Source: a virus (lineage: Duplodnaviria > Caudoviricetes). Taken from it: 50,081 nt of DNA. The notes beneath the pieces are model-generated. The model was not told the origin of the DNA and made no database searches. It saw only the letters and a list, made by a program, of their open reading frames with translations. Positions within the stretch are counted from its first letter, which is position 1, and each line of letters starts with the position of its first letter. This document shows, in pieces, positions 1-50,081 of this stretch. The stretch covers positions 1 to 50,081 of the IMG/VR virus record IMGVR_UViG_3300035670_000313. The stretch is one strand, 5' to 3'. A program made the translations under genes and the position numbers.

Positions 1-127
1 GCGAGTACCCAGTGGACGCAAAGTTCCTAATGTTCCCAAGCCGCGTGAACCGTCGCGCTGGCCGCACCTTCGGAACCCCTGACGCTTTGCCAGCTGTGCC
101 ATGGGCCCACGCTTACAACGAGTTCCT
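1..127. repeat. Terminal direct repeat (identical to 49955-50081); circular assembly overlap
   Basis: Exact 127-nt match of the two ends; falls inside the portal ORF. Confidence 0.95.
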
Positions 128-791
128 GAAAGACGGAAGCCGTATGCTTAAGGCTCTATCCATGTTCGCATGGCAGCTAAAGAGCAAGACCAAGACTGGT
201 GTTCAGAACGCCGCAGCTGCAATCGCAAGCCCAGGTTCTGCAGGCTCAACCGCTGTGCTCGGAGCTGACATGGAGCTTAGCTCGATGCCAAGAGCTGGAA
301 GCGTGGACCTGACCGATGGCCGTCCACTTGGCTCGATGGTTGCCTCTGCACTTGAGGTTTCGGTTGTTGCACTTCTTTCCGACCCAGGTAGCTCGGGTGC
401 CTACGGCACCGCACAGACCCTGGATGTGCCGACCCTAAAGGCCATGGAGGCCAGACAGCACGTCTGGACCCAGTTCTACAAGCGAGTCATGGAGTTCTTG
501 GGCATCCGTGACGCACAGGTGAACTGGCCTAAGATTGAGTCCGAGCCAAGCCAGCGCCTAATGCAGGCACTTGCCCTAGCTCGCGAGACCGGTGCAATCT
601 GGGACGACGAGTACCGCGAGGCTGTCATCGAGACCCTCGACGTGCCAAGACTTCACGCTACCCCACCTAACGCACAGCCAGACCAGAGCCAAGGTTCTGC
701 AATCCCATCACAGGGCAACTCTGGCGCAGTAGGTTCGATGCAAGACAACGCAAACGACCTGGCTCAAGCCGACGCAAACCCCACAGCATAA
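1..791 (+). CDS. Portal protein, C-terminal part (continues from 49336 across the junction; about 469 aa total)
   Basis: In frame with ATG 49336 through the overlap; sits between terminase large subunit and protease. Confidence 0.85.
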   Translation, partial: EYPVDAKFLMFPSRVNRRAGRTFGTPDALPAVPWAHAYNEFLKDGSRMLKALSMFAWQLKSKTKTGVQNAAAAIASPGSAGSTAVLGADMELSSMPRAGSVDLTDGRPLGSMVASALEVSVVALLSDPGSSGAYGTAQTLDVPTLKAMEARQHVWTQFYKRVMEFLGIRDAQVNWPKIESEPSQRLMQALALARETGAIWDDEYREAVIETLDVPRLHATPPNAQPDQSQGSAIPSQGNSGAVGSMQDNANDLAQADANPTA

Positions 792-837
792 CTGTCATGG
801 TATAATTAATCCCAGTGATTAATTCATGGGAGATTTT

Positions 838-1824
838 ATGGCTGTTCAGCTAAGCGAGTCGCTAGGCTTTGCACCTGTTACCACCAAGGGTAACAAGTGG
901 CGTGTTAAGGTTATCGAGTCCGGCTGGGGCTCTTCTGGATACTACCCTGCGACCATGCTGGCTGCCTACGGCCCAGCTGTCTTTAAAAAAGGCACCAAGG
1001 TCTTTATGAATCACCCCTCCATGTCGGAGTCTTCAGACCGTCCTGAGCGTGACGTGCATCAGCTTGCTGGCAAGCTAGCTTCTGATGCCGTCTTCCAAGA
1101 AGGCGCACTTTATGCGGACGTTGAATTTTATTCTCACTATGCCCCAATCATTCGGGAGATGGCTGAGGATGTAGGTTTGTCTATCCACGCGTTTGGCGAA
1201 GCTAACGTTGGTGAGGCAGAGGGTCGTACCGGACCCATCATCGAAACTTTGGTGGCAGACCCACTGACAAGCGTAGATGTTGTAACCGTAGCCGGAGCTG
1301 GAGGCAAGTTCTTGACTCTTCTCGAAAGCTACACTAGAAAGGATGACGAAATCGTTGAGATTTCGGAGTCCCTATCGGAAGGAAATGAAAGCATGATTAC
1401 AAAGGAAGAGTTCGAGGCCGCAATTGACGACCTGAAGTCCACCCTTGTTGAGGCTCTCACTCCTCTACGCGAGTCGATTTCGGTTCTAGTAGAGGCTGCC
1501 ACTCCTGCCGAGGGTGAGGAAGTTGTCCCAGCTGAGACCGTTGAGGTCGAGGCAGAGGAAGCTATTGACCCTGTAGATGTGGCTGTGAAGTTCAACGAAT
1601 CTGGCCTGCCTAAGCTAGCCCTGTCCCGCGTGGCCGAGGCTCTTAAGAGCGAGTCGAACACCAAGTCTGTTGATGAATTGATTGCTGACGAGAAGGCTTA
1701 TGTCGTCGCAGTTTCTGAGTCAGCTGCAGCTCCTGTAGACACCTTTGGCGTTATCCAGGAAGCAATTACCACAACCAAAACCGATGAGTTCGACGCTATC
1801 GTCGCTCGCATCTCAAAGAAGTAA
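838..1824 (+). CDS. Capsid maturation protease / scaffold fusion
   Basis: N-terminal protease-like domain (VFMNHP...GLSIHA...SVDVVTVAGAGG), acidic helical C-terminus, upstream of capsid genes; start could be 826. Confidence 0.75.
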   Translation: MAVQLSESLGFAPVTTKGNKWRVKVIESGWGSSGYYPATMLAAYGPAVFKKGTKVFMNHPSMSESSDRPERDVHQLAGKLASDAVFQEGALYADVEFYSHYAPIIREMAEDVGLSIHAFGEANVGEAEGRTGPIIETLVADPLTSVDVVTVAGAGGKFLTLLESYTRKDDEIVEISESLSEGNESMITKEEFEAAIDDLKSTLVEALTPLRESISVLVEAATPAEGEEVVPAETVEVEAEEAIDPVDVAVKFNESGLPKLALSRVAEALKSESNTKSVDELIADEKAYVVAVSESAAAPVDTFGVIQEAITTTKTDEFDAIVARISKK

Positions 1825-1834
1825 GGAACAGTAA

Positions 1835-2182
1835 ATGGCTCTTAACGAGATTTACGTAGACGCTAATGAGCTCTCCCTTCCTGTTGACAGCGCCGTTGTT
1901 TCTGGCGACTTTGTCAAGGTAGGAGACCTTGTGGGCGTTGCACTAGTTGACGCTAAGACTGGTGAGAACGGCAGCTACTACAGCACCGTAAAGCTGTCTG
2001 GCGCATTTAAGATTGCCTTCAAGTCAGGCGACACCTTCGCAGTAGGCCAGAAGGCCTACGGTGTTGCAGACGGCGACGGCATCATTGCCGAGGTTCAGGA
2101 AGACGCAACCAGCGCTAAGCTAGTTGGACACGTCCTGAAGGTAAACACCGCCGACGTTGTTGTTCGTCTGGCTCAGAACTAA
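1835..2182 (+). CDS. Capsid decoration/cement protein (DUF2190-like)
   Basis: 115 aa, VVSGDFVKVGDLVGVALVDA pattern, directly before major capsid. Confidence 0.7.
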   Translation: MALNEIYVDANELSLPVDSAVVSGDFVKVGDLVGVALVDAKTGENGSYYSTVKLSGAFKIAFKSGDTFAVGQKAYGVADGDGIIAEVQEDATSAKLVGHVLKVNTADVVVRLAQN

Positions 2183-2193
2183 GGATAGATAGA

Positions 2194-3297
2194 ATGACTG
2201 AAAAGATTACCGCACGTCAGCTTGAGGCTGCAAAGCTCCTTGAGGGAGCACTCCGTGGTGACCGCGCAGACAAGCTAAAGCTACAGGAAGGTATCTCTAC
2301 CTCTGACCTGCCAGTACAGCTTGCTCCAACCATCAACAAGATTATGTTGGAGAACTACGCAGCTCAGCCAAAGGTCTGGGACCGCTTCGCAACCCGTCTA
2401 GTCGTTGACGACTTCCGCCCAGTAACCTTCCAGGCTATGCGCTACGAAGACGAGGGTATGGACAACGCAGGCGACAAGTTCCGCGATGGCTCACTACCTA
2501 CCGTTGCTGAGTACAGCGAGTACCCAACCGCTGGTTGGTTCAACGTAACCGAGCAGACCATGTCTGTGAAGAAGGCAGGAACTCGTATCCGCTTCTCATG
2601 GGAGACCATCGTTAACGACGGTCAGATTGGTCTACTAGAGCGTCTACCTATCGAGCTTGCACAGAAGGCAGCTGGCAAGGAAGATGAGGAAGTTACCAAG
2701 CAGCTAGTTTCTGACTCCGGTCTAAACACCGCTAACTTCAAGTCAGCAAACCAGAACCTACTAGCTGGAAACCCAGCTCTTACCCTAGAGTCCCTAGAGG
2801 ACGCAATCGAGGCTGCTAACCTGCAGACCTGGCAGGGTAACCTAATCACCCCAATTACCCGTTTCGCACTAGTTGTACCTCGTGCGCTAGAGATGACCGC
2901 TCGTCGCATCCTTGCTGTTCAGCAGGTTCGCACCGAGACCACCTCTGGTTCAACCGTAACCTCTCTTGTAACCGGAAACCCAATCGGTTCACAGGTTGAG
3001 ATTGTTGTCAACGACTGGCTAACCAAGATTAACTCTGGCGCTGGCAACTACTGGTTCCTGATTCCAGTTCCTGGACAGTCCCTAAACCCAGGTGTAGCCC
3101 TTGGCTTCCTCCGTGGTTACGAGACCCCAGAGCTACGTATCAAGATGAACGGTGGCACCTACCTAGGTGGCGGCGACGTTCCTGCTCGTGAGGGTTCGTT
3201 CGACAACGACGACTTCGAGATGAGAATCCGTCACATCGCAACTGGTGGCTTCATTGTCCCAACCGGTACCATCGCTTCAACTGGAGCTGGTGCCTAA
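2194..3297 (+). CDS. Major capsid protein
   Basis: 367 aa, position, strongly biased codon use, followed by terminator. Confidence 0.85.
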   Translation: MTEKITARQLEAAKLLEGALRGDRADKLKLQEGISTSDLPVQLAPTINKIMLENYAAQPKVWDRFATRLVVDDFRPVTFQAMRYEDEGMDNAGDKFRDGSLPTVAEYSEYPTAGWFNVTEQTMSVKKAGTRIRFSWETIVNDGQIGLLERLPIELAQKAAGKEDEEVTKQLVSDSGLNTANFKSANQNLLAGNPALTLESLEDAIEAANLQTWQGNLITPITRFALVVPRALEMTARRILAVQQVRTETTSGSTVTSLVTGNPIGSQVEIVVNDWLTKINSGAGNYWFLIPVPGQSLNPGVALGFLRGYETPELRIKMNGGTYLGGGDVPAREGSFDNDDFEMRIRHIATGGFIVPTGTIASTGAGA

Positions 3298-3322
3298 ACC
3301 TTAACCTTCTTTCTTGGTTAAA

Positions 3323-3360
3323 GAAAGCCCCTCAGGACCTTGAAGCCCTGGGGGGTTTTC
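3323..3360 (+). terminator. Intrinsic terminator after capsid gene
   Basis: AAAGCCCCTCAGG...CCTGGGGGGTTTT hairpin with T tract. Confidence 0.75.
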
Positions 3361-3416
3361 CCTTTCTGGATGGTCTATAATAGTTGACCCCCAAAAAATT
3401 AAAGAAGGATTGTTCT

Positions 3417-3647
3417 ATGTCTCAAGTAACGGTTTACACTCTTCCCTCCTGTGTGCAATGCGACAGCACTAAGCGATACTTGAAACGAGAACTAATCGAT
3501 TTTGTGGAAGTGCAGCTCCAGGATGACCCACAGGCGTACGAAATGGTCAGGGCTAAGGGATTTACTCAGGCACCAGTTGTAATGGCCGGAGAACGCATCT
3601 GGAGCGGTTTTAGAATGGATGAGCTCAAAGCCCTTAAGGCTGCTTAG
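3417..3647 (+). CDS. nrdH: NrdH-like glutaredoxin
   Basis: VTVYT..CVQC..TKR, APVV, WSGFR motifs. Confidence 0.9.
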   Translation: MSQVTVYTLPSCVQCDSTKRYLKRELIDFVEVQLQDDPQAYEMVRAKGFTQAPVVMAGERIWSGFRMDELKALKAA

Positions 3648-3672
3648 TTTTATTCTCTGGTATAATATAAAT

Positions 3673-3751
3673 AGTTGCGGCTCCTCCTTCTGCAACTTAT
3701 ATAGTGCACTACAAGCCCGCCCTGTTGAGTAATCTCCGGGGCGGGTTTCTT
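3673..3751 (+). ncRNA. Candidate small RNA with anti-Shine-Dalgarno hairpin loop
   Basis: TGG-TATAAT (3658-3666); 8-bp stem AGTTGCGG/CTGCAACT with loop CTCCTCCTT; terminator hairpin 3713-3751; no ORF. Confidence 0.65.
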
Positions 3752-3778
3752 ATAGCTGCCTGATAGAATTGTAGAACC

Positions 3779-4588
3779 ATGATTATTTGGCCCGATAACG
3801 GACTGCCGCCTCAAGCCCAGGAGTGGGCCGATAAAGTTGAGACGGAAGTTACCCGTATCGACAAGAAGACGGGCGGAAGCGGAGCTTCAGGCTCAGATGG
3901 TGCTCGTGGTCCTCAGGGGCCACAAGGTCCTGCTGGCCCTCAAGGTATTCAGGGCCCGAAAGGAGACCAAGGTGAACAAGGTCCTCAAGGTGAACAAGGC
4001 TTACAAGGCGAAGTCGGACCTGAAGGGCCTATTGGCCCTCAGGGAGCTCAAGGTGAGATGGGCCCTGCTGGGCCTCAAGGCGAACCCGGCCCCCAAGGTT
4101 TGCAGGGCGAGCAAGGTCCTGCCGGTCCAACTGGACCAACCGGTCCGCAGGGTGACACAGGACCTATGGGTCCTATGGGACCACAAGGACCACAAGGTGA
4201 AGTCGGTGCTACTGGACCGATGGGTCCAATGGGAGAGACGGGCCCAGAGGGGCCTATGGGTCCTCAGGGTATTCAAGGCCCAACTGGAGCTACAGGTCCT
4301 CAGGGCCCTAAGGGCGATACTGGGTCACAAGGTCTAGACGGCCTATCGGCTTATCAGGTAGCTCAGCTTAACGGTTTTACTGGCACAGAGCAGGAATGGC
4401 TTGACAGCCTTGTTGGAGCCGATGGTGCTACGGGACCACAGGGTCCCCAAGGTATCCAAGGAGAAACTGGCCCTCAGGGTCCAGCTGGAGCCGACGGACA
4501 ACCGTATGGTAATATTGATGGAGGAAAAGCTAATAGTGTTTATGGCGGGATTAGTCCACTATTGGGCGGAAATGCGAGTAGTTTTTAA
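3779..4588 (+). CDS. Collagen-like fibre protein
   Basis: Long G-X-Y repeat; [22 protein letters not shown] motif. Confidence 0.85.
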
Positions 4589-4782
4589 TGGCAGTTCAAA
4601 TACAGTTTAGGAACGACACTGCTGCTAACTGGGCATTGGCTAATCCAATCCTTGCACAGGGTGAAATGGGCGTTGAGTTGGACACAAGAAAATTCAAGTT
4701 CGGAGACGGCCTTACTGAGTGGAATGACTTAGAGTACGGCTTTGTAAGTCTTGCGGATGAGATTGACGGCGGAAGCGCTTAG
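4588..4782 (+). CDS. Small protein, Mtd_N/hyaluronidase-N-like fibre domain
   Basis: IQFRNDTAANW...NPILAQGEMGVELDT..FKFGDG...WNDLEY. Confidence 0.8.
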   Translation: MAVQIQFRNDTAANWALANPILAQGEMGVELDTRKFKFGDGLTEWNDLEYGFVSLADEIDGGSA

Positions 4783-4793
4783 GACGGATAGAG

Positions 4794-6122
4794 ATGGCAT
4801 TACCAACCAACGTTAATTACGGCACAGTAGTAGGCCAATTCCTACTTGCTTACGCTGACAGCTCGGATGTCGACCCACAACCAGATGGCATTCCTGCTAA
4901 AGGTTTTATTTACTTCCGTCCATCCCCAATTAAGCTTCTTGATGCCACTTCATCGCCTAACCCAGTAACCATTCTTCCTGCAGTTGTTGAGTGTGCGCTT
5001 GATGCTGAGGGTTACCTACTTGGTGGAGACGGAACTCGTGGCGTAAGACTAGTTGCAACTACTGACACTGACCTAAACCCAGTTAACTGGACTTGGACTG
5101 TAGAGTTCCGCCTGACTGACCAGGACGATGTTCCGGTCCCACTTCCATCTTTTAGCATTGCGCTTCCATCTAGCACAACCGTAGACCTAACCACTGTTAG
5201 CCCTGTGCCTGACGCAAATGGCACCTACTATCTAGTTGGACCGACTGGCCCTCAGGGACCCCAGGGTATCCAGGGTATCCAGGGTGAAGCTGCTACCATT
5301 ACCGTTGGTACCGTTACGACTGGGGCCGAGGGTTCTAGCGCATCTGTAGTCAACTCAGGAACTTCTGGCGATGCCGTTCTAGACTTTACAATCCCACGCG
5401 GAGACACAGGCGCTCAGGGACCAATTGGACCACAGGGTGAGACTGGACCGATTGGTCCAACCGGTGCGACTGGTATCGAGTGGCAGGGCGCATGGAACAG
5501 CTCTACTGACTATGTAAACAACGATGCAGTGTTTTACAATGGCGCTTCATGGTTTGCAGCAGGTGACCCTCCAGTTGGTGATACGCCATCAGAATCTTCA
5601 CTTTACTGGTTCCCGCTAGCCCTTCAGGGTGCCACTGGAGCGACAGGTCCACAAGGACCACAGGGTGAGGTTGGCCCACAAGGTGAGCAGGGTATTCAGG
5701 GTGAAATCGGATTCCCAGGATTTAAATTTGATACTCGTAGAACCCTAACTAACCAGTATGTTCCTGGTGAGATTGTAGAATATCTTGGCGACTACTTTAT
5801 CTGCCTGGCAAACAACGATGCCATACCGCCAACAGGCGGAGCAATCGGCGTTTACTGGGCCCCATATTCCTTCGTAGGGCCACAGGGAGATGCTGCGACA
5901 ATTGCAGTTGGCACAGTGACCACTGGCGCTCCTGGAAGCTCTGTAATCGTTACAAATTCTGGAACTAGCGGAGCCGCAGTATTTGACTTCACTATCCCAA
6001 AGGGTGACACTGGTGACATCGGAAACATCACCGCAATCTCTCCAGTAACCTATAACTCAGCAACCGCCGAGATTGGCTTTGACCCAGATGGCATCGCCTA
6101 CATCGACGGTGGAACTGCATGA
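4794..6122 (+). CDS. Minor tail/fibre protein with collagen segments
   Basis: G-X-Y blocks, two copies of ATI.VGTVTTG...NSGTSG.AV.DFTIP.G, small CBM-like modules. Confidence 0.75.
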   Translation: MALPTNVNYGTVVGQFLLAYADSSDVDPQPDGIPAKGFIYFRPSPIKLLDATSSPNPVTILPAVVECALDAEGYLLGGDGTRGVRLVATTDTDLNPVNWTWTVEFRLTDQDDVPVPLPSFSIALPSSTTVDLTTVSPVPDANGTYYLVGPTGPQGPQGIQGIQGEAATITVGTVTTGAEGSSASVVNSGTSGDAVLDFTIPRGDTGAQGPIGPQGETGPIGPTGATGIEWQGAWNSSTDYVNNDAVFYNGASWFAAGDPPVGDTPSESSLYWFPLALQGATGATGPQGPQGEVGPQGEQGIQGEIGFPGFKFDTRRTLTNQYVPGEIVEYLGDYFICLANNDAIPPTGGAIGVYWAPYSFVGPQGDAATIAVGTVTTGAPGSSVIVTNSGTSGAAVFDFTIPKGDTGDIGNITAISPVTYNSATAEIGFDPDGIAYIDGGTA

Positions 6123-6153
6123 TAAAATTGTTTAAGACTGTAAGGATTAATTA

Positions 6154-6921
6154 ATGCCAGCACAAACTGTTATTAAGCTCCGTAGGGACACTGCGGCGAA
6201 CTGGACGACTGCTAACCCAGTTCTAGCAGCTGGCGAGCCAGGTCTAGAGACTGATACTGCAAAGCTCAAGTTTGGTGATGGCACCACTGCTTGGAGCGGA
6301 CTAAGCTATTCCTCTGGTGGCGCATCTGTAGAAGTAAGCGACACTGCGCCTGCTGACCCAGAGCCAAATACTCTTTGGTGGAACTCTGCAACTGGAACTC
6401 TTTACATTAACTACGATGGTTACTGGGTTGAGGCTGTAGTTGGCGTTGTTGGTCCGACCGGCCCCCAGGGACCGCAAGGCGCGACTGGTGCGACTGGTGC
6501 AACGGGTGCTACTGGGCCATCTGGTGTGATTGCAGTTACCGCTCCGATTACTAATAGCGGAACTTCAACCTCCGCAAACATCGGCATCAACCAGTCTGCT
6601 CTTTTGATTAACCAATCACAGGTAGCAACCACTGTAACCGACAAGGCATCTGCGTACACAATTCTTTCGAGCGACGAGAACACATTTATCCGCTCAACCT
6701 CTGCCACCGCTGTGACAATGACAATTGCAAACGTTCTAAACGTAGGTGAGGCTATTCAGTTTATACAGTTCGGTGCGGGGCAAATAACTTTTGCGGCTGG
6801 AGCCGGAGTCAACCTTCGTAGCGTTGACAACAAGCTTAAGACAAACAAGCAGTACTCAGTTGCTGCGATTACTTGTGTAGCTTCTGGAGAGTACCTGGTA
6901 ACTGGCGATTTGGTGGCATAA
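6154..6921 (+). CDS. Fibre protein with Mtd_N-like N-terminus
   Basis: IKLRRDTAANWTTANPVLAAGEPGLETDT; short collagen; C-terminal LVTGDL head domain. Confidence 0.75.
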   Translation: MPAQTVIKLRRDTAANWTTANPVLAAGEPGLETDTAKLKFGDGTTAWSGLSYSSGGASVEVSDTAPADPEPNTLWWNSATGTLYINYDGYWVEAVVGVVGPTGPQGPQGATGATGATGATGPSGVIAVTAPITNSGTSTSANIGINQSALLINQSQVATTVTDKASAYTILSSDENTFIRSTSATAVTMTIANVLNVGEAIQFIQFGAGQITFAAGAGVNLRSVDNKLKTNKQYSVAAITCVASGEYLVTGDLVA

Positions 6922-8187
6922 ATGCTACTGTCACTCGGTTTCATAGCAGCAGCCGCAGCTGGGGTAATCCCTAACTATGTTGTGCGATTTGTCAATAGTA
7001 GGGCAAATGGTGGCCTTGGTGGTGCATACGTAGACGCTGATGGCAACGCATATATCACTGCCTCTAACAGCAACGGTGGATATGATGGCGGCCAGATAAC
7101 CCAGAAGGTTGCACCAAACAACTCGGTGCTCTGGAGCTGGACCTATCCAAACGCTTATGGTGGCGAAGTTGGTCTACACGCAGACTCGTCTGGCAACATC
7201 TACACTGGTGGCTTTCACGGTCAGGGCGGTGGAGACTACTACCTTTACGTTGTTAAATACTCTCCAGATGGCACAAGGCAGTGGCAGCGTTGGTTTGGTG
7301 GTAGCGTAACTTATCCAGACTGGACCGACACAAACGCGACTGGTCACAGCTCGCTTTCTGGTGGAGCTTTTACTGGCGGCAACTTTATCCTGCTAGACAG
7401 CAATGGAAGCGTAGTATTTAGCCGCTCTGGTAACCTTGGTGGCGAAAGCGGCGAGGGTGGATACATCGCTGGTATTGGACCTAGCCGAGTATTCTTTGGC
7501 CACCGCAAGCGTTTCAACGTATTTAGCCTAACGGGTGGATTCCAGTTCGGCAAAGCAGTTGGTACTAACGTTCCAAGAGGTACGTTTGACAACGACAATA
7601 ACCTCTACCTCTGGCACTGCACCCAGGGTGATAACATCATGTATGTCACCAAGTTTGGACCAACTGGCACAAAGATTTGGGACAGACAGATTACTGCATC
7701 GTCTGGTATTATCTGGAACAGCAGCCATGGAGTTTGCGACTCAAGCGGAAACCTTTACTTCCCAATTGGCTGGGAGCAAACTTCTGGAACAAATACAACT
7801 CAGAAGATTGCATTTGTATCTTTCGATACCAATGGCAATTTGAGGTACCAAAGAGCAGTTGATGTCGCAAATGCAAGAGATGCCGCCGGTCAGCTAAACA
7901 TTAACCAGGCAACCGGTATCGGAACAGTAGCTGGCTACATGAATGGCAATAACGCCGGTGGCTTTGCGACGTTTAACTTAGTTACAGGTAGCGCTGTGCC
8001 AACTAGCGCAGTTGCTGGTGGAGTTACGGTAAGCTTCTATAACCCAGGATTTACAATTACTACCCCAGCTTCACTTAGCTACTCTGATGTCGGAGATATT
8101 GGAGGCAGCAGCGGAGTCTCTACTCCAAACCGAGGAAGCACTGGCGGGAACTCTCAGTACACAATTTCTAGAGGAACATTCGGATAG
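6922..8187 (+). CDS. Putative beta-propeller receptor-binding protein
   Basis: Repeated D(S/A)xGNxY and VxKYxPxG..W blades. Confidence 0.6.
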   Translation: MLLSLGFIAAAAAGVIPNYVVRFVNSRANGGLGGAYVDADGNAYITASNSNGGYDGGQITQKVAPNNSVLWSWTYPNAYGGEVGLHADSSGNIYTGGFHGQGGGDYYLYVVKYSPDGTRQWQRWFGGSVTYPDWTDTNATGHSSLSGGAFTGGNFILLDSNGSVVFSRSGNLGGESGEGGYIAGIGPSRVFFGHRKRFNVFSLTGGFQFGKAVGTNVPRGTFDNDNNLYLWHCTQGDNIMYVTKFGPTGTKIWDRQITASSGIIWNSSHGVCDSSGNLYFPIGWEQTSGTNTTQKIAFVSFDTNGNLRYQRAVDVANARDAAGQLNINQATGIGTVAGYMNGNNAGGFATFNLVTGSAVPTSAVAGGVTVSFYNPGFTITTPASLSYSDVGDIGGSSGVSTPNRGSTGGNSQYTISRGTFG

Positions 8188-8195
8188 GCGGAATA

Positions 8196-8522
8196 ATGTT
8201 TTACATCGACCCAAGTGGAAACTACCCACGATACTACGGCGACATCATGTCAGAGCACCCAGAGTGGCAGCTAGGCGATGAGCTACCTGAAGGCTGGCAG
8301 CTAGTTGCTGACGCACCTGCCCCAGAGTATGCTGAGGATGAGACTTTCGAAGATGGCGAGCCAGCTGTAATTGATGGCGTTTTGACTAGAACCTTTGTTG
8401 TTAGAAAACTAACAGCAGAGGAGCTAGAGGTTCGTCAAGCCCCACAGACTGCTAGGCAAAAGCTTGTTGACCTTGGATTCTCAGAGGTTGAAATCAACGC
8501 AATTGCCAGAGGCCGCATCTAA
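8196..8522 (+). CDS. Hypothetical (fibre assembly-like) protein
   Basis: 108 aa ORF after propeller gene. Confidence 0.55.
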   Translation: MFYIDPSGNYPRYYGDIMSEHPEWQLGDELPEGWQLVADAPAPEYAEDETFEDGEPAVIDGVLTRTFVVRKLTAEELEVRQAPQTARQKLVDLGFSEVEINAIARGRI

Positions 8523-8545
8523 CCTAGAAATGGTAAAATAAGAAC

Positions 8546-9409
8546 ATGGCTATTAACTTCCCTGATTCCCCGACAACCGGAGACTCCTTTACTGCTGCTG
8601 GGCGCACGTGGGTGTGGGATGGCAGCACTTGGAATAACGACGCTACCTCAGAGTTTGACACTGTGCAGTTTGACACTACCGCTGGCGCTATTGCTGGCAC
8701 AGGTGAGCTTGCATGGAACTCAAACATGGAGACTCTTGACCTTGGCCTAGATGCAAACGTAACGCTCCAGGTTGGTCAAGAGCATGTAATCCGCGTCAAG
8801 AACGCATCGGCCTCTGTGGCAATTCCTAACGGCACAGTAGTGATGTTTGCTGGAGCAACTGGTGACACTGTAACCGTGTCGCCAATGGTTGCCAATGGAA
8901 CTGTATCATCAGAGTATCTAGTTGGAATTGCAACCGAGACTATTCCTGCAGACGGCTTTGGCTTTGTCACTCAGTTCGGTTTTGTTAATGGCCTAGACAC
9001 TACTGCATGGCCTGCAGGAACTGTTCTTTACGCAAACCCAGCCGTGAACGGCGGCCTTACTGCAACTGAGCCTCAGGCACCAAACCTAAAGCTTGAGATT
9101 GCAGCTGTAACCAGAAGCCACGCAACCACTGGCCGCCTACTTGTGCGTGTTCACACGGGCGAAAAGATTAGCGGTCTCCACGACGTTCAGATTGCAACTC
9201 CAGTTCACGGTCAGGTGCTAAAGTACGATGACGGCCAGCTTCGCTGGGAGAACGCAGACCTGACTACTGCCGACCTTGATGACGTAGCAATTACCTCTCC
9301 AACCAACGGCCAGTCACTGACTTATAACGCAGCAACTGGCAAGTGGGTCAACAGCGCAGCAGCAGCCACAGGCGAGACCATCTCTTCGTTCTTGCTCATG
9401 GGTGCCTGA
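8546..9409 (+). CDS. Fibre/minor virion protein
   Basis: MAINFPDSP...WVWDG.TW start; two L.DV.I..P..GQ.L.Y....W.N repeats. Confidence 0.7.
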   Translation: MAINFPDSPTTGDSFTAAGRTWVWDGSTWNNDATSEFDTVQFDTTAGAIAGTGELAWNSNMETLDLGLDANVTLQVGQEHVIRVKNASASVAIPNGTVVMFAGATGDTVTVSPMVANGTVSSEYLVGIATETIPADGFGFVTQFGFVNGLDTTAWPAGTVLYANPAVNGGLTATEPQAPNLKLEIAAVTRSHATTGRLLVRVHTGEKISGLHDVQIATPVHGQVLKYDDGQLRWENADLTTADLDDVAITSPTNGQSLTYNAATGKWVNSAAAATGETISSFLLMGA

Positions 9410-9441
9410 TACAATAAATAGAGACTTAAAGAAGGACGACA

Positions 9442-9774
9442 ATGCCAACAACTTACAAGGTTCTAGGCCAGTCTGCACCAGCTGCGACTACCAACACTGA
9501 CATCTACACTGTTCCCGCAAACACTCAGACTGTCATTTCGACTATCGTTGTGGCTAACCGAGCAGCTGCTCCAGCGACCTATAGGATTGCAGTTCGACTA
9601 AACGGTGCTACTCTAGCTAACCAGCACTACATTGCTTACGATGTTACCGTAGGTGCATCCGACTCTACCACTCTTACCTTGGGCCTAACGCTGGACCCAT
9701 CGGAGATTATCACCGTCTACGCATCTACCGCCAACCTAAGCTTTAACGTATTCGGCGCTGAGATTACAGCTTAA
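9442..9774 (+). CDS. Small beta-rich virion protein
   Basis: 110 aa, RBS AAGGA, beta-strand pattern. Confidence 0.6.
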   Translation: MPTTYKVLGQSAPAATTNTDIYTVPANTQTVISTIVVANRAAAPATYRIAVRLNGATLANQHYIAYDVTVGASDSTTLTLGLTLDPSEIITVYASTANLSFNVFGAEITA

Positions 9775-9784
9775 GGGGCACTAA

Positions 9785-10381
9785 ATGGCAGTCAAGAGCC
9801 TCGCCCAATCAAGCCTCCGCCAGTCTCCACAGATTAACTCTATGCTGGCGGGTTACCAGACTAACCAGTTCCATCACTTGGAGACCATCCGCTTGGGCGG
9901 AAGCGCCGCTTCCGTAGAGTTTACAAACCTTGCTAGGTATGCTGATTATCAGCATTTGCAACTAAGGGTTACTGGAAGAACAAGTCTTGGGACTGCTGGC
10001 AATTCGGGCATTCGTATCAGGCTAAATAGCGATACTGGAAATAACTACGCTTGGCACAGACTCGAGGGCAACGGCTCTTCTATACCTACAAGCGCTCAAA
10101 CATCAACAAACGGAGCTTTCATTACACACTTCCCAAGAAACTCCGCTGCTTCGGGAATTTTTGGTGTAGGTGTGATTGACATTCTTGACCCATTTGAAGC
10201 TAAAAACAAAACATTTCGCAGCTTGAATGGAGTGCCTTGGACTTACAACGTTGTTTCCTTACAATCAGCCTTATGGATGAATACAAATAGTGTTACAACG
10301 ATAAACATTTATGATAGCGATGGTGGAGATTTACTTACTGGCTCCCGCTTCTCTCTGTACGGTATTAAGGCAAGAGCATGA
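9785..10381 (+). CDS. Virion-associated paralog A1
   Basis: Similar to 12731-13321; ends GSRFSLYGI. Confidence 0.65.
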   Translation: MAVKSLAQSSLRQSPQINSMLAGYQTNQFHHLETIRLGGSAASVEFTNLARYADYQHLQLRVTGRTSLGTAGNSGIRIRLNSDTGNNYAWHRLEGNGSSIPTSAQTSTNGAFITHFPRNSAASGIFGVGVIDILDPFEAKNKTFRSLNGVPWTYNVVSLQSALWMNTNSVTTINIYDSDGGDLLTGSRFSLYGIKARA

Positions 10382-10890
10382 CAAGACGCATTACTCCTAC
10401 TTATGTACTTTTGAATCAAATTACTTTGGCTGCTAATAGTGTTGAAGTAGTATTTTCAGGCTTGCCTCAGAACTATGCAGACTTAGTTATGGTGGGGAAC
10501 TGGTCCAACAGCGGGATTGGGTCAGCTGGCAGGCTTCAGTTAAATGCCGATGCTGGTGCCAACTATAATGGCACTTGGATTGTTGCCACGGGTAGCGGTT
10601 CGCCAGCTGCTGGCTCCGAGTCTGGGGCTACATCTGCCCGTATTGCTGGGGCATCCATAGGGCCTAGTAATACATTTTCAAATGTTGTGACTTTGCAGTT
10701 TATGGATTACTCAGCTTCCGATAAGCACAAAACGATTTTAACTCGCTACGGGGCAGCGTCAACCGATGTACAAGCCACAGCAGTACGCTGGGCTAACAAT
10801 GCTCCGGTTACAAGCATTCGCTTTTTTGACATTTTGGGCCAAACCTTTCAGGCTGGTGCCACCTTCTCTATCTATGGAATTGCAGGATAA
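10378..10890 (+). CDS. Virion-associated paralog B1
   Basis: Similar to 13322-13807; ends GATFSIYGI. Confidence 0.65.
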   Translation: MTRRITPTYVLLNQITLAANSVEVVFSGLPQNYADLVMVGNWSNSGIGSAGRLQLNADAGANYNGTWIVATGSGSPAAGSESGATSARIAGASIGPSNTFSNVVTLQFMDYSASDKHKTILTRYGAASTDVQATAVRWANNAPVTSIRFFDILGQTFQAGATFSIYGIAG

Positions 10891-12135
10891 ATGTCTTACA
10901 CATTAATTGGGCATCAAAGGCTTGAGGCAACTGCTAGCAGCATTACGTTTAATGAGATTCCTCAAACATTCACAGACTTATATGTTGTGGCATCGCTTAG
11001 AAGCACCATCGGTACAAACACAACCTACGCAGCGTTTAGGCTAAACGGCACCACCTCGGGGTACAGTGGCAAAGTAACTATTGGCACAGGTGACGGTGGC
11101 TTATACACTGGCCCTTTAGATACAAACCAAGGGACGTTAGGCGAAATTGCCGGAAGCACAACTGCTAACACATTTGGAAGTACATCTCTGTACTTGAATA
11201 ACTATACTAGCTCTAACATTAAATCTTATTCAACAGACTCTACAGGCGAAGGAAACTTGGCAAGAGTTTACACTGGCTTTGTCAATGGTCTTTGGAGTAA
11301 TACTGCTGCGGTAAACTCCTTTACTATTATCGAAGGCCAGGGCCAGAACTTCGTAGCAGGCTCAACCGCAACCCTCTACGGCATCAACCGCACTCAGGCG
11401 ATTGGTAAGCCCAAGGCAATCGGTGGAAACATTACCTTTGCTAACGGCCACTGGGTGCACACGTTTACCGGTAGTGGTACGTTCTCCGCACAAGAGGACC
11501 TTAGGGTGGATGGCCTGGTCATTGCCGGGGGTGCTGGTGGTGCCTACTTTGCTGGTGCTGGCGGTGGCGCTGGAGGAGTGATTGCACTGGGTGGGGCCAG
11601 CCTACCCAGGGGCTCTTATCCGGTCTCAGTCGGCGCTGGTGGACTAGGTGGTGTTTCTACAAACGCATTTGGATTTAACGGAAGCGATTCAACCTTAGGC
11701 TCGTTTGTTGCGATTGGCGGCGGAAGGGCTGGGGTTGCTGGCGGTTCTGGTGGGGGTGGCTACTACAACCAGGGACAGGGAGCGGGCACAGCTGGGCAGG
11801 GATTTGCCGGAGGAGCCTGGAACAATGCTCCTGTTCGCGGTGGAGGCGGAGGCGCTAGCGAGCCAGGAAATACAGACAGACAGGGCGATGGTGGAGATGG
11901 AATTCTTTGGGACAACGCATTCTATGCCGGTGGCGGTGGCGGTGGCGGCGACGACTTTGCAACTTATGGTGGAACCGGTGGAGTCGGCGGTGGCGGTAAC
12001 GGAAAGTACATCGCCAACCAAGTTGGCGACCCTGCATTGATAAACACCGGCAGCGGTGGAGGTGGAGGAGCCTTTTACGCCAATGGTGGCAACGGCGGCT
12101 CCGGTATCGTAATCATTCGCTACCCAGCTGAGTAG
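10891..12135 (+). CDS. Paralog C1 with glycine-rich C-terminal domain
   Basis: HTFTGSGTF...GGSGIVIIRY. Confidence 0.7.
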   Translation: MSYTLIGHQRLEATASSITFNEIPQTFTDLYVVASLRSTIGTNTTYAAFRLNGTTSGYSGKVTIGTGDGGLYTGPLDTNQGTLGEIAGSTTANTFGSTSLYLNNYTSSNIKSYSTDSTGEGNLARVYTGFVNGLWSNTAAVNSFTIIEGQGQNFVAGSTATLYGINRTQAIGKPKAIGGNITFANGHWVHTFTGSGTFSAQEDLRVDGLVIAGGAGGAYFAGAGGGAGGVIALGGASLPRGSYPVSVGAGGLGGVSTNAFGFNGSDSTLGSFVAIGGGRAGVAGGSGGGGYYNQGQGAGTAGQGFAGGAWNNAPVRGGGGGASEPGNTDRQGDGGDGILWDNAFYAGGGGGGGDDFATYGGTGGVGGGGNGKYIANQVGDPALINTGSGGGGGAFYANGGNGGSGIVIIRYPAE

Positions 12136-12149
12136 GGTATAATAGAAGC

Positions 12150-12491
12150 ATGTCACATTTCGCAGAACTAGATGAGAACAACATTGTCACCCGTGTGCTC
12201 GTTGGTGACAACAACATGCCAAACGAGGGCTACGACTGGTTCGTAGAGAACTTGGGCGGACGCTGGATTCAGACCAGCTACAACGCAACTATCCGCAAGA
12301 ACTTTGCAGGCATCGGCTTTACTTACGATGAAGAGCGTGATGCCTTTATCCCACCTAAGCCATTTGAGAGCTGGACCCTAAATGAAGGAACCTGCCGCTG
12401 GATGGCACCTGTGCCATATCCGCAGGATGGTAGAATATACAGATGGGATGAAGAGTCCCTCGCATGGATTGAGGAAAGAATAGATGTCTGA
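12150..12491 (+). CDS. Hypothetical phage protein
   Basis: MSHFAELDENNIV...WIQTSYN...RKNFAGIG pattern common next to Gly-rich phage genes. Confidence 0.65.
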   Translation: MSHFAELDENNIVTRVLVGDNNMPNEGYDWFVENLGGRWIQTSYNATIRKNFAGIGFTYDEERDAFIPPKPFESWTLNEGTCRWMAPVPYPQDGRIYRWDEESLAWIEERIDV

Positions 12492-12720
12492 CACACCAAT
12501 GAAGCTTATAGTTGACTGTGCGACTGGCGCTCAGACTTACGTACCATTGTCTGCAGAAGAGATTGCAGAGCGTGAAGCACTGGCAGCACAGGCTGCTGAA
12601 GAGCAGGCTGCTCGTGAAGCTGCTGAGGCTGAGCGTGAGGCGCTGAAGGCTTCAGCTCGTGCTAAGCTAGTATCTGGCCAGCCACTGACCGAGGAAGAAG
12701 CAGCGCTTCTAGTTCTCTAA
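12484..12720 (+). CDS. Hypothetical helical protein
   Basis: 78 aa ORF, Ala/Glu-rich helix. Confidence 0.6.
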   Translation: MSDTPMKLIVDCATGAQTYVPLSAEEIAEREALAAQAAEEQAAREAAEAEREALKASARAKLVSGQPLTEEEAALLVL

Positions 12721-12730
12721 GGGGGCACAA

Positions 12731-13321
12731 GTGATTAAGTCTGCCTCGCAGTCTAGCCTAACCAATGATGTCAAGTACCGCAGCATGGCTGCGGCTAATG
12801 TGCCGTCTAATGAGTATTTGATTCAAACTGCAATTGTAAACGGCAGCAGCACCCTAATTGAGTTTAATAACTTAGCTCAGTTCCATGGAGTATACAGACA
12901 TTTGAAGCTTGTTGTATCTACTAGGAACAGTGCCAACGTTGGAACGGGCGCTTTGATTACCAGGTTTAACGGTGACTCTGGTAATAACTACACTTACCAC
13001 GCCCTAAGAAGCTACAACGGAACATTTACATCTGAATCAGTTGCTCCATATAGCTCAATTCTCGCATCCTGGAACCCTCATGGCGGAACAAATGGTGGGA
13101 ACTTTGGCATCTGTGAGGCAGATATACTAGACTGGTCCTCATCTGTAAAAAATAAATCTGTAAGGTCTTTAACCGGAGCCCTTTCTTACGCAAACATTGT
13201 TAGTATATTTTCTGGAGTATGGATGAATACAGCTCCAATAACATCTATTCAGCTAGTGGCAGAAGATGGCAACCCATTTACGGGCGGAAGCCGCTATTCA
13301 CTTTATGGGGTGACTGCATAA
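12731..13321 (+). CDS. Virion-associated paralog A2
   Basis: Paralog of 9785-10381. Confidence 0.65.
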   Translation: MIKSASQSSLTNDVKYRSMAAANVPSNEYLIQTAIVNGSSTLIEFNNLAQFHGVYRHLKLVVSTRNSANVGTGALITRFNGDSGNNYTYHALRSYNGTFTSESVAPYSSILASWNPHGGTNGGNFGICEADILDWSSSVKNKSVRSLTGALSYANIVSIFSGVWMNTAPITSIQLVAEDGNPFTGGSRYSLYGVTA

Positions 13322-13807
13322 ATGGCGCTTCAATCAGTTGTTGCGCTTGCAACAATAACACTGCAAAGTCCTAGCACTAGCGTATCTTTTAGTTCAATCC
13401 CAAATATCTACAGGGACCTATTTATTACTGTATCTGCAAACACCACTTCAAGCTTTGACCCCATATCCATGGTGTTTAACGGAGACACCGCTTCCACTAG
13501 AACTGCATTGCAAATGAGCGGAAACGGCTCCAGTCCCTCAAGCTCTACTTTTAATGACCTAAGGCTTGGGGATATCTACTCGACTTTTAATTTGCCTACA
13601 TTTTTTGTAATCTCAATTCCAGAGTATAGAGCTACGGATAGGCACAAGATTTACACGTCCAGAGGCAACCAGTCTGGAAACTTTGTCAACGCCATAGCTG
13701 GACAATGGTTCAGCACTAATGCAATAAATGCCATATCTTTCTCGGGCCAGTATGGCGGTTCATTTGCCACGGGCTCCGTCTTTAGCCTCTATGGAAGGAT
13801 TGCATAG
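13322..13807 (+). CDS. Virion-associated paralog B2
   Basis: Paralog of 10378-10890. Confidence 0.65.
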   Translation: MALQSVVALATITLQSPSTSVSFSSIPNIYRDLFITVSANTTSSFDPISMVFNGDTASTRTALQMSGNGSSPSSSTFNDLRLGDIYSTFNLPTFFVISIPEYRATDRHKIYTSRGNQSGNFVNAIAGQWFSTNAINAISFSGQYGGSFATGSVFSLYGRIA

Positions 13808-15102
13808 TGTTAAAGTACCACATTCAAACCATTGAAGTTGGAGCAGCTGGCTCATCAGAGCTAACCTTTAACAACATCCCACAGATTTATGACGACCTTG
13901 AATTAGTAGTAAGCGCAAGGAATAGCTCCACTCAGGAGCACCTCTTGATTAGCTTCAACGGCTCGACATCTAACTTTACTGGGATGTATGTAAATAACGC
14001 AGTAAGCTCTGGGGTTTATGCGAGATACTTGGGGAATCAGACTAGGGCTGCATATACGGCAAATACTTTTGGCAACACCAGAGCCTTGATAAGTAACTAT
14101 AGGGCCTCTACATCAAAAGCAATCTCTTCTGACACTTCGGCTCCGAATAACAGCACGGTTTCAAGCAGCTGGGCAACTGTTTTTGCGGCGAATCAATGGA
14201 ACTCAACCTCTCCAGTTACTTCTCTTACGCTAACCAGCGAGTCTGGCTCTAACTTTGTGCAGTACTCCTCTGCCTCCCTCTACGGCATCAAGCGGGGGGC
14301 AGATGGGGTAACTCAAGTGCCGGCTGCATTTGGTGGAACTGTGACTACTTCTGGCGGATATACCATTCACACTTTTACTGGCTCTGGAACATTTACTGCT
14401 AACCGTAATCTTCAGGTTGAGTACCTAGTGGTAGCCGGAGGAGGTGGCGGTGGGGCCGATGATGGCGGTGGAGGTGGCGCAGGAGGTTACCGAACTGCTT
14501 CTGGATTTGCAGTAAATGCCGGCAGCAGCCACACTGTAACTGTAGGCGCAGGTGGAGCTGGCGCTACTTCAATATCAAACAGTGGAGCAAAGGGCTCAGA
14601 CTCAGTATTTTCAACCATAACTTCTATTGGTGGCGGCGGAGGAAAGAGTAGAAGTTCTGGAGTTAGCAACAGCACAGGTGGCTCAGGTGGTGGAGGCTCA
14701 TACCTTAACCCAACTGCTGGACTTGGGACGGCTGGCCAAGGCTTTGACGGCGGAACAGGCCGAACTGACGCTCACTCTGGTGGCGGCGGTGGAGCTGGTT
14801 CAGTCGGAGGTAATGCTGTTGGCTCATCCGGTCCTGGAGGAAATGGTGGAGCTGGCCTAACTTCTTCAATTACAGGAACAGCCGTGACTCGTGCAGGTGG
14901 CGGCGGTGGCGCTAACGGAGGGCTTGGCTCTGCAGGCGGAGGAAACGGCTCAGATGCGAGACCGAGCTTCCCTGCCCCATCTGGGTTCTCTGCAACTGCT
15001 AATAGCGGCTCTGGTGGCGGCGGTCAGGGAAACTCTGGAAATTACCAAGGTGGTAATGGTGGTTCTGGAATTGTTGTTGTTCGTTACCTAACTCCCGCGT
15101 AG
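13807..15102 (+). CDS. Paralog C2 with glycine-rich domain
   Basis: HTFTGSGTF...GGSGIVVVRY; paralog of 10891-12135. Confidence 0.7.
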   Translation: MLKYHIQTIEVGAAGSSELTFNNIPQIYDDLELVVSARNSSTQEHLLISFNGSTSNFTGMYVNNAVSSGVYARYLGNQTRAAYTANTFGNTRALISNYRASTSKAISSDTSAPNNSTVSSSWATVFAANQWNSTSPVTSLTLTSESGSNFVQYSSASLYGIKRGADGVTQVPAAFGGTVTTSGGYTIHTFTGSGTFTANRNLQVEYLVVAGGGGGGADDGGGGGAGGYRTASGFAVNAGSSHTVTVGAGGAGATSISNSGAKGSDSVFSTITSIGGGGGKSRSSGVSNSTGGSGGGGSYLNPTAGLGTAGQGFDGGTGRTDAHSGGGGGAGSVGGNAVGSSGPGGNGGAGLTSSITGTAVTRAGGGGGANGGLGSAGGGNGSDARPSFPAPSGFSATANSGSGGGGQGNSGNYQGGNGGSGIVVVRYLTPA

Positions 15103-15116
15103 GATAAAATAGAACT

Positions 15117-15521
15117 ATGCCTACCACGCCAGACATCTACCCACCAGACTACGCAAGCGCAGCTGGTCAGGTAAGACTACTTATTCCAGACACCGAGCAG
15201 CTAGAGAACCTGGCTGACCCGACTGCGGCTGCATCATACCTGTTTAACGACTCGCAAATCCAGGCGTTCCTAACCCTGTACGGCAACAACGTAAAGCGAG
15301 CTGCAGCTCAGGCTAAGCTTGTGCTGTCTACCTCAGAGTCTCTAATCAACAAGGTCATCCGCACTGCGGATTACACCACCGACGGAGCCAAGCTAGGCGC
15401 AGAACTTCGTGCACAATCAGCTGCCCTTATGGCAGAAGCAGATAAGGATGAAGCAGAGGATTCGTACGAGGAGATTGCAATCGTCTCATTCACCACGAAG
15501 CCCGATAACTCATGGCTCTAA
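15117..15521 (+). CDS. Head-to-tail adaptor
   Basis: GQVRLLIPD...FNDSQIQAFL...RAAA; first neck gene. Confidence 0.75.
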   Translation: MPTTPDIYPPDYASAAGQVRLLIPDTEQLENLADPTAAASYLFNDSQIQAFLTLYGNNVKRAAAQAKLVLSTSESLINKVIRTADYTTDGAKLGAELRAQSAALMAEADKDEAEDSYEEIAIVSFTTKPDNSWL

Positions 15522-15979
15522 ATTCTAGAGGGGCAGTAGACCCACGCTGGCTAACGCACAACCAAGCAGTAGGTTATGCGTTGCAACTTGCTACCGTGGA
15601 CATCTACAACCCGGCCTCTGGCGAGCAGACTTATGACGCTGAGACTAACACCTGGACCGGCACAACTACGCCTCTGTACCTTGGCCCAGCTCGCATCCAG
15701 CCAGTTGCATCGGTAACCGAGACTACGCTTGAGTACAACCCAACTACCATTCAAAACGTCCGAGTCATTCTGCCTTACGGCAAGAACACCCTAGAGGGCT
15801 CTGAGGGCGCTGTGCCTGACATCAGGCCAAACGACAGACTTCGCGTTACCAGCTCGCCACACAACACCAGCCTAGAGAAGTTCATCTATGTTGTAATCGG
15901 TGTTCTAAACTCCAGCAACGCCTGGGAGCGCACCCTCCTGTGCAGGGTTGACACGGAGCTAGACCCGACAAATGCCTGA
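15512..15979 (+). CDS. Head-to-tail stopper
   Basis: YDAET..W...LYLGPARIQ; synteny. Confidence 0.65.
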   Translation: MALNSRGAVDPRWLTHNQAVGYALQLATVDIYNPASGEQTYDAETNTWTGTTTPLYLGPARIQPVASVTETTLEYNPTTIQNVRVILPYGKNTLEGSEGAVPDIRPNDRLRVTSSPHNTSLEKFIYVVIGVLNSSNAWERTLLCRVDTELDPTNA

Positions 15980-16601
15980 GCGTAAGAAAAGAGTCTACGA
16001 CTTTTCCCTCCCTGCCTACAGTACAAGTGGCAAGGAGGGTTTTACCAATAAGCTGGTAGTCCGCTTTGACTTCAGGGACTACGACAGAAGTATCCGTGAG
16101 ATGCGACGCTCCATCAAAGAAACGAACCAGGCTGCTAGGGAGCTGACTAAGAAGCTCAACAAGACCAACAAGGGCTTTGGCGTTTATATCTCAGCAAACC
16201 AGGTTGCAGACCGAGCTGGCTTTGGCAACGAGTTAATTAGCTTTAACCTCCCAGGAGCCGACAAGTTCTCCGCGGAACTGGCCCCATTCCTTACCGACAT
16301 CGGTGAGATGGGTAAGAAGATTATGCTCAAGTACGCAACTCGCGTTGAGACTAAGCTTATGCGTAAGTCGATTGGCTACATGCAGCGTCGCCCTGGAACT
16401 GGCTATGCACAGGTGGAGATTGGCTGGGTGCGTAGATGGCACCGCTACTTCGGCTACCAAGAAGATGGCGCTGGCAACATTCCACCTATGCGTTCCATCC
16501 TTCGCACAAGCATCGAGATGCAGGCACAGAAGGAGCAAGTTAGCCAGATATACTCTAAGTACTTTAGAAAAATATTTCTTGAGAAAGGCAGGAACGGCTA
16601 A
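15972..16601 (+). CDS. Neck protein (HK97 gp10-like)
   Basis: Basic; ETKLMRKSI...YFGYQEDG...IPPMR; synteny. Confidence 0.55.
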   Translation: MPERKKRVYDFSLPAYSTSGKEGFTNKLVVRFDFRDYDRSIREMRRSIKETNQAARELTKKLNKTNKGFGVYISANQVADRAGFGNELISFNLPGADKFSAELAPFLTDIGEMGKKIMLKYATRVETKLMRKSIGYMQRRPGTGYAQVEIGWVRRWHRYFGYQEDGAGNIPPMRSILRTSIEMQAQKEQVSQIYSKYFRKIFLEKGRNG

Positions 16602-17023
16602 TGACACTAAACCTTCTAGCGGTCCAAGACCAGATTACAGCTAAGCTCCGTGAGCTAGCACAGGATGTCTACGAGACCTCGGCTCCAGATGACAGCAAGC
16701 TGCGCTTCGATGAGTCGGGCAACCTGCTTCCTTACATCGTTGTGCAGTATTCCGACATGTACCCAGGCAACGGTAACGGCATCATCGGGGCTCGTTATGA
16801 CTCTGGCCAGTCCTATGCTCTGATTACCTGCGTGTCCGCCAACCAGCGGGCATCTCGTCAGGTTGCGGACCTAGTCCGCGACAAGCTCACCGGCTTCACG
16901 CCCACAGACGGTGGCGAATTACGCTTTGCTGGTGGCAGCATTGACTATGCAAACCCTGACGCAAAGCCAAACCGCTACGTCACCGAAGTCGGCTTTACTT
17001 TTGCCGTCAACACCGCATGGTAA
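16601..17023 (+). CDS. Tail terminator
   Basis: LPYIVV...ADLVRDKLTGFTP; upstream of major tail. Confidence 0.7.
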   Translation: MTLNLLAVQDQITAKLRELAQDVYETSAPDDSKLRFDESGNLLPYIVVQYSDMYPGNGNGIIGARYDSGQSYALITCVSANQRASRQVADLVRDKLTGFTPTDGGELRFAGGSIDYANPDAKPNRYVTEVGFTFAVNTAW

Positions 17024-17048
17024 AATAGTAAAGATTGGAAGGATTCTG

Positions 17049-17330
17049 ATGGCTCTAGCTATTAACCTTAGGACGGGTAAAACCGTTAGTGTTCCTGACC
17101 ACTACATTGGTCACGAAGTTTTGGGCAAGGACCTGGCTCCGTTTGATGGTGCTGAAGTCCAGGCTGCTCCAAAGAAAGAAAAGAAAAAGAAGTCCGCTGA
17201 GTATATCCCAGCCGCGATTGACGCTGACGGCGACGGCATCGTTCAAGACGGCACTGAATGGGAGCGCCCAGTAGGTACTGAAATCGAGGAGCAGCCTGCT
17301 CCAGACAACATCGAAGAGAACGAGGAATAA
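17049..17330 (+). CDS. Hypothetical protein with DxDxDG Ca-binding-like loop
   Basis: DADGDGIVQDGT; RBS GGAAGGA before ATG 17049. Confidence 0.6.
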   Translation: MALAINLRTGKTVSVPDHYIGHEVLGKDLAPFDGAEVQAAPKKEKKKKSAEYIPAAIDADGDGIVQDGTEWERPVGTEIEEQPAPDNIEENEE

Positions 17331-17333
17331 AGC

Positions 17334-18416
17334 ATGGCAACAAAGATGCTTCGTCCGAACGTTGGACTTTATGTTGCTACCGCAGATGCGTTTGCAGACT
17401 GGACAGCACCAACGCTGACCGAGATTACCAACGCAACTAAGGTATTCAACATCTCCCCAGCGGTGACTGACGACTACACCCTAAACATGACCGACAGCGA
17501 CACTGATGACTCTCTAGCCATCGTTGACAACGCATCGGTTTCCACCCCAACCTACAGCAACTACGAGGCTTCTCTTGACGGCTTCCGTGACGCAGACGCA
17601 GCAGCTGACTCTGTTTACAACAAGTTCCGCAGCCTATTCTCCGCACCAGACGTTAAGTACTACCTAATCAAGCGCGTTGGCAAGACCCACGATGCAGCTT
17701 TCGCTGCTGGCGACCTAATCAGCATCTACGGCGTTAAGACTGACTACCCAGTTGAGATTGTTGGCGACGGCGAGATGATTCGCCACGGCGCACGTTTCTT
17801 GACCACTGGTCAGGTTCGTGTTAACGTTGCAGTTGGCGCAGGTACCGCAGGTGCAGGCCCAGAGCTTAAGGCACTAGTTGGAACCAAGTCTGTTTCTAAC
17901 GGTAAGATTAAGGTCTGGTGGGTTCCAGTTGGCAACCTATCTGGCACCGAGGACGAGTTCGTTGCAGCACCTTCTGTTGCTGACATCGAGGCCGCTGGCT
18001 CTGTAGACCTAACCGAGGCAATCGCCTGGGACAGCTACGAGCTAGGTGCAACCGACTCCAACGCAATCGACGACCGTGGCATCCTCGACGAGGGCCAGGT
18101 TCAGACCCGTGGATTCGCACAGTTCTCAGGCTCCCTAATGTTCTTCCGTGGTATCACCTCGGAGACCACCGGAGCTTACTACAACGCATTCGAGACCTTC
18201 AAGGCAGCTACCGACGGTTCCCGTCCAGTTGGTTTCTTGGTCACCCGCGTTGGTATCCCAGCTTCTACCGCTCTTGACGCTGACCAGGAAGTATCTGCAT
18301 TCAAGTTCATCGCAGACGCATTCATGGACAACACCGAGGGTGAGGACAGCGTTAAGTTCATGGTGAACTTTGCACCTCAGGGTAAGCTTGGTGTTAACGT
18401 TGCTACTGTAGCGTAA
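17334..18416 (+). CDS. Major tail (tube) protein, internally duplicated
   Basis: Position, biased codons, two similar halves. Confidence 0.85.
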   Translation: MATKMLRPNVGLYVATADAFADWTAPTLTEITNATKVFNISPAVTDDYTLNMTDSDTDDSLAIVDNASVSTPTYSNYEASLDGFRDADAAADSVYNKFRSLFSAPDVKYYLIKRVGKTHDAAFAAGDLISIYGVKTDYPVEIVGDGEMIRHGARFLTTGQVRVNVAVGAGTAGAGPELKALVGTKSVSNGKIKVWWVPVGNLSGTEDEFVAAPSVADIEAAGSVDLTEAIAWDSYELGATDSNAIDDRGILDEGQVQTRGFAQFSGSLMFFRGITSETTGAYYNAFETFKAATDGSRPVGFLVTRVGIPASTALDADQEVSAFKFIADAFMDNTEGEDSVKFMVNFAPQGKLGVNVATVA

Positions 18417-18429
18417 CATCTGAAAAGCT

Positions 18430-18471
18430 GACTGGGTGGGGTTTTGCGCCCGTTTACCCCACCCAGTCTTT
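18430..18471 (+). terminator. Intrinsic terminator after major tail gene
   Basis: GACTGGGTGGGG/CCCCACCCAGTC 12-bp stem then TTT. Confidence 0.7.
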
Positions 18472-18505
18472 CACCTCATAAACGGCAAATAAACGGAAGG
18501 CGAAA

Positions 18506-19078
18506 ATGAGCGACAATATTGTAGACCTTGTGCAGGAGGCACAGAAGCGAGGCAAGTTCTCACTTGCTGACGCAATCAAGGGGACTGCTTATCCAGAGAA
18601 GTCAGTAGACGTTTACCTGGATGCGGCATCGGCACAGGAGTTTGCCGAGCTAAACGACAAGATTAAGCAGCTTGACCCAGAGACCCCAGAGTATGCGGAG
18701 CTGAGCGACAAGCTAGAGCAAATCTCAGATAAGATTAAGTCCTCTAAGCTAACTTTCCACATGCGTGGCGTTGGCCAGGGAACTGTGGAGAAGGCTACTG
18801 AGGCGGCTGATGAGGCCTGCCCACCTAAGGACGGCGTAGAGCACCCACTGTGGACCAAGTACTACCTGTGCTACCTAATCGCCGAGAACATTGTAAAGAT
18901 TACCGACGCTGAGGGTAATGAAGACCTGACCAAGCTTACGGTAGATGACGTAATCCAAATCAGAGATGCTGTTCCAATCGACGCTTGGGAAGTAATCGTT
19001 GACACCATGCAGCGACTAACCCTAGCATCCAGCTACTTCGATGCAGTAACGGACGCAGGTTTTTTACCGAAGTCCTGA
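18506..19078 (+). CDS. Tail assembly chaperone (G)
   Basis: Between major tail and tape measure; ends at slippery site. Confidence 0.8.
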   Translation: MSDNIVDLVQEAQKRGKFSLADAIKGTAYPEKSVDVYLDAASAQEFAELNDKIKQLDPETPEYAELSDKLEQISDKIKSSKLTFHMRGVGQGTVEKATEAADEACPPKDGVEHPLWTKYYLCYLIAENIVKITDAEGNEDLTKLTVDDVIQIRDAVPIDAWEVIVDTMQRLTLASSYFDAVTDAGFLPKS

Positions 19079-19497
19079 GCTGGGATGGCAACCGAGGCTA
19101 CGTAACCGCAATTAAAGCCTCGATTGCAGCGGGTATCAGGCCAGTCGCTATGTTGTTCCACGAACAGCCTAGCGACCCCTGGACCCCATTCGACTTCATG
19201 TTAATTGAAGCCTTCCAGATTCTTCAGGACGAAACCTGCAGTGACTGCGGTAATCCAATTTGGGTTTGTAGGAATGAGAACGCCGCAAACGTTGGATTTA
19301 AGATTAAGACCTCCATTTGCTATGCCAAGGCTGAGCTTGACAAGTGGCATGAGCGTGAGGAAAAAAAGAAGTCAAAGAAGAAGTCATACGGCGAGAGCCC
19401 ATACATTGTTGCATACACCTACGACGATGGCCCACTCCCGACTCGTGCATCCTACTATAGCTACCTATCCGAGAAGGCTCAGGATACGATAGAATAG
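19060..19497 (+). CDS. Tail assembly chaperone GT extension via -1 frameshift
   Basis: T TTT TTA heptamer at 19060-19066; -1 frame open from there to 19497. Confidence 0.8.
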   Translation, partial: FFTEVLSWDGNRGYVTAIKASIAAGIRPVAMLFHEQPSDPWTPFDFMLIEAFQILQDETCSDCGNPIWVCRNENAANVGFKIKTSICYAKAELDKWHEREEKKKSKKKSYGESPYIVAYTYDDGPLPTRASYYSYLSEKAQDTIE

Positions 19498-19519
19498 TAC
19501 TAACTATAGGTGGTGTGCT

Positions 19520-22500
19520 GTGTCTGTTGAAATTCGTGCTAAGCTTTCTCTTGATTCTAGCGGCTTTGTAAAAGGTTCTGGAGATGCTACAAAAGCAGTC
19601 AAGGGACTTGGCGACGCAGCTGATGCAGCTGGCAAGACGACCACACAAAGTCTTACTGCAGCCGAGAAGGCTGCTTCTGGTGCGGCTAAGGCCCTTTCTG
19701 ATTATAGAAAGATAAAGGCCGAAGCTGCTGGGAGAAGCAGGAGCGGTAGCGAACAAGCCCTAATGGCACTTGGAGCATTGACTCCATTCGGCAAGGCTTT
19801 TAACGCCGGTGCTGAAGCAGAGGCCAAAGCGTATCAGGCACACCTTGACCGCCTTGCGATTTTCAGGCAAGCTGCAGTTGACAAGATTGCAAAGCAAAAG
19901 CCTCTATTCAACGAGAGCTCCCTGGCTGAGCTTGACCGCCAAGCTCCACGTATTCGCTACGCACTTTACGATATCGGCAACCAAGCCCTTGCAGCCAGCG
20001 CAGCTCTTACTGGTTTTGGAATTGCAGCCGTAACCGCCTTTGCAAAGTTCGAGTCTGCTTTTACTTCAGTTGAGAGAACCAGCGGACTTACTGGTGCTGC
20101 ACTAGAAAACCTGAGAACTCAGCTAATCGACCTTTCAACCGTTGTGCCGGTCAGCTTTGAGGACATCGCAAGAATTGCAACCCTTGGTGCACAGATGGGT
20201 ATCGCAGCTGATAGTCTCGGAGAGTTTACCAAGACTGTATCAGAGTTCTCCACAATCACTGGCATTAGCGTTGAGGAAACTGCTCAGGCCTTTGGTCGCC
20301 TAGCACAGCTAATGAACGTTCCTGTAACCCAGTTTGAAAACCTATCCTCAGCCGTAGCTTTTGCAGGTGTTAACGCAGTTGCAACCGACCGCGAGATTGT
20401 AGTTATGGCTGAGTCAATTGCAGCCACTGGAACTCAGGCTGGCCTATCTGCCGACGAGGTTGTTGGATTTGCCACTGCCCTAGCCTCTCTGAAGGTACGC
20501 CCAGAAGAGGCCCGTGGCGTACTTGTGCGACTATTTAGAACCATTGACCTTGCGGTCTCGGAAGGTGGCACAGCTCTTGATGACTTTGCTAAGGTTATTA
20601 ATTCTACTGCAGCTGATACTGCAACGCTCTGGAAGCAAGACCCAAGCCAATTTGTACAGGCGTTTTTGGCTGGAGCCAAATCTGGTGACCAGCTTAACGC
20701 AGTTATCACCGCTCTTGGCATCACTAACACTCGTGAACTTAACGTAATCCAGAGGCTTGCTGGAAACATTGATGTACTGAAGTCCTCGCTAGATGATGCA
20801 GCTGGTTCCTATGCAACTGGCACCTACGCAAGCGAGGCATATGGCAAATCGCTAGACGACCTGCAGTCTCGTCTGACAGTTCTAACCAACTCGCTGACTG
20901 CATTAATCTCAGAGGTTGGAGCTCCGCTAGGTGAGTTCCTAAAGCCTGTAGTTGTTATTCTTACTGAGATTGTTAACGGTGTCCGCAAGTTTAGCGAAAG
21001 CGCTCCACTGCTTTCTGCAATCGTCACAGTGCTTGCAACTCTAGCAGGCCTATTCTTGGCTATTAAAGCTGGACTAGCACTCACAATAGCAGGTTTGCTT
21101 GCATTTAGAACTGCAATCACAGGATTGAATGGGGCTCTTGGCGGAATGGGCATCAGCCTAAAGACCGCAATGGTGCTAACAAAGCAGATGACTGTTGACT
21201 TGCTGTCTTCAGGTAATGCAGCAGGCGGTTCTGCTGTAAAGTACTCAGCATTTACCGCGTCACTGGTTCGTTACGGAGTTAGCGCTAGAGCTGCAACCGT
21301 GGCCACCAGGGCGCTAACTCTTGCAACTGGCCCACTTGGCTGGGCGCTTACTGCAATTGGCCTAGCTGCTAGCATGGTTGACTGGGGCAAGATTGCAAAC
21401 GGAAGCGACCAGGCTGGTCAAGCCATGATTGATGCTGCCGGTGGGGCCGATGCTTTGAAGGAAGCAATTAGACTTGACACTGAGTCTGGCGCTAAAGGGT
21501 ATGCTGAGGTCGCAATCGGGATTGCAGCCCTAAGTGATGAGCAGATTAAAGCCAGAAGGGCAGTCCTTCAGGCCTCTGTTGCAAGACTCGAAGATAACAA
21601 AAATACAAAGGCTGGACAGGACGCTTACGAAAAAGCCAAAACAGCTCTAAAAGAATTCAACGATGAAGTTGATAGGGCAAATGCTGGGGTCAGCACTAAT
21701 ACCGCTGTGTTGGGAGACAACACTGCTGCCTTTATTCTTAACGGCCTGTCGAAGATGGGCGAAGACGGGGCTAAGAACTTCTGGGTTGAACTTACCTCAT
21801 TGCCTGCTGGAACTCAAGCAGCCCTAACTGCACTTGGATTTGATGCTGGCCAGATGGTTTCAGAGGGCCTTAAAGAAGGTGGAGAAACTTCTGAGCAATA
21901 CTCCACAAGATTTGCTAATGCTCTTAGTTTTGTCCAGGTAAGCGCAAATCTTGCTGCAAAAGACTTGGCTAGAATTCTAAAAGAACAGTACAAGATTGAC
22001 ATTGATGCTGCCGGAGTTGAGAAACTCCGTAAGCAAATGGAAGAAACTGGCCCAGTTGCTGGTGACTATCGAGATGTTTTGATTGAGGGCGGTAAGGGCT
22101 CTGATGTTGCTGCTAGGGCTACAATTGCAAACGTCAAGGCACAGGATTCGCTTGGTACTGCCCTAAAAGGCGTAGGTGCCGATGCTGGAGACACTGGCGA
22201 ACAGGTTCAATCTCTAGCAGAGCAGCTTCGTCAGTACACCAATGCAGCTCTAGCTGCCTACCTTGGCTCAACTACCCTTAACAGCACTTTTGCAAATGTT
22301 GCACAGTCTGTTGCTGACCTAAACGGACCGCTTACCACGCTAACCGAAGAAGGCCGTGAGGGAATCCAGGCTTGGGCAGCCTTTATGAACCAGGCTCTTG
22401 AGCAGTCAATTGCAAATGGCGGAGACTTCACAAGTGCAATTGCGACCATGGCATCCGGCCTTGCTGTGCTAGAAGCGCAGGGTAAGAACACGACTGTTCA

Positions 22501-24505
22501 GTTCCAGATGCTGCGCGATGCCATTGTGCAGAACATCGTTAAGACTTCCCCAATCCTAAAAGCCTATGCCTCAGAGCTTGGAACCGCAACCAGCATCCCA
22601 GACCTGCAGGACAAGATTAACCAGAGAATCCTGCTAGCAAAAGCAGATGCTGTTTTGTTCCTGGGGAAGGGAGATATCAGCCGCTACAACTCAATCATGG
22701 CTGATGTCACAAATCTACAAAAGATTGCCGACTCGCTTGGGGGCTCTGGCAGCCAGATAACTGACTTCAGCAAGGTTTACTCCGATGCTATGAAGGACAT
22801 CGACAAGTCAACTGCCAAGGCAAAGACCGCACTTGAGAAGTTGATGGAGCAAATCAATAAGGCCTTCAAGTACACCAACCTATTTGTAAATGTACGCAGC
22901 TCTCTCGACTCACTTGGCGACTCGCTCCGAGAGAATGGCAAGAGCTTTGACAGCTTCACAGAGGCTGGCCGTTCAAACATCGGAGCTCTACAGGGTGTAA
23001 TTAACCAGCTGGCTCAGCGTTCAGGTGGAGACGTAAAGAAGTTTGCCAACGAGCTGGCTTCTCTCCGCAAAGTTCTTGCCGATGCCGGTGTTCCAGCTGC
23101 TGGCCTAAAGATAATTGACAACGTCCTAAAGCAGCTGAGGACCAAGGGCAAAGCATCTGCTTCTACTATGAAGGAGCTAGCCAAGGCGCTTGGCGAAGTT
23201 TCTGCAGAACGTGCCCCGCTTGAGAAAATTGTAGAAGTAACTAGCCGCATCGCACAGGCTGTACAGTCCGCATTCGCAGCCAACTTCGCATACTCCGACT
23301 CAATCGATGCAGTAACGCTTGGTTGGGAGGCGATGGCTGATGCCCAGGAGCAGGCCGCAAAGAGGATTGCTGACCTAAAGCAAGAGTCACTAGATGCTGC
23401 TGATGCAATTACTGAGGCTAAGCTTGCAATCGACGAAGCAAATGCGTCTATCGCAGAGCTAACTGCGAGTAGAAGCAAGGTCGAGTACCAACTTCAGATT
23501 GCCCTGAAATACGGTGACACACTTCGTGCGAATGAGCTGCAGGCAAAACTTGCTGAGATTGATGCTGATGTTGCCAAGGAGCGCAACAACGTTGCCGAGG
23601 CGAACAAGGAAATCGCAGACTCTCAGCAGCGCATTGCGGACATTAATACTGAGCTAAACCGCCCTAAGACTGCCACTGAAATCATCAACGAGAACAAAGC
23701 TCTGCGCGACATGGCTTCAAGCTATGGCAACATGACCACCTTTATGCTGATGAATGCAGAAGAGGGCGCGAACCTAAATGACATCATTGAAAAGCAGGTA
23801 ACTGCATTTAAGAACAACGCAATCGCCATGGGTTACACCGAGACTCAAGCTAATGCTGTAGCCGCTGTGCTTCGTGACTCACTGCTTGGCCAGATTAACG
23901 CGGTCAACGATGCAAAGATGGACCTTGGCATCACTGTAAACACTACCGATGCAACCGATGACATGAGCCAATTTGTCACCGATGCAAATGAGCTACTAAA
24001 AGGAGTTCAGCCAGCTAAGGTCAAGGTCGAAACTGACAAGGCAAAGGCTGATGTGGTCGCTGCTGTAAGGTCAATCAACGCACAGCTAGATAACATCAAG
24101 AGCCGCACCGTTACTGTAACAACTGTCTACAACTCAACCGGAGGAAGCGCTCTAGGCGTAGTCAAGAGGGCATCTGGTGGACTTGTAACTGGCCCAGGAA
24201 CTTCGACCAGCGACAGCATCGCGGCTCGCTTGTCTGATGGTGAGTATGTTGTAAAGGCATCGGCAGTCAAGTATTACGGTACCGACTTTATGAACGCACT
24301 AAACAACATGTCGCTACAGCGTGGTGCGATGGCTGGAGCAAGCATTTCGGTTGCCGGCTCACAGACTGTCTATCTATCTCCAGAAGACCGCCAGCTACTT
24401 CGTCAGGCTATCGACCGTCCGATTGCACTGTACACTGATAACGCAGTTATCGCTAAGTCTGCAAATGACGGCAACACAATCCTAGCTCAAAGGGGTATTA
24501 GATAA
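19520..24505 (+). CDS. Tape measure protein
   Basis: 1661 aa, Ala-rich, TP901-type core, C-terminal ASGGLVTGPGTSTSDSI. Confidence 0.95.
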   Translation: MSVEIRAKLSLDSSGFVKGSGDATKAVKGLGDAADAAGKTTTQSLTAAEKAASGAAKALSDYRKIKAEAAGRSRSGSEQALMALGALTPFGKAFNAGAEAEAKAYQAHLDRLAIFRQAAVDKIAKQKPLFNESSLAELDRQAPRIRYALYDIGNQALAASAALTGFGIAAVTAFAKFESAFTSVERTSGLTGAALENLRTQLIDLSTVVPVSFEDIARIATLGAQMGIAADSLGEFTKTVSEFSTITGISVEETAQAFGRLAQLMNVPVTQFENLSSAVAFAGVNAVATDREIVVMAESIAATGTQAGLSADEVVGFATALASLKVRPEEARGVLVRLFRTIDLAVSEGGTALDDFAKVINSTAADTATLWKQDPSQFVQAFLAGAKSGDQLNAVITALGITNTRELNVIQRLAGNIDVLKSSLDDAAGSYATGTYASEAYGKSLDDLQSRLTVLTNSLTALISEVGAPLGEFLKPVVVILTEIVNGVRKFSESAPLLSAIVTVLATLAGLFLAIKAGLALTIAGLLAFRTAITGLNGALGGMGISLKTAMVLTKQMTVDLLSSGNAAGGSAVKYSAFTASLVRYGVSARAATVATRALTLATGPLGWALTAIGLAASMVDWGKIANGSDQAGQAMIDAAGGADALKEAIRLDTESGAKGYAEVAIGIAALSDEQIKARRAVLQASVARLEDNKNTKAGQDAYEKAKTALKEFNDEVDRANAGVSTNTAVLGDNTAAFILNGLSKMGEDGAKNFWVELTSLPAGTQAALTALGFDAGQMVSEGLKEGGETSEQYSTRFANALSFVQVSANLAAKDLARILKEQYKIDIDAAGVEKLRKQMEETGPVAGDYRDVLIEGGKGSDVAARATIANVKAQDSLGTALKGVGADAGDTGEQVQSLAEQLRQYTNAALAAYLGSTTLNSTFANVAQSVADLNGPLTTLTEEGREGIQAWAAFMNQALEQSIANGGDFTSAIATMASGLAVLEAQGKNTTVQFQMLRDAIVQNIVKTSPILKAYASELGTATSIPDLQDKINQRILLAKADAVLFLGKGDISRYNSIMADVTNLQKIADSLGGSGSQITDFSKVYSDAMKDIDKSTAKAKTALEKLMEQINKAFKYTNLFVNVRSSLDSLGDSLRENGKSFDSFTEAGRSNIGALQGVINQLAQRSGGDVKKFANELASLRKVLADAGVPAAGLKIIDNVLKQLRTKGKASASTMKELAKALGEVSAERAPLEKIVEVTSRIAQAVQSAFAANFAYSDSIDAVTLGWEAMADAQEQAAKRIADLKQESLDAADAITEAKLAIDEANASIAELTASRSKVEYQLQIALKYGDTLRANELQAKLAEIDADVAKERNNVAEANKEIADSQQRIADINTELNRPKTATEIINENKALRDMASSYGNMTTFMLMNAEEGANLNDIIEKQVTAFKNNAIAMGYTETQANAVAAVLRDSLLGQINAVNDAKMDLGITVNTTDATDDMSQFVTDANELLKGVQPAKVKVETDKAKADVVAAVRSINAQLDNIKSRTVTVTTVYNSTGGSALGVVKRASGGLVTGPGTSTSDSIAARLSDGEYVVKASAVKYYGTDFMNALNNMSLQRGAMAGASISVAGSQTVYLSPEDRQLLRQAIDRPIALYTDNAVIAKSANDGNTILAQRGIR

Positions 24506-25383
24506 TGGACCGCAAAGTTTACTTTGGTAACTCAGTTAAGCAGATGTGGATACCTGCCCCTAAGACGGGCCTGAACGCCTCCTCGCAGGCTTTCTTTACC
24601 GATACCCAACTACTTACTGGTCGAGCTTATTTGCGTCGCTCAGCGGCCAACCACAGGCGTTTCTCGCCTGCTTGGGTCGGTGCGCTAAACGCTGACTCGG
24701 CATCCGACAGCTTGCACACCATCAAGGACTACTTCGATGGGCTTTACGGCGATGGCCCGTTCTACTGGCTGGACCCATTTGCCATTGATACCAACTTGCT
24801 ACCACCAAACTGGGCCGCTCCGATGCTCAGCGTTGCAGACTGGTCGCCAATCTCCTCCATTGGCACTAGCGCCTTGGTGGATACTCCGGCAAACACCCGC
24901 GACTACCCATACAAGTCGCTTGAACTCAGCTTTGGAGCATCAGTAGCTGAGAGCACCCAGTCTGTGCGAATCATCATCCCGACTGGGCACAAGCTGCACT
25001 TTGGTTGGCATGGGGAGCAGGTGAGCGGCGACGCATCTGTTTACCTACGTGCCTATCCTCGCACTGGTGGTGCCGCTACGGACTTCCTGGCAGACCCAAT
25101 TGCGGTAACCAGCGCTATCCGCACTAACGAGTCTGTCAGCGGAACGACCTACTCCATGGTTGATATAATTATTAAGAACCCTACCGCATCAGAGAGCGTC
25201 ATTGAGATTGCTGGCATGATTGCACAGGTGCTGCCAGAGACCGACTCAGTAGCTCAGGGTGGATTTATCTCAGGACGTGGAACAATGGGCTTGCAGTTCT
25301 CCTCAGCGCCTAGCATCACTTACATTTCATCCAAGCTTAACAGCGGATTTGTGGAGCTTGCCACTGACTTCATCGAGGAGTAG
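24505..25383 (+). CDS. Minor tail protein (distal tail-like)
   Basis: Immediately after tape measure. Confidence 0.65.
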   Translation: MDRKVYFGNSVKQMWIPAPKTGLNASSQAFFTDTQLLTGRAYLRRSAANHRRFSPAWVGALNADSASDSLHTIKDYFDGLYGDGPFYWLDPFAIDTNLLPPNWAAPMLSVADWSPISSIGTSALVDTPANTRDYPYKSLELSFGASVAESTQSVRIIIPTGHKLHFGWHGEQVSGDASVYLRAYPRTGGAATDFLADPIAVTSAIRTNESVSGTTYSMVDIIIKNPTASESVIEIAGMIAQVLPETDSVAQGGFISGRGTMGLQFSSAPSITYISSKLNSGFVELATDFIEE

Positions 25384-25385
25384 CC

Positions 25386-26891
25386 TTGCCATCATTACAA
25401 ACGGTTAGCGGCAGTGGTAACTTTAAAGACGCTACTCTAATCTCATTCTCCTACTCTGAGGATGCAACTCCAAGCGACCCATATAAACTAGACGGCGGAA
25501 CTGGCCAGGTAAATGCTAGCGTAGTGGGCAACGAAGCGCCCAAGGGCAGTCGCATTGCAATCAACAACGAAGTCCGCCTAAGCGACGAGATTTACGGCGA
25601 TGTTTCATTTAACGTAAGACAAGTTTCAATTAATGAAAACTTGGTCAGCGTTGTTGGTGATACGGTTCAGGCAAAGCTCAACGTGGAGCGCACTGCTCCA
25701 CCTTACGGCAGCGATGCTGGCGGCTACACTCTTGCGACTGCAATCTATGACTACTGTGCACTTGCGGGCGTGACCCCAAACTTTGAGGCTGGGCTAGAAG
25801 CCAAGCTAGACCTGATTGACGTTGACTTTATCGGCTGGCAAGGTAATGTTTGGGAGTATCTAAAGATGCTCTGTGCAGCTTGCCCAATTGACGAGGACAA
25901 TGGCCTGCTTGAAATGTACATTCAGGATGACCAGCTTTGGTTCAGACAGGGGCTTAGCTTTGAGCTGGACAACGCTAGGCAAATAGGCAGCGAAAGCATC
26001 ACAATCAATTCCTTTGATGGCGCACAGCAGGTTACTGTTGCTAAATATGCAACTGATTACAGGGCTGACTCTGTCGTTAGGCAGCAGGGCGCAGAGAACG
26101 CGGGCTTTGCAAATCTAGAAAATGTATCAATTACCGACTCGATGCAGGTAAGCGCTAATGAGCGTATTGTGAGGCGAGTTGCCATCAACGCATCGCTAGA
26201 AAGCGTCAATCAGCCAGTTCCAGTTGCAAGCATTACGTCGCTGCCTTACAGTGGAGTAACTGGGGAGTACGTGATTGTTGGTAAAGATGGGCTGCCAATT
26301 CAGCCAGCCCAATGGGAGTCGCAGGGCGGCTCCTTAGCTGTGCGTCTGACTGAGAACCCTAACGAGATTGAACTTGAGATTGTAGGCGCAAACTTTCCTG
26401 AGCTTGAACCGTTTAGGATTGGTGTTGAGAGCTCCGGCGACGAGGAGTACCCAGCGCTTTATATTACTGGCACTGGAGTTTTCTTTGAGAAGTCCGAGCA
26501 CACAATCTATACTGGCGCTAGGGCGGACACGGATGTCAACGCACCGCAGATTGATAATCCTTTCATCACCGACGACAACAAGCTTTGGACTAGAGGAGTT
26601 GCTGCAGCCCAGGCGATTGCAGGACCATCATATCAGCTAAACCAAGAGATGCCATCTGGCGTTACTTTTGGCCAGTCGGTGGGAGCGGTAGTTTCAAGCA
26701 ATGACAGCAAGTTTAGAATTACAAGCATTAGCTATTCACACACTGGCGCTAGCCTAACTGGCAAGCAACATGTCACGTTTGCAGATTTCAACACCGCATG
26801 GGACGGCGAGACCTTTGACGACTTTAACACTGCCATGGATGGCCTGAGCTTTGACGAGTTCAGCGTAATCCCACTATCCAAGGAGAACTAA
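25386..26891 (+). CDS. Minor tail/baseplate hub protein
   Basis: 501 aa, synteny. Confidence 0.65.
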   Translation: MPSLQTVSGSGNFKDATLISFSYSEDATPSDPYKLDGGTGQVNASVVGNEAPKGSRIAINNEVRLSDEIYGDVSFNVRQVSINENLVSVVGDTVQAKLNVERTAPPYGSDAGGYTLATAIYDYCALAGVTPNFEAGLEAKLDLIDVDFIGWQGNVWEYLKMLCAACPIDEDNGLLEMYIQDDQLWFRQGLSFELDNARQIGSESITINSFDGAQQVTVAKYATDYRADSVVRQQGAENAGFANLENVSITDSMQVSANERIVRRVAINASLESVNQPVPVASITSLPYSGVTGEYVIVGKDGLPIQPAQWESQGGSLAVRLTENPNEIELEIVGANFPELEPFRIGVESSGDEEYPALYITGTGVFFEKSEHTIYTGARADTDVNAPQIDNPFITDDNKLWTRGVAAAQAIAGPSYQLNQEMPSGVTFGQSVGAVVSSNDSKFRITSISYSHTGASLTGKQHVTFADFNTAWDGETFDDFNTAMDGLSFDEFSVIPLSKEN

Positions 26892-28066
26892 TGACATTTC
26901 CATCTAACAATTTGCCGACTGCATCTAGGAACTGGGCACGTGAGGTAGAGAAAAAAGTCACGAACCTTGAGAGCAGCTTCCGCTCAGCTGAAGTTAACAA
27001 CGTTACACGTGACAGTCAGCTCAGCGTTACGGCAAACACTGCACTAAGTGTAGCAACTGTAGCGCAGCAGGCTGCTACTGATGCAAATAATGCAATTAAT
27101 GGCCTAATAAGCCTTGGCTCTGATGGCTCAAGTTATGATGTAGCTGCAGGAAATATTACAGCTGGTACTGTTAGCGGTCTTAATGTGGTTGGAGGCACTC
27201 TTTCAACTTCTGGTGCTAGGCACGTTGAAATCTCTGGAACCCAGGCAACTTTTTACGATAATAGCGGGGCTTTTTCAGGACGAGTAACTGCAGCTGAAGA
27301 TGGCAGAGCTGCCACTTTGTACATTGGAACCGGAGTCAGCGGTGTATTTATGTACAATGGAGGTCTTGAGCTAGAGGCCAATGGCCTTGTCCAGGTCACT
27401 GGTGGCAATGGCTTTCACTCTGCAGGTCCAATCAGCACTGACTCAAACTTAACTGTTGATGGTTCTTTAACTGTTGGGTCCTTTAACCCATCATCAATCA
27501 GCACTGGTTCGATTACGGCATCATCGTTAACAGTTGGGACAAGTCAAGTTAATTCAACAAGCATTTATGGTCAGTCGGTAACCGGAGACAGCGTCGGTGG
27601 CGGCTTTGCAAACTTTACTGGTTCCGTAACGGGGCAAAGCGGAGTTTCAAGTGGCGGTGCCTTGACTAGAACCCAGCTTGCTGGTGGTGGCACTACTGGA
27701 GCATCAATCACCGACGGTGGAAACTTTGTTAGAACCAGCTCGTCTGCTAGGTACAAGACAGATATTCAAGACCTTGACATTGCTTATGAGACCGTACTAT
27801 CCTTGCAGCCTAAAAAATTCAGGCGTAAAGATGAAGTAGAATCTCGTGGAGATGAGGCTAGATATTACCCTGGATTTATTGCTGAGGACCTAGCAGGCAC
27901 AGGGATGGACATCTTTGCTTTTTATGAGAAGCTAGAGGATGGTTCAACTAGGCCAGATGGCATCCACTATGCTGAGCTAACTGCAGCTTTGATTTCTGCC
28001 TTAAAGCATCAAGACCAGCTAATCAAAGACCTGACAGCCCGCATCGAAGCGCTAGAGTCCAGATAG
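26891..28066 (+). CDS. Tail spike/fibre with C-terminal intramolecular chaperone (peptidase S74-like)
   Basis: SSARYKTDI...GFIAEDL...YAELTAALISALK..coiled coil. Confidence 0.85.
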   Translation: MTFPSNNLPTASRNWAREVEKKVTNLESSFRSAEVNNVTRDSQLSVTANTALSVATVAQQAATDANNAINGLISLGSDGSSYDVAAGNITAGTVSGLNVVGGTLSTSGARHVEISGTQATFYDNSGAFSGRVTAAEDGRAATLYIGTGVSGVFMYNGGLELEANGLVQVTGGNGFHSAGPISTDSNLTVDGSLTVGSFNPSSISTGSITASSLTVGTSQVNSTSIYGQSVTGDSVGGGFANFTGSVTGQSGVSSGGALTRTQLAGGGTTGASITDGGNFVRTSSSARYKTDIQDLDIAYETVLSLQPKKFRRKDEVESRGDEARYYPGFIAEDLAGTGMDIFAFYEKLEDGSTRPDGIHYAELTAALISALKHQDQLIKDLTARIEALESR

Positions 28067-28080
28067 GATAAAATAGACAC

Positions 28081-28443
28081 ATGGCAACTACTCCAAAGGG
28101 AATCTATTACCCAACCGCAAGCGACCAGGTAGCACCGCTACACACCGTGTTCGCTGGCGTTGCCTCAAGCGTTGATGCGGCCCTGCCCCTATCTGGCAGC
28201 GAGGCTGTCAGCTTCAGCGGAACAACTGCGGGTGCAACTCAGACCGTGACTGTAACCTTTGCCACTACCCAGCCGACTGCGCCATCTAAAATCTTAGCAA
28301 CTGTGCGTGGGCCAGTCAGCGGCTCTAGCTCCTATGTCGTGACGGTTATGAACAGTACAACCACAAGCTTTACTGCAATTATCTATAGGCTGAACGCGGG
28401 CTCAGCACAAAACATTAACCTAGTCTGGTCGGTGATGAACTAA
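28081..28443 (+). CDS. Small virion/tail protein
   Basis: MATTPKGIYYP start, beta-rich. Confidence 0.55.
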   Translation: MATTPKGIYYPTASDQVAPLHTVFAGVASSVDAALPLSGSEAVSFSGTTAGATQTVTVTFATTQPTAPSKILATVRGPVSGSSSYVVTVMNSTTTSFTAIIYRLNAGSAQNINLVWSVMN

Positions 28444-29048
28444 TGCCACGTTTACCTTTTCCTGAGTCAACTATAACTGGAGTCTATGGCTCTATGTCTG
28501 AGTTCCGTAAGAAGAACGGAATGCAGGCACACTCTGGTACTGACTTTGCGCCAGCTGGTAGCAACAAGAAGAAGGCTCTAATCCCATTTGTTGCGAAGGG
28601 CAAGATTACCCTAATCCAGTGGAGCAATGTTCTCGGCTGGGTTGTTGAGCACACCGCCTGGGACGTAAAGAAGAAGAAGGCAGCCTACATCGGCTACTCC
28701 CACCTAGCTTGCGCTAAGCATGGCGTTAACTGCAAGGGTGGGCACGATGCTGCTATTGCAATTCCTAGCCTTAAGGTAGGCCAGGAGATTGAGGAAGGCG
28801 CAACTGTGCTGGAGATGGGCAACACTGGCTCAGCTTCCAGTGCAAAGCACCTGCACTTGACAATCTCGTGGAAGCACAAGGGTGTATTCGGCATGACTGC
28901 CGACAAGTTTGATTTTGTAGAATGGGTGAAGACGCAGGTAGTTCCTGCCGTAAAGGGCGCAGTAAAGAAAGCAGCTGCAAAAGTATCAGCAGCTGATACA
29001 AAAACAGCTAAAAAGACATGCGCAACATGTGGACAGGAAATCAAGTGA
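28443..29048 (+). CDS. Endolysin, M23 family peptidase
   Basis: HSGTDF and GNTG..S...HLHL motifs. Confidence 0.85.
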   Translation: MPRLPFPESTITGVYGSMSEFRKKNGMQAHSGTDFAPAGSNKKKALIPFVAKGKITLIQWSNVLGWVVEHTAWDVKKKKAAYIGYSHLACAKHGVNCKGGHDAAIAIPSLKVGQEIEEGATVLEMGNTGSASSAKHLHLTISWKHKGVFGMTADKFDFVEWVKTQVVPAVKGAVKKAAAKVSAADTKTAKKTCATCGQEIK

Positions 29049-29386
29049 TTGACAAGCTAAAAAATATTCTCATCCGTTCTATCGGTGTAATTATGTTCGC
29101 CTTTATTCCAGGCATGGCAGTTGGCGGTCCAACCGTCGGCTGGCTTATGGGTGGTGTAATTGGTGTTGCAACCGTTTTCTCTAGCATCATCATTTTCTTC
29201 GGTGTGCAGCTAGCTTGGGATGCAATGATTTCTCATGAAGATATTGAGAAGGGCTTTAGGGCCGCAGTTGCTAAGCAAGCTGCCGAGAACGAGGATGTTC
29301 GCAAGGCAGTAGAAGACCAGTCTGCAAACTACGATGGATTTGATGACATCGAGTTTGACGACTCTGACCCGGAACTATCCAAGTAA
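29045..29386 (+). CDS. Holin-like membrane protein
   Basis: Two hydrophobic helices, acidic tail; GTG overlaps lysin stop. Confidence 0.65.
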   Translation: MIDKLKNILIRSIGVIMFAFIPGMAVGGPTVGWLMGGVIGVATVFSSIIIFFGVQLAWDAMISHEDIEKGFRAAVAKQAAENEDVRKAVEDQSANYDGFDDIEFDDSDPELSK

Positions 29387-29400
29387 GTTAGGATTGCACA

Positions 29401-29658
29401 ATGGCAGAGTCAGCTAACAATAGGGATTGGGTAGAGGTACTCGTTGCCATTGGGCGCATCGAGGAAGGCATTAAAGGATTGCGTGACTCCATCGAGAGAC
29501 TAGATAAAAAATCTGACGCGCAAGACAGTGCAATCAATGAGATGCAGCTGGAAATTCAGCAGCTAAAGACTCAGCGTAGCACCGTCAAGGAAAACGTAGC
29601 ACTACTAATCTCAGTGCTCGCGGTTATCACAGCGTTATATAGTGTTCTAGGAAACTAG
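29401..29658 (+). CDS. Membrane-anchored coiled-coil lysis accessory protein
   Basis: Coiled coil plus C-terminal TM helix. Confidence 0.55.
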   Translation: MAESANNRDWVEVLVAIGRIEEGIKGLRDSIERLDKKSDAQDSAINEMQLEIQQLKTQRSTVKENVALLISVLAVITALYSVLGN

Positions 29659-29682
29659 GACGGTTAGAAACCCGACAAGCGA

Positions 29683-29713
29683 GAACCCCCCTGCAGAGGT
29701 GACAGGGGGGTTC
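29683..29713. terminator. Probable bidirectional terminator between convergent arms
   Basis: GAACCCCCCTG/CAGGGGGGTTC perfect 11-bp stem. Confidence 0.8.
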
Positions 29714-29717
29714 TTCG

Positions 29718-30035
29718 TTATTCGTCTTCGTTATCTTCGTAAAAGCGGGCAGCTTCCTCTCTGACTGCCTCGGCATCGAACTGCATATGAGCGTGACAGA
29801 ACTGGCAGGGAACCGGCTCTAGGCAGGGCCTATCGCAGTGCTCACACCAGAAGTGTTTATCCTCTGTGCCAGCGTCTACAACAGGATTTCCACAACCACA
29901 GACCATTAGCACAGACAGGGTCATGCCCGTCTCTTTGTCTGTCATTGTGTAGCCTAGATACTCGTGCTCTGGCTCGGAAAATGCAGGCGGTGGAACTTCT
30001 AGCTTAAAAAGCCTAGCTATCCACCGCCGAATCAT
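29718..30035 (-). CDS. Cys-rich (Zn-binding) hypothetical protein
   Basis: CGCG, CEHC, C..CQFC. Confidence 0.6.
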   Translation of the reverse strand: MIRRWIARLFKLEVPPPAFSEPEHEYLGYTMTDKETGMTLSVLMVCGCGNPVVDAGTEDKHFWCEHCDRPCLEPVPCQFCHAHMQFDAEAVREEAARFYEDNEDE

Positions 30036-30766
30036 ATCGCCCTTGTTACTGTTTTGTTAATTGAGATTGGTCCACGTTGCCACTTGCCACAATCTTGGCA
30101 TTGGAATCTGTGGTAAGTGCCCGACGCACTTCGTGCCACGCCTCTGCGCTGTAGGTGAGCAGAGCCACAGACCAAGCATCCCTCTTCGAGCCCATCATGC
30201 AGTGCTCGGTTTGGGTGGCCAGGAATCCAAGGCTTCAGAATCTCATAGAGGTCAATCAGTAGGTTGACATCCTGAATCTGGTACTTCTTCATCTCGGCCC
30301 AGGCCTTATTGTCGCCAGCCATACACTTCTTCCAGAGGTCGAAGCCTGAGTGTTGCACCTTGGCTCCGACACCCAGCGTCTGTGCCACGTAGTCCAGCTT
30401 GTTGCTTGGGAACTTGAACTGTGACTTCACGGCTAGCATCAAGTCCATCTCCTTGTAGGGTGATGGTGGCTTCATGCCCGCCTGCAAAAGCTCACGCTTC
30501 AAGTGCTTGGAGTCAAATGCCTTTGAGTTCCAGCCGACTAGTACATCGGCCTCGTCCAGCAGGCGGTGAACTTCCTGCAGCATGGCCTCTTTACCATCGT
30601 GGTGCACAGACTTGAAGATTACCTTCTTCTCTCCGTACCAGCGAGCGCCGAAGCACAGCATCTCGGTTGACTCCTCAATCTGGTTGATGGCAATGTTCTG
30701 CTTGAACAGGCCCCAGACGTAGGCCAGGTTTGGCGTTGTTTCAATGTCAAGAAAGAGTATCTTCAT
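30032..30766 (-). CDS. DEDD/RNase H-fold 3'-5' exonuclease with C-terminal Zn ribbon
   Basis: LFLDIET, WNSKAFD, YQIQDV; CLVC/CQDC. Confidence 0.85.
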   Translation of the reverse strand: MKILFLDIETTPNLAYVWGLFKQNIAINQIEESTEMLCFGARWYGEKKVIFKSVHHDGKEAMLQEVHRLLDEADVLVGWNSKAFDSKHLKRELLQAGMKPPSPYKEMDLMLAVKSQFKFPSNKLDYVAQTLGVGAKVQHSGFDLWKKCMAGDNKAWAEMKKYQIQDVNLLIDLYEILKPWIPGHPNRALHDGLEEGCLVCGSAHLQRRGVARSASGTYHRFQCQDCGKWQRGPISINKTVTRAI

Positions 30767-31431
30767 TAATCTACCTTCAATCCATTGACCCAAGTTCTGC
30801 CAGCGTCACCGCCCCAAGCGTCCCACGCAACGCGTCCTGGGCTTGGGTAGCCCTTCTCGCCCGCATTGAAACCAGTGGCCTGCTTGTCCACTGCATGGCG
30901 AGCAAAGTAAGCCCGCATCTTTACTACTACATCTCGGCCTACAGAGCCACCAGCAGCGAGCTGTGAAGCTCGACGGCGACCAGTCGCAGTAAAGCCATCG
31001 CCAGCCTTGCCTTCTTCAATCCACTTGATTGCTCGCTTAGCTGCACTCTGGACTCCAGCTGGAACCTTGTAGCTTGCAGCTGCTTCACGCAGTGACTCTC
31101 TTGCGTTTACAAGCCCGGGAGGAATCATTGCAAATCGACATGCGCCATCCTCTTCGATGTCCTGGTCAATCGCACTGCACTCAATCCCATCCTCGGTCAT
31201 CTGGTGGAACACACAGTTACCGCACTTTACACCAATCTCAAGGTTTGGGTTGTCAGCGGGTCCATCGTAGCCAGCATTTACTGCGCTGCCTTCGGACTGG
31301 AACTTGCCGAACTCTTGTACAACGCCGAGTAGAGCATCAACCACTGCCTTCTCGTCGCCATCAATCTGTGCGTAAAGGTCCTCGCTGAACTCTTTTACTC
31401 TAATAGGTAGTTTCTTTTTGCTCGCTGGCAT
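30766..31431 (-). CDS. Two-domain protein: HiPIP-like 4-Cys domain plus conserved phage domain (AWDAWGG)
   Basis: CGNCVF...C...IEEDGACRF; KMRAYFARH...PSPGRVAWDAWGGDAG. Confidence 0.6.
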   Translation of the reverse strand: MPASKKKLPIRVKEFSEDLYAQIDGDEKAVVDALLGVVQEFGKFQSEGSAVNAGYDGPADNPNLEIGVKCGNCVFHQMTEDGIECSAIDQDIEEDGACRFAMIPPGLVNARESLREAAASYKVPAGVQSAAKRAIKWIEEGKAGDGFTATGRRRASQLAAGGSVGRDVVVKMRAYFARHAVDKQATGFNAGEKGYPSPGRVAWDAWGGDAGRTWVNGLKVD

Positions 31432-31874
31432 TAATCCCCCCACCCTTCCTTTAATATAGTTGCATGTTTGTTATTGCGTAGGTAAATTATACCATGGCGG
31501 ACCGCGTCGTTGGCGTGGGGCCTGCCTGGGGCGTGGAATCCAAGCTTACGGAGTCGGTCATCTCCACAGAGTGCCTTTTGGCTTGGCTTCTGGTAGATAA
31601 TAGGTGTCAGTGCCTTGGGGTATAATGCTTCCAATGCACCGATGATGTAGACAGGGCTAAGGTCAGCCCCATAAACACCCTCTCGCAAGTCGAATGACTC
31701 ACAGATAATCTGGTCGAACTCCCAATCTTCTAGTTCGTCCCAGTGGAAGTCAAGGAATCCCTGCAAACCATTTGGAATCTGCCAAGTTTTGATTAGGTTG
31801 TACTCTGTGTCTCCGTATTCAATTATGGCTACTCCAGTTGTCCCGCCGGGGTCAAGGCTTAGCATTGTCGTCAT
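31431..31874 (-). CDS. RuvC-like Holliday junction resolvase
   Basis: LSLDPGGTTGVA, ICESF, HANDA. Confidence 0.8.
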   Translation of the reverse strand: MTTMLSLDPGGTTGVAIIEYGDTEYNLIKTWQIPNGLQGFLDFHWDELEDWEFDQIICESFDLREGVYGADLSPVYIIGALEALYPKALTPIIYQKPSQKALCGDDRLRKLGFHAPGRPHANDAVRHGIIYLRNNKHATILKEGWGD

Positions 31875-32034
31875 TTAACTTCTCCTCCTTCATCTTTACT
31901 ATCTGAGTCATCTGGTAGCAAGCCACCGACAACGGGTACCTGAAGCCCATTTCGTACTTCATGGCATGAAATAGAACTGCCTCTTGGTCGAACTTTACGT
32001 TATCGAACTTTGCGTTTCTACTGTAGTTATCCAT
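31852..32034 (-). CDS. Hypothetical protein
   Basis: 60 aa, coupled to neighbours, RBS GGAGG. Confidence 0.5.
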   Translation of the reverse strand: MDNYSRNAKFDNVKFDQEAVLFHAMKYEMGFRYPLSVACYQMTQIVKMKEEKLNDDNAKP

Positions 32035-34238
32035 TACGCCAATACCTCCAAGTATGTCTTACGATTGTCCACAACGGCATGTACCCTGGCTTGCGAACTA
32101 AGCGCTTCCACCATATCATCGAACTCCCTCTTCCTCTTATTATTGAACTTGCGGTAAGCCTCCTCGTAACGGACTCGGCCACCTCGGTCAACCACGAAGG
32201 CTTCGAGCTGGTCAACATCCCTCTGCCACTCGGACGCTGAGATTGCACTTGCCATGCGGACTAGGTTCTCGAACCACTCTTCCGAGTAGTGGATTGCAGT
32301 CAGCATGTGCTGTAGCTTGACTTCGTCAGACTTATCAGCCATCGCTAGCAAGATTGCACACTTCCAGACAGACAATGCAAGACGCTGGCGAGAAGGCTCG
32401 ATAGACTCCTTCTCTCTGTGCGACTCGGCATAGTTACCCATCTCCCACTTGTACTGATTGAAGCGCTCTAGCGAAGCTTGGCTGAGTCGGACTGGCCTTG
32501 GGTTGGGCTGGCCCTTCTTCTGCCAGTAAGTCACAGCATCAAACAACTTGCGAACCATCTCGTCGAGCATGGTGTCCTTGACAACCACTTCGTACTCGTC
32601 AGCCTGCTGGATGTCCTCCAACTCTCGGCTTCGCTCTGGTGCATCTGCGGTCACGTAGATAAAACGTGCCAAGAATCCAGAGCGGAAGTACTCAGTTGTC
32701 AGAACATCGGCAACCTTACTGGTGATACCCATCAAGTACATGATGAAGTTGGTCTCAGCACGTTCGGTCTGGCGCTTGTCCTTGGATGAACGAATCACAA
32801 CCGGGACACTACCGTCGTAAAGCTCGGTGTAACGCTCAGCAGCTGAGGCCATGTAGGTCTTGTTCATAAAGTCCTTGAACATACCCTGAACCTCATCGCG
32901 GTGCAGCAAGCTGGTCTTCTTGTCGCGGTCAGCAAGGATTGCAGTCACACCTTCAGGCGTAGCGTCCGAACCGATGTCAATCTGGTAGCCACCAAACTTC
33001 TCGTAGGCACGAATCACACGCAACATCAGGTTACGGCTGGTCGACTTACGAGTTAGCGTGGTCTCACCTAGCACCATGAACCACAGGTTCAAGCCCATCT
33101 TGCCGTAGCGTGGCACAGCGTAGCCCCAGTCGGAAAAGACTGCGGATAGCACAGTGAATGCCGAAGCAATCTGGTAGCTCAGTGCACCGTCGGTCTTGGA
33201 CCTAGCCCACTTTACATAGCTGTCGATGAAGGTTGGCTCAAGTGCCACGACCTCACGCTCATCCTCGGTAAGGAATGACACCTCAACCTTGTCGAATCGT
33301 GCAACAGGTGCGTCCTCAGTAATTGGCTCTGGCACATAGTTAGCTTCACCCTGCTCTGTGATGTAGCTCTGGTGCGCCCGCTGAATCTCACGCCACAAGT
33401 CACCGTCAGCATCTGAACGCTTTGGGCGGTCAGGGCTGTGGTACTTGTTGCACTTAGCGTGGCGAGCAACAGTGAAGACTTCCTCTGGGGTCAAGCCCTC
33501 GCGGAATAGCTCCATCTCCAGCTTCCAGAGTAGGCGTGACAGGTCAGCGTTGAACGCTGGCTGCTCCATGTACAAGCCGACAATCTGTGGGTTGTGAGAT
33601 AGCTTCTCAAGCACCTCAAGAATTGGTGGGAACCCCTCAGGCATCGGGAGGTCGGCCATCTCTCGGATAGGCTCGACCTCCACGTCGCCGTAGACTGAAT
33701 TGATGTCATCAAAGCTGTAAACCTGGCCGGTGCTGGTGGCTTCGATGGACCAAGACTCTTCGCGCTTTAGGTTGCGGGTGTTTGGCAGGCGAAGCAACTT
33801 AGTTGTGTTCCAGCCAGACTTGTCGCAGCCCTGGTGAGCATGTGCGTAGGCAATCTTCTTCGCTAGCAAGGCAGCTTCAAGCGGCTCGACCTCTTGGTCA
33901 AGCATCCAGTAGGTGTGCCATCTCTTGTCTGAAGTTTGCACAGAGATGCTAGGCTCAACTAGGAAGTTCTCTGGCTGGCAAGCATCAGCGTCGGCGTAAA
34001 TTACGTGAACGGTCTTGGCGTTCTCTTTGATGCGACGCGGTGCGTTAAATAGGATTGGGGAAAAGTACACGTCCTCCATGGCGTGAGCAGTTGCAAAGGC
34101 AACCATCTCATGCTTCTGCTCTGGGTACTCGTAGAACTTCTGCTCGGTTAGGTCGCCAGTGGAAGCACTGCGTACGACAAGCGTAGCGATGCCTGTTGCG
34201 TCGCCATAAATCGCTGTCAAAAAGTCTGCTGTTTTCAT
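32034..34238 (-). CDS. Primase (RepB/AEP-like) fused to helicase-like domain (DUF3987-like)
   Basis: YADAD, QTS..RWHTYW, LLRLP.T.N; GETTLTRKST and LLHRDE. Confidence 0.8.
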   Translation of the reverse strand: MKTADFLTAIYGDATGIATLVVRSASTGDLTEQKFYEYPEQKHEMVAFATAHAMEDVYFSPILFNAPRRIKENAKTVHVIYADADACQPENFLVEPSISVQTSDKRWHTYWMLDQEVEPLEAALLAKKIAYAHAHQGCDKSGWNTTKLLRLPNTRNLKREESWSIEATSTGQVYSFDDINSVYGDVEVEPIREMADLPMPEGFPPILEVLEKLSHNPQIVGLYMEQPAFNADLSRLLWKLEMELFREGLTPEEVFTVARHAKCNKYHSPDRPKRSDADGDLWREIQRAHQSYITEQGEANYVPEPITEDAPVARFDKVEVSFLTEDEREVVALEPTFIDSYVKWARSKTDGALSYQIASAFTVLSAVFSDWGYAVPRYGKMGLNLWFMVLGETTLTRKSTSRNLMLRVIRAYEKFGGYQIDIGSDATPEGVTAILADRDKKTSLLHRDEVQGMFKDFMNKTYMASAAERYTELYDGSVPVVIRSSKDKRQTERAETNFIMYLMGITSKVADVLTTEYFRSGFLARFIYVTADAPERSRELEDIQQADEYEVVVKDTMLDEMVRKLFDAVTYWQKKGQPNPRPVRLSQASLERFNQYKWEMGNYAESHREKESIEPSRQRLALSVWKCAILLAMADKSDEVKLQHMLTAIHYSEEWFENLVRMASAISASEWQRDVDQLEAFVVDRGGRVRYEEAYRKFNNKRKREFDDMVEALSSQARVHAVVDNRKTYLEVLA

Positions 34239-34265
34239 TGCTCCTCCATTCTGGTTGTCCTCCTA

Positions 34266-34300
34266 TAAACTTAAGTAAGCCCTCCCGTTACTTAAGTTTA
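34266..34300. repeat. Perfect 13-bp inverted repeat upstream of primase
   Basis: TAAACTTAAGTAA-gccctcccg-TTACTTAAGTTTA. Confidence 0.85.
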
Positions 34301-34323
34301 ATCGCATAAGCTTAATTATGCAG

Positions 34324-34402
34324 TGCCCTAGCTGAGAGTCGAACTCAGCAGTCCATAGAGATGAAACGGAGGAGGGAGGAGATGGACCACTCCTGTTAGG
34401 GC
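34324..34402 (-). ncRNA. tRNA-like RNA 1 with anti-SD loop in place of anticodon loop
   Basis: GCCCTAA..CTAGGGC-A acceptor, CTGAG-TTCGACT-CTCAG T-arm, GTCCAT/ATGGAC stem closing a 25-nt pyrimidine loop. Confidence 0.7.
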
Positions 34403-34406
34403 TTGT

Positions 34407-34478
34407 GATGGTAGACGAGCAGAAGACGTAATCGAAGTTTTTGCTAGTGAAGTAGGTTAGCAGAACCCGCCTACCATC
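34407..34478 (-). ncRNA. Structured RNA between two tRNA-like modules
   Basis: 14-bp closing stem GATGGTAGGCGGGT/GCTCGTCTACCATC, inner hairpin TGCTA/TAGCA. Confidence 0.55.
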
Positions 34479-34479
34479 G

Positions 34480-34530
34480 TCCCTAGCCGAGAGTCGAACT
34501 CGGAGCGCCATTGCCATACCGTATCTAGGG
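34480..34530 (-). ncRNA. tRNA-like RNA 2 (acceptor + T-arm only)
   Basis: CCCTAG..CTAGGG-A and CCGAG-TTCGACT-CTCGG. Confidence 0.7.
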
Positions 34531-34532
34531 TT

Positions 34533-34560
34533 GTGCGTTTAAGCAGTCGCACCCCTGCCC
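34533..34560 (-). other. H-type pseudoknot in SSB 3' region
   Basis: GGGCAG/CTGCTT and GTGCG/CGCAC interleaved. Confidence 0.55.
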
Positions 34561-34572
34561 TTGTTTAGGAGA

Positions 34573-35037
34573 TTACCAAGGCTTCTCATCTACTGCGGTT
34601 GCGCCCAAGGATGCAAGAACATCCTCACCGCTAGTGGCCTTATCGAAGCCACTCACCTCGTTGCGAGGAGCGCCATTGATGTCCGAGCCAACCTTGACTC
34701 GAACTCCGATACCCTTGCCCAAGATATCGGCGGTAGCTGGAACCTTGAAGTTGCCAGCCTTTACGTCGTAGCCAAGCGACTTGAAGAAAGCAGCTGCCTT
34801 CCATGCGTCGTTGCCTGCGTACAGTGGGACGTAGCTGAAGACTCGGCGGTTCTCGTACTGCCCCTCAGAGATGCGGAACTGTACATTGAAACGCGGCTTG
34901 CCCTCGTTTGGTCCGGAGCGAACAGTCTCTTCCTTGATGTCGTAGACAGTCGCGTTGTAGGAGCCAGCAGGAATCGGGTCTAGTGAACCGGTCTTGGACT
35001 CAAGCGCATCTGCGCTAAATGAAATGGTGTAACTCAT
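34573..35037 (-). CDS. Single-stranded DNA-binding protein (DUF669-like)
   Basis: PIPAGSYNATV, GQYENRRVF, C-terminal KPW; follows Sak4-like ATPase. Confidence 0.75.
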   Translation of the reverse strand: MSYTISFSADALESKTGSLDPIPAGSYNATVYDIKEETVRSGPNEGKPRFNVQFRISEGQYENRRVFSYVPLYAGNDAWKAAAFFKSLGYDVKAGNFKVPATADILGKGIGVRVKVGSDINGAPRNEVSGFDKATSGEDVLASLGATAVDEKPW

Positions 35038-35798
35038 TATTTACCTCCCTTGATTAGTGAATAGATTTTCTTCAGGCTTGGCTCGGTAATCACCGGAGGC
35101 AAGTTGAAGCGGTTTTTGGTAACCAGTCTGTCAGATGACTCTACGACTAGCACACGCTGGGCTGAGCCGTCTTCCTTCTTCTGAGCGGTTAGGTAACCAA
35201 TGATGTCAGGTATTCCTGGCAAGTCCTTCTTGGAACCACCTGGGATGTTTGGAACGGTCTTCACCGCACCGGTGTTCTCATCCTTCTGGTCCTCGGCGTG
35301 AGTCAGAATGATGGAAGTGAATGGAGCAGAGTGCAAGGCTCGGACTGTATCGTTAGCCCAAATCTTCAGGTCGCCCCACTTGCCGAACTTGTTACCCTTG
35401 TTCTCTGGCTTCTCGCCAAAGAACTTCTCGGCCCTGTCCATCGCAACACCGAAGGTGTCGATGATAACAGTCTTGTACTTGTGCTTGACGTTGATTAGGT
35501 CAGTGATTACCCTATCCAACTTCTCGTGAGAGTCGACGTTGATTACGTCGACTTCCTTGAAGTCGCGGGCAATAGCTGATGCTCCACCCTCGACATCGAT
35601 TAGTAGCACAGGTGATAGCTCTGCAAGCTCAGCTGCTGAAGCAGCTAGCCAAGTCTTGCCTCGGCCTGCATCACCGTAGATAAGAATCGTCTTCGGTGCG
35701 TTGAGTGCCTCTGCCTTGTGAATAAACTTGGCAAATGATAGCTCTGGGAAGTCGCTTCCCTTGGTGGCAGCTGGTGCTGCGGTTGACGTTTCGCCCAT
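35037..35798 (-). CDS. Sak4-like / AAA_24 ATPase (recombinase)
   Basis: GDAGRGKT Walker A, VIIDT, ILTHA. Confidence 0.8.
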   Translation of the reverse strand: MGETSTAAPAATKGSDFPELSFAKFIHKAEALNAPKTILIYGDAGRGKTWLAASAAELAELSPVLLIDVEGGASAIARDFKEVDVINVDSHEKLDRVITDLINVKHKYKTVIIDTFGVAMDRAEKFFGEKPENKGNKFGKWGDLKIWANDTVRALHSAPFTSIILTHAEDQKDENTGAVKTVPNIPGGSKKDLPGIPDIIGYLTAQKKEDGSAQRVLVVESSDRLVTKNRFNLPPVITEPSLKKIYSLIKGGK

Positions 35799-35819
35799 AT
35801 TATTTCCTCCTATTTGTTA

Positions 35820-36527
35820 TTATAGCAGCCCTGACACTGAGCAGTTGAAGCACTCAGGGTGGCCTGCATATGACTCTGGATGAACTCCATTTTGTAGCTC
35901 CTCCCATAATACCACGAGCCTGTTCCACAATGCAACTGCAATAGACTCGTCGTACGCGAATGTGTATTCTAGCACATCCGAATCGCTGGTGCCGTCTCTG
36001 TTGATGAACACAAGCGAAATGTTATCAATTTGTAATCCAGACTGAGCCACGCCCCAAGCATAGAGTTGTGTCTGTCCGATGTACTTTTGCATCGTGTAGG
36101 TTGTGCCTGCATCTTGCTTGGTGCCATCGACCCATGCCTGAATCTTCTTGGTCTTTGCCCTGGTCGAAGTCTTCCAGTCTACCAAGTGGTTGATAGCTGG
36201 AAGCACAAGGTCGGGCTTGCTTGACACTGTGCCGTAGCCATCAATCTCTCCAAGCACAATCTTCTGCTCGACTCTTGCATCGACAAGTTCCTCTGCATCG
36301 GAGTGCTCAATAGCAGCTTCGATGGCTGAGTGAATCGCGGTTCCAACCTTGCCACCTAGCCAGTACTTGCTTGGCTCTGGCTCAACACCTGCCAAGGCCA
36401 GTGCCAAGTGCTTGGTGCATGGGTTAGATATCTGAGACGCTCCGACCTTCTTCTGGCCGTCACGCTCAGTCTTAGTGTTCAATAAAGAAATCGCTAAGTT
36501 CTTCAACCTCGAACCATTCGTAACCAT
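35820..36527 (-). CDS. Cas4-like PD-(D/E)xK exonuclease
   Basis: GASQ...C, GTAIH, PDL...DWKT, QLYA, C-terminal CFNC. Confidence 0.8.
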   Translation of the reverse strand: MVTNGSRLKNLAISLLNTKTERDGQKKVGASQISNPCTKHLALALAGVEPEPSKYWLGGKVGTAIHSAIEAAIEHSDAEELVDARVEQKIVLGEIDGYGTVSSKPDLVLPAINHLVDWKTSTRAKTKKIQAWVDGTKQDAGTTYTMQKYIGQTQLYAWGVAQSGLQIDNISLVFINRDGTSDSDVLEYTFAYDESIAVALWNRLVVLWEELQNGVHPESYAGHPECFNCSVSGLL

Positions 36528-37020
36528 TCTTGTACCTCCTCTTAGTGTAGTTGACTCCGCCCCAAATGCCGTACTCTTGACGGCTTGCTTCGGCAAAGTT
36601 ACCGCACTCCTTGATTAGCGGGCAACCTTCGCACAATGACTTGGCATCCCGCTTGCTTACGTGTTCTGGGTTGTCGAATATCTGTTGCATACTTCTGCAT
36701 GGCACGTCAGTCTTTTGTAACTTACTCTGCAAATCTGCAAACAACTTTGCCGAGTAGTCGTCCAAGAATACGCTCTGCGGAATTACGCTTGGCATTAGTG
36801 GCTCTGGCTTTGCCTTGGTCTTGCCTGCGTGTTTGTTCTCTTGGTACTTCTTGCGGGCATACCTTCTGCGACACTCTCGACAAACTCTGGTCTTGTCATA
36901 AGGACGGATAAAGGTATTCTCTTCGGTGAACTCATGTCCTCTGGAGCAGTGAGTACCCTTCGCTCGCTTGCGTCCCCATGGGTTGGACTTGTCAGCTTCT
37001 TCCCATACGTACTCTGCCAT
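36472..37020 (-). CDS. whiB: Zn-finger + WhiB-family transcription factor fusion
   Basis: THCSRGHEF..ENT...CREC then C-x21-CEGC-x5-C...GIWGG. Confidence 0.8.
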   Translation of the reverse strand: MAEYVWEEADKSNPWGRKRAKGTHCSRGHEFTEENTFIRPYDKTRVCRECRRRYARKKYQENKHAGKTKAKPEPLMPSVIPQSVFLDDYSAKLFADLQSKLQKTDVPCRSMQQIFDNPEHVSKRDAKSLCEGCPLIKECGNFAEASRQEYGIWGGVNYTKRRYKNGYEWFEVEELSDFFIEH

Positions 37021-37203
37021 TTAGTAATCCTCGTCGTAGTCGTAGTGCTTCGGTCTAACTTGTGAAGTCAGCGGTTGTGGTTTGAACTCTCTGGTGAACA
37101 CCATGAACAGTGGTAGCACAGTGGTCAGCAGGAATACGGCACCAACATAAGCTCCGAATCCAAGTATCAGTGCAACAATAAAGTAATGTATTGGCTCAGG
37201 CAT
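37021..37203 (-). CDS. Small membrane protein
   Basis: Hydrophobic N-terminal segment; RBS AAGGAG. Confidence 0.55.
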   Translation of the reverse strand: MPEPIHYFIVALILGFGAYVGAVFLLTTVLPLFMVFTREFKPQPLTSQVRPKHYDYDEDY

Positions 37204-38569
37204 CCTTCTCCTTCAAACTTGCTCGCAAGTCCAGCTCTCGCTGGAGTAGCGTATCTAATTGTCCTTCATCATAAGTGTCACGTGCCACGATGTCATACAC
37301 CTGCACCAATTGCTTCTGCCCACGCCTGCGAATGCGGTCAAGCACCTGCTGGTTTAGGATGTTGCTATCGCTGTGGCTCAGCCACACAACTGTGCGACAT
37401 GAATCCTGCAAACCATCCACGCCCTCGGCAATCGCTGGGATTACCGCCACGATGAATCGCTTGGAACCGTTGATGAACTCCTGCTTGGCCTGCTCACGCT
37501 GTGGCTGTGTTGCCGTACCACTCCACTCGAAAGCAGAACCCTCGCCATACTTGGCATTGAGTCGGTCGGTCACAATCTTAGCGTACTTCTGGCTATCTGT
37601 CAAGAGCAACATCTTCTCATCGGGGTTGTCCTCGATAATCTCCAGTAGCGCTTGGTACTTGGTTGACACTGCGTCATCCGCAAAGTAAACCTCGCCAGTC
37701 TCGGTCAGGCTTGGCACAGCTAGGGTCATCTGGCGCAACCGAATGCGGGCTGCAATTGGAACCTCTGCAACCAGTGGGTTCTCCTGCAACCAGACAACCA
37801 AGTCGCGCTGGAACTTCTCGTAAACCTTACGCTGGCTTGGGACTAGGTCAACATACCTAGTCTCCTGCACCACGTCAATGTTATAGTCTGGCTCTAGGCG
37901 GACATAGCATGGAAGGGTATTTGCGAATGCACCTGGTACCTTCTCGCCCAGAATCTCGACGTTTGAGAATGGGTTGTAAGCGGTGTTTGCCCAACGCTCT
38001 ACCCACTTCCAGAATGACTTTGGCACAATCTTGTCATCAGGCCAAAGGAATCTAGTCACTGCCCAGAATCCCTCGAATCGGTTGCCGAATGGCGTACCCG
38101 ACATGGACAACTTGAAGCCTGCCTTCAAAGTCTTGGCAACCTTGAATCCCTTGCTTGCTCGGTTCTGCATGAAGTGGCACTCGTCAACCAACACGATGTC
38201 TGGCACAACCTTGGCCCACTCCTTGGTGCGGAAGTACTCACGACCGACAAAGTACCAACCCTCTTTGCCCTCGGTAATGCCACGCATTGCGTCGCGCCCC
38301 TTGGTGCTAGAGTCAATCTTGAACAAGCCGTTCGCGGTGTACTCGGTCTGTCTCTGAATCGTATCGTGCCATCCCCAGTAGGTGTTTAGCGGTGCGATGA
38401 TTAGCACAGTCTTAGCCTTGAGTCTGAGTGCAACCTCGGTTGCCATCAGGGTCTTGCCAGTACCCATTAGGCTAGCATTCAATGCAGCCTTGGTGGGCTC
38501 TGCGACAATCTTCTGAATCGCAACCTCCTGCTTTGCATCAGGGGTCAGCCTTGGTAGCTTCGCTCTCAT
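37196..38569 (-). CDS. SF2 (SNF2-like) helicase
   Basis: MGTGKT, DECH, SGTP, EGVDGLQ, RIRRRGQ; RBS AGGAGG before ATG 38569. Confidence 0.9.
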   Translation of the reverse strand: MRAKLPRLTPDAKQEVAIQKIVAEPTKAALNASLMGTGKTLMATEVALRLKAKTVLIIAPLNTYWGWHDTIQRQTEYTANGLFKIDSSTKGRDAMRGITEGKEGWYFVGREYFRTKEWAKVVPDIVLVDECHFMQNRASKGFKVAKTLKAGFKLSMSGTPFGNRFEGFWAVTRFLWPDDKIVPKSFWKWVERWANTAYNPFSNVEILGEKVPGAFANTLPCYVRLEPDYNIDVVQETRYVDLVPSQRKVYEKFQRDLVVWLQENPLVAEVPIAARIRLRQMTLAVPSLTETGEVYFADDAVSTKYQALLEIIEDNPDEKMLLLTDSQKYAKIVTDRLNAKYGEGSAFEWSGTATQPQREQAKQEFINGSKRFIVAVIPAIAEGVDGLQDSCRTVVWLSHSDSNILNQQVLDRIRRRGQKQLVQVYDIVARDTYDEGQLDTLLQRELDLRASLKEKDA

Positions 38570-38692
38570 TATCCTCCTTGTGACATTCACAAATACAATC
38601 AACTGTGCTGGCAACTGCGTAGCAATTGCGGTGGTCATCCATCTTGCACCAACTGAAGATGGTGTACTGCTTGGGTGGTGGTGGCTCGGTGC

Positions 38693-38899
38693 CTAGTCTT
38701 CGCTTACCCAGAACTGAACTCCGATATACCAGTGAATCAGCATCAAGTGCACCGACCTATTCAGGTGGTCGTAAGTCAGCTCCAATCCCCAGTCTCCACT
38801 CTCGCCAAAGTAAATCTCGGCTGTGTGTCCGAATGAAATGTAGCCACCGCGGAACCATTGGTGCCATGCGAAACCTAGCTTGCCCTTTTGTCTAGTCAT
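38693..38899 (-). CDS. Hypothetical protein
   Basis: ORF with RBS AAGGAG before MTRQK. Confidence 0.5.
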   Translation of the reverse strand: MTRQKGKLGFAWHQWFRGGYISFGHTAEIYFGESGDWGLELTYDHLNRSVHLMLIHWYIGVQFWVSED

Positions 38900-39062
38900 T
38901 GCTCTCCTTTGATTTGTGTAATGTGTTCCTTTAGGTCGGCAACAGTCTTGCCGCAAGTGCAGTCTGTCCAGCCTGCATCAAAGCCAGCCCATTCGTGACC
39001 GTCATTGTCTTGAAGAATCTCTTGTCCAAGGCGAATCATCTCAGTCAAGTGTTCTTCCCTGC

Positions 39063-39323
39063 TCACTTCTGCTCTCCTTTTATTAGCTCGATTAGGTCTG
39101 TGATTGTGTATTGGTCTAGCGGATTGCAGTCATGCTCTTTGCCGTCAGCCTCGCAATCTAGGCTTTTTAGCAGCTTGATAATGCGCTCTTCAGTCTTAGC
39201 AATAATTTTTGCCTCGTATTGTGCCAGCCATAAATCAAAAGCACGCTTAGCAGCCTTGGAGTCGCTAAACTCGCCGCTGTATTCGTCACGCACTTCTTCT
39301 GTGGTGGGTATGTAGTCACTCAC
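39063..39323 (-). CDS. Hypothetical protein
   Basis: Coupled early-region ORF. Confidence 0.55.
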   Translation of the reverse strand: MSDYIPTTEEVRDEYSGEFSDSKAAKRAFDLWLAQYEAKIIAKTEERIIKLLKSLDCEADGKEHDCNPLDQYTITDLIELIKGEQK

Positions 39324-39519
39324 TTCTGCTCTCCTTGCTTATAAGGTAAAGCAGGTTTGCCATCGTGAAGTCGGGCTTACCGCTGTATTGATTTATGATT
39401 TTCACAATGCGGTCATGCTCATGCTTCACGCCTGAGTTGAATGCCCTTGTCGCATTGCCTGCGATAATCTCCTGCAACTGTCCGCTACTTGGGTGCCTTA
39501 GCATTGCTTCCTCAATCAT
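39316..39519 (-). CDS. Hypothetical protein
   Basis: Coupled early-region ORF. Confidence 0.55.
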   Translation of the reverse strand: MIEEAMLRHPSSGQLQEIIAGNATRAFNSGVKHEHDRIVKIINQYSGKPDFTMANLLYLISKESRSE

Positions 39520-39761
39520 AAGTCCTCCAACTCATCACGCTTGCCGTCATCTAGGAATAGCTCTGAATACAACTGCATCACTCGCTCCTCGGCAGAACCG
39601 AATGTCTCAAAGTATTCACGCCCGTTTGTCCTCGGTGCTGTAACCCAAAGGTCTAGCTCCTCGTCCACGCCGAACTCAATCGGCTTGCCAACCTGCTCTG
39701 AGTAAAACTCGGTCAGGTTTGTTGCTGTCTCGTGTAGCTCGAACCATCTATCGTCCCGCAT
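39516..39761 (-). CDS. Hypothetical acidic protein
   Basis: RBS AGGAGG; coupled. Confidence 0.55.
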   Translation of the reverse strand: MRDDRWFELHETATNLTEFYSEQVGKPIEFGVDEELDLWVTAPRTNGREYFETFGSAEERVMQLYSELFLDDGKRDELEDL

Positions 39762-40230
39762 TGATTACCTCCTGTACAACACCTTCTCGATAAAGCACCG
39801 ACTGAACCCATAGGTCTCCGTCAACTGCCGTAATGTTTTCACCGTCTTCATCAATGGTGAATGTCGCTTCGCCTGTCTGTTGGTCAGCGCCGAATGCCAC
39901 GATGCGAACCGCAAGCTGGTCACCGTATCGCACAACTCTGAGTGCGGACTGTGGCACAACGCTTGAATCGTCTACGCCTGCATCCTCAATCAGCTTGCGA
40001 ATCGTACCTGGGTCGGACGAACCATAAGCCATGCCAATCTGCCTAGCCGAATGCCCGTCAACCAAAGCCAATCGAACCGCATCAATCAGCTCGTCGTAAT
40101 ACTCTTTGGTCTCGGCTTCGATGAATGTCTTTAGCTTTTCCTGCGCTACCTTGATAGCTTCTCGGTGCTTAGCTCTGGCTTCGGTAATGGCAGATAGTCT
40201 GCCGGTGTCCTGCTTTGCTACTCTTCCCAT
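39748..40230 (-). CDS. Hypothetical protein with possible HTH
   Basis: GHSARQIGMAYGSSDPGTIRKLI. Confidence 0.55.
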   Translation of the reverse strand: MGRVAKQDTGRLSAITEARAKHREAIKVAQEKLKTFIEAETKEYYDELIDAVRLALVDGHSARQIGMAYGSSDPGTIRKLIEDAGVDDSSVVPQSALRVVRYGDQLAVRIVAFGADQQTGEATFTIDEDGENITAVDGDLWVQSVLYREGVVQEVINAGR

Positions 40231-40442
40231 GCTCCTACCTCCTCAAAGTAGTTGAATGTTTCATCGCACTCTGGGCATCGAACCTCGGTGTCAATCACCT
40301 TGTAGTCGTCAACCCAAAGGTCTTCCTCGAACTCGTGGTCACAAGCTGGGCAATCAAGGACGGTTGCCCTGTCGTAACTGTTGACACCACTGCCCATCCA
40401 CGTGTCTCTCACTAGTAGCTCCTCCATACTTTTAGCGTCCAA
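40218..40442 (-). CDS. Small Zn-ribbon protein
   Basis: CPAC...CPEC. Confidence 0.6.
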   Translation of the reverse strand: MDAKSMEELLVRDTWMGSGVNSYDRATVLDCPACDHEFEEDLWVDDYKVIDTEVRCPECDETFNYFEEVGAWEE

Positions 40443-40861
40443 GTCTTCAGCTTATCATCAAGCAGGAAGTCTGTCAATGCCCGCTCTAGTCGCAAGAACT
40501 GCTCGCTAATCCATTCCTCTGGGTCATCGCTACCGTATTCCAACCCGCTGGCTAGCTCTGGGTCTGTGGCAATCCGTCTTGCCCGTAGGATAGCATCCTC
40601 TAGGTCAGTGCGGTCTAGGTCTAGCTCATACTCGTCCCGCTCAGGGTTGCCTGCCAAATTCCAAAGGAATGAATCAACCGCCTGCGCTCTGTGCCAAGTA
40701 GCAATCGGAATCGTAACCTCAATGTTTGCGGTTGCATTGTGGCGACCACCAATGTCTAGCGGAATCACATCCTCTAGCGCATCGCGGACTCTCTGATAAG
40801 TGTCCTTGTCCAAAAAATCCGACATGTAGTTAGTTGCTCTTAGATAAGTTGATAGTCCCAT
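40412..40861 (-). CDS. Hypothetical protein
   Basis: 149 aa, coupled TAATG start. Confidence 0.6.
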   Translation of the reverse strand: MGLSTYLRATNYMSDFLDKDTYQRVRDALEDVIPLDIGGRHNATANIEVTIPIATWHRAQAVDSFLWNLAGNPERDEYELDLDRTDLEDAILRARRIATDPELASGLEYGSDDPEEWISEQFLRLERALTDFLLDDKLKTWTLKVWRSY

Positions 40862-41193
40862 TAGTTTCCTCCAATTTTGATTTCATACTCTGGCAGTCGC
40901 TCCACCCAGCGAGTCACTCTAGCAGGTGGCTCTCCAATTGTCAAGTAGGTTGAGAACTCGCGGTTTGAGTAGCCCTCCCAATAAGTTCGGATGGTGTCCC
41001 ACTCTTCTGAATCTAGAATGTAAGCCACCACCTCGCGGTTCGCCTTTGCCTTCATCGCAATCTCTAGCGGTCGTCCACTTTTCTTGTCGGTGCGAATGAA
41101 CTCTCCGCCGGCAACGCCTAGCTTGTAAGCCTGTACAACTAGGACATCGTCCTTCACAAAGATGTCAAGTGCGTGTGCTTTAGTTGTTGTCAT
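40861..41193 (-). CDS. Hypothetical protein
   Basis: 110 aa ORF with RBS. Confidence 0.55.
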   Translation of the reverse strand: MTTTKAHALDIFVKDDVLVVQAYKLGVAGGEFIRTDKKSGRPLEIAMKAKANREVVAYILDSEEWDTIRTYWEGYSNREFSTYLTIGEPPARVTRWVERLPEYEIKIGGN

Positions 41194-41441
41194 GTCTAAT
41201 CCTCAATCCACTTGGTGTCATCCAGAATCCAGCGAATCCTGTCGGCTACAATCAAAGCCTCTAGCTCATTGCTCTCAAACATTACTCTGCCCCTCCCTGT
41301 AGTCGCACAACAATCTCATTGATATCCTTGATGGTGTTCTTTATCATCAGTTGGATAATCGCCGAGTATTCCTTCTCCTGCTTGTTCCATAGGTATTGTG
41401 CGTAGTCCTTCAGGTATTGGGCTACACGCTTCTCTTCTTCT

Positions 41442-41822
41442 CTACTCAACATTTGCTACGCTCTTTTCTAGGTTTAGGGTTAGTTTGCGGAATGGTCTGC
41501 GGGTGGTGTCCTGTTCCTCCCACTCGACTACAATGCCGTTCTGGGCTAGGGTCGCAAGGACTCGCTTGCCCGAGTCGTTGAGTTCTCCGTCGTCCTTAGT
41601 CAGGTTGCCATGGTTGAACATCCAATCGCTGTATTCATAGCTGTTGCCCGATACAACATTGCGGTTACCCTGCCCGCCGAAACTCCAGATTACTGGCACC
41701 TCGTCCGCTAGGTCTAGGTTCGCACAACTCTGGCAACATGCCGATACATTGCGCTTGGCTACAATCCCCTGTCGGCGTAGCTGTTTGAATGCGTTGTCTA
41801 ATCTCTTCTCTAGTGTTGTCAT
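41442..41822 (-). CDS. Hypothetical protein with CCxxC motif
   Basis: AFKQLRRQGIVA...ACCQSC; own promoter and RBS AGGAGG. Confidence 0.65.
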   Translation of the reverse strand: MTTLEKRLDNAFKQLRRQGIVAKRNVSACCQSCANLDLADEVPVIWSFGGQGNRNVVSGNSYEYSDWMFNHGNLTKDDGELNDSGKRVLATLAQNGIVVEWEEQDTTRRPFRKLTLNLEKSVANVE

Positions 41823-41850
41823 AATTTCCTCCTTCAGAACCAACATGATG

Positions 41851-41879
41851 ACATTATCAGATTATTTAGTTATTGTCAA
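41851..41879 (-). promoter_or_regulatory. SigA-type promoter
   Basis: TTGACA-17-TAATGT with TG extension. Confidence 0.7.
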
Positions 41880-42181
41880 GCCACTCGGAATAAACCTCTG
41901 TGCCTTGTATAAAGTCAATCGTATTCACAATTGCCCCATAGTATCCCGCGTCATAGGCGCTTGGTTTGCGGTTTGCTTCTAAGGTCTTGCGCTCTTGCTC
42001 TAGCCATTTGATTAGGTCTTCCATCAGTCCTCCCAATCCTCCACGCCCGCAACCTCGCCGTCGAACTCTGAGATAATCCCGCGAATCCTGTCAATCGCGT
42101 TGTGTCCAATCGCAAACGCTTCGTCCTCAGACTCGGCTTCGACAATCAACCATGTTGATAGGTCTACATTGTATTTAGGCA

Positions 42182-42451
42182 TTAGTCCTCCTCTATCTCA
42201 ATCCACGCATCTAGGTGGTGTGCTTCGACAATAGCACTTGCGGGTGCCGTTGTCAAGCCCCTGTAACTTACCCCTATTGGCAAGTCAATCTTGCGGTGCC
42301 AATCAAGTTCGTGGAATGCTTCAATCGCATTCTTACAAACCTCTACCATCTCCAACGGAATCGGCGGATAGTGGTTGACTCTCAAATGGTAGGCTAGTGC
42401 TTCGTCAATCGGTAGTGCTTCCGCTATCGCCATTGCTGTCATGCTTCCCAT
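42182..42451 (-). CDS. Hypothetical protein
   Basis: HLRVNHYPP...HHLDAW; RBS GGAGG. Confidence 0.6.
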   Translation of the reverse strand: MGSMTAMAIAEALPIDEALAYHLRVNHYPPIPLEMVEVCKNAIEAFHELDWHRKIDLPIGVSYRGLTTAPASAIVEAHHLDAWIEIEED

Positions 42452-42657
42452 TAGTCCTCCTCTATAACCCTAAACTCAAATCCATTATCGCCTTCTTGTT
42501 TGGCTCTCTCAAACTCTTCCTCGCTCTCAAAGTAGTAGAACACTCTGCTGTCGTCCTCCTCGCTTAGCGGGTCGAATGGTTCATCAATCGCAACCTTGGT
42601 GGCAATCGGTGTATCGCCGTCATGCCATTGAATCAGAACATCAACTAGGTAACTCAC
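42451..42657 (-). CDS. Hypothetical acidic protein
   Basis: Coupled ORF, probable GTG start. Confidence 0.5.
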   Translation of the reverse strand: MSYLVDVLIQWHDGDTPIATKVAIDEPFDPLSEEDDSRVFYYFESEEEFERAKQEGDNGFEFRVIEED

Positions 42658-43016
42658 TAGTAAACCTCCGCCCAAACATAGCCATTCTCGCTTCGGTAAA
42701 AGTCATGGCGCAAGTTCTTGTCCCATGTCTTCTCCCAATCCACCTCTAGGTAAGTTTGAATGGTGGACTCGGTGTCATAGTTCTCAAAGTAGAACTTAGC
42801 AAAGTCCGCGGTTGAATCGTGTTGCCCGTAGTAGCTGTCGGTCTCCCACTCAATCCACTTTTCTAGGTTCTCGCGGATTACCTCTAGTCGCTCTGGCTCT
42901 GTGCTGTAATTGCCAACCAACCCGACATAGTCGGCTAGTCGGTCGAAATCCTCATGCTCTAGCCCTAGCTCTTCGGCTACTAGCTCTAGCTCTTCTGCGG
43001 TTGCGTGAATAAACAT
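42657..43016 (-). CDS. ArdA-like acidic anti-restriction (DNA mimic) candidate
   Basis: YYGQHDS.ADFA...Y.EVDWEK.....D.Y...GYVW; very acidic; own promoter. Confidence 0.55.
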   Translation of the reverse strand: MFIHATAEELELVAEELGLEHEDFDRLADYVGLVGNYSTEPERLEVIRENLEKWIEWETDSYYGQHDSTADFAKFYFENYDTESTIQTYLEVDWEKTWDKNLRHDFYRSENGYVWAEVY

Positions 43017-43043
43017 TTTGCCCTCCTCTTGGCTTGTGTTATG

Positions 43044-43072
43044 AAGCTACCATACTTTTTCTATTTTGTCAA
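43044..43072 (-). promoter_or_regulatory. SigA-type promoter
   Basis: TTGACA-17-TAGCTT with TG extension. Confidence 0.65.
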
Positions 43073-43663
43073 ATTGGCTTGAAAATACCTCGCGGACATC
43101 TAGCAAATCCTCCACCTCGTAATCGGTGCGGACTAGTACTTGCCAGATAGCCTGTCCCTTGGTTCTCGCCATCTCGGCGAACCCAACTGTCTGCCCGTCC
43201 CTCCTAAAGGCTAGGCTGTAGTTCTTCAAGGCAATCCTCGGTCGCGTAGTTGTGCTGTGTTATCTTCGCACAAGTGTGGCAGAATCTCAAATACATTATG
43301 CCAACCTCACAAATAGGTCGCCTAGTGCCTTCCGGTCACGCTCTAGCTTTTGGACTAGGTCGTCCTCGCGCGGCAATCCCTCGCCAACCAACTCTAGAAT
43401 CTTGCGCTCTACTAGCCATTGTGCGTGTAACAAGGCGTTGTACTCGTCCTTGGTCAATCCTCTACTCATTGGTATCCTCCTCGGTCTTGGTCTTGGTTGC
43501 CTTCGGTTTGTCCTCGGTCACCTTCGGAACTGTCTGAACCCAATAGACATGCTCTGGCAAATCTATGTCGGGATTATTTAGGACTCGGCGCAACCAAAAG
43601 TCCGCCTCTAGCCCGCCGTTGTCGGTCTGTGGGTCTAGCTCTACGCTGTAAGTAATTAGGTAT

Positions 43664-43948
43664 TTAGCCAATTCGAACCTCCCGCTTGTTGGCGTTATCC
43701 CAAATCGCAATCTGTTGCCAAAGCGCAGCCAACATTGTCGCCCTTGTCAAGTTGCGGACTAGGCGTGTCTTGTCGAACCAAACCGTACCCGTTTCTGAAT
43801 CCGTCCAAACGCCAACCACCATGCCAGACTCTAGTTCGGTTGGGTGAACAACCTTTTCTGCCACCCAATAGCCGTCATTCATGGTAATCGGGAGGAATCT
43901 CCCGTTTTGGTATAGGTAAGTTCCGTCTTGTAGTTTTGGCAATTTCAT
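43664..43948 (-). CDS. Hypothetical protein
   Basis: MKLPKL..VGVWTD.ETG.VWFD...QIAIWD; RBS GGAGG. Confidence 0.55.
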   Translation of the reverse strand: MKLPKLQDGTYLYQNGRFLPITMNDGYWVAEKVVHPTELESGMVVGVWTDSETGTVWFDKTRLVRNLTRATMLAALWQQIAIWDNANKREVRIG

Positions 43949-44130
43949 TAGTTGTCCTCCCAATAGGCTAGTTCCGTCCCGCAAGTCTGGCAGACTTCGG
44001 GTGTGTAAAGTTCGTGACATCCATACCATCCATTGTAGTTGTCGCTAAACTTGGCGCAACTATCCGAACAAAAATACTCAAGGTCAATCAAGTCGCCGTT
44101 AGCGTCTTCGATTAGATTTACATTAGCCAT
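43948..44130 (-). CDS. Small Cys-rich protein
   Basis: FCSDSC...CQTC; RBS GGAGGAGG. Confidence 0.6.
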   Translation of the reverse strand: MANVNLIEDANGDLIDLEYFCSDSCAKFSDNYNGWYGCHELYTPEVCQTCGTELAYWEDN

Positions 44131-44155
44131 TAGTTCCTCCTCCGAACTTGTATTG

Positions 44156-44209
44156 ACATTATAAAAGATTTGAATCCTTGTCAAGTTAGTTTGATAACAA
44201 TTTGGTAAC
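44156..44209 (-). promoter_or_regulatory. SigA promoter with upstream GTTAC-n6-GTTAT box
   Basis: TTGACA-17-TAATGT; box at 44194-44209. Confidence 0.65.
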
Positions 44210-44218
44210 AAACTTGTT

Positions 44219-44255
44219 TGTAGGTTTTCTACAATCGTTTTGTAGGTTTTCTACA
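44219..44255. repeat. Tandem palindromic 15-mers in AT-rich region
   Basis: TGTAGGTTTTCTACA at 44219 and 44241. Confidence 0.8.
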
Positions 44256-44539
44256 TATGAAATTGTGAATTGTTTTATATAACATAATCCGAATTGTGTT
44301 ATAAATCTATCTTTTAGATGGATACCTAACAAGTAGCCACCTAACACTATTCGGCGTTGTCTGAGAGTTGGCTGGGAAAAATCGAAGGATTTTGCCCGCG
44401 ACACGCCGTAAAAATTCCAAATCTCAGAACGCGTTTAGTAAATAATATTATGTATTATTATAAAATAATAAAACATAATGTAATGGGAGGGGGGTGTCGG
44501 CTAAAAGTGTGAAAATTAGTCTAGCCCCCCTAGACAAAA

Positions 44540-44665
44540 CTAGTCCTCGAATTCTGTAACTTCGATTAGCAACTTCTGAATCCGCGACACCTTCTCGCGG
44601 TGTTCTTGTGAATCTTCCGCATAGAATAGTGTTGCTAGGTAATCGAACACTTGTTCGGTTGTCAT
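44540..44665 (-). CDS. 41-aa early protein (not in ORF track)
   Basis: AGGAGG RBS, MTTEQVFDYLATLFY...; promoter at 44699-44728. Confidence 0.55.
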   Translation of the reverse strand: MTTEQVFDYLATLFYAEDSQEHREKVSRIQKLLIEVTEFED

Positions 44666-44698
44666 TCCGTCCTCCTGTTTGTTTCGGTGACAAGTAAG

Positions 44699-45130
44699 AC
44701 GCTACACCATACGGGAGGGTTGTGTCAAGTTGAAACGCCAAATTGTTTATAACAAAATCGTTATCGAAATCCCCTTGACAACTAGCCTTCGATAGTGTAT
44801 AACCGCGCGGGCGGGTGCGGGTGCGAGAATCCTAGTCCCTAGTGGCTATCTTGTCAAATCCATGGGATACCTCTAAAACGCCCTAGAATCGAATCTGGCG
44901 GGAGATAGTGCCGTTAGCATAGAATCACCTTAGGGCGGTCGAGTTCGCCCGTTAGCGGGCGTTACCAAATCGTTATAAAACACCCCTTGACAACGGAACC
45001 GAAAAGTGCTAGACTAGATAGAGGGTCGGCGCTCGCAGATTTTGGGCAGGGGTGGATTATCCGGTTCCCGTTTGGGAGGCACACCGGCTACCTCTGTGCT
45101 AACTCTAGCAAACTTTTTTTGAGTTGTCAA
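44699..45130. promoter_or_regulatory. Cluster of five SigA-type promoters in alternating orientation
   Basis: TTGACA at 44723-28(-), 44775-80(+), 44852-57(-), 44987-92(+), 45125-30(-), each with a TAnnn(T/C) 17-18 bp away. Confidence 0.65.
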
Positions 45131-45374
45131 GTATCTGGTCGAATCTGGTGCCAGTTCGGGACTCGCACCCGAATGTCTGCTTGTCTGGCTGTTGTGCTAG
45201 AGGGTGGTACCCGATAGCGCCATCGCCATGGTGACGATGAAGAATGCCATTGCTAGATAGTAGCTCATTTGCTTACCTTTACTTTAGTTGTCTGGTATTT
45301 GGCTTGTCTGGCGTTTCTTAGGTGAATCGCCTTTAGTTTGGAATCTAGTGTCCGCTTAGAGTCTGGTCGCGCCA

Positions 45375-45626
45375 TTATGCCCACGCCCTCTCGCTAGCCT
45401 TTAGTGGCTTTAGCCCTAGGGTTCTACGGATTAGCCCTTGGTGCTTGCTAGTTGTCACCGAATACTTGCGAGAGTCTAGTTCCCAGCCGCCCTGATAGAA
45501 CCACGCTATTGGCGTGTTGTAGCTGAAAATTACATAAGTTTCGCCGTTCTGGTAACCGAACATAGTGTTACCGCGGAAGTTCTCGCGGTTGCGAATCTTT
45601 TGCTCAATAGTCTTGTAGTTGTCCAA
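45375..45626 (-). CDS. Hypothetical phage protein
   Basis: SYNTPIA...YSVTTSKHQ; RBS AGGAGG, TTG start. Confidence 0.65.
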   Translation of the reverse strand: MDNYKTIEQKIRNRENFRGNTMFGYQNGETYVIFSYNTPIAWFYQGGWELDSRKYSVTTSKHQGLIRRTLGLKPLKASERAWA

Positions 45627-45662
45627 TTGTTCCTCCTGTTTAGGTTACGGCGCTCGCCGTAG

Positions 45663-45708
45663 TGACTAGGGGAGGAATCGAACCTCCCCTAAGGCTCCAG
45701 CCCTAGTC
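45663..45708 (-). ncRNA. tRNA-like RNA 3 (acceptor + T-arm only)
   Basis: GACTAGG/CCTAGTC-A and GGAGG-TTCGATT-CCTCC, 14-nt linker. Confidence 0.7.
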
Positions 45709-45774
45709 TGCCGAGTAATCGCCCGATGCGATTAGTTCCGCTAGCAAGTCTTCAATGTCTAGATAGTCTTCCAT
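45703..45774 (-). CDS. 23-aa acidic peptide
   Basis: MEDYLDIEDLLAELIASGDYSAD; coupled by TAATG to upstream ORF. Confidence 0.4.
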   Translation of the reverse strand: MEDYLDIEDLLAELIASGDYSAD

Positions 45775-45920
45775 TAGAGTCTAACCCCGTTTCTTTTGCT
45801 AGCGCAATCCTCGCAAGCCCAAAGCATACCCCAAGGCTCTCCATTTTCGAACATAGCATAGTAGCCAGTTGCGGGGTGCTTGTCGTTTCCAAAACTACAA
45901 GTTGTCTCAGTTTCGAACAT
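45774..45920 (-). CDS. 48-aa Cys/His protein, first gene of early arm
   Basis: MFETETTCSFGNDKHPA...WACEDCA; TTGACA at 45985-90 upstream. Confidence 0.5.
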   Translation of the reverse strand: MFETETTCSFGNDKHPATGYYAMFENGEPWGMLWACEDCASKRNGVRL

Positions 45921-46112
45921 TTGTTCTATCCGTTTCCGTTCGGCGTTTCCGAACTGAGATAACTCAAGCAGACATTTCCCAGGTTGTCAAGCACAAAAGC
46001 GTTCCAAACAAATATTTTTATTCGCATGGGGGTGCGGATTTGGGCGGGCTCACCACCGTGTGAACTTCGGCGATGATTTGAACTTTTCGGATTTCTGTGT
46101 TATAATACTTCC

Positions 46113-46208
46113 GGCGACTACTGGCCTTGCTCCGGACGGAGCGAGGCTGGGGTCTATATCCACCCTTCGCCCCAACGGGCCCGTACAGGAGTAGTGCAGT
46201 GCGGGCCC
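46113..46208 (+). ncRNA. Candidate structured RNA
   Basis: TGT-TATAAT at 46098-46106; 13-bp and 10-bp hairpins; next gene has its own promoter. Confidence 0.5.
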
Positions 46209-46243
46209 CCTAAAATCTTCTACACATCTGCTAAGATGTTTGC

Positions 46244-46480
46244 ATGAGCGAAATCATTGTGTCCATGTCCGGCATAGGGCAATACTCCCTAGACCTAAGC
46301 ATTGCTGACCCAGGGGTAGAGGACAACTCCGTCGAGGTCTGGCGAGCCATCTTCACCGACAAAGAGGACGGCGAGAAGTGGGAAGTCTACTTCGAGATGA
46401 GCCCTGACTACGAAGTCTGGGACCTAATAGACGAGGCCATCACCGCATATCGTGATTCGCTAGACCCATTGGAGGAATAA
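46244..46480 (+). CDS. Hypothetical acidic protein (leaderless)
   Basis: TGC-TAAGAT 6 nt before ATG. Confidence 0.6.
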   Translation: MSEIIVSMSGIGQYSLDLSIADPGVEDNSVEVWRAIFTDKEDGEKWEVYFEMSPDYEVWDLIDEAITAYRDSLDPLEE

Positions 46481-46674
46481 TGGACTTTGCACACTGGATT
46501 GAATACGGCATTAAAGAGGGCTTTTGCACCGCTGTGTACTGCGATACGCACGATGGAATCCCCGTAACGAACGCTGAGCTTGAAATGTGGGACCAGGGAG
46601 AGGACCCTTGCCACCACTCTGTGCGCCTGATTGCAGGCATCGAAGAGCTGAAAGAATTGGCTAGAAAAAACTAA
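46480..46674 (+). CDS. Hypothetical protein
   Basis: W..YGI..GFC...YCDTHDG.P.......GEDPC. Confidence 0.6.
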   Translation: MDFAHWIEYGIKEGFCTAVYCDTHDGIPVTNAELEMWDQGEDPCHHSVRLIAGIEELKELARKN

Positions 46675-46733
46675 TCTGGTAAAAATCCAGATTAAAAAAA
46701 ATTTTTTGTATTTTAAAACGAAACGGACTTTAT

Positions 46734-46937
46734 ATGTCAAGAGGACTTACGGAACAATTAACCCCAGAGGAAAGCCACGGCCCAAAGGTTGAGGAGCTTG
46801 AGCAGGCAGTTGAGGAGCTTTACAGCCTGGTCGGTGTGCTCTATGCGAAGCTAGACACGGTTGAGAAGGTCCTGGGCCACGCAGTTGACCTGCCTGAGCA
46901 AGAAGCACTAGACCGCAAGAGAGTGAACGGGCTTTAA
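46734..46937 (+). CDS. Hypothetical coiled-coil protein
   Basis: Coupled to next gene. Confidence 0.5.
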   Translation: MSRGLTEQLTPEESHGPKVEELEQAVEELYSLVGVLYAKLDTVEKVLGHAVDLPEQEALDRKRVNGL

Positions 46938-47434
46938 TGGGTAAGGCTGTATCGGTCGTAGATGAAATTCTACTTCGAGCCGCCGCTGGCGGCAAGAGTG
47001 GCGAAGAGATTGAAAAGGCCACTGGCATCCCAGCCGCCCAGGCCCTGGAGAAGGTCAAAGAGCTACTGGCATCCCGTGACGTGTGGACCGAGATGGAGCA
47101 GCGCCAGCTATTGCTGGCTGAGCTGCATGAGTTGAAGGACTCGCTTCGCACTCAGGCAATTGACGGGCAGGACCCAGAGGCAGCCCGCGTATTGCTAAGG
47201 ACCCTGGAGACAATCGGCAAGCGCCTTGACGCACAGCAAACTGTGCTAGATGAGAACTTGATTAAGCTGACTCAGTTCCAGCAGAAGATACTGCTTCGGG
47301 CAATGGACGCAGCTTTGGACTTTGCCAAGCGAGAGCTGGCAGATAGATACCCACAGGTAAGCATCGAGGAGCTAGATGAGCTTGTGGCTAATGGCCTACA
47401 GCGGGCCAAGTTTGAACTAATGGAGGAAATGTGA
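46937..47434 (+). CDS. Probable terminase small subunit
   Basis: N-terminal HTH-like (GKSGEEIEKATGI), helical, upstream of large subunit. Confidence 0.55.
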   Translation: MGKAVSVVDEILLRAAAGGKSGEEIEKATGIPAAQALEKVKELLASRDVWTEMEQRQLLLAELHELKDSLRTQAIDGQDPEAARVLLRTLETIGKRLDAQQTVLDENLIKLTQFQQKILLRAMDAALDFAKRELADRYPQVSIEELDELVANGLQRAKFELMEEM

Positions 47435-47634
47435 GCGACAACGTAAACCACCCAAGCCACTACACGCATTTGCCGATTGAGGCAATTGACATCACGGAAC
47501 ACTTTAACTTCTGCATGGGAAATGCGCTCAAATACATAATCAGGGCCGACCACAAGGGGAACCCGATTGAGGATTTGAAGAAGGCCGCTTGGTACATTAA
47601 CCGAGAGATTGAGAGGCGCAGTGCCCACGTATAA
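47431..47634 (+). CDS. DUF3310 (SaV-like) protein
   Basis: DNVNHPSHYT, GNALKYI.RA..K, EDLKKA.WY. Confidence 0.85.
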   Translation: MSDNVNHPSHYTHLPIEAIDITEHFNFCMGNALKYIIRADHKGNPIEDLKKAAWYINREIERRSAHV

Positions 47635-47794
47635 TTACAAGTGTGAAAATGGCCACGAGAAGGACATTGTGCACTCGATGAGCGAGGCACCGAGGTTTTA
47701 CTGCCACTGTGGCAAGCCGCTAAAGAAAGGCTTTGGAGTTGGAAGCATCGCATTTAAGGGCGAGGGCTTTTACTCTACGGATAAAAAGAAATGA
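47621..47794 (+). CDS. FmdB-like Zn-ribbon protein
   Basis: PTYNYKC..GH...CHCG...FKGEGFYSTD. Confidence 0.8.
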   Translation: MPTYNYKCENGHEKDIVHSMSEAPRFYCHCGKPLKKGFGVGSIAFKGEGFYSTDKKK

Positions 47795-49302
47795 TTGAAA
47801 ACGTCCTAGACGCGGTAATCTCTGACCTAAGACTCAGGAGCCGCAAGCAAGAGTACCTGAACGACCCAGCGCTGTGGGCCGAGGAAGTGCTGGGCAAGCA
47901 CATGTGGTCTAAGCAGCGGGAGATTGCACAGTCAGTTGTGAAGAACTCGCACACGGCAGTGGTCTCCTGCAACGGTGCTGGTAAGTCAGGGCTTGCTGGA
48001 ATGCTAGGCGTTTGGTGGATTGCAACCCACGACCCGTACGACGTAGCGTTGATTTGTTCAGCCCCGACCTACGTACAGATTGCACGAGTGCTGTTCCGTG
48101 AAATCCAGGATAACTTTAAGCTGGCCGAGAAGCATGGGCACAAGCTACCTGGCTACATCACGCAGGGCCAGGAGTGGAAGCTGGATGACGGAACTGTAAT
48201 TGCCTTTGGTCGCAGACCTGCTGACAAAGACATTGTGTCTGCGTTCCAGGGTATCCACCGTAGATACGTGATGGTAATCCTGGACGAGGCCGGTGGTATT
48301 CCTGAGGACCTTTACACCGCTACCGAAGCTGTGACTAACACCGAGGGTGCTAGGGTTTTGGCGATTGGAAACCCTGACAACAGAGGTACGCCGTTCCACA
48401 AGATTTTCCGTGATGACCCAACCTGGCACAAGATTAAAATTAGTGCCTTTGACACCCCGAACTTCACTGACGAAAAGGACAGCGTCCCTGCGGCACTGCT
48501 CCCCCTACTTATCCAGCCAAGCTGGGTGGAGAAGCAAAAGATTTCCTGGGGCGAGGACTCTGCCCGCTACCGCTCAAAGATTTTGGCGGAGTTCCCAGAT
48601 GAAGCCGATAACACATTCTTCTCACAGTCAAACATCGACAACGGCATCGACACTGATATTCCAGAGGACATGACCCAGAAGGCTGTGTTGGGCGTGGACG
48701 TTGCCCGATTTGGTGAGGACGACTCGGTCGCCTATATAAATCGCGGCGGGCGGCTTCGCCGCCTAGATACATGGTCGAAGGCAACCGCAACTGAGACCGC
48801 AAACCGAATCCATAGATTGGCTATTGATAATGCTGTATCTGAAGTACGTATTGACGCTGCTGGCCTCGGTGGCCCTGTGGTTGACCTTGTTGCCGCTCTT
48901 GCTGATGGCAAGTATCTTGTTATTTCCATGTTTGGTTCTGCTGCTAGTCCTGATAAAACTCGCTGGCACAATGCTAGAGCTGCGAACTACGATGCGCTCA
49001 AGGAAGGCCTAGCGGCTAGACGGATTGACCTAGACCCTGACGACAAGGTGCTGCTTGAGGAAATCTTGATGATTAGCTACAAGTTCACACCCAAGGGCGC
49101 AATCCTGATTGAGTCAAAGGACGACATGCGAAGCCGTGGAGTTAAGTCTCCGGACTCCCTCGATGCCGCTGTGTACGCTTGTGCTGACCTTTCGGCCCTG
49201 CTTAATAGCCCATGGGGTGACAAAAAGCCTGGAGATATCGTGGGCATGGACTACTCGATGCTAGAAAAGCAGGACCCATTCTTGTCGAATTGGTCATGGT
49301 AG
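47791..49302 (+). CDS. terL: Terminase large subunit
   Basis: NGAGKS Walker A, VILDEA Walker B, GVDVARFGED nuclease, SPDSLDA. Confidence 0.92.
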   Translation: MIENVLDAVISDLRLRSRKQEYLNDPALWAEEVLGKHMWSKQREIAQSVVKNSHTAVVSCNGAGKSGLAGMLGVWWIATHDPYDVALICSAPTYVQIARVLFREIQDNFKLAEKHGHKLPGYITQGQEWKLDDGTVIAFGRRPADKDIVSAFQGIHRRYVMVILDEAGGIPEDLYTATEAVTNTEGARVLAIGNPDNRGTPFHKIFRDDPTWHKIKISAFDTPNFTDEKDSVPAALLPLLIQPSWVEKQKISWGEDSARYRSKILAEFPDEADNTFFSQSNIDNGIDTDIPEDMTQKAVLGVDVARFGEDDSVAYINRGGRLRRLDTWSKATATETANRIHRLAIDNAVSEVRIDAAGLGGPVVDLVAALADGKYLVISMFGSAASPDKTRWHNARAANYDALKEGLAARRIDLDPDDKVLLEEILMISYKFTPKGAILIESKDDMRSRGVKSPDSLDAAVYACADLSALLNSPWGDKKPGDIVGMDYSMLEKQDPFLSNWSW

Positions 49303-49335
49303 AATAGTTTTATTCGACTTTTAGAGGATTTTTCT

Positions 49336-50081
49336 ATGGATTTCAGCAAACTTACCGAGCAATTATCTGCAATTGCAAACGAGAATGAGTTGCTTCGAGA
49401 GTCCTACCAGTCCATGGCCCAGGCTATCTTGGCATTTGATGACAATGGCTGGAACGAAGTTAGTGCTGCAGCGAGCGTCGACGAGTTCGCACTGCAGGAT
49501 TTGAAGGACGCATCCAAGAGAATCCGTGAACTTACCGAGGGTAACCCACTTCTAAAGCGTGGTGCTGCACTTCGCACCAGCTACGTCTTCGGTAAGGGAA
49601 TTAACTTTGGCGAGCTACAGCCTCGCTTCCGCCGCTTTATCGACGACCCTGTGAACCAAGACACTGTCTTCTCTCCAGAGGCACAGGCCATCAACGAGCG
49701 CAGCCACTTCACTGACGGCCAGTTCTTCCTGCTTGCAAACGTGGCAACCAAGCAGTTCCAGCGCATTCCCTTCTCTGAGATTAGCGCAGTGGTCACCAAC
49801 CCTGACAACCCAGAAGAGCTTTGGTACATCCGCCGCACCTGGACCCGCAAGGGCCAGAACCTTGCAGGTCAGGGCAGCCAGGACGTTGCACTAAACGTCT
49901 GGTACCCAGTTGACACTTACAAGCCAGCCAACGGACGCTACGTCCCACGCATCGGCGAGTACCCAGTGGACGCAAAGTTCCTAATGTTCCCAAGCCGCGT
50001 GAACCGTCGCGCTGGCCGCACCTTCGGAACCCCTGACGCTTTGCCAGCTGTGCCATGGGCCCACGCTTACAACGAGTTCCT
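49336..50081 (+). CDS. Portal protein, N-terminal part
   Basis: ATG 49336 with RBS GAGGA; open to window end and in frame with 12-791. Confidence 0.85.
   Translation, partial: MDFSKLTEQLSAIANENELLRESYQSMAQAILAFDDNGWNEVSAAASVDEFALQDLKDASKRIRELTEGNPLLKRGAALRTSYVFGKGINFGELQPRFRRFIDDPVNQDTVFSPEAQAINERSHFTDGQFFLLANVATKQFQRIPFSEISAVVTNPDNPEELWYIRRTWTRKGQNLAGQGSQDVALNVWYPVDTYKPANGRYVPRIGEYPVDAKFLMFPSRVNRRAGRTFGTPDALPAVPWAHAYNEF
49955..50081. repeat. Terminal direct repeat copy
   Basis: Identical to 1-127. Confidence 0.95.

Follow-up and report, generated by a model that had tools for sequence, protein, structure and literature searches.

Early and late genes carry different start signals

Does a phage with strong Shine-Dalgarno (SD) sequences before its early genes, and weak ones or none before its virion genes, use RNAs of its own to move translation from the former to the latter? 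The question is raised by the window, the whole stretch of 50,081 nucleotides that was analysed, which is a complete 50-kb phage genome with 127-bp terminal repeats. Its layout is as follows.

826 to 29658, plus strand: late (virion) arm with the capsid gene (2194-3297), the tape measure gene (19520-24505) and tail genes; start signals are AAGG/AGGA, no SD, or a -10 box abutting the start codon
29718 to 45626, minus strand: early (replication) arm with GGAGG-type SDs before 24 starts; it encodes a DnaQ-like exonuclease, a DUF3987 primase (34238-32034), an AAA_24 ATPase, an SNF2 helicase, a WhiB-HNH protein and many small ORFs
34243 to 34263, minus strand: GGAGG SDs in tandem, upstream of the ATG (34238) of the primase gene

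An earlier note on this DNA had listed nine CCTCC sites as early-arm SDs read on the opposite strand. All nine (34243, 35044, 35806, 38573, 41828, 43022, 44136, 44671 and 45632) were found, each 3-10 nt upstream of a minus-strand start that opens at least 40 codons, and the late starts named for comparison (1835, 2194, 4794, 6154 and 9442) have AAGGA or AGGA and lack GGAGG. The split in SD strength proposed from these examples proved real, strong and family-wide on full counting. When GGAGG located 3-10 nt before a start codon opening at least 40 codons was counted independently of gene calls, 25 of the 41 GGAGG in the early arm (minus strand, 29700-45700) preceded such a start, giving 24 distinct starts, versus 1 of 25 in the late arm (plus strand, 800-29700). 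This sole late pair (1300/1312) falls inside gene 826-1824, and the antisense controls gave 0/14 and 1/11. GGAGG is also carried by two small genes on the plus strand that precede the terminase (46480 and 47431).

A purpose-made gene finder, in which a strong SD was GGAGG, AGGAG or GAGGT with a spacer of 3-12 nt, gave the same picture. With SD-blind starts, strong SDs precede 4/48 genes on the capsid strand versus 17/38 on the primase strand (Fisher 1.2e-4), and with the best-SD start chosen in both arms the counts are 6/48 versus 25/38 (Fisher 3.4e-7); two late genes (25386 and 26891) have AGGAG. The split runs in the same direction in all 16 complete genomes of the family, which pooled yield 78/634 late versus 240/663 early genes with SD-blind starts and 107/634 versus 303/663 with best-SD starts. 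Translational coupling was ruled out as its cause because the split holds among tightly spaced genes (4/23 late versus 15/19 early in the window, 60/296 versus 184/360 in 15 relatives), and it persists in every gene-spacing class.

The family, one of actinobacterial phages, has two translation regimes: the early replication genes have long canonical SDs (GGAGG, GAGGAGG, AAGGAGG), and the virion genes have AAGG(A) sites of 4-5 nt, nothing, or leaderless-type starts. The last, recognised by a TAnAAT box whose end is 4-10 nt upstream of the start codon, account for 5/47 late and 0/38 early genes in the window and for 52/631 late versus 4/662 early genes overall. -10 boxes of one type are present in both arms.

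A small RNA with an anti-SD loop follows the capsid gene

The earlier note had also placed CCUCC-displaying RNAs at 3673 and 34324. Hairpins with CCUCC in the loop are not rare by chance (11 in the window versus 9.35 +/- 3.06 in 100 Markov shuffles), so the case for these RNAs rests on comparison with relatives rather than on the single sequence. By that comparison the RNA at 3673 is present, structured and conserved. We refer to it as small RNA 1 (3673-3748, plus strand), and it has a promoter-hairpin-terminator arrangement:

3658 to 3666, plus strand: extended -10 promoter TGnTAnAAT, ending 6 nt before the hairpin
3673 to 3697, plus strand: hairpin 1, with an 8-bp stem and a 9-nt loop; fold z = -4.0
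3681 to 3689, plus strand: loop of hairpin 1, reading CUCCUCCUU, an anti-SD copy
3713 to 3748, plus strand: terminator hairpin with a conserved inner GAG/CUC helix, then a U-rich run
3764 to 3781, plus strand: leaderless-type start of gene 3779, with a TAGAAT -10 box 9 nt upstream of the ATG
3301 to 3367, plus strand: weak second match to the model of small RNA 1 (35.6 bits), directly after the capsid stop, with a U/C-rich loop without CCUCC

The covariance model of small RNA 1 (R1) matches 16/16 complete genomes and gave 59 matches in 77 sources. Its paired cells are complementary in 98.1% of cases versus 69.3% when shuffled and 43-52% when slid, and 15/18 pairs change on both sides. Covariation was seen at all 6 modelled stem pairs of hairpin 1 (a 6-bp core) and at 8/9 outer pairs of the terminator hairpin. 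The loop keeps CUCCU in 46 and CCUCCUU in 32 of the 48 distinct sequences. TAnAAT stands 2-12 nt upstream of the RNA at 46/50 distinct loci and, with the covarying terminator, suggests by sequence a putative transcription unit. The adjoining leaderless-type start is conserved at 47/50 loci, and in many relatives small RNA 1 follows a separate capsid terminator. Since the same type of -10 box occurs in both arms, its promoter does not mark small RNA 1 as late.

A second anti-SD loop sits on a tRNA-like scaffold

The RNA at 34324, here RNA 2, likewise turned out to be present, structured and conserved, and it lies among other tRNA-like pieces:

34324 to 34402, minus strand: RNA 2, a tRNA-like RNA with an acceptor stem, a GG linker, a 6-bp central stem, a CU-rich 25-nt loop (34381-34357), a T arm with GTTCGAnTC and discriminator A
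34480 to 34530, minus strand: truncated tRNA-like copy upstream of RNA 2, with acceptor stem and T arm and the CU-rich loop absent; 23.3 bits
34532 to 34560, minus strand: conserved hairpin 5' of the tRNA-like region; Arthrobacter phage Molivia has it as well, upstream of tRNA-Gly
45662 to 45750, minus strand: unusual minihelix of tRNA-like form at the start of the early arm, whose T arm explains the GGAGG/CCTCC at 45671 and 45687

Its model (R2) matches 16/16 complete genomes and gave 70 matches in 76 sources. Over 52 distinct sequences 93.3% of the paired cells are complementary versus 64.4% when shuffled (91.8% in a MAFFT-only alignment), and 16/17 pairs covary: 6/6 in the central stem, 6/6 in the acceptor stem (93.2% paired) and 4/5 in the T arm (100% paired). 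The RNAs are 66-84 nt long with loops of 9-25 nt, which hold CUCCU in 49/52 and CUCCUUU in 37/52 distinct sequences, and some relatives encode CCA. In the minimum-energy fold of the window RNA, the loop is partly paired with an upstream GGAG. No promoter dedicated to RNA 2 was seen in the sequence, and its position inside the early arm means that it is not simply a late product.

RNA 2 shares with tRNAs an acceptor stem and a T arm with the GTTCGAnTC loop. We nevertheless rejected its identification as a tRNA, given that neither an ARAGORN call nor an Rfam tRNA match at E up to 5 was obtained, the D stem is absent and the loop is 9-25 nt long. With the tRNA-like domain of tmRNA it has in common the acceptor stem, a GG-containing linker replacing the D arm, a canonical T arm, discriminator A and a long stem in place of the anticodon arm. 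In contrast to tmRNA, pair 3-70 is C-G in 48/52 and U-A in 4/52 sequences, hence there is no G3-U70; an mRNA-like part, pseudoknots and an ARAGORN tmRNA call are lacking, and the stem ends in an anti-SD copy. Identification as a tmRNA was therefore rejected too. Viral tRNA-like scaffolds serve in the processing of small RNAs.

These structures bear on a reading in which neither RNA acts in trans: RNA 2 would be the remnant of a tRNA gene, or a signal for processing the early transcript, and the capsid operon would simply end in small RNA 1 as its 3' structure. True tRNA genes at the position of RNA 2 in related phages, and the further truncated tRNA-like pieces in the window, would fit it. We consider it very improbable: conserved loops sit on covarying stems, a -10 box precedes small RNA 1 itself and in many relatives the capsid gene has a separate terminator before it, and such pairing over 52 distinct sequences is unexpected of a decaying gene.

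No Rfam match at the gathering score to either RNA was found in the window, and the 6C, cuckoo/CcsR-type and RsaE families were absent around either RNA at E up to 5. In their loop motif both RNAs resemble anti-SD-loop small RNAs, keeping a C/U-rich loop on a covarying stem.

The RNAs and the SD split occur together

The earlier note had suggested looking for co-occurrence of the SD bias and the RNAs, and both RNAs do accompany the split in 16/16 complete genomes. This co-occurrence is uninformative, because all examined relatives have small RNA 1 or a look-alike; none clearly without it was found among them. The split is also seen in two cultured phages with an R1 match, CN1A (strong SD in 6/30 late versus 17/30 early genes) and Jojan60 (12/26 versus 42/59). 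In Molivia it is weak and non-significant (11/28 versus 21/35, p = 0.13), and a CU-loop hairpin, judged by eye, lies at the corresponding place.

Both loops copy the 16S rRNA tail

In one genome of the likely host genus, the 16S rRNA 3' end reads CACCUCCUUUCU. The loops of both RNAs copy this tail (CCUCCUU / CUCCUUUC), and in RNA 2 the match extends to the terminal UUUC. In the comparison of hybridisation energies that the earlier note had suggested, early ribosome-binding sites are predicted to pair better with both loops than late ones: with best-SD starts, the median predicted duplex is -5.7 late versus -9.9 kcal/mol early for the small RNA 1 loop and -8.5 versus -12.6 kcal/mol for that of RNA 2. 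This difference is trivial, given loops that copy the rRNA tail and a split in SD strength. A more specific signal concerns the RNA 2 loop, whose fit to early sites is better within its own genome than across genomes (double-centred diagonal -0.374, p ~0.0003, over 14 genomes and by a statistic that ignores shared ancestry). No such own-genome fit was seen for late sites or internal coding segments, and for the small RNA 1 loop the match to early sites was not genome-specific (p = 0.18).

The combination of the SD split with RNAs that carry anti-SD loops hints at RNA control of which messages are translated. We infer the expression of the RNAs, their pairing with mRNAs, the repression and its timing. 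The loops of both RNAs would pair with long SDs, as do the C-rich loops of the 6C, RNAIII/RsaE and cuckoo small RNAs, and by occluding them would lower translation of strong-SD messages. In the infected cell these would be mainly the phage's own early genes, and the weak-SD and leaderless virion messages would escape. That the RNAs damp strong-SD early messages in this way and spare virion messages is the likeliest of the readings, yet a tentative one, to which we give somewhat less than an even chance. RNA 2, lying in the early arm, would be co-produced with its supposed targets, and the repression of some 25 or more targets would demand very abundant RNAs. A wider formulation, which we regard as doubtful, is a translational programme run by RNA only, in which two mimics of the 16S tail mask long SDs and shift the ribosome pool from SD-led early to weak-SD or leaderless virion messages, one mimic being built on a tRNA/tmRNA-like scaffold and maybe processed or delivered like a tRNA. 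Conservation of such a programme would seem to reach over a broad group of actinobacterial phages, some of them cultured.

The match of both loops to the rRNA tail itself, in RNA 2 up to the terminal UUUC, could also point to a role as decoys, and the RNAs would then soak up a factor that recognises or cuts the 16S 3' tail, e.g. a host endoribonuclease defence that removes the anti-SD. Ribosomes would be protected, with SD-independent late genes as a second safeguard. UCCUU is found in 41/48 small RNA 1 loops and 39/52 RNA 2 loops, and actinobacterial MazF toxins that cut off the anti-SD are described (PMC12274833). CACCU, the cleavage site as described, is however present in only 3/48 small RNA 1 loops, and a decoy offers no reason for the RNA 2 loop to fit the early sites of its own genome. 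Moreover, we know of no anti-SD-removing nuclease in the presumed host. We hold the decoy role to be improbable.

Genes of the likely host resemble the late genes of the phage

The earlier note had included host mRNAs among those silenced, and this part became doubtful, because genes of the likely host resemble the late genes of the phage. Among 152 sampled genes of the host-proxy genome, strong SDs precede only 17 (SD-blind starts) to 27 (best-SD starts), and the medians are -5.2 to -6.2 kcal/mol for host-proxy genes and -5.8 to -6.5 for phage late genes, with crude gene calls for the host proxy and a host assignment that derives from one binned MAG contig. The RNAs could still be aimed at this minority of host genes with long SDs instead of the phage early genes, as bacterial anti-SD-loop small RNAs with specific target sets are described (PMC6486639, PMC4615179). 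We see little prospect for such a takeover of host messages: strong SDs in an infected cell would belong mostly to early phage genes (25/38), and the loops carry little beyond a generic anti-SD that could give specificity.

The same likeness opens a reading in which the split and the RNAs are unrelated. Strong early SDs would win ribosomes as infection begins, host genes having mostly weak SDs or none; late genes would follow the host style of initiation, leaderless starts included, from abundant transcripts, and the RNAs would do something else. The single -10 box type in both arms, the lack of genome-specific fit of the small RNA 1 loop to early sites, and Molivia with its hairpin yet weak split all agree with this. 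It leaves unexplained that two unrelated RNA scaffolds of one family keep an rRNA-tail loop on drifting stems, and that the RNA 2 loop is better suited to early sites from the genome that encodes it; the host assignment and gene calls on which it draws are those qualified above. We judge it rather unlikely.

Relation to known systems and significance

Damping of early messages by the two RNAs would be an RNA counterpart of T4 RegB. RegB is described as aiming at the GGAG SD typical of early genes, inactivating early but not late messages and thereby freeing the translation apparatus for later genes (PMC3014915). As with RegB (and RegA), early and late SD types differ here, the early ribosome-binding sites sharing a motif absent from the late ones, and by complementarity the phage product would be specific for early SDs. 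RegB, in contrast, is a protein, a nuclease that depends on ribosomal protein S1, and here we have candidate RNAs and predicted pairing; PHROGs named no RegB-like nuclease among the 17 early-arm proteins scanned, out of ~38 early ORFs.

For cuckoo/CcsR, RNAIII/RsaE and 6C, it is described that stems drift in a compensatory manner while loops keep a C/U-rich anti-SD-like motif, and that anti-SD-loop small RNAs pair with ribosome-binding sites, chaperone-free in high-GC Gram-positives (PMC4615179, PMC6486639). The phage RNAs agree with them in covarying stems and a retained C/U-rich anti-SD-like loop. They differ in being phage-encoded, in matching no Rfam family, in having one loop per RNA, in copying the rRNA tail more closely (CCUCCUU, CUCCUUUC), in being coupled to a genome-wide SD split and, for one of them, in the tRNA-like scaffold. 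The opinion in the earlier note that no such system had been described in a phage therefore stands for phage-encoded RNAs, but not more broadly, the RegB protein of T4 and the bacterial anti-SD-loop RNAs being precedents.

The analysis defines two new, widespread phage RNA families, of ~48 and ~52 distinct sequences, with strong covariation. Gene prediction in such phages is affected too: callers with a bonus for SDs will put late-arm starts in the wrong place. The match of small RNA 1 in the cultured phages CN1A and Jojan60 opens the idea to bench testing. If strong SDs are indeed masked by the RNAs, the phage would be, within the literature searched, the first one shown to set the timing of its translation by small RNAs with a copy of the rRNA tail, and the leaderless and weak-SD initiation of virion genes would have a clear purpose.

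Two-arm genome and its relatives

The window comprises 50,081 bases with 127-bp direct terminal repeats at its ends and represents the whole virus record. Its main features are as follows:

826 to 29658, plus strand: late arm of virion genes, including capsid, tape measure and collagen-like tail proteins
2194-3297, plus strand: capsid gene
19520-24505, plus strand: tape measure gene
45626 down to 29718, minus strand: early arm of replication and small early genes
34238-32034, minus strand: DUF3987 primase gene
47791-49302: terminase gene, which with small genes precedes the late arm across the terminal repeat
49336 onward: likely portal gene, judged only by its position after the terminase

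The early arm also encodes an AAA_24 ATPase, an SNF2 helicase, a WhiB-HNH protein, exonucleases and a DnaQ-like subunit. In the WhiB-HNH protein, an HNH endonuclease part and a WhiB-like part are joined in one early product (36472-37020, minus strand). Megablast of both arms against GenBank phages gave no match, so there is no close GenBank phage at the DNA level; the capsid and terminase share about 40-46% identity with their counterparts in Arthrobacter phages, Clavibacter phages and a phage labelled Stenotrophomonas. IMG/VR holds at least 132 relatives by capsid and at least 81 by primase. Fifteen complete or nearly complete relatives were compared with the window (16 genomes together), and the two-arm layout is common to all 15.

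Strong SDs are concentrated in the early arm

The earlier note had described early genes as mostly carrying GGAGG and late genes as having weak SDs or leaderless starts. Every coordinate it listed was confirmed, and the full count revealed a split stronger than it could see. The cleanest measure needs no gene calls and takes as a start any ATG, GTG or TTG opening at least 40 codons. On the early-arm coding strand, 25 of 41 GGAGG occurrences lie 3-10 nt before a start codon, marking 24 distinct starts, vs 1 of 25 on the late-arm coding strand, where the single case is intragenic; the antisense strands gave 0/14 and 1/11. The late coding-strand GGAGG are mostly clustered away from starts, at 11809-12064 and 14437-14938 inside the genes 10891-12135 and 13807-15102, and from this clustering they look like glycine-rich repeat coding.

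A simple gene finder was then applied identically to both arms, with a strong SD defined as GGAGG, AGGAG or GAGGT at a spacer of 3-12 nt. Strong SDs preceded 4/48 late vs 17/38 early genes in the window when starts were chosen blind to the SD, and 6/48 vs 25/38 when starts in both arms were chosen to favour it. Late starts mostly had AAGG, AGGA or GAGG (24/48) or no SD (18/48). Translational coupling was considered as a cause of the weak late SDs and rejected: among starts lying -30 to +15 nt from an upstream stop, strong SDs occurred at 4/23 late vs 15/19 early starts, and the split persisted in the coupled, 16-60 nt and >60 nt spacing classes alike, therefore it is not a by-product of gene packing. 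A leaderless layout, with TAnAAT ending 4-10 nt before the start codon, was found for 5/47 late and 0/38 early genes in the window and for 52/631 late and 4/662 early genes in the 16 genomes. Simple -10 matching of early vs late genes detected no arm-specific promoter class.

The SD split is a family trait. All 16 genomes have more strong SDs in the early arm, with pooled counts of 78/634 late vs 240/663 early genes for SD-blind starts and 107/634 vs 303/663 for best-SD starts, that is, starts picked to maximise the SD. Its size varies: with best-SD starts it is non-significant in four genomes (G003, G011, G012 and G015), and with SD-blind starts G007 also misses p = 0.05.

Two new families of small RNAs display anti-SD loops

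The earlier note had also pointed to two CCUCC-displaying RNAs, at 3673 and 34324. Both are real, and they constitute new RNA families:

3658-3666, plus strand: extended -10 box of small RNA 1
3673-3697, plus strand: hairpin of small RNA 1, with an 8-bp stem and the 9-nt loop CUCCUCCUU
3713-3748, plus strand: terminator hairpin of small RNA 1, following a spacer
34402-34324, minus strand: RNA 2 (79 nt), on the early strand upstream of the primase gene

Within the window alone, hairpins with CCUCC loops are no commoner than chance. Rfam returned nothing at the gathering score in the window and only chance-level matches at E up to 5 for three RNA regions.

Small RNA 1 lies after the capsid region and ahead of the next tail gene. 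The relatives keep this unit downstream of the capsid gene with quite different stem sequences and nearly identical loops. A covariance model built from 15 sequences (R1) located a single copy per genome across all 16, and yielded 59 matches when run on 77 sources. Across 48 distinct sequences, 98.1% of cells were paired, compared with 69.3% after shuffling and 43-52% when partners were slid, in an alignment that was fitted to the model and is hence biased toward the structure; both-sided changes were seen at 15/18 pairs, including all six of the first hairpin. An independent search for the best hairpin of each sequence gave a stem of at least 5 bp in 35/35, with 25 different 5' arms. The loop contains CUCCU in 46/48 and CCUCCUU in 32/48 distinct sequences. 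In 46/50 distinct loci, TAnAAT stops 2-12 nt short of the hairpin, mostly at 6-7 nt, and the gene that follows has a leaderless-type start in 47/50.

Three further observations concern this region. The inner GAG/CUC helix of the terminator and its two-base bulge (3725-3737, plus strand; columns 71-73 with 88-90 of the small RNA 1 alignment, A5) are nearly invariant while the outer stem covaries freely, which suggests a binding site or a tertiary contact. A second, weak R1 match lies directly 3' of the capsid stop (3301-3367, plus strand); it comprises a terminator and a hairpin whose U/C-rich loop lacks CCUCC. The window has an NrdH-like glutaredoxin gene (3417-3647, plus strand; 76 aa, CxxC) separating small RNA 1 from the capsid gene; it carries a -10 box of its own and an AAGGA site, and the ORF list has only a longer TTG ORF from 3384.

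RNA 2 is tRNA-like. Its acceptor stem of 6-7 bp leads into a short linker whose GG is invariant. Next come a stem of 6 bp, capped by a CU-rich loop of 25 nt, and a T arm whose loop is the canonical GTTCGAnTC; the discriminator is A, and CCA is encoded after the element in some relatives. The corresponding covariance model, R2, found the element in 16/16 genomes, with 70 matches in 76 sources. Pairing reached 93.3% of cells vs 64.4% after shuffling in 52 distinct sequences, with 16 of 17 pairs covarying, and 91.8% in a plain MAFFT alignment of 20 sequences that had been chosen because their acceptor stem and T arm pair. CUCCU is present in the loops of 49/52 distinct sequences and CUCCUUU in 37/52. 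By the usual tests RNA 2 was rejected as a tRNA, having no ARAGORN call, no Rfam match at E up to 5 and no D stem, and as a tmRNA, as pair 3-70 is never G-U and ARAGORN made no call. True tRNA genes adjoin RNA 2 in several relatives, and at the equivalent place Arthrobacter phage Molivia has a tRNA-Gly gene and a tRNA of undetermined type; a tRNA-type gene is therefore the probable ancestor of RNA 2.

Other structured elements were noted nearby. Two tRNA-like minihelices with an acceptor stem and T arm and without an anticodon arm, one heading the early arm (45662-45750, minus strand; an odd tRNA to ARAGORN) and one just upstream of RNA 2 (34480-34530, minus strand), may be processing signals. 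A hairpin with a conserved A-rich loop and covarying stems (34532-34560, minus strand) precedes RNA 2 in many relatives, and such a hairpin also precedes the Molivia tRNA-Gly gene (about 8310-8345, minus strand, of the Molivia sequence L221). In the interval between RNA 2 and the primase gene, a 13-bp hairpin confined to the closest relatives (34266-34300, minus strand) has a GGGAGGG-type loop complementary to that of RNA 2 and could be its cis partner. In the least likely of the readings considered, the two RNAs would have no trans-acting role at all.

Relation of the loops to the ribosome and the host

A capsid relative was found in two MAG contigs, which bear the labels Actinomycetota and uncultured Rhodoluna. 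These labels and the phage's WhiB gene weakly indicate a freshwater actinobacterium as host. Because both MAGs are without a 16S gene, a different genome from the genus of the Rhodoluna-labelled MAG served as host proxy. Its 16S gene ends in CACCUCCUUUCU, and both RNA loops reproduce this tail (CCUCCUU, CUCCUUUC), which makes them complementary to long SDs of the AAGGAGG type. On a less likely reading, such loops would be decoys that draw off factors binding or cutting the rRNA tail.

The earlier note had further proposed that these RNAs silence host as well as early phage mRNAs, and host targets for the RNAs are one of the less likely readings considered. In 160 kb of the host proxy, the same crude gene finder as used for the phage assigned a strong SD to 17/152 (SD-blind) to 27/152 (best-SD) genes, the pattern of the late phage genes. 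If the host assignment is right, the early genes of the phage are the outliers, and an anti-SD RNA would mainly strike the phage's own early messages, so the host part of the proposal is weakened. A run labelled RNA-Seq, whose contigs are probably DNA, matched the window only in scattered pieces, mostly 90-95% alike, too little to be of use.

Early sites are predicted to pair better than late sites with both loops, in a comparison that the earlier note had suggested: with best-SD starts, the medians are -9.9 vs -5.7 kcal/mol for small RNA 1 and -12.6 vs -8.5 kcal/mol for RNA 2. This follows from the SD split itself and adds little. A rival reading, somewhat less likely than a link, is that the split is an adaptation unrelated to the RNAs. 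A more specific comparison paired the loops of each genome with early sites from all genomes, with row and column means removed (14 genomes). The RNA 2 loop fits early sites more closely in its own genome than in the other genomes (-0.374 kcal/mol; permutation p about 0.0003, kinship ignored), and this effect was absent at late sites (0.008) and at internal coding segments (0.027). As only 14 genomes were compared and shared ancestry is uncorrected, we take this as a hint. The small RNA 1 loop had no significant own-genome fit to early sites in the same genomes (p = 0.18).

Outgroup phages

The refuting condition of the earlier note, an SD bias that persists where the RNAs are missing, depends on relatives of that kind. 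None of the relatives examined clearly lacked small RNA 1, and three outgroup phages were compared. Clavibacter phage CN1A has an R1 match of 29.8 bits directly after the capsid gene; its loop is of the anti-SD type, and the next gene starts in the leaderless-type layout. With annotated starts, strong SDs in CN1A number 6/30 late vs 17/30 early (Fisher 0.007). That next gene is annotated with a CTG start at 42755 (12755-12860, minus strand, of the CN1A sequence L223); an ATG about 100 nt upstream, 6 nt after a TAGACT box, has the leaderless-type layout of the family. In phage Jojan60 the R1 match is weaker (20.2 bits, filters off) and its loop contains CCUCCUUUC; strong SDs there number 12/26 late vs 42/59 early (Fisher 0.049; medians -7.9 vs -11.9, p = 2e-5). 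In Molivia, R1 matched the capsid terminator only and not small RNA 1, in whose place a 14-bp hairpin with a CU-rich 7-nt loop was seen by eye; its split is weak (11/28 vs 21/35, p = 0.13, equal medians). R2 searches did not find RNA 2 in any of the three, with nothing at all in Molivia and CN1A and only two weak matches in Jojan60, one an annotated tRNA and the other a different tRNA-like element. These phages are neutral, neither supporting nor refuting a link between the split and the RNAs.

Two features of Jojan60 were noted besides. Directly upstream of its primase gene (6725-6810, minus strand, of the Jojan60 sequence L229) lies an element like the tRNA-like domain of tmRNA, with a G-U third acceptor pair, a T arm and an encoded ACCA and without a tag reading frame. 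It also encodes WhiB despite its recorded host, Stenotrophomonas.

A possible RNA-driven switch in translation

Among the readings considered, we tentatively favour SD masking by the RNA loops as the most likely working. The exposed loops of small RNA 1 and RNA 2 would pair with long SDs, early translation would be damped once the two RNAs accumulate, and ribosomes would be left to the weak-SD and leaderless virion messages. That RNA 2 itself arises from the early arm would not be fatal to SD masking, because RegB of phage T4 is an early product too. The target of RegB is GGAG at the ribosome-binding sites of early mRNAs; it is described as cleaving within a minute of infection and as controlling its own gene (PMC3014915). 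Anti-SD-like loops on stems that drift are known from bacterial small RNAs, for example the cuckoo family (CCUCCUCCC loops), RNAIII and 6C, the last of which binds G-rich ribosome-binding sites in Actinobacteria without a chaperone (PMC4615179 and PMC6486639). The earlier note knew of no such system in a phage, and full-text searches of a mainly open-access literature yielded neither phage-encoded RNAs of this kind nor an SD split tied to them; the closest precedents are T4 RegB, a protein, and the bacterial RNAs. An RNA-driven translation switch, as we infer it here, is a plausible idea with good precedents, and cultured relatives make it testable.

Follow-up and report, generated by a model that had tools for sequence, protein, structure and literature searches.

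The stretch of DNA that we have analysed, here called the window, is the record of a virus, 50,081 bases long and bearing terminal repeats, and represents a complete phage genome of about 50 kb. Since the portal gene spans the two ends of the record (1-791 and 49336-50079), the record has been cut inside a gene. The genes that follow code for the protease, the decoration protein and the major capsid protein, and after the capsid gene come a terminator (about 3326-3362) and a gene for an NrdH-like glutaredoxin (nrdH), a cassette lodged between this terminator and the promoter of a putative small RNA. Downstream of the small-RNA unit the window continues with collagen-like and Mtd_N-type fibre genes. 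The coordinates of the locus are collected in Table 1. Elsewhere in the same genome, positions 799-828 hold another TGGTATAAT followed by a short leader with the hairpin TTAATC...GATTAA and then by the ATG of the protease gene, with no Shine-Dalgarno (SD) sequence, and the opposite-strand module contains, at 42657-43016 on the minus strand, a weak match to ArdA-like antirestriction proteins (E = 1.4e-4, below the Pfam cut-off).

Table 1. Features at and around the predicted small-RNA unit of the window.
Feature	Position	Strand	Remarks
Major capsid protein gene	2194-3297	+	the small RNA is downstream of the capsid gene in all relatives
NrdH-like glutaredoxin gene	3417-3647	+	own -10 box TATAAT at 3376-3381
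Extended -10 promoter of the small RNA, TGGTATAAT	3658-3666	+	TATAAT at 3661-3666; direct reading
Stem-loop 1	3673-3697	+	5' arm AGTTGCGG (3673-3680), loop CTCCTCCTT (3681-3689), 3' arm CTGCAACT (3690-3697)
Unpaired linker	3698-3712	+	reading of the window and its relatives
Intrinsic terminator	3713-3751	+	fold and covariation
Next -10 box, GATAGAAT, and fibre ATG	3762-3781	+	box 3762-3769, TAGAAT from 3764, ATG at 3779
Collagen-like fibre gene	3779-4588	+	directly 3' of the small-RNA unit

An earlier, sequence-only reading of this DNA had proposed that an extended -10 promoter, a hairpin with a 9-nt loop and a terminator form a dedicated RNA at this site, and that the next gene has a -10 box of its own. 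Direct reading finds all of these elements at the claimed places, and a separate -10 box of the next gene is also kept in the relatives. The promoter has no recognisable -35, the first base of the stem (A3673) stands 6 bases past the -10 box, and the transcript is predicted to start at or near this base. Stem-loop 1 consists of eight pairs, one of them G·U, and its loop reads CUCCUCCUU as RNA. The terminator stem (3713-3748) is built from AAGCCCGCCCUG, a UU bulge, GAG, the loop UAAU, CUC and CGGGGCGGGUUU; its apex contains CUCC at 3734-3737, and a T-rich tail, U-rich in the RNA, completes it. Folded in isolation, the 78-nt RNA adopts exactly two hairpins and leaves the loop unpaired (-32.2 kcal/mol, z = -4.6), a stability that none of 200 shuffles matched. 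The extended -10 motif TGNTATAAT occurs 6 times in the window for 0.89 expected, a number reached by none of 100 shuffles. A simple consensus scan for promoters and terminators lists neither the promoter nor the terminator of the small RNA, since it recognises only promoters with a -35 hexamer and terminators whose stem has no bulge. The fibre ATG, 9 bases past GATAGAAT, is not preceded by an SD sequence, and its start is therefore leaderless or nearly so.

Relatives were collected by a capsid-based scan of viral contigs, from which the best 80 of 132 were kept, and a covariance model, R1, was built from 20 sequences. R1 finds one plus-strand match in 66 of 81 sources, which are the window (69.8 bits) and 65 of the 80 related loci, at 34.9-75 bits and E <= 5e-6. 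All 15 loci in which R1 has no match stop short of any fibre gene, and none of them has a fibre match; 17 further matches are weak (E 0.014-0.68) and are minus-strand readings of the palindromic terminators. In each of six genomes, the window and five others that are 97-100% complete, there is one strong match. The hairpin is identical letter for letter in only five contigs, and the other relatives carry the same unit with different stems.

Structure statistics were obtained for the 43 distinct versions of the unit. A MAFFT alignment of 39 extracted units misaligned stem-loop 1 in several rows, and the model-based alignment was used instead. In this alignment, which favours the modelled structure, 98.5% of the pair cells are standard, whereas shuffling leaves 73% and sliding the partners 43-53%, and none of 500 shuffles equalled the observed value; complementary stems of differing sequence are also plain in the unaligned relatives. 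Both sides have changed at 16 of the 19 pairs. The outer terminator stem covaries at 9 of 10 pairs, and in stem-loop 1, where 97.3% of the cells are paired, all six modelled pairs do so, with up to six pair types each. The terminator apex is instead kept in sequence, with its UU bulge, GAG, loop and CUCC (the 3' side of the apex is CUCC in 33 of 43 versions) and with invariant apical G-C and A-U pairs. Since the covariance cells contain 57 G·U and no A·C combinations, the plus strand is the RNA that folds. The loop core is CUCCU in 43/43 versions, CCUCC in 32/43 and CCUCCUU in 30/43, so that the check suggested by the sequence-only reading, covariation of the stem around an invariant loop, gave a positive answer. 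Loops measure 7-13 nt and the whole RNA 61-90 nt; the linker varies in length and sequence, is often GU-rich (UUGUGUGUUGUGU) and is missing from the shortest versions. A TAnnnT box lies 2-10 nt before the R1 match in all 43 versions, with the TG extension in 26, and downstream of the unit all 43 have a second -10 box, located 5-10 nt ahead of an ATG. The putative dedicated promoter, the terminator and the length of about 80 nt are thus all kept across the relatives.

By these comparisons the unit is a conserved, single-copy, plus-strand element with a predicted structure that exposes an invariant loop resembling the anti-SD of 16S rRNA. It has the generic traits of a trans-acting small RNA at the level of sequence, namely its own -10 box, its own terminator, a short length and an unpaired CUCCU seed, and we consider it very probable that it is a real, stand-alone small-RNA gene whose product would measure about 78 nt in the window (3673 to about 3750). 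As regards its non-coding status, the sole ORF scan of the region took frames of at least 70 codons and displayed the top duplex hits only. Two runs with related sequence, represented by assembled contigs and one of them merely guessed to be RNA, are uninformative on transcription either way: at 88% likeness their contigs leave 3311-3613 uncovered, reach 3614-3714 in trace amounts and include one 151-nt contig over 3748-3898.

Could the hairpin be a part of the 3'UTR or terminator of nrdH, or a chance hairpin devoid of function? In the window it does lie between the nrdH stop codon and the sole terminator that follows nrdH, and the loop 9-mer alone is not enriched there (21 occurrences with at most one mismatch for 13 expected, with 6 of 100 shuffles reaching 21; the only exact copies are at 3681 and 31882). 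The more-than-chance status of the unit comes from its conservation in relatives. Many of these have no nrdH and carry the unit directly after the capsid terminator, which makes the unit independent of nrdH, and in the family it covaries, keeps its loop invariant and retains a conserved -10 box of its own. An origin from nrdH or from chance is contradicted by the relatives without nrdH and by the covariation, and on these sequence comparisons we regard it as extremely improbable. The slot occupied by nrdH (3326-3647) is an insertion hot spot, in the window as well as in the related loci L005-L017, L037 and L067-L071: the window has nrdH alone, and other relatives have nrdH followed by further reading frames, other small genes, or an empty slot. 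The frames directly after nrdH in some relatives may be ribonucleotide reductase genes. In the related locus L021, the space separating the capsid gene from the small RNA contains a stretch (about 5130-5260) that ends in ...GAGTTCGATTCTCTGCTAGTCCACGCA and, by eye, resembles a tRNA gene.

The cultured phages nearest to the window, with about 40-46% identity in capsid and terminase, infect Arthrobacter, Microbacterium, Clavibacter and Curtobacterium. A nucleotide search of cultured phages with window positions 3300-4000 gave collagen-repeat matches only. R1, in turn, has a significant match in Clavibacter phage CN1A (29.6 bits, E = 2.9e-6). Directly after the capsid gene this phage has TGTGCTAAGCT and then a stem with the loop UUUCCUCCUUCU; its terminator shows the UU-GAG...CUCC apex of the R1 family and is followed by TGGTAGACT six bases before an ATG. 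With the R1 match, the -10 box, the CUCCU loop and the terminator apex all present, CN1A is, on this predicted structure, a member of the family. The ATG in question (about 2738, in frame, in locus L119) lies 34 codons before the annotated start (2840) of gene CN1A_54, and as it stands 6 nt after TGGTAGACT, CN1A_54 may be leaderless and longer than annotated.

Units that look alike occur in three other cultured phages. In Jojan60, recorded as a Stenotrophomonas virus, the capsid gene is directly followed by TGGTAGGAT and a 7-bp stem closing the loop UUUCCUCCUUUC; the linker contains CUCCUCCC for a second time, and after it come a terminator and a box that reads GGTAGAAT. A candidate second copy at 5006-5074 of Jojan60 proved to be merely a terminator. 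Curtobacterium phage Yappy carries a three-hairpin unit after nrdH, whose first loop is UACCUCC and whose terminator loop is UGCCUCC, and in Arthrobacter phage Molivia a long hairpin, whose loop is UUCCUCC, immediately precedes GGTAGAAT, which six bases separate from an ATG. R1 is not significant on Jojan60 (13.8 bits) or Yappy (11.5 bits), and its match of 18.6 bits in Molivia falls on the capsid terminator, off the anti-SD hairpin. We therefore treat these three units as look-alikes recognised by eye and not as demonstrated members. As a separate observation, the record ON045087.1 (L089), whose host label is Stenotrophomonas maltophilia, codes for a WhiB-like regulator at 44281-44544 and has a capsid and a terminase closest to those of Micrococcales phages, a content typical of actinophages that is odd with respect to the host label.

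The phages carrying the unit probably infect actinobacteria. The only cellular match of the capsid profile is a 1,860-base contig binned in a metagenome-assembled genome (MAG) titled Actinomycetota bacterium, which is weak evidence pointing to an actinobacterial host. In a genome near this candidate host MAG the 16S rRNA ends with ...GCGGCUGGAUCACCUCCUUUCU, its tail being GGAUCACCUCCUUUCU, and an exact stretch of this tail is present in stem-loop 1 over at least 7 nt in 35 of 43 versions and over at least 9 nt in 11, with a maximum of 11 nt. The claim that the loop equals the anti-SD tail of 16S rRNA is in this way borne out in the candidate host lineage. A further likeness, of the UGCGGCU stretch to helix 45 of 16S rRNA, holds within the window's own clade and is lost elsewhere; since the stems differ freely outside that clade, this likeness is not required. 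Host-encoded homologues were sought by running R1 on 61 genomes near the MAG, and the three weak matches obtained (28-38 bits) were rejected, one being the antisense of an SD sequence plus a terminator and the other two matching mainly by the terminator. One of these two (L095; G057:C39:19641-19728, minus strand) has 32 bits and a terminator very similar to that of the family, the loop of the hairpin before it contains ACUCC, and no clear -10 box was seen by eye.

The constant position of the unit invites the view that it acts in cis, as a leader of the tail genes in which stem-loop 1 would be the site of an antitermination factor, or as an insulator that merely isolates capsid transcription from the fibre promoter. 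In all 61 loci with a fibre match the end of the unit is 17-32 nt from the ATG of the next gene, cassettes such as nrdH are inserted upstream of the unit and never between it and the fibre gene, and the conserved terminator apex would also fit. Against this, in 43/43 versions a -10 box belonging to the downstream gene is present 5-10 nt ahead of the ATG, and this gene lacks an SD sequence, so that a read-through RNA would be a poor message for the fibre gene. The Yappy unit, moreover, lies elsewhere, before a gene with a full promoter, the gene downstream of the Jojan60 unit is not a fibre gene, and a protein-binding site that equals the anti-SD in several unrelated stems and terminator loops would be a coincidence. 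We consider a cis-acting role unlikely. A similar layout is found in phage lambda, where the pR'-6S RNA-tR' region provides a strong promoter and a short, terminated RNA directly before the late structural genes. The phage unit described here shares with it the succession of promoter, short RNA, strong terminator and late genes, whereas its next gene has a promoter of its own and its conserved feature is the anti-SD loop; a Q-like factor or site as in lambda was not identified for the phage unit.

Among known RNAs, those with hairpin loops that pair to ribosome-binding sites offer the closest parallels in design. Bacterial small RNAs of this kind are known: in Gram-positive bacteria, the 6C RNA of Actinobacteria and RsaE/RoxS use C-rich hairpin-loop seeds to pair with G-rich ribosome-binding regions, in hosts with no obvious dependence on Hfq. 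Their loops are described as C runs or UCCC, whereas that of the phage-encoded RNA is the literal 16S tail CCUCCUU, and the Rfam scan of the window region and six loci gave no match of the phage RNA to 6C or RsaE/RoxS. More generally, neither the window region nor any of six related loci has a match at threshold to an Rfam 15 family. The best sub-threshold match was that of the Betaproteobacteria toxic small RNA (RF02278) to the linker and terminator of Jojan60 (30.4 bits, E = 0.037, for a gathering score of 50), and the window and the four related loci that were scanned gave no match to this model. The two RNAs are alike in being short and in having a CUCCUCCC-type motif beside the terminator; they differ in host group, and the score stays below gathering.

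The sequence-only reading had compared the RNA with the cuckoo family. As far as they are described in PMC4615179, cuckoo RNAs, which include RSs0680/CcsR and SmelC397, are alphaproteobacterial and consist of 2-4 hairpins side by side, all of which carry CCUCCUCCC in the loop. The phage RNA resembles them in its invariant, anti-SD-like pyrimidine loop, in the compensatory changes of its stem and in the occlusion of ribosome-binding sites that has been proposed (PMC4615179). It differs in having one anti-SD hairpin plus a terminator and a CCUCCUU loop, with CCUCCUCCC in 0/43 versions, and in its setting, a phage of a probably actinobacterial host as opposed to an alphaproteobacterial chromosome. 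The cuckoo-related Rfam models had no match in window positions 3000-4500 at E <= 10 or in six loci at E <= 1. The comparison thus stands for the analogy, that is, for the invariant loop and the covarying stems, and fails as an assignment to that family; the resemblance is one of design, not of descent. A full-text literature search, with subscription journals mostly outside its coverage, returned no phage family with a literal 16S anti-SD tail in a loop. We conclude that the unit defines a new family of predicted RNAs, R1, which is absent from Rfam 15 and occurs in numerous uncultured phages as well as at least one phage in culture.

What could an RNA with such a loop do? The distribution of SD sequences in these genomes bears on this question. 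GGAGG was scored within 24 nt upstream of the gene starts, comparing the structural strand with the opposite strand. With curated gene starts, the window has GGAGG before 0/35 structural and 9/25 opposite-strand genes (p = 1.4e-4), and with annotated genes Jojan60 has 1/26 and 27/43, respectively (p = 5.5e-7). For automated ORFs, the structural and opposite-strand counts are 0/43 and 14/28 in the window, 1/38 and 3/26 in G062, 3/38 and 0/21 in G063, 2/37 and 8/32 in G064, 2/40 and 6/33 in G065, and 0/30 and 5/28 in G066. Pooling these six genomes gives 8/226 against 36/168; the bias is seen in five of them, G063 showing the reverse. Leaderless-type starts, with a -10 box 5-9 nt before the ATG, show the opposite distribution (51/226 structural against 7/168 opposite-strand in the six genomes), and in the window they are found, without an SD sequence, at 3779, 8546, 12150, 15117 and 28081. 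These five starts, all of structural-module genes, lie 6-9 nt after GnTAnAAT boxes (stretches 8532-8548, 12136-12152, 15103-15119, 28067-28083 and 3762-3781), and the late region of the window has at least 10 intergenic -10 boxes of this type; with 26 occurrences in the window and 22 in shuffles, GnTAnAAT shows no enrichment by count, its intergenic placement alone being telling. Leaderless messages are common in Actinobacteria.

Since GGAGG is frequent on the opposite strand, an anti-SD RNA would bind the messages of the replication genes, and presumably those of the host, more strongly. We propose that the host RNA polymerase would transcribe the unit from the extended -10 promoter, producing an RNA that begins directly with the hairpin, displays in its loop a copy of the 16S anti-SD (CUCCU, mostly CCUCCUU) and ends at its own terminator. 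Used as a seed, the loop would pair in trans with purine-rich SD sequences of the GGAGG type and hinder the binding of the 30S subunit. Messages led by an SD sequence, from the opposite-strand replication genes and presumably from host genes, would be damped in this way, and late messages that are leaderless or have a weak SD sequence would be spared. An SD-pairing regulator is the best supported reading of the action that we infer for the RNA, and on the sequence evidence we incline towards it.

The bias of GGAGG between the two gene classes in the window, Jojan60 and the six genomes fits a whole class of targets. When stem-loop 1 was scanned for duplexes with every initiation region of six genomes, no conserved specific target emerged; the top predictions differ between genomes and include spurious ORFs. 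For three candidate targets of the window the orthologues have no extended complementarity, and the SD sequence of the primase/helicase gene weakens to AAGGA in two relatives. Many structural genes also keep AAGGA, which is able to pair with UCCUU, and the energies of duplexes between the loop and either gene class of the window do not differ significantly (p = 0.097). Three more specific candidates were rejected. Within the window, the 9-nt loop has a single exact complement, the SD sequence of the gene at 31431-31874, and orthologues do not retain it. Pairing with the coding region of the fibre gene was discarded since the nucleotides AGGAG of the Q-E-W codons are not conserved. Finally, a minus-strand gene using AAGGAGG as its SD sequence would have no start codon at a usable distance, and the G·U and A·C counts exclude that strand.

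That these scans and orthologue comparisons found no conserved mRNA target would suit a different proposal, in which an abundant RNA acts as a decoy of the 16S rRNA 3' tail and titrates a protein that recognises this tail, without pairing to mRNAs. Proteins with such a specificity exist: the assembly GTPase Era binds the 16S tail, and some MazF toxins cut the anti-SD. Candidate partners would be Era, one of the ribosomal proteins, or a toxin or nuclease of the host whose cleavage site in 16S rRNA is the anti-SD. The identity between loop and tail, CCUCCUU(UC) in the phage RNA, does reach past CCUCC to ACCUCCUUUC or UCACCUCCUU (the at least 9 nt seen in 11 of 43 versions), and the terminator apex, conserved in sequence and carrying a second CUCC in 33/43, has a pattern that fits a contact with protein. 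On the other side, the upstream bases of the tail are not conserved in the phage RNA: those 5' of CCUCC vary freely (UU, CC, GC, UA and others) and the GAUCA of the tail is not kept. In addition, the motif lies in the closed hairpin loop of an RNA of roughly 80 nt, whereas the tail is the free 3' end of a ribosomal RNA. We judge such a decoy improbable.

The preferred reading, pairing of the loop with SD sequences, has its own difficulties. A general masking of SD sequences would require very high levels of the RNA, and the seed model explains neither the fixed distance between the unit and the next ATG nor the conservation in sequence of the terminator apex. A stronger version of it, in which the RNA would serve as an RNA-based shut-off of host and early translation, an anti-SD mimic made in quantity from a near-consensus promoter beside the capsid gene that would coat GGAGG sites and favour late messages that are leaderless or have a weak SD sequence, is put forward only tentatively.

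The unit is present in 65 related viral contigs; the late genes of the genomes that carry it avoid GGAGG and are in many cases leaderless in appearance. The phage may use the RNA to redirect protein synthesis. If the proposed action is true, an RNA of 80 nt would separate the translation of the late phage genes from that of the host and of the early genes. The related units of the cultured phages CN1A, Jojan60, Yappy and Molivia make this proposal testable, and, if it holds, it would give a direct handle on the competition between leaderless and SD-led translation in actinobacteria, a question that has long been open.

Follow-up and report, generated by a model that had tools for sequence, protein, structure and literature searches.

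A tRNA-like element with an anti-Shine-Dalgarno-like loop between the SSB-like and primase genes of a group of phages

Described tRNA-like and loop-pairing RNAs

According to Forner et al. (2007, PMC1920247), the t-elements of plant mitochondria are tRNA-like folds in mRNA flanks at which RNase P and RNase Z are directed to cut, so that mRNA ends are formed and a stable small RNA is set free. The tRNA-like element described here (TLE) was identified in a phage genome of 50,081 nt, called the window for its whole length, and presents the features which, in the terms of that source, characterize the t-element class: a non-canonical tRNA-like fold, a conserved T arm and an mRNA flank. It differs from the t-elements in belonging to phages, in its location in a replication operon and in forming one deep family at one genomic position; it is also preceded by a pseudoknot and carries a conserved anti-Shine-Dalgarno-like loop, and its processing is a prediction.

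Animal mitochondrial tRNA punctuation and the mascRNA of MALAT1 are tRNA-shaped cut marks within long transcripts. The units of the window are tRNA-shaped as well, but those systems are eukaryotic or organellar and we know of none with a loop pairing to ribosome-binding sites. The tRNA-like domain of tmRNA is formed by an acceptor stem and a T arm and retains of the D stem only a strand with GG, able to contact the T loop; the TLE shares acceptor stem, T arm and GG strand, but lacks a reading frame, a tag peptide and the G3-U70 pair, and the ARAGORN tmRNA search was empty in 103 loci. The C-rich-loop small RNAs of Gram-positives (RsaE/RoxS and the RNAIII hairpins) mask ribosome-binding sites. 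Their likeness to the TLE is a C/U-rich hairpin loop that pairs, or in the TLE would pair, with GGAG-type sites, whereas the TLE loop sits on a tRNA-shaped scaffold encoded inside the operon that it possibly controls.

The pseudoknot of the T4 gene 32 mRNA is a compact H-type knot; its first loop is very short and its A-rich loop has about 6 nt. The knot of the window shares the compact H-type form, both loop features and the neighbourhood of a phage SSB gene; it differs in its location 3' of an SSB-like gene instead of in a 5' leader and in the SSB family (DUF669). The T4 knot is bound by the phage SSB, as mentioned in PMC10690425. The same article presents 8,495 candidate structured RNAs from IMG/VR, the collection used here, including unnamed tRNA-like candidates with covariation. 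The words 'primase' and 'Shine-Dalgarno' are absent from its main text, and its supplementary tables may list the RNA families described here; with this reservation, neither a tRNA-like RNA with an anti-Shine-Dalgarno loop nor the locus was found described in the literature.

Finally, the YrlA Y RNAs of bacteria and phages are non-coding RNAs with a tRNA-like domain; for the one from M. smegmatis, the acceptor stem of which has 7 bp, Chen et al. (2014, PMC4201824) describe in vitro cleavage by RNase P and in vivo addition of CCA. The TLE is also a tRNA-like domain in a non-coding RNA. According to that source YrlA has D and T arms, a Ro60-binding module and a Ro60 neighbour gene, whereas the TLE has no D arm and no Rfam match, and the search of the complete 50,081-bp genome gave no TROVE (Ro60) gene while control genomes matched.

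The locus and its RNA chain

The gap between the SSB-like and primase genes holds a chain of RNA elements (34239-34572, minus strand) which starts 12 nt after the stop codon of the DUF669 gene and is formed, 5' to 3', by a pseudoknot, a mini tRNA-like unit, a 72-nt hairpin RNA (HP72), the TLE and two hairpins. All the elements that a sequence-only reading of the gap had listed are present in the minus-strand sequence at the positions it gave, as are the CACAA before both tRNA-like units and the single compensatory pair by which their T stems differ. The features of the locus are as follows.

34573-35037, minus strand: DUF669 gene, SSB-like (Pfam DUF669, E 2.1e-4)
34533-34560, minus strand: compact H-type pseudoknot (read from sequence)
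34479-34530, minus strand: mini tRNA-like unit (sequence; model R1, 23.4 bits, E 0.02)
34407-34478, minus strand: HP72, three-way-junction hairpin RNA of 72 nt (fold z-score -5.29; model R2, 79.7 bits)
34323-34402, minus strand: TLE, tRNA-like element (model R1, 65.8 bits, E 1.1e-12)
34368-34381, minus strand: pyrimidine tract CUCCUCCCUCCUCC in the TLE hairpin loop, anti-Shine-Dalgarno-like (complementary to GGAGGAG-type ribosome-binding sites)
34266-34322, minus strand: two hairpins between the TLE and the primase ribosome-binding site (fold z-score -4.07)
34241-34265, minus strand: primase leader, with purine box UAGGAGGA at 34265-34258 and Shine-Dalgarno GGAGGAG at 34247-34241 (sequence)
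32034-34238, minus strand: primase/helicase gene with a DUF3987 domain (Pfam DUF3987, E 9.8e-22), starting with ATG at 34238

Arthrobacter phage Amigo has a syntenic counterpart of the DUF669 gene, labelled single-strand DNA-binding protein, and the primase homologs of cultured actinophages are annotated as DNA primase. Co-transcription is plausible, since no terminator-like site was found on the minus strand within 33900-35200. Three sequencing runs were labelled as RNA, all of them assembled contigs and two of the three flagged as probably DNA; in the remaining one, the single metatranscriptome, the contigs covered only 35709-36081 of the window. The Pfam search of 10 other early genes identified no tRNA-related enzyme.

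The first of the two hairpins is missing from the close contigs L003, L004 and L081; the second has GGGAGGG in its loop and is retained in L002, L003 and L081. An open frame of 84 codons runs through 34263-34517. Its reading as a coding sequence was rejected: it has no Pfam match, L002 contains no frame of at least 40 codons, and L003, L004 and L081 have other frames. A promoter inside the TLE was rejected as well (1 site versus 0.6 expected, the second hexamer falling in the hairpin-1 segment that those three contigs lack), and so was an attP or integration remnant, the complete unit being downstream and the partial one upstream, the reverse of integration into a tRNA gene.

Conservation and distribution of the elements

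The TLE comprises 79 nt and is formed by an acceptor stem of 6-7 bp (the seventh pair unpaired in 41/54 cells), a linker that replaces the D arm and contains GG in 62/62 distinct members, a long hairpin, a canonical T arm and an A-C tail (61/62 distinct members; ACCA encoded in 7/62). The 5-bp T stem is 100% paired, the G-C at the G53-C61 position that closes the T loop is invariant (62/62 members), and the loop is UUCGAUU in 48/62 distinct members, in agreement with the T stem and T loop of canonical tRNA (UUCRANY). The D arm and the 7-nt anticodon loop of canonical tRNA were not found in the TLE; such a loop is undefined because the hairpin region inside the five modelled pairs spans 16-29 nt and varies in sequence. 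The tRNA mimicry proposed for the units was borne out by the acceptor plus T-arm minihelix, by the canonical T loop and by the N73-C74 tail, common to the TLE, the mini unit and the true tRNAs of the phage group. The TLE probably keeps the features that tRNA-processing enzymes read, with a linker GG that can dock on the T loop and with the D arm lost. We infer recognition by these enzymes from anatomy, because both ARAGORN and the Rfam tRNA model reject the TLE.

None of the elements received a name from ARAGORN or Rfam. ARAGORN found nothing at 34239-34572 and no tmRNA in the whole window, and Rfam 15, with E up to 10, gave no tRNA match and only two chance snoRNA-like hits. Besides tRNA, no Rfam family was identified in the window or in 9 loci. 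The TLEs of the window and of 8 related IMG/VR loci all score below the gathering score of the Rfam tRNA family (RF00005, 29 bits), versus 57.7-67.8 bits for the true tRNAs of those 8 loci.

The fold of the TLE in the window has a z-score of -3.13. Covariation in the family is 0.721 versus 0.230 in shuffles, with 0/500 shuffles reaching the observed value, and 0.08-0.13 in slid controls, and 88.7% of the alignment cells are paired versus 63.1% in shuffles. Both sides have changed in 16/17 modelled pairs, and for this reason a decayed tRNA gene, which would have undone the sequence-only reading, was dismissed.

A single strong match to model R1 (31-74.5 bits) was identified in 73/75 related sources, in every case in the gap from DUF669 to primase. 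The two sources that gave no match, L023 and L103, are truncated at the ends of their contigs. When IMG/VR was scanned with a pattern independent of primase, 55 R1 matches were obtained, and 52 of the 53 examined adjoin DUF669 and/or primase homologs. The same gap holds true tRNA-Asn, Trp and Thr genes in relatives, and cultured actinophages with the same synteny present odd tRNAs or a mini tRNA-like unit at the site. The distance from the TLE to the primase start is 13-1016 nt and tRNAs intervene in many loci. In 50,697 phage records no nucleotide match to the gap was found. A pattern scan of the genome collection gave 23 stretches versus about 25 by a rough chance estimate, none above 30 bits with R1, and thus neither a host clue nor a TLE in bacterial genomes by pattern.

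The pseudoknot of the window is formed by S1 (GGGCAG/CUGCUU), 2 nt, S2 (GUGCG), 1 nt, an A-rich loop and CGCAC. The family layout is S1 of 4-6 bp, 1-2 nt, S2 of 5-7 bp, 0-1 nt, S1', an A-rich loop and S2', and the spacer between knot and TLE is 1-5 nt. A strict scan identified this topology in 57/64 distinct upstream regions, with the knot misplaced in L002, L005, L013, L026, L074 and L091 (the usual knot is visible just downstream) and none in 7 rows, among them L003, L004 and L081, where HP72 lies upstream of the TLE and the knot farther upstream. Both stems are 100% paired, and 2/4 and 4/7 pairs covary in 18 type-2 sequences. Arthrobacter phage Amigo also has the pseudoknot. A riboswitch, including preQ1-I, had no Rfam match with E up to 10 across 34100-34700, and a GGGC motif 5' of the knot pairing with the acceptor stem was dropped, as it showed no covariation.

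The mini tRNA-like unit presents a 6-bp acceptor stem, a GG-containing linker, the T arm CCGAG-UUCGACU-CUCGG and an A-C tail. The 21-nt T-arm/acceptor motif that it shares with the TLE occurs exactly twice in the window versus 0.00 expected. The unit was identified only in the window, L003, L004 and L081, and its own fold is no better than shuffles (z -1.19). For a mini unit at position 45.7 kb, BLAST of the region against 5 related records gave no significant match, and a strict minihelix scan found no extra mini units (two complete relatives; one 85%-complete, first 40 kb). Together with HP72 the mini unit at 34479-34530 forms an insertion of about 137 nt limited to the window and to L003, L004 and L081; L002, with a primase 95% identical, lacks it. 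Clavibacter phage CN1A has mini tRNA-like units at the same junction with no long hairpin.

HP72 folds better than 200/200 shuffles. Its closing stem has 14 pairs including 3 G-U, is 100% paired and has changed on both sides in 10/12 pairs (8 sequences), and its invariant core contains the T-loop-like UUCGAUU. It also adjoins TLEs in other contigs and is present in few lineages. The window complements of HP72 and of the mini-unit linkers reach only 9-11 nt, taken as chance level.

Covariation across relatives, on which the case for structured RNAs was to be judged, was found for the TLE, the pseudoknot and HP72, but not for the mini unit, the stems of which are identical in the 4 carrying sequences. 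As judged from these comparisons, the pseudoknot, the TLE and HP72 are three conserved families of predicted RNAs with compensatory changes, outside Rfam, and the widely conserved unit is the 79-nt TLE, with its putative anti-Shine-Dalgarno loop, plus the upstream pseudoknot.

Loop pairing, proposed mechanism and alternatives

CUCC was identified in the TLE loop of 59/62 distinct members (L056 is one that lacks it) and the loops average 83% pyrimidine. In the minimum-free-energy fold of the window the primase GGAGGAG is paired with CUCCUCC of the TLE loop. Across 53 loci the longest Watson-Crick match of the loop with its own primase leader averages 8.19 nt versus 6.94 nt across loci, and the duplex energy -16.6 versus -14.3 kcal/mol, values that 0/5000 permutations reach for either measure; among 18 representatives with TLE identity below 65% the corresponding p are 0/20000 for length and 0.0003 for energy, all these statistics being read with the reservation that matches are inflated by the pyrimidine content of the loop and the purine richness of the leaders and that sequence relatedness is controlled only in part. 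Covarying loop and leader partners are CUUCUUCUCC with GGAGAAGAAG, UUUAUCUCUC with GAGAGAUAAA, CGUUUUUCUCC with GGAGAAAAACG and CCUCCUCCCUG with CAGGGAGGAGG, each partner set occurring in 1-6 loci. With about 8 leaders compared per locus, that of primase forms the best duplex in 30/54 loci. Specific matches reach 10-11 nt in loci such as L040, L022 and L080, and the window's own match is only 7 nt, the generic Shine-Dalgarno level. The ribosome-binding sites of other early genes have complements of 10-12 nt to the TLE loop, so primase is not the sole target. Intramolecular pairing is unlikely in many loci because of the 13-1016 nt and the intervening tRNAs.

The reading that we prefer, and to which we give about an even chance, is that conserved co-transcribed RNA modules occupy a tRNA slot where host tRNA enzymes cut the operon RNA, the TLE loop masking ribosome-binding sites. 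Host RNase P would cut at the 5' end of the TLE, and RNase Z or trimming, plus CCA addition, would form the 3' end, so that the operon RNA would be split, with the SSB-like gene on one side and primase on the other. The pseudoknot, now followed by a 3' tail of 1-5 nt, may shield the upstream message from 3' exonucleases, a protective role drawn from general exonuclease properties. The TLE loop would anneal to the primase message at its purine-rich leader and ribosome-binding site, perhaps to other early messages as well, and this pairing would set their translation or stability. In the clade of the window the mini unit and HP72 would have been inserted between pseudoknot and TLE, and the same cuts would free them as small RNAs. 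A further version, which we consider doubtful, makes the TLE a tRNA-shaped copy of the anti-Shine-Dalgarno tail, excised by the host and stable, that binds early-message ribosome-binding sites, primase first, as a self-excising translational timer by which early messages would be shut down or protected as infection proceeds; in its bolder variant the TLE would be bait for host nucleases that clip the 16S tail.

The sequence-only reading had taken the tRNA mimics as punctuation that frees small RNAs from the early transcript. The tRNA-mimic anatomy, the tRNA-gene slot and a flanked small RNA with a covarying closing stem support this idea, but the small RNAs are not the conserved part. Their release is at most a side use, since the mini unit and the HP72 insertion are confined to the window and three contigs, and cutting of the operon message together with action on ribosome-binding sites fits the conservation better. 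Punctuation alone, with RNase P/Z cut sites that free small RNAs and separate cistrons and a loop with no pairing role, is rather unlikely. It has a precedent in the plant mitochondrial t-elements (PMC1920247), and agrees with the filling of the slot by true tRNAs in relatives and with the mini units of the window and of Clavibacter phage CN1A, which lack the long hairpin and lie at this junction; but a bare cut site needs no loop motif, the motif is present in nearly all members and tracks their own primase leaders, and the 72-nt RNA is found in few lineages.

A decoy or sponge, in which a stable TLE shows a copy of the 16S 3' tail and either titrates the ribosome-binding sites of many messages, thereby serving as a timing switch, or draws off a host factor or a toxin directed at the anti-Shine-Dalgarno tail, seems less probable still. 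In 26/43 distinct loops 8-10 nt are common with what we take to be the 16S 3'-tail motif, and the long complements at several early-gene ribosome-binding sites point the same way. A mycobacterial MazF toxin removes the 16S anti-Shine-Dalgarno tail (PMC12274833). Against the decoy, the loop flanks vary and follow the phage leaders instead of a fixed rRNA sequence. It is highly improbable that the TLE is a working non-canonical tRNA or an aminoacylated adaptor acting on the ribosome: acceptor stem, T arm, A73 and C74 are retained, ACCA is encoded in a few members and the odd tRNA of phage Amigo at the same position reaches the Rfam tRNA cut-off with 37.6 bits (ARAGORN gives it a 6-nt anticodon loop), but the TLE lacks the D arm and a defined 7-nt anticodon loop and falls under that cut-off. 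A DNA-level element (origin or primase-loading site), a decayed tRNA gene or a short protein gene, with no RNA role, is disfavoured to a similar degree. The site adjoins the primase gene and contains a polypurine/polypyrimidine tract and the 84-codon frame; against this, compensatory changes keep RNA-type helices, G-U is accepted, the canonical T loop is retained, and the frame has no Pfam match and is broken or absent in close relatives.

If the preferred reading is true, a bacterial virus would be added to the short list of tRNA mimics that serve as RNA-processing marks, and the tRNA scaffold would have been refitted with a regulatory loop that reads ribosome-binding sites. The clear covariation makes the pseudoknot, the TLE and HP72 defined targets for structural and RNA biologists, and the cultured Arthrobacter phage Amigo, with the pseudoknot and an odd tRNA at the site, is an entry point for bench work. 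The fixed place between the recombination/SSB genes and primase suggests a way for these phages to set the ratio of replication proteins from one transcript.

The RNA-bearing gap of the early region

The window is a complete virus record of 50,081 bp with direct terminal repeats and a GC content of 51%; its plus strand carries the structural genes and its minus strand the early/replication genes. The gap is flanked by an SSB-like gene (DUF669) and a primase/helicase gene (DUF3987), with AAA_24 and PD-(D/E)XK genes farther upstream than DUF669.

Features of the early region
34573-35037, minus strand: DUF669 gene, upstream of the gap
34239-34572, minus strand: RNA-bearing gap, 334 nt, between the DUF669 and primase/helicase genes
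34560-34533, minus strand: pseudoknot
34530-34480, minus strand: mini unit (short, tRNA-like)
34478-34407, minus strand: HP72 (72-nt hairpin RNA)
34402-34324, minus strand: TLE (79-nt tRNA-like element)
34322-34266, minus strand: two distal hairpins
32034-34238, minus strand: DUF3987 primase/helicase gene, downstream of the gap
45662-45750 (core 45664-45708), minus strand: third mini tRNA-like unit, in a different early intergenic gap

By primase, the nearest cultured relatives are actinophages, the top one being Arthrobacter phage Amigo (37.8% amino-acid identity), whose annotation presents the same gene order (exonuclease, Sak4-like, SSB, tRNAs, primase), which makes an actinobacterial host probable. 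Other Pfam matches in the early region, all on the minus strand, were an RNase_H-fold exonuclease (30032-30793), an SNF2-type helicase (37196-38638), DUF6891 (41442-41846) and ArdA antirestriction (42657-43016), the last one weak and below the curated cut-off.

The sequence-only reading had described the gap as a chain of structured RNAs punctuated by tRNA-like units, and all of its elements were found in the minus-strand sequence at these coordinates. The T-arm/acceptor motif of 21 nt shared by the two tRNA-like units is present in two copies in the window against 0.00 expected. No tRNA was called in the gap by ARAGORN, and Rfam 15 gave no credible match in the gap region at E up to 10; at gathering scores, the window and nine loci yielded true tRNAs only and no other family. 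The entire gap folds at -110 kcal/mol versus -95.2 +/- 5.9 in shuffles (z -2.49), and among single elements the z-scores were -5.29 for HP72, -4.07 for the two distal hairpins and -3.13 for TLE. The mini unit folded alone was not distinct from shuffles (z -1.19). In the comparison across related phages proposed as a check, the stems of TLE, the pseudoknot and HP72 show compensatory changes, and the mini unit is without comparative support.

The TLE family and its position

The relatives comprise 102 IMG/VR loci collected with primase and DUF669 queries, ranging from 56 to 95% in primase identity. In all 71 loci with a placeable upstream gene, one or more perfect 5-bp stems capped by a UUCRANY loop were identified inside the gap. 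The first such stem-loop, highly diverse in stem sequence among loci, lies about 53-102 nt past the stop codon, with the exception of L003 and L004, where the distance is about 230 nt and the extra modules sit upstream. Many loci also have ordinary tRNA-Asn(GTT), Trp(CCA) and Thr(TGT) genes in this gap, as identified by ARAGORN, which never called the first UUCRANY element. The widely shared portion of the window's gap, as found by nhmmer, is TLE.

The covariance model of TLE (R1), built on 25 hand-picked members, matched 73 of 75 sources strongly and once each (31-74.5 bits); contig ends cut the other two. In 62 distinct sequences, 88.7% of cells were paired versus 63.1% in shuffles and covariation was 0.721 versus 0.230 (0/500 shuffles as high), with both-side changes in 16 of 17 pairs. 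The alignment was fitted to R1, a procedure that favours the structure; slid partners as a control gave covariation of only 0.08-0.13 and the stem sequences are diverse, which argues that model-fitting bias is not the cause of the signal.

TLE has tRNA-type features. The acceptor stem is of 6-7 bp, pair seven being mostly unpaired, and the linker contains GG in all 62 sequences (UGG in 56). It is followed by a hairpin of 5-8 bp, whose loop averages 83% pyrimidine and carries CUCC in 59 and CUCCUU in 48. The T stem is 100% paired with an invariant loop-closing G-C pair, and the T loop is UUCGAUU in 48. The tail is A-C in 61 of the 62, with encoded ACCA in 7; N-1 is mostly A (52) and N+1 mostly G (51). 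In these phages the true tRNAs likewise end in N73-C74 followed by other letters, therefore TLE has the same 3' grammar.

A scan of the whole of IMG/VR with a TLE-derived pattern and no protein anchor gave 97 stretches; the 80 considered included 76 new loci and led to 55 R1 matches; roughly half of the contigs, judged by their names, were already in the first set. Leaving out L120 (cut by the contig end) and a weak second match in L175, 52 of the 53 elements examined neighbour a DUF669 homolog, a primase homolog or both, arranged as expected; only L154, a 28.9-bit match, departs from this. The same pattern gave 23 stretches in a genome collection of 185,579 species, about the chance level, with none above 30 bits.

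Pseudoknot, HP72 and mini units

A compact H-type pseudoknot, of one topology and two sequence types, lies 1-5 nt 5' of TLE; in the window's clade it is instead upstream of the mini unit. Of 64 distinct upstream regions, 57 showed the topology in a strict scan, which mis-placed it in some. In 18 type-2 sequences chosen by us both stems were 100% paired, with covariation in 2 of 4 pairs of S1 and 4 of 7 of S2; counted together with the TLE stems, covariation in the 18 was 0.516 versus 0.185 (0/500 shuffles as high). Directly 5' of the pseudoknot, most loci carry a conserved A(A/C)(U/G)GGGC motif (L076 2853-2877, for example; window 34558-34563), and the DUF669 stop codon is often overlapped by a small hairpin in the upstream flank. 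Amigo (L104, 2040-2235) presents the same type-2 pseudoknot followed by a non-canonical tRNA annotated as tRNA-Gly(ccc), which for ARAGORN is a 'tRNA-?' of 78 nt whose anticodon loop has 6 nt; next comes a tRNA-Val of 84 nt, its extra arm being long.

Alignment with the closest relatives places the mini unit and HP72 in an insertion of about 137 nt between the pseudoknot and TLE, identified in the window, L003, L004 and L081 and not in L002. The HP72 core is invariant, and a search with it matched other contigs in two more arrangements: pseudoknot-TLE-HP72-primase (L236, L238 and L240) and HP72 followed by a TLE-like element in front of a small gene (L237, 911-1075; L239, 10784-10862, minus strand, and downstream). 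The closing stem of 11-12 bp appears as four unrelated sequences, 100% paired, with both-side changes in 10 of 12 pairs. The HP72 model (R2), searched in 162 sources, added L124 (37.5 bits) and perhaps L055 (24.6 bits, E 0.021), with HP72 directly after TLE in both. By eye, the small gene of L237 and L239, outside the SSB-primase context, encodes a CxxC zinc-ribbon-like product; one of these contigs is of 91.6 kb.

In the third mini unit of the window the acceptor stem is of 7 bp and the linker contains CUGG; the T arm reads GGAGG-UUCGAUU-CCUCC and the tail is A-C. For ARAGORN this unit is 'tRNA-???' with a 2-nt anticodon. No extra mini units were found in three relatives, two complete and one 85% complete (first 40 kb scanned). 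The SSB-primase gap of Clavibacter phage CN1A (L201, 1885-1975) contains two unannotated elements, a hairpin with UUCGACU within its loop and a mini tRNA-like unit of 47 nt that ends in encoded ACCA (R1 18.9 bits). L004 presents at about 2800-2985 an additional insertion of about 185 nt between TLE and the primase gene (columns 311-495 of alignment A4), which appears to contain another unit like acceptor stem plus T arm.

The TLE loop, the primase leader and known systems

For every TLE loop, pairing was scored to the 45 nt that precede the primase start at its own locus and to the equivalent stretches of other loci. Loop and own primase leader co-vary: match length was 8.19 nt at the own locus versus 6.94 nt at others, and duplex energy -16.6 versus -14.3 kcal/mol (n = 53; 0/5000 permutations reach either value). 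This preference holds when each cluster is reduced to a single representative (35, 30 or 18 in all, p at most 0.0003). Several extended pairs are unrelated in sequence, and some hold at loci where tRNA genes put 245-641 nt between TLE and the primase gene. The purine box of the leader starts within a few nt of the 3' terminus of whichever tRNA or TLE comes last, a position predicted to be the 5' end of a processed primase message.

In 30 of 54 loci the strongest duplex was that with the primase leader, out of about 8 leaders compared per locus, some of the comparison frames being possibly non-genes. Against specificity, loop complements of 10-12 nt are also found at ribosome-binding sites of other replication genes, and the window's own loop matches generic sites of 7-9 nt. 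The loops resemble the 3' tail of 16S rRNA, sharing 8-10 nt with its motif in 26 of 43 distinct loops. Mycobacterial 16S is described with a CACCU site 11 nt from its 3' end (PMC12274833).

The closest precedents are plant mitochondrial t-elements (PMC1920247) and YrlA Y RNAs (PMC4201824). Membership of TLE in the latter was rejected: the genome has no TROVE gene, and TLE itself lacks a D arm and is matched by no Rfam family. These motifs may already be contained, unnamed, in a large catalogue of candidate RNAs from IMG/VR (PMC10690425).

Three conserved families of structured RNA occupy a fixed place in the operon, one shared with tRNA genes. The sequence-only reading took the tRNA mimics as host-processed punctuation that cuts small RNAs from the early transcript. 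In the reading proposed here, RNase P and the 3' tRNA enzymes would cleave at these elements, the pseudoknot would give 3' protection and the TLE loop may regulate through masking of ribosome-binding sites.

What the first reader, a model, noticed from the sequence alone, without database searches (positions are those of the whole stretch)
34324..34402. tRNA scaffold whose 'anticodon loop' is a 25-nt double anti-SD matching the primase RBS
Seen: there is no D-stem (only an 8-nt linker, CAGGAGTG). A 6-bp stem holds CUCCUCCCUCCUCCGUUUCAUCUCU, which contains two CCUCC copies. CUCCUCCGUUU can form 11 contiguous pairs (2 GU) with GAAUGGAGGAG, the RBS of the primase-helicase about 110 nt downstream (34241-34251). 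CCUCCC could instead pair with the CGGGAGGGC loop of the 13-bp hairpin at 34266-34300. Inference: either a cis switch controlling primase translation or, once excised, a stable trans-acting anti-SD RNA.
Basis: partly seen in the sequence, partly recalled or inferred. Interest (0 to 1): 0.8.

Follow-up and report, generated by a model that had tools for sequence, protein, structure and literature searches.

The report
tRNA-shaped anti-Shine-Dalgarno RNA of phages
A phage carries a small tRNA-shaped RNA gene whose "anticodon" position is a pyrimidine loop resembling the ribosome's mRNA-docking sequence; it belongs to a conserved, apparently undescribed family that most likely restrains translation of the phage primase.

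Summary
Minus strand 34402-34324 has an acceptor stem, a canonical T arm and discriminator A, but no D arm. A 7-8-bp helix carries a 25-nt CU-rich loop with overlapping CCUCC motifs.

It is not a chance look-alike. A covariance model finds one copy in the window and in 73 of 79 related phage loci; the 6 without a hit have at most 186 nt upstream. The copies give 55 distinct sequences. All three helices covary: 94.6% of cells are paired against 64.6% in shuffles, and 17 of 18 pairs show double changes. The loop keeps a CUCC(UUU) core.

The element always sits after the SSB-like DUF669 gene and a conserved H-type pseudoknot, at the head of the tRNA slot before the DUF3987 primase gene. ARAGORN and Rfam do not recognise it.

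Loop-to-RBS complementarity co-varies specifically with the primase initiation region (p about 5e-5). It does not do so for six other genes of the module.

Best reading (0.5): an RNA excised by tRNA-processing enzymes that pairs with the primase Shine-Dalgarno region, functionally like the P1/P7 C4 antisense RNA. Expression and processing are untested.

The proposed kissing hairpin is not conserved. In the window genome the primase RBS is 4th of 80 candidate targets.

The parts
34324..34402 (-). D-arm-less tRNA-like RNA with an anti-SD loop (the finding). Acceptor 34402-34396 / 34331-34325; GG-containing linker 34395-34390; arm helix 34389-34382 / 34356-34349; 25-nt CU-rich loop 34381-34357; T arm 34348-34332; discriminator A 34324, followed by C 34323.
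   Evidence: Sequence. Covariance model R1 scores 72.4 bits, E 1.6e-17, and this is its only hit in the window. Family covariation.
34357..34381 (-). Loop with three overlapping CCUCC motifs. This is the presumed functional single strand (anti-SD, resembling the 16S 3' tail).
   Evidence: motif conservation; complementarity to the primase TIR.
34533..34558 (-). Compact H-type pseudoknot: S1 GCAG/CUGC, S2 GUGCG/CGCAC, A-rich loop 3. It follows the DUF669 stop codon and precedes the first tRNA-like element.
   Evidence: Sequence. The same architecture ends 0-5 nt before the element in 22 of 32 distinct upstream regions. Covariation on 14 same-length copies. Also present in Arthrobacter phage Amigo before its tRNA genes.
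34559..34581 (-). Hairpin CCUUG/CAAGG enclosing the DUF669 stop codon (UAA, 34575-34573).
   Evidence: Sequence. Relatives show CUUGG/CCAAG, CCUGG/CCAGG and UCUGG/CCAGA at the same place (seen by eye, not counted).
34480..34530 (-). Arm-less mini tRNA-like element: 6-bp acceptor CCCUAG/CUAGGG, 21-nt linker, T arm CCGAG-UUCGACU-CUCGG, then A and C. Its T stem differs from that of the main element by one compensatory C-G to U-A change.
   Evidence: The homologous copies in L003 and L004 are weak R1 hits (23.2 bits).
34407..34478 (-). Long hairpin module between the two tRNA-like elements. It is absent from L002, where the pseudoknot directly abuts the anti-SD element.
   Evidence: A contig breakpoint at 34539 in another sample is consistent with a modular insertion.
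34265..34300 (-). 13-bp hairpin with SD-like loop CGGGAGGGC in the primase leader.
   Evidence: The helix is kept in L002 and L003, but the loop is not SD-like in L002.
34241..34264 (-). Double Shine-Dalgarno region of the primase gene: AGGAGGA 34264-34258 and GGAGGAG 34247-34241. The start codon is 34238-34236.
   Evidence: Duplex with the loop is -20.5 kcal/mol. The double SD occurs together with the double/triple CCUCC loop in the window's clade.
32034..34238 (-). DNA primase/helicase gene (DUF3987; phrog_10514 'DNA primase'), the presumed regulated gene.
34573..35037 (-). DUF669 / SSB-like gene whose 3' end carries the hairpin and pseudoknot.
   Evidence: The syntenic gene is annotated as SSB in phages Amigo and Nonagon.

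Best explanation
The feature is one member of a conserved family of phage-encoded tRNA-shaped small RNAs. The acceptor stem, T arm and a GG-containing linker (in place of the D arm) form a tRNA-like body. The anticodon arm is replaced by a 5-9-bp helix that presents a 10-25-nt pyrimidine loop with a CUCC(UUU) core, that is, an anti-Shine-Dalgarno sequence resembling the 3' tail of 16S rRNA.

Proposed mechanism:
1. The element is transcribed with the early replication operon, between the SSB-like gene and the primase gene.
2. It is cut out like a tRNA: RNase P at G34402, then 3' trimming and CCA addition after A34324.
3. Its loop base-pairs with the Shine-Dalgarno region of the primase mRNA, on the same transcript before processing and in trans afterwards.
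4. This pairing competes with the 30S subunit and limits primase translation, giving a dosage or negative-feedback control.
5. The pseudoknot just upstream would be left as a protective 3' end of the upstream mRNA.

Shown computationally: the fold, family conservation, covariation, the fixed genomic slot, and the primase-specific co-variation of loop and RBS.

Inferred: transcription, processing, pairing in vivo, and the repressive outcome.
For: Family and structure:
- R1 finds exactly one full-length copy in the window and in 73 of 79 primase loci. The 6 without a hit have at most 186 nt upstream.
- On 55 distinct sequences, 94.6% of cells are paired against 64.6% in shuffles (0 of 500) and 34-45% when partners are slid. 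17 of 18 pairs show double changes.
- Arm stems average 7.1 bp against 3.0 in shuffled sequence.
- Five relatives fold into the three-helix shape as their MFE.

Loop:
- CUCC is present in 32 of 34 distinct sequences and CUCCUUU in 21 of 34. Loops are 91% pyrimidine, while the stems are freely replaced.

tRNA context:
- The element is always first after the pseudoknot.
- True tRNA-Asn, -Trp or -Thr genes follow it in 24 of 74 loci.
- A then C follows the acceptor in at least 23 of 34 sequences, and ACCA is encoded in 4.
- All 34 linkers contain GG.

Target:
- Own loop versus own primase TIR averages -16.0 kcal/mol against -13.6 for other clades' TIRs (0 of 50,000 permutations, 19 clusters).
- The same test on orthologous TIRs gives: exonuclease 0.08, Sak4 0.23, DUF669 0.72, 60-aa gene 0.15, phrog_1981 0.13, 225-aa gene 0.84.
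- The primase TIR ranks 1st among local gene starts in 9 of 13 representative loci, 2nd in 2 and 3rd in 2.
- Clade-specific matches include CUUCUUCUCC with GGAGAAGAAG and CCUCCUCCCUG with CAGGGAGGAGG.
- The number of CUCC in the loop correlates with the number of GGAG before the primase AUG (rho 0.61, p 0.006, n 19).

Precedent: P1/P7 C4 RNA is cut from its precursor by RNase P, and its loop occludes a ribosome-binding site on target mRNA (passages of PMC5320573).
Against: - No RNA evidence. The only RNA-labelled runs are stored as contigs and say nothing about ends or abundance.
- Co-variation is carried by a subset of clades. In 8 of 19 clusters the own primase TIR ranks 9th or worse among the 19 TIRs.
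- In the window genome the primase TIR is 4th of 80. The best is the gene at 39748-40230 (-27.9 against -20.5). Purine-rich coding stretches outrank it in a whole-genome scan.
- Any anti-SD loop pairs with any strong SD (mean -13.6 for foreign TIRs), so specificity is modest.
- In L049 and L053 the Cas4-like exonuclease TIR matches the loop better than the primase TIR does.
- Cluster permutations do not remove phylogenetic dependence completely. Start codons of the control genes were assigned approximately.
- The window's own copy prefers, on nearest-neighbour energies, a fold in which its linker masks part of the loop.
Confidence: 0.5

Rival explanations
1. General 16S-tail mimic. The released RNA acts globally. 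It could be a free anti-SD that titrates Shine-Dalgarno sequences of many host and early phage mRNAs, giving a translation shut-off or an early-to-late switch. Alternatively it could be a decoy for a factor that binds or cleaves the 16S 3' tail or pyrimidine-rich RNA, such as ribosomal protein S1 or an anti-SD-cutting toxin. In this reading the primase is only one of many partners.
For: - The conserved core CUCCUUU(C) matches the 16S 3' terminus beyond the core anti-SD (the 16S motif is recalled, not from a call). Some loops read ACCUCCUUUC (L121, L147).
- Foreign primase TIRs already pair at -13.6 kcal/mol.
- In the window, 8 of the 10 best-pairing gene starts are on the minus strand, the strand that carries the replication module.
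- The exonuclease TIR is the best match in L049 and L053.
- True tRNAs separate the element from the primase in 24 of 74 loci.
Against: - Loop variants that depart from the 16S tail (CUUCUUCUCC, UUUCUCUCUUU, CCUCCUCCCUG) are matched by the primase RBS of the same clade.
- Only the primase TIR co-varies.
- A stoichiometric sponge would need ribosome-like abundance, which is unknown.
Confidence: 0.2
2. Processing signal only. The tRNA shape serves as an RNase P / tRNA-maturation punctuation mark that separates the SSB and primase messages, with the pseudoknot protecting the new 3' end. The loop composition would be incidental or serve protein binding.
For: The slot between SSB and primase holds a tRNA-shaped element in distant cultured relatives that lack any anti-SD arm:
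- Arthrobacter phage Amigo has the pseudoknot followed by two annotated tRNA genes.
- Curtobacterium phage Yappy has tRNA-Leu there.
- Clavibacter phage CN1A has an arm-less mini tRNA-like with encoded ACCA.

The window itself has two arm-less versions, at 34530-34480 and 45708-45663. MALAT1/mascRNA is a precedent for RNase P cleavage leaving a structured protected 3' end (abstracts of PMC8457004 and PMC13170383).
Against: This does not explain why an extra helix with a conserved CUCC loop is maintained in 55 distinct sequences while its stem is replaced repeatedly. It also does not explain why the loop co-varies with the primase RBS. The two roles are compatible, so this is a rival only if the loop has no pairing function.
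Confidence: 0.15
3. Ribosome- or synthetase-directed tRNA mimic. The RNA would be aminoacylated and/or bound by EF-Tu and would act on the ribosome itself, in the manner of tmRNA or a viral TLS.
For: It has an intact acceptor/T-arm minihelix, an A discriminator, C74 and in some copies an encoded CCA. The D-loop replacement contains GG, as in the tmRNA tRNA-like domain (the tmRNA feature is recalled).
Against: There is no G3:U70; position 3:70 is C-G in 50 of 55 and U-A in 5. There is no tag reading frame, and ARAGORN's tmRNA mode finds nothing. No identity element could be tested.
Confidence: 0.05
4. Decayed tRNA gene or chance structure without function.
For: ARAGORN and Rfam do not recognise it.
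Against: There is one copy per locus in 73 of 79 loci, down to 56% primase identity. Compensatory changes occur in all three helices, and the loop motif is conserved.
Confidence: 0.03

Closest known systems
C4 antisense RNA of phages P1/P7 (Rfam C4 family)
   Same: It is a phage-encoded small RNA made from a longer transcript by RNase P, and its loops pair with and occlude a ribosome-binding site (passages of PMC5320573). That the C4 target lies downstream on the same operon is recalled, not read. The logic proposed here is the same.
   Different: There is no sequence or structure match in Rfam. C4 is a three-hairpin RNA, not an acceptor/T-arm tRNA shape. C4 controls an antirepressor immunity operon, not a primase.
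tRNA-like domain of tmRNA and D-arm-less tRNAs
   Same: An acceptor stem plus a T arm with a canonical T loop, a D arm reduced to a short GG-containing strand, and the anticodon arm replaced by another helix.
   Different: There is no tag ORF, no pseudoknot ring and no G3:U70. The RNA is 65-84 nt long.
MALAT1 / mascRNA arrangement
   Same: A tRNA-like RNA immediately downstream of a compact A-rich structured element. In MALAT1, RNase P cleavage releases the tRNA-like RNA and leaves a protected 3' end (abstracts seen).
   Different: MALAT1 is eukaryotic and uses a triple helix rather than an H-type pseudoknot. mascRNA has no anti-SD function. Cleavage here is only inferred.
Bacterial Y RNAs (YrlA), also encoded by some phages
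   Same: A non-coding RNA with a tRNA-mimicking module (abstract of PMC4201824).
   Different: In YrlA the ends lie in a Ro-binding stem and the RNA has a D-arm mimic (recalled). There is no Rfam match here and no anti-SD loop.
C-rich-loop anti-SD sRNAs of Gram-positive bacteria (RsaE/RoxS type), and engineered 'tRNA scaffold' RNAs
   Same: A pyrimidine loop pairs with Shine-Dalgarno sequences, and a functional RNA is grafted in place of the anticodon arm of a tRNA for stability and processing (both recalled, not from a call).
   Different: Those sRNAs are not tRNA-shaped, and the scaffold is a laboratory design. This would be a natural combination of the two.

Membership tests
Canonical tRNA | Cloverleaf with a D arm and a 7-nt anticodon loop; recognised by tRNA finders and Rfam RF00005 | tested here: not met
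   ARAGORN gives no call at 34324-34402 and none in 52 of 76 upstream regions. Rfam gives no tRNA hit even at E<=10. The linker is 6 nt and the loop 25 nt.
Canonical tRNA | 7-bp acceptor stem stacked on a 5-bp T stem with a UUCRANY T loop, plus a discriminator base | tested here: met
   T stem 100% paired, acceptor 93.3%. The T loop is UUCGAUU or UUCGACU in 30 of 34 sequences.
tmRNA | Tag-peptide reading frame, pseudoknots between the acceptor strands, and G3:U70 | tested here: not met
   ARAGORN tmRNA search is negative. Position 3:70 is C-G in 50 and U-A in 5 of 55.
C4 antisense RNA (Rfam) | Match to the C4 covariance model | tested here: not met
   cmscan against all 4227 Rfam families gives no hit at gathering score and none at E<=10 in 34150-34650.
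C4 antisense RNA (functional class) | Processed by RNase P from a longer transcript | not testable with these tools
   Inferred only from the acceptor/T-arm shape and the position at the head of a tRNA array.
C4 antisense RNA (functional class) | A loop complementary to the RBS of a gene of the same operon | tested here: met
   11 contiguous pairs with 34251-34241. Primase-specific co-variation.
Bacterial Y RNA / YrlA and other Rfam ncRNA families | Match to the family model | tested here: not met
New family defined here (model R1) | Acceptor + GG linker + variable helix with CUCC loop + T arm, located between the DUF669 and DUF3987 genes | tested here: met
   72.4 bits, E 1.6e-17. Synteny.

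The most novel reading that the evidence does not exclude
Phages of freshwater-type Actinomycetota encode a free-standing, tRNA-packaged copy of the ribosome's anti-Shine-Dalgarno tail. It would be excised by the host tRNA-maturation machinery from the replication operon and accumulate as a stable small RNA. It would then compete with 30S subunits for SD sequences, first and most tightly that of the primase and more weakly those of other SD-led early and host messages. Translation would thereby shift in time towards late genes that carry weak or no SD. The preceding pseudoknot plus tRNA shape would be a bacterial-virus counterpart of the MALAT1/mascRNA 3'-end device.
Probability: 0.2. Interest if true: 0.85.

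Novelty: new variant of a known kind. Interest (0 to 1): 0.7.

Why it matters
If the reading is right, this is a natural 'tRNA scaffold'. A phage would use the host's tRNA-processing enzymes to manufacture a regulatory RNA whose business end imitates the ribosome's mRNA-docking sequence. That would add a new structural class to phage antisense regulators and a new use of tRNA mimicry in DNA phages.

It would also give a concrete, compact system (about 80 nt plus a known target RBS) for studying competition between an RNA and the 30S subunit for Shine-Dalgarno sequences.

Independently of function, three things are useful for annotation: the covariance-supported family (55 distinct sequences), the conserved pseudoknot that precedes the tRNA slot even in cultured Arthrobacter phages, and the arm-less mini tRNA-likes. 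Current tRNA finders and Rfam miss all of them.

Tried and rejected
- **Rfam.** At gathering scores on the whole window there were 0 hits. At E<=10 on 34150-34650 there were two snoRNA families at E 1.1 and 2.4, which I take as chance.
- **ARAGORN on the window.** It gave only an odd 'tRNA-???' at 45662-45750.
- **blastn of 34200-34620 against 50,697 GenBank phage records.** No match.
- **Primase relatives in 185,579 prokaryote genomes.** 11 pattern matches, none confirmed, so no prophage or host was found.
- **Public sequencing runs.** All four runs laid are stored as contigs. They give no verdict on transcription, RNA ends or CCA addition. The one metatranscriptome contig covers 34044-34274 only.
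- **Whole-genome sliding duplex of the loop (33,368 windows).** The top places are Gly-codon-rich coding stretches, and the primase RBS is not among the best 25. This method was dropped in favour of gene-start regions.
- **Protein-coding reading.** The 84-codon frame 34263-34517 has no PHROG hit, and the region varies by whole modules among relatives.
- **Promoter and terminator scan of 33900-35200.** One promoter-like site inside the element (9 of 12 matches; 0.6 expected by chance) and no minus-strand terminator. Not informative.
- **MAFFT alignments A1-A4.** They mis-register the variable arm. Only A5 (10 of 69 unique family sequences, all with a 6-nt linker and no spacer) was used as the model seed.
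- **Cultured relatives.** Amigo, Nonagon, Yappy, CN1A, CMP1 and Jojan60 gave no anti-SD element: best R1 score 17.6 bits, and most of the better matches coincide with annotated tRNA genes.
- **The search of earlier findings.** Closed.
- **Literature.** No paper describing such an RNA was found. Supplementary files were not consulted.
Full report
**What the window is.** The 50,081-bp window is a complete virus record with direct terminal repeats. The finding lies in a minus-strand replication/recombination module. Its genes, in order, are: SNF2-type helicase, a WhiB-domain protein, a PD-(D/E)XK (Cas4-like) nuclease, AAA_24 (Sak4-like), DUF669 (SSB-like), then a 334-nt non-coding stretch, then a 734-aa DUF3987 primase/helicase. 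WhiB points to an Actinomycetota host. So do the nearest cultured relatives of the primase, at 38% identity or less: Arthrobacter, Curtobacterium, Clavibacter and Microbacterium phages. This host assignment is an inference.

**Checking the observation.** On the minus strand, 34402-34324 reads as follows:
- acceptor strand GCCCUAA
- linker CAGGAG
- UGGUCCAT-type 8-bp arm, whose two outer pairs are U.G and G.U
- a 25-nt loop
- the T arm CUGAG-UUCGACU-CUCAG
- CUAGGGC, then A

This includes the 11-pair complementarity (2 G.U) between CUCCUCCGUUU and GAAUGGAGGAG (34251-34241), and the 13-bp hairpin at 34300-34265. The loop holds three overlapping CCUCC. ARAGORN does not call the element. Rfam has nothing at gathering score in the window, and nothing credible at E<=10 locally.

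The isolated 79-mer folds better than 199 of 200 shuffles. However, its MFE (-28.8 kcal/mol) pairs the linker AGGAG-GG with part of the loop, and the tRNA-like fold evaluates at -19.9.

**It is a family.** The primase protein recovered 79 related IMG/VR loci at 56-95% identity. Nearly all have a T-arm motif just upstream of the primase. ARAGORN calls true tRNAs (Asn-GTT, Trp-CCA, Thr-TGT) in only 24 of 76 upstream regions and nothing in 52.

I built covariance model R1 from a structurally consistent alignment. The seed was A5: 10 of the 69 unique family sequences then known, all with a 6-nt linker and no spacer.
- R1 finds one full-length element in the window (72.4 bits, E 1.6e-17) and in 73 of the 79 loci.
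- The six loci without a hit (L009, L023, L028, L029, L047, L068) have at most 186 nt upstream of the primase.
- True tRNAs are not hit at E<=0.01.

The 76 aligned rows include two weak hits to an arm-less element and collapse to 55 distinct rows:
- 94.6% of cells form standard pairs, against 64.6% when partners are shuffled (0 of 500 shuffles reach the observed value) and 34-45% when partners are slid.
- 17 of 18 pairs show changes on both sides.
- 309 cells carry double changes, against 83.7 expected.

This alignment is fitted to the model, which favours the structure. However, an independent RNAalifold run on a MAFFT alignment of 23 sequences already showed 8-13 double changes in four T-stem pairs and 2-10 in the acceptor. 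Anchored arm stems average 7.1 bp against 3.0 in shuffled sequence, and a stem of 7 bp or more arises in 1.6% of shuffles. Five relatives fold into exactly the three-helix shape as their MFE.

**What is conserved and what is not.** I looked at the 34 distinct sequences from loci found by protein homology, which are unbiased with respect to the loop.
- The arm has 26 different 5' strands.
- The loop (11-25 nt) is 91% pyrimidine. It contains CUCC in 32, CUCCU in 31, CUCCUUU in 21 and CCUCC in 18.
- All 34 linkers contain GG and 28 contain UGG. This is the expected stand-in for the D-loop G18-G19 that dock on the T loop (established tRNA knowledge).

The acceptor is followed by A then C in at least 23 of 34, and by ACCA in 4. 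Most of the remaining parses are shifted by one register. The window, L003 and L004 are unusual in having CAGGAG instead of YUGGUR as linker. This creates the self-complementarity noted above.

**Genomic slot.**
- The element is always the first item after the DUF669 stop codon and a compact H-type pseudoknot. In the window the pseudoknot is at 34558-34533.
- The distance to the primase AUG ranges from 14 to 1017 nt (median 87). In 24 of 74 loci one to three true tRNA genes lie in between.
It added 116 loci, of which 51 have an R1 hit.
- I tested 28 of those 51 by tblastn. 24 have DUF669 and/or the primase beside the element, and 4 weak hits (24.9-32.4 bits: L115, L175, L150, L124) have neither. 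I did not test the other 23; by contig name many are the same contigs as the primase loci.
- In this sample, then, the family is tied to one replication module.

**The pseudoknot.** The same architecture (S1 4-5 bp, 1-2-nt loop 1, S2 5-7 bp, A-rich loop 3) ends 0-5 nt before the element in 22 of 32 distinct upstream regions. In four more (L002, L005, L013, L074) my parser chose a different combination, although the pseudoknot sequence is visible. The parser fires in 40 of 300 shuffled sequences.

I also counted covariation on 14 same-length copies. These are 14 of 18 parser hits. The four dropped (L004, L013, L029, L038) lay elsewhere in their loci and looked like chance matches. The result: 98.7% paired against 83.4% shuffled, 25 double-change cells against 7.5, and slid controls of 12-39%. 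These rows were selected for pairing, so only the double changes count as evidence.

The same pseudoknot precedes the two annotated tRNA genes between SSB and primase in Arthrobacter phage Amigo. It therefore belongs to the junction between the SSB gene and the tRNA slot, not to the anti-SD arm.

**Target analysis.** In the window, I scored the loop against the 38 nt spanning each of 80 crude gene starts (35 nt upstream plus the start codon). The results were -27.9 for 39748-40230, -21.3 for 4794-6122, -20.9 for 31431-31874 and -20.5 for the primase, which ranks 4th.

Across the family, 52 distinct loop/TIR pairs fall into 19 clusters:
- Own pairs average -16.04 kcal/mol against -13.64 for non-own pairs (0 of 50,000 permutations).
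- An earlier run with 17 clusters gave p = 5e-5 for energy and 5e-4 for the longest helix.
- The effect is uneven. The own TIR ranks 1st-4th in 10 clusters and 9th or worse in 8.
- The loop binds its own primase TIR more strongly than a 15-nt 16S-tail motif does in 16 of 19, though longer loops have an advantage.

The key control is the same permutation applied to orthologous initiation regions of other module genes. It is not significant for any of them:

| Gene | n | p |
|---|---|---|
| exonuclease | 12 | 0.08 |
| Sak4 | 15 | 0.23 |
| DUF669 | 18 | 0.72 |
| 60-aa gene | 14 | 0.15 |
| phrog_1981 gene | 16 | 0.13 |
| 225-aa gene | 8 | 0.84 |
| primase | 19 | 5e-5 |

All these genes share the same phylogeny, so shared descent alone does not explain the primase signal. 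Two cautions apply: start sites of the control genes were assigned approximately, and their SDs are weaker.

Further target evidence:
- Within loci, the primase TIR is the best local partner in 9 of 13 representatives, 2nd in 2 and 3rd in 2. Four of the 17 representatives were dropped because my gene caller did not reproduce the primase start.
- Clade-specific matches include loop CUUCUUCUCC with RBS GGAGAAGAAG, CCUCCUCCCUG with CAGGGAGGAGG, UCUCCUUUU with AAAAGGAGA, and double or triple CCUCC with a double GGAGG leader in the window's clade.
- CUCC counts correlate with GGAG counts (rho 0.61, p 0.006, n 19, not phylogenetically corrected).
- Against exclusivity: in L049 and L053 the Cas4-like exonuclease TIR matches the clade's loop better than the primase TIR does.

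**Mechanism.**

Shown:
- a covarying tRNA-like body
- a conserved single-stranded anti-SD motif
- a fixed position at the head of a tRNA array inside an operon with no predicted minus-strand terminator
- primase-specific co-variation of loop and RBS

Inferred from established knowledge of RNase P substrates (an acceptor/T-arm minihelix with a 3' RCCA suffices; tmRNA and C4 RNA are natural non-tRNA substrates; recalled, and for C4 read in PMC5320573):
- The element is excised like its tRNA neighbours and accumulates as a small RNA.
- Its loop pairs with the primase SD region, in cis before cleavage and in trans after.
- This pairing limits primase translation.

Because true tRNAs often intervene, a purely local hairpin switch cannot be the general mode. 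The window's clade looks like an elaboration. It has three CCUCC in the loop, an AGGAG linker that can mask the loop, a hairpin with an SD-like loop, and two SDs before the AUG.

The pseudoknot may act as a 3'-end cap for the upstream message after RNase P cleavage. This would be analogous to MALAT1/mascRNA (abstracts seen) and is speculative.

**Rivals.**
- A global 16S-tail mimic or SD sponge, or a decoy, fits the generic pairing and the tRNA-array position. It does not fit the primase-specific co-variation.
- A pure processing signal fits the cultured relatives. Their slot holds a plain tRNA (Amigo, Yappy) or an arm-less mini tRNA-like with encoded ACCA (CN1A). It does not explain the conserved loop.
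- A tmRNA-like or aminoacylated role lacks any positive evidence.
- A decayed tRNA is contradicted by the covariation.

**Comparison with known systems and novelty.** Functionally the closest system is the P1/P7 C4 antisense RNA. Structurally the closest are the tmRNA tRNA-like domain and D-arm-less tRNAs. Architecturally (structured cap plus tRNA-like) it resembles MALAT1/mascRNA. It is a member of none of them; the model searches are negative.

Five literature searches found no description of a tRNA-shaped anti-SD RNA in phages. The term sets were:
- tRNA-like / anti-Shine-Dalgarno / phage
- tRNA-like / actinophage
- anti-SD / mimic / tRNA-like / small RNA
- tRNA-like / SD / bacteriophage / RNase P / antisense
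- phage-encoded / tRNA-like / noncoding RNA / anticodon loop / pyrimidine-rich

Subscription-only papers and supplements were not covered. I therefore rate it a new variant of a known kind, real as a structured RNA family (about 0.95), with a regulatory mechanism that remains to be shown (0.5).

**Limits.**
- No expression data could be obtained.
- No host genome was found.
- Energies are nearest-neighbour estimates that ignore tRNA tertiary contacts.
- Cluster permutations reduce phylogenetic dependence but do not remove it.

Noticed in passing
window 34533-34558 (-); L197 (Arthrobacter phage Amigo) about 1541-1571: A compact H-type pseudoknot with an A-rich loop 3 lies directly after the SSB-like gene and 0-5 nt before the first tRNA(-like) gene. 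It is conserved from the window's clade to a cultured Arthrobacter phage with 38% primase identity. It may cap the 3' end of the upstream mRNA after RNase P cleavage.
   Followed up: partly
window 34480-34530 (-) and 45663-45708 (-); L200 (Clavibacter phage CN1A) about 1422-1472: Arm-less 'mini tRNA-like' elements: acceptor stem, 14-21-nt GG-containing linker and T arm, followed by A-C (ACCA in CN1A). ARAGORN reports the second as 'tRNA-???' over 45662-45750. Each lies shortly upstream of a gene's RBS. They could be RNase P punctuation signals.
   Followed up: partly
window 34407-34478 (-); similar modules in L003, L055, L048, L060, L049: A hairpin of about 70 nt with a long stem and partly conserved internal sequence recurs as an optional module in the same intergenic region of several relatives. 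Rfam does not match it.
   Followed up: no
L048 2892-2970, L051 2892-2970, L066 2892-2970, L079 2891-2969, L033 7762-7840: A second kind of non-canonical 79-nt tRNA-like element: acceptor GGGCYNG, AAUGGUGUCGAUUG-type linker, a long arm and a normal T arm. ARAGORN does not call it. It lies directly before the primase RBS in some relatives.
   Followed up: no
window plus-strand gene starts, e.g. 28081, 12150, 15117, 8546, 3384: Several structural (plus-strand) genes lack a GGAGG-type SD. Instead they carry a recurring UAGGAUAAAAUAGA-like motif with a TAnAAT box about 7-9 nt before the start codon. This could be late promoters giving leaderless or near-leaderless mRNAs, or a different initiation signal. 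Strong SDs are concentrated on the minus-strand genes that include the replication module.
   Followed up: no
L049 573 and L053 865 (Cas4-like exonuclease genes): The initiation regions of the exonuclease orthologues in two clades carry extended, clade-specific complementarity to the anti-SD loop (for example GGGAGAAAGAG against CUCUUUCUCCC). This hints at a second target.
   Followed up: partly
L115 1139-1204 (+), L175 2530-2595 (-): Two weak R1 hits (32.4 and 27.5 bits) lie outside the DUF669-primase synteny but also parse as D-arm-less tRNA-likes with CUCCUUU loops. The L175 loop reads UUACCUCCUUUC. They may be analogues in other phage lineages or chance matches.
   Followed up: partly
window 34324/34325 and 34539 (loose ends of X14 contigs); L004 2790-3000: Contigs from other samples diverge from the window exactly at the 3' end of the element and just after the pseudoknot. 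The intergenic region is therefore a mosaic of exchangeable RNA modules. L004, L021 and L022 carry other structured inserts there, with a GGUGCAAGUCC-like motif.
   Followed up: no
L197 1575-1735 (Arthrobacter phage Amigo): The two genes annotated tRNA-Gly(ccc) and tRNA-Val(gac) are 78 and 83 nt long, which is unusually long for these isoacceptors. They may deserve a second look as non-canonical tRNAs.
   Followed up: no
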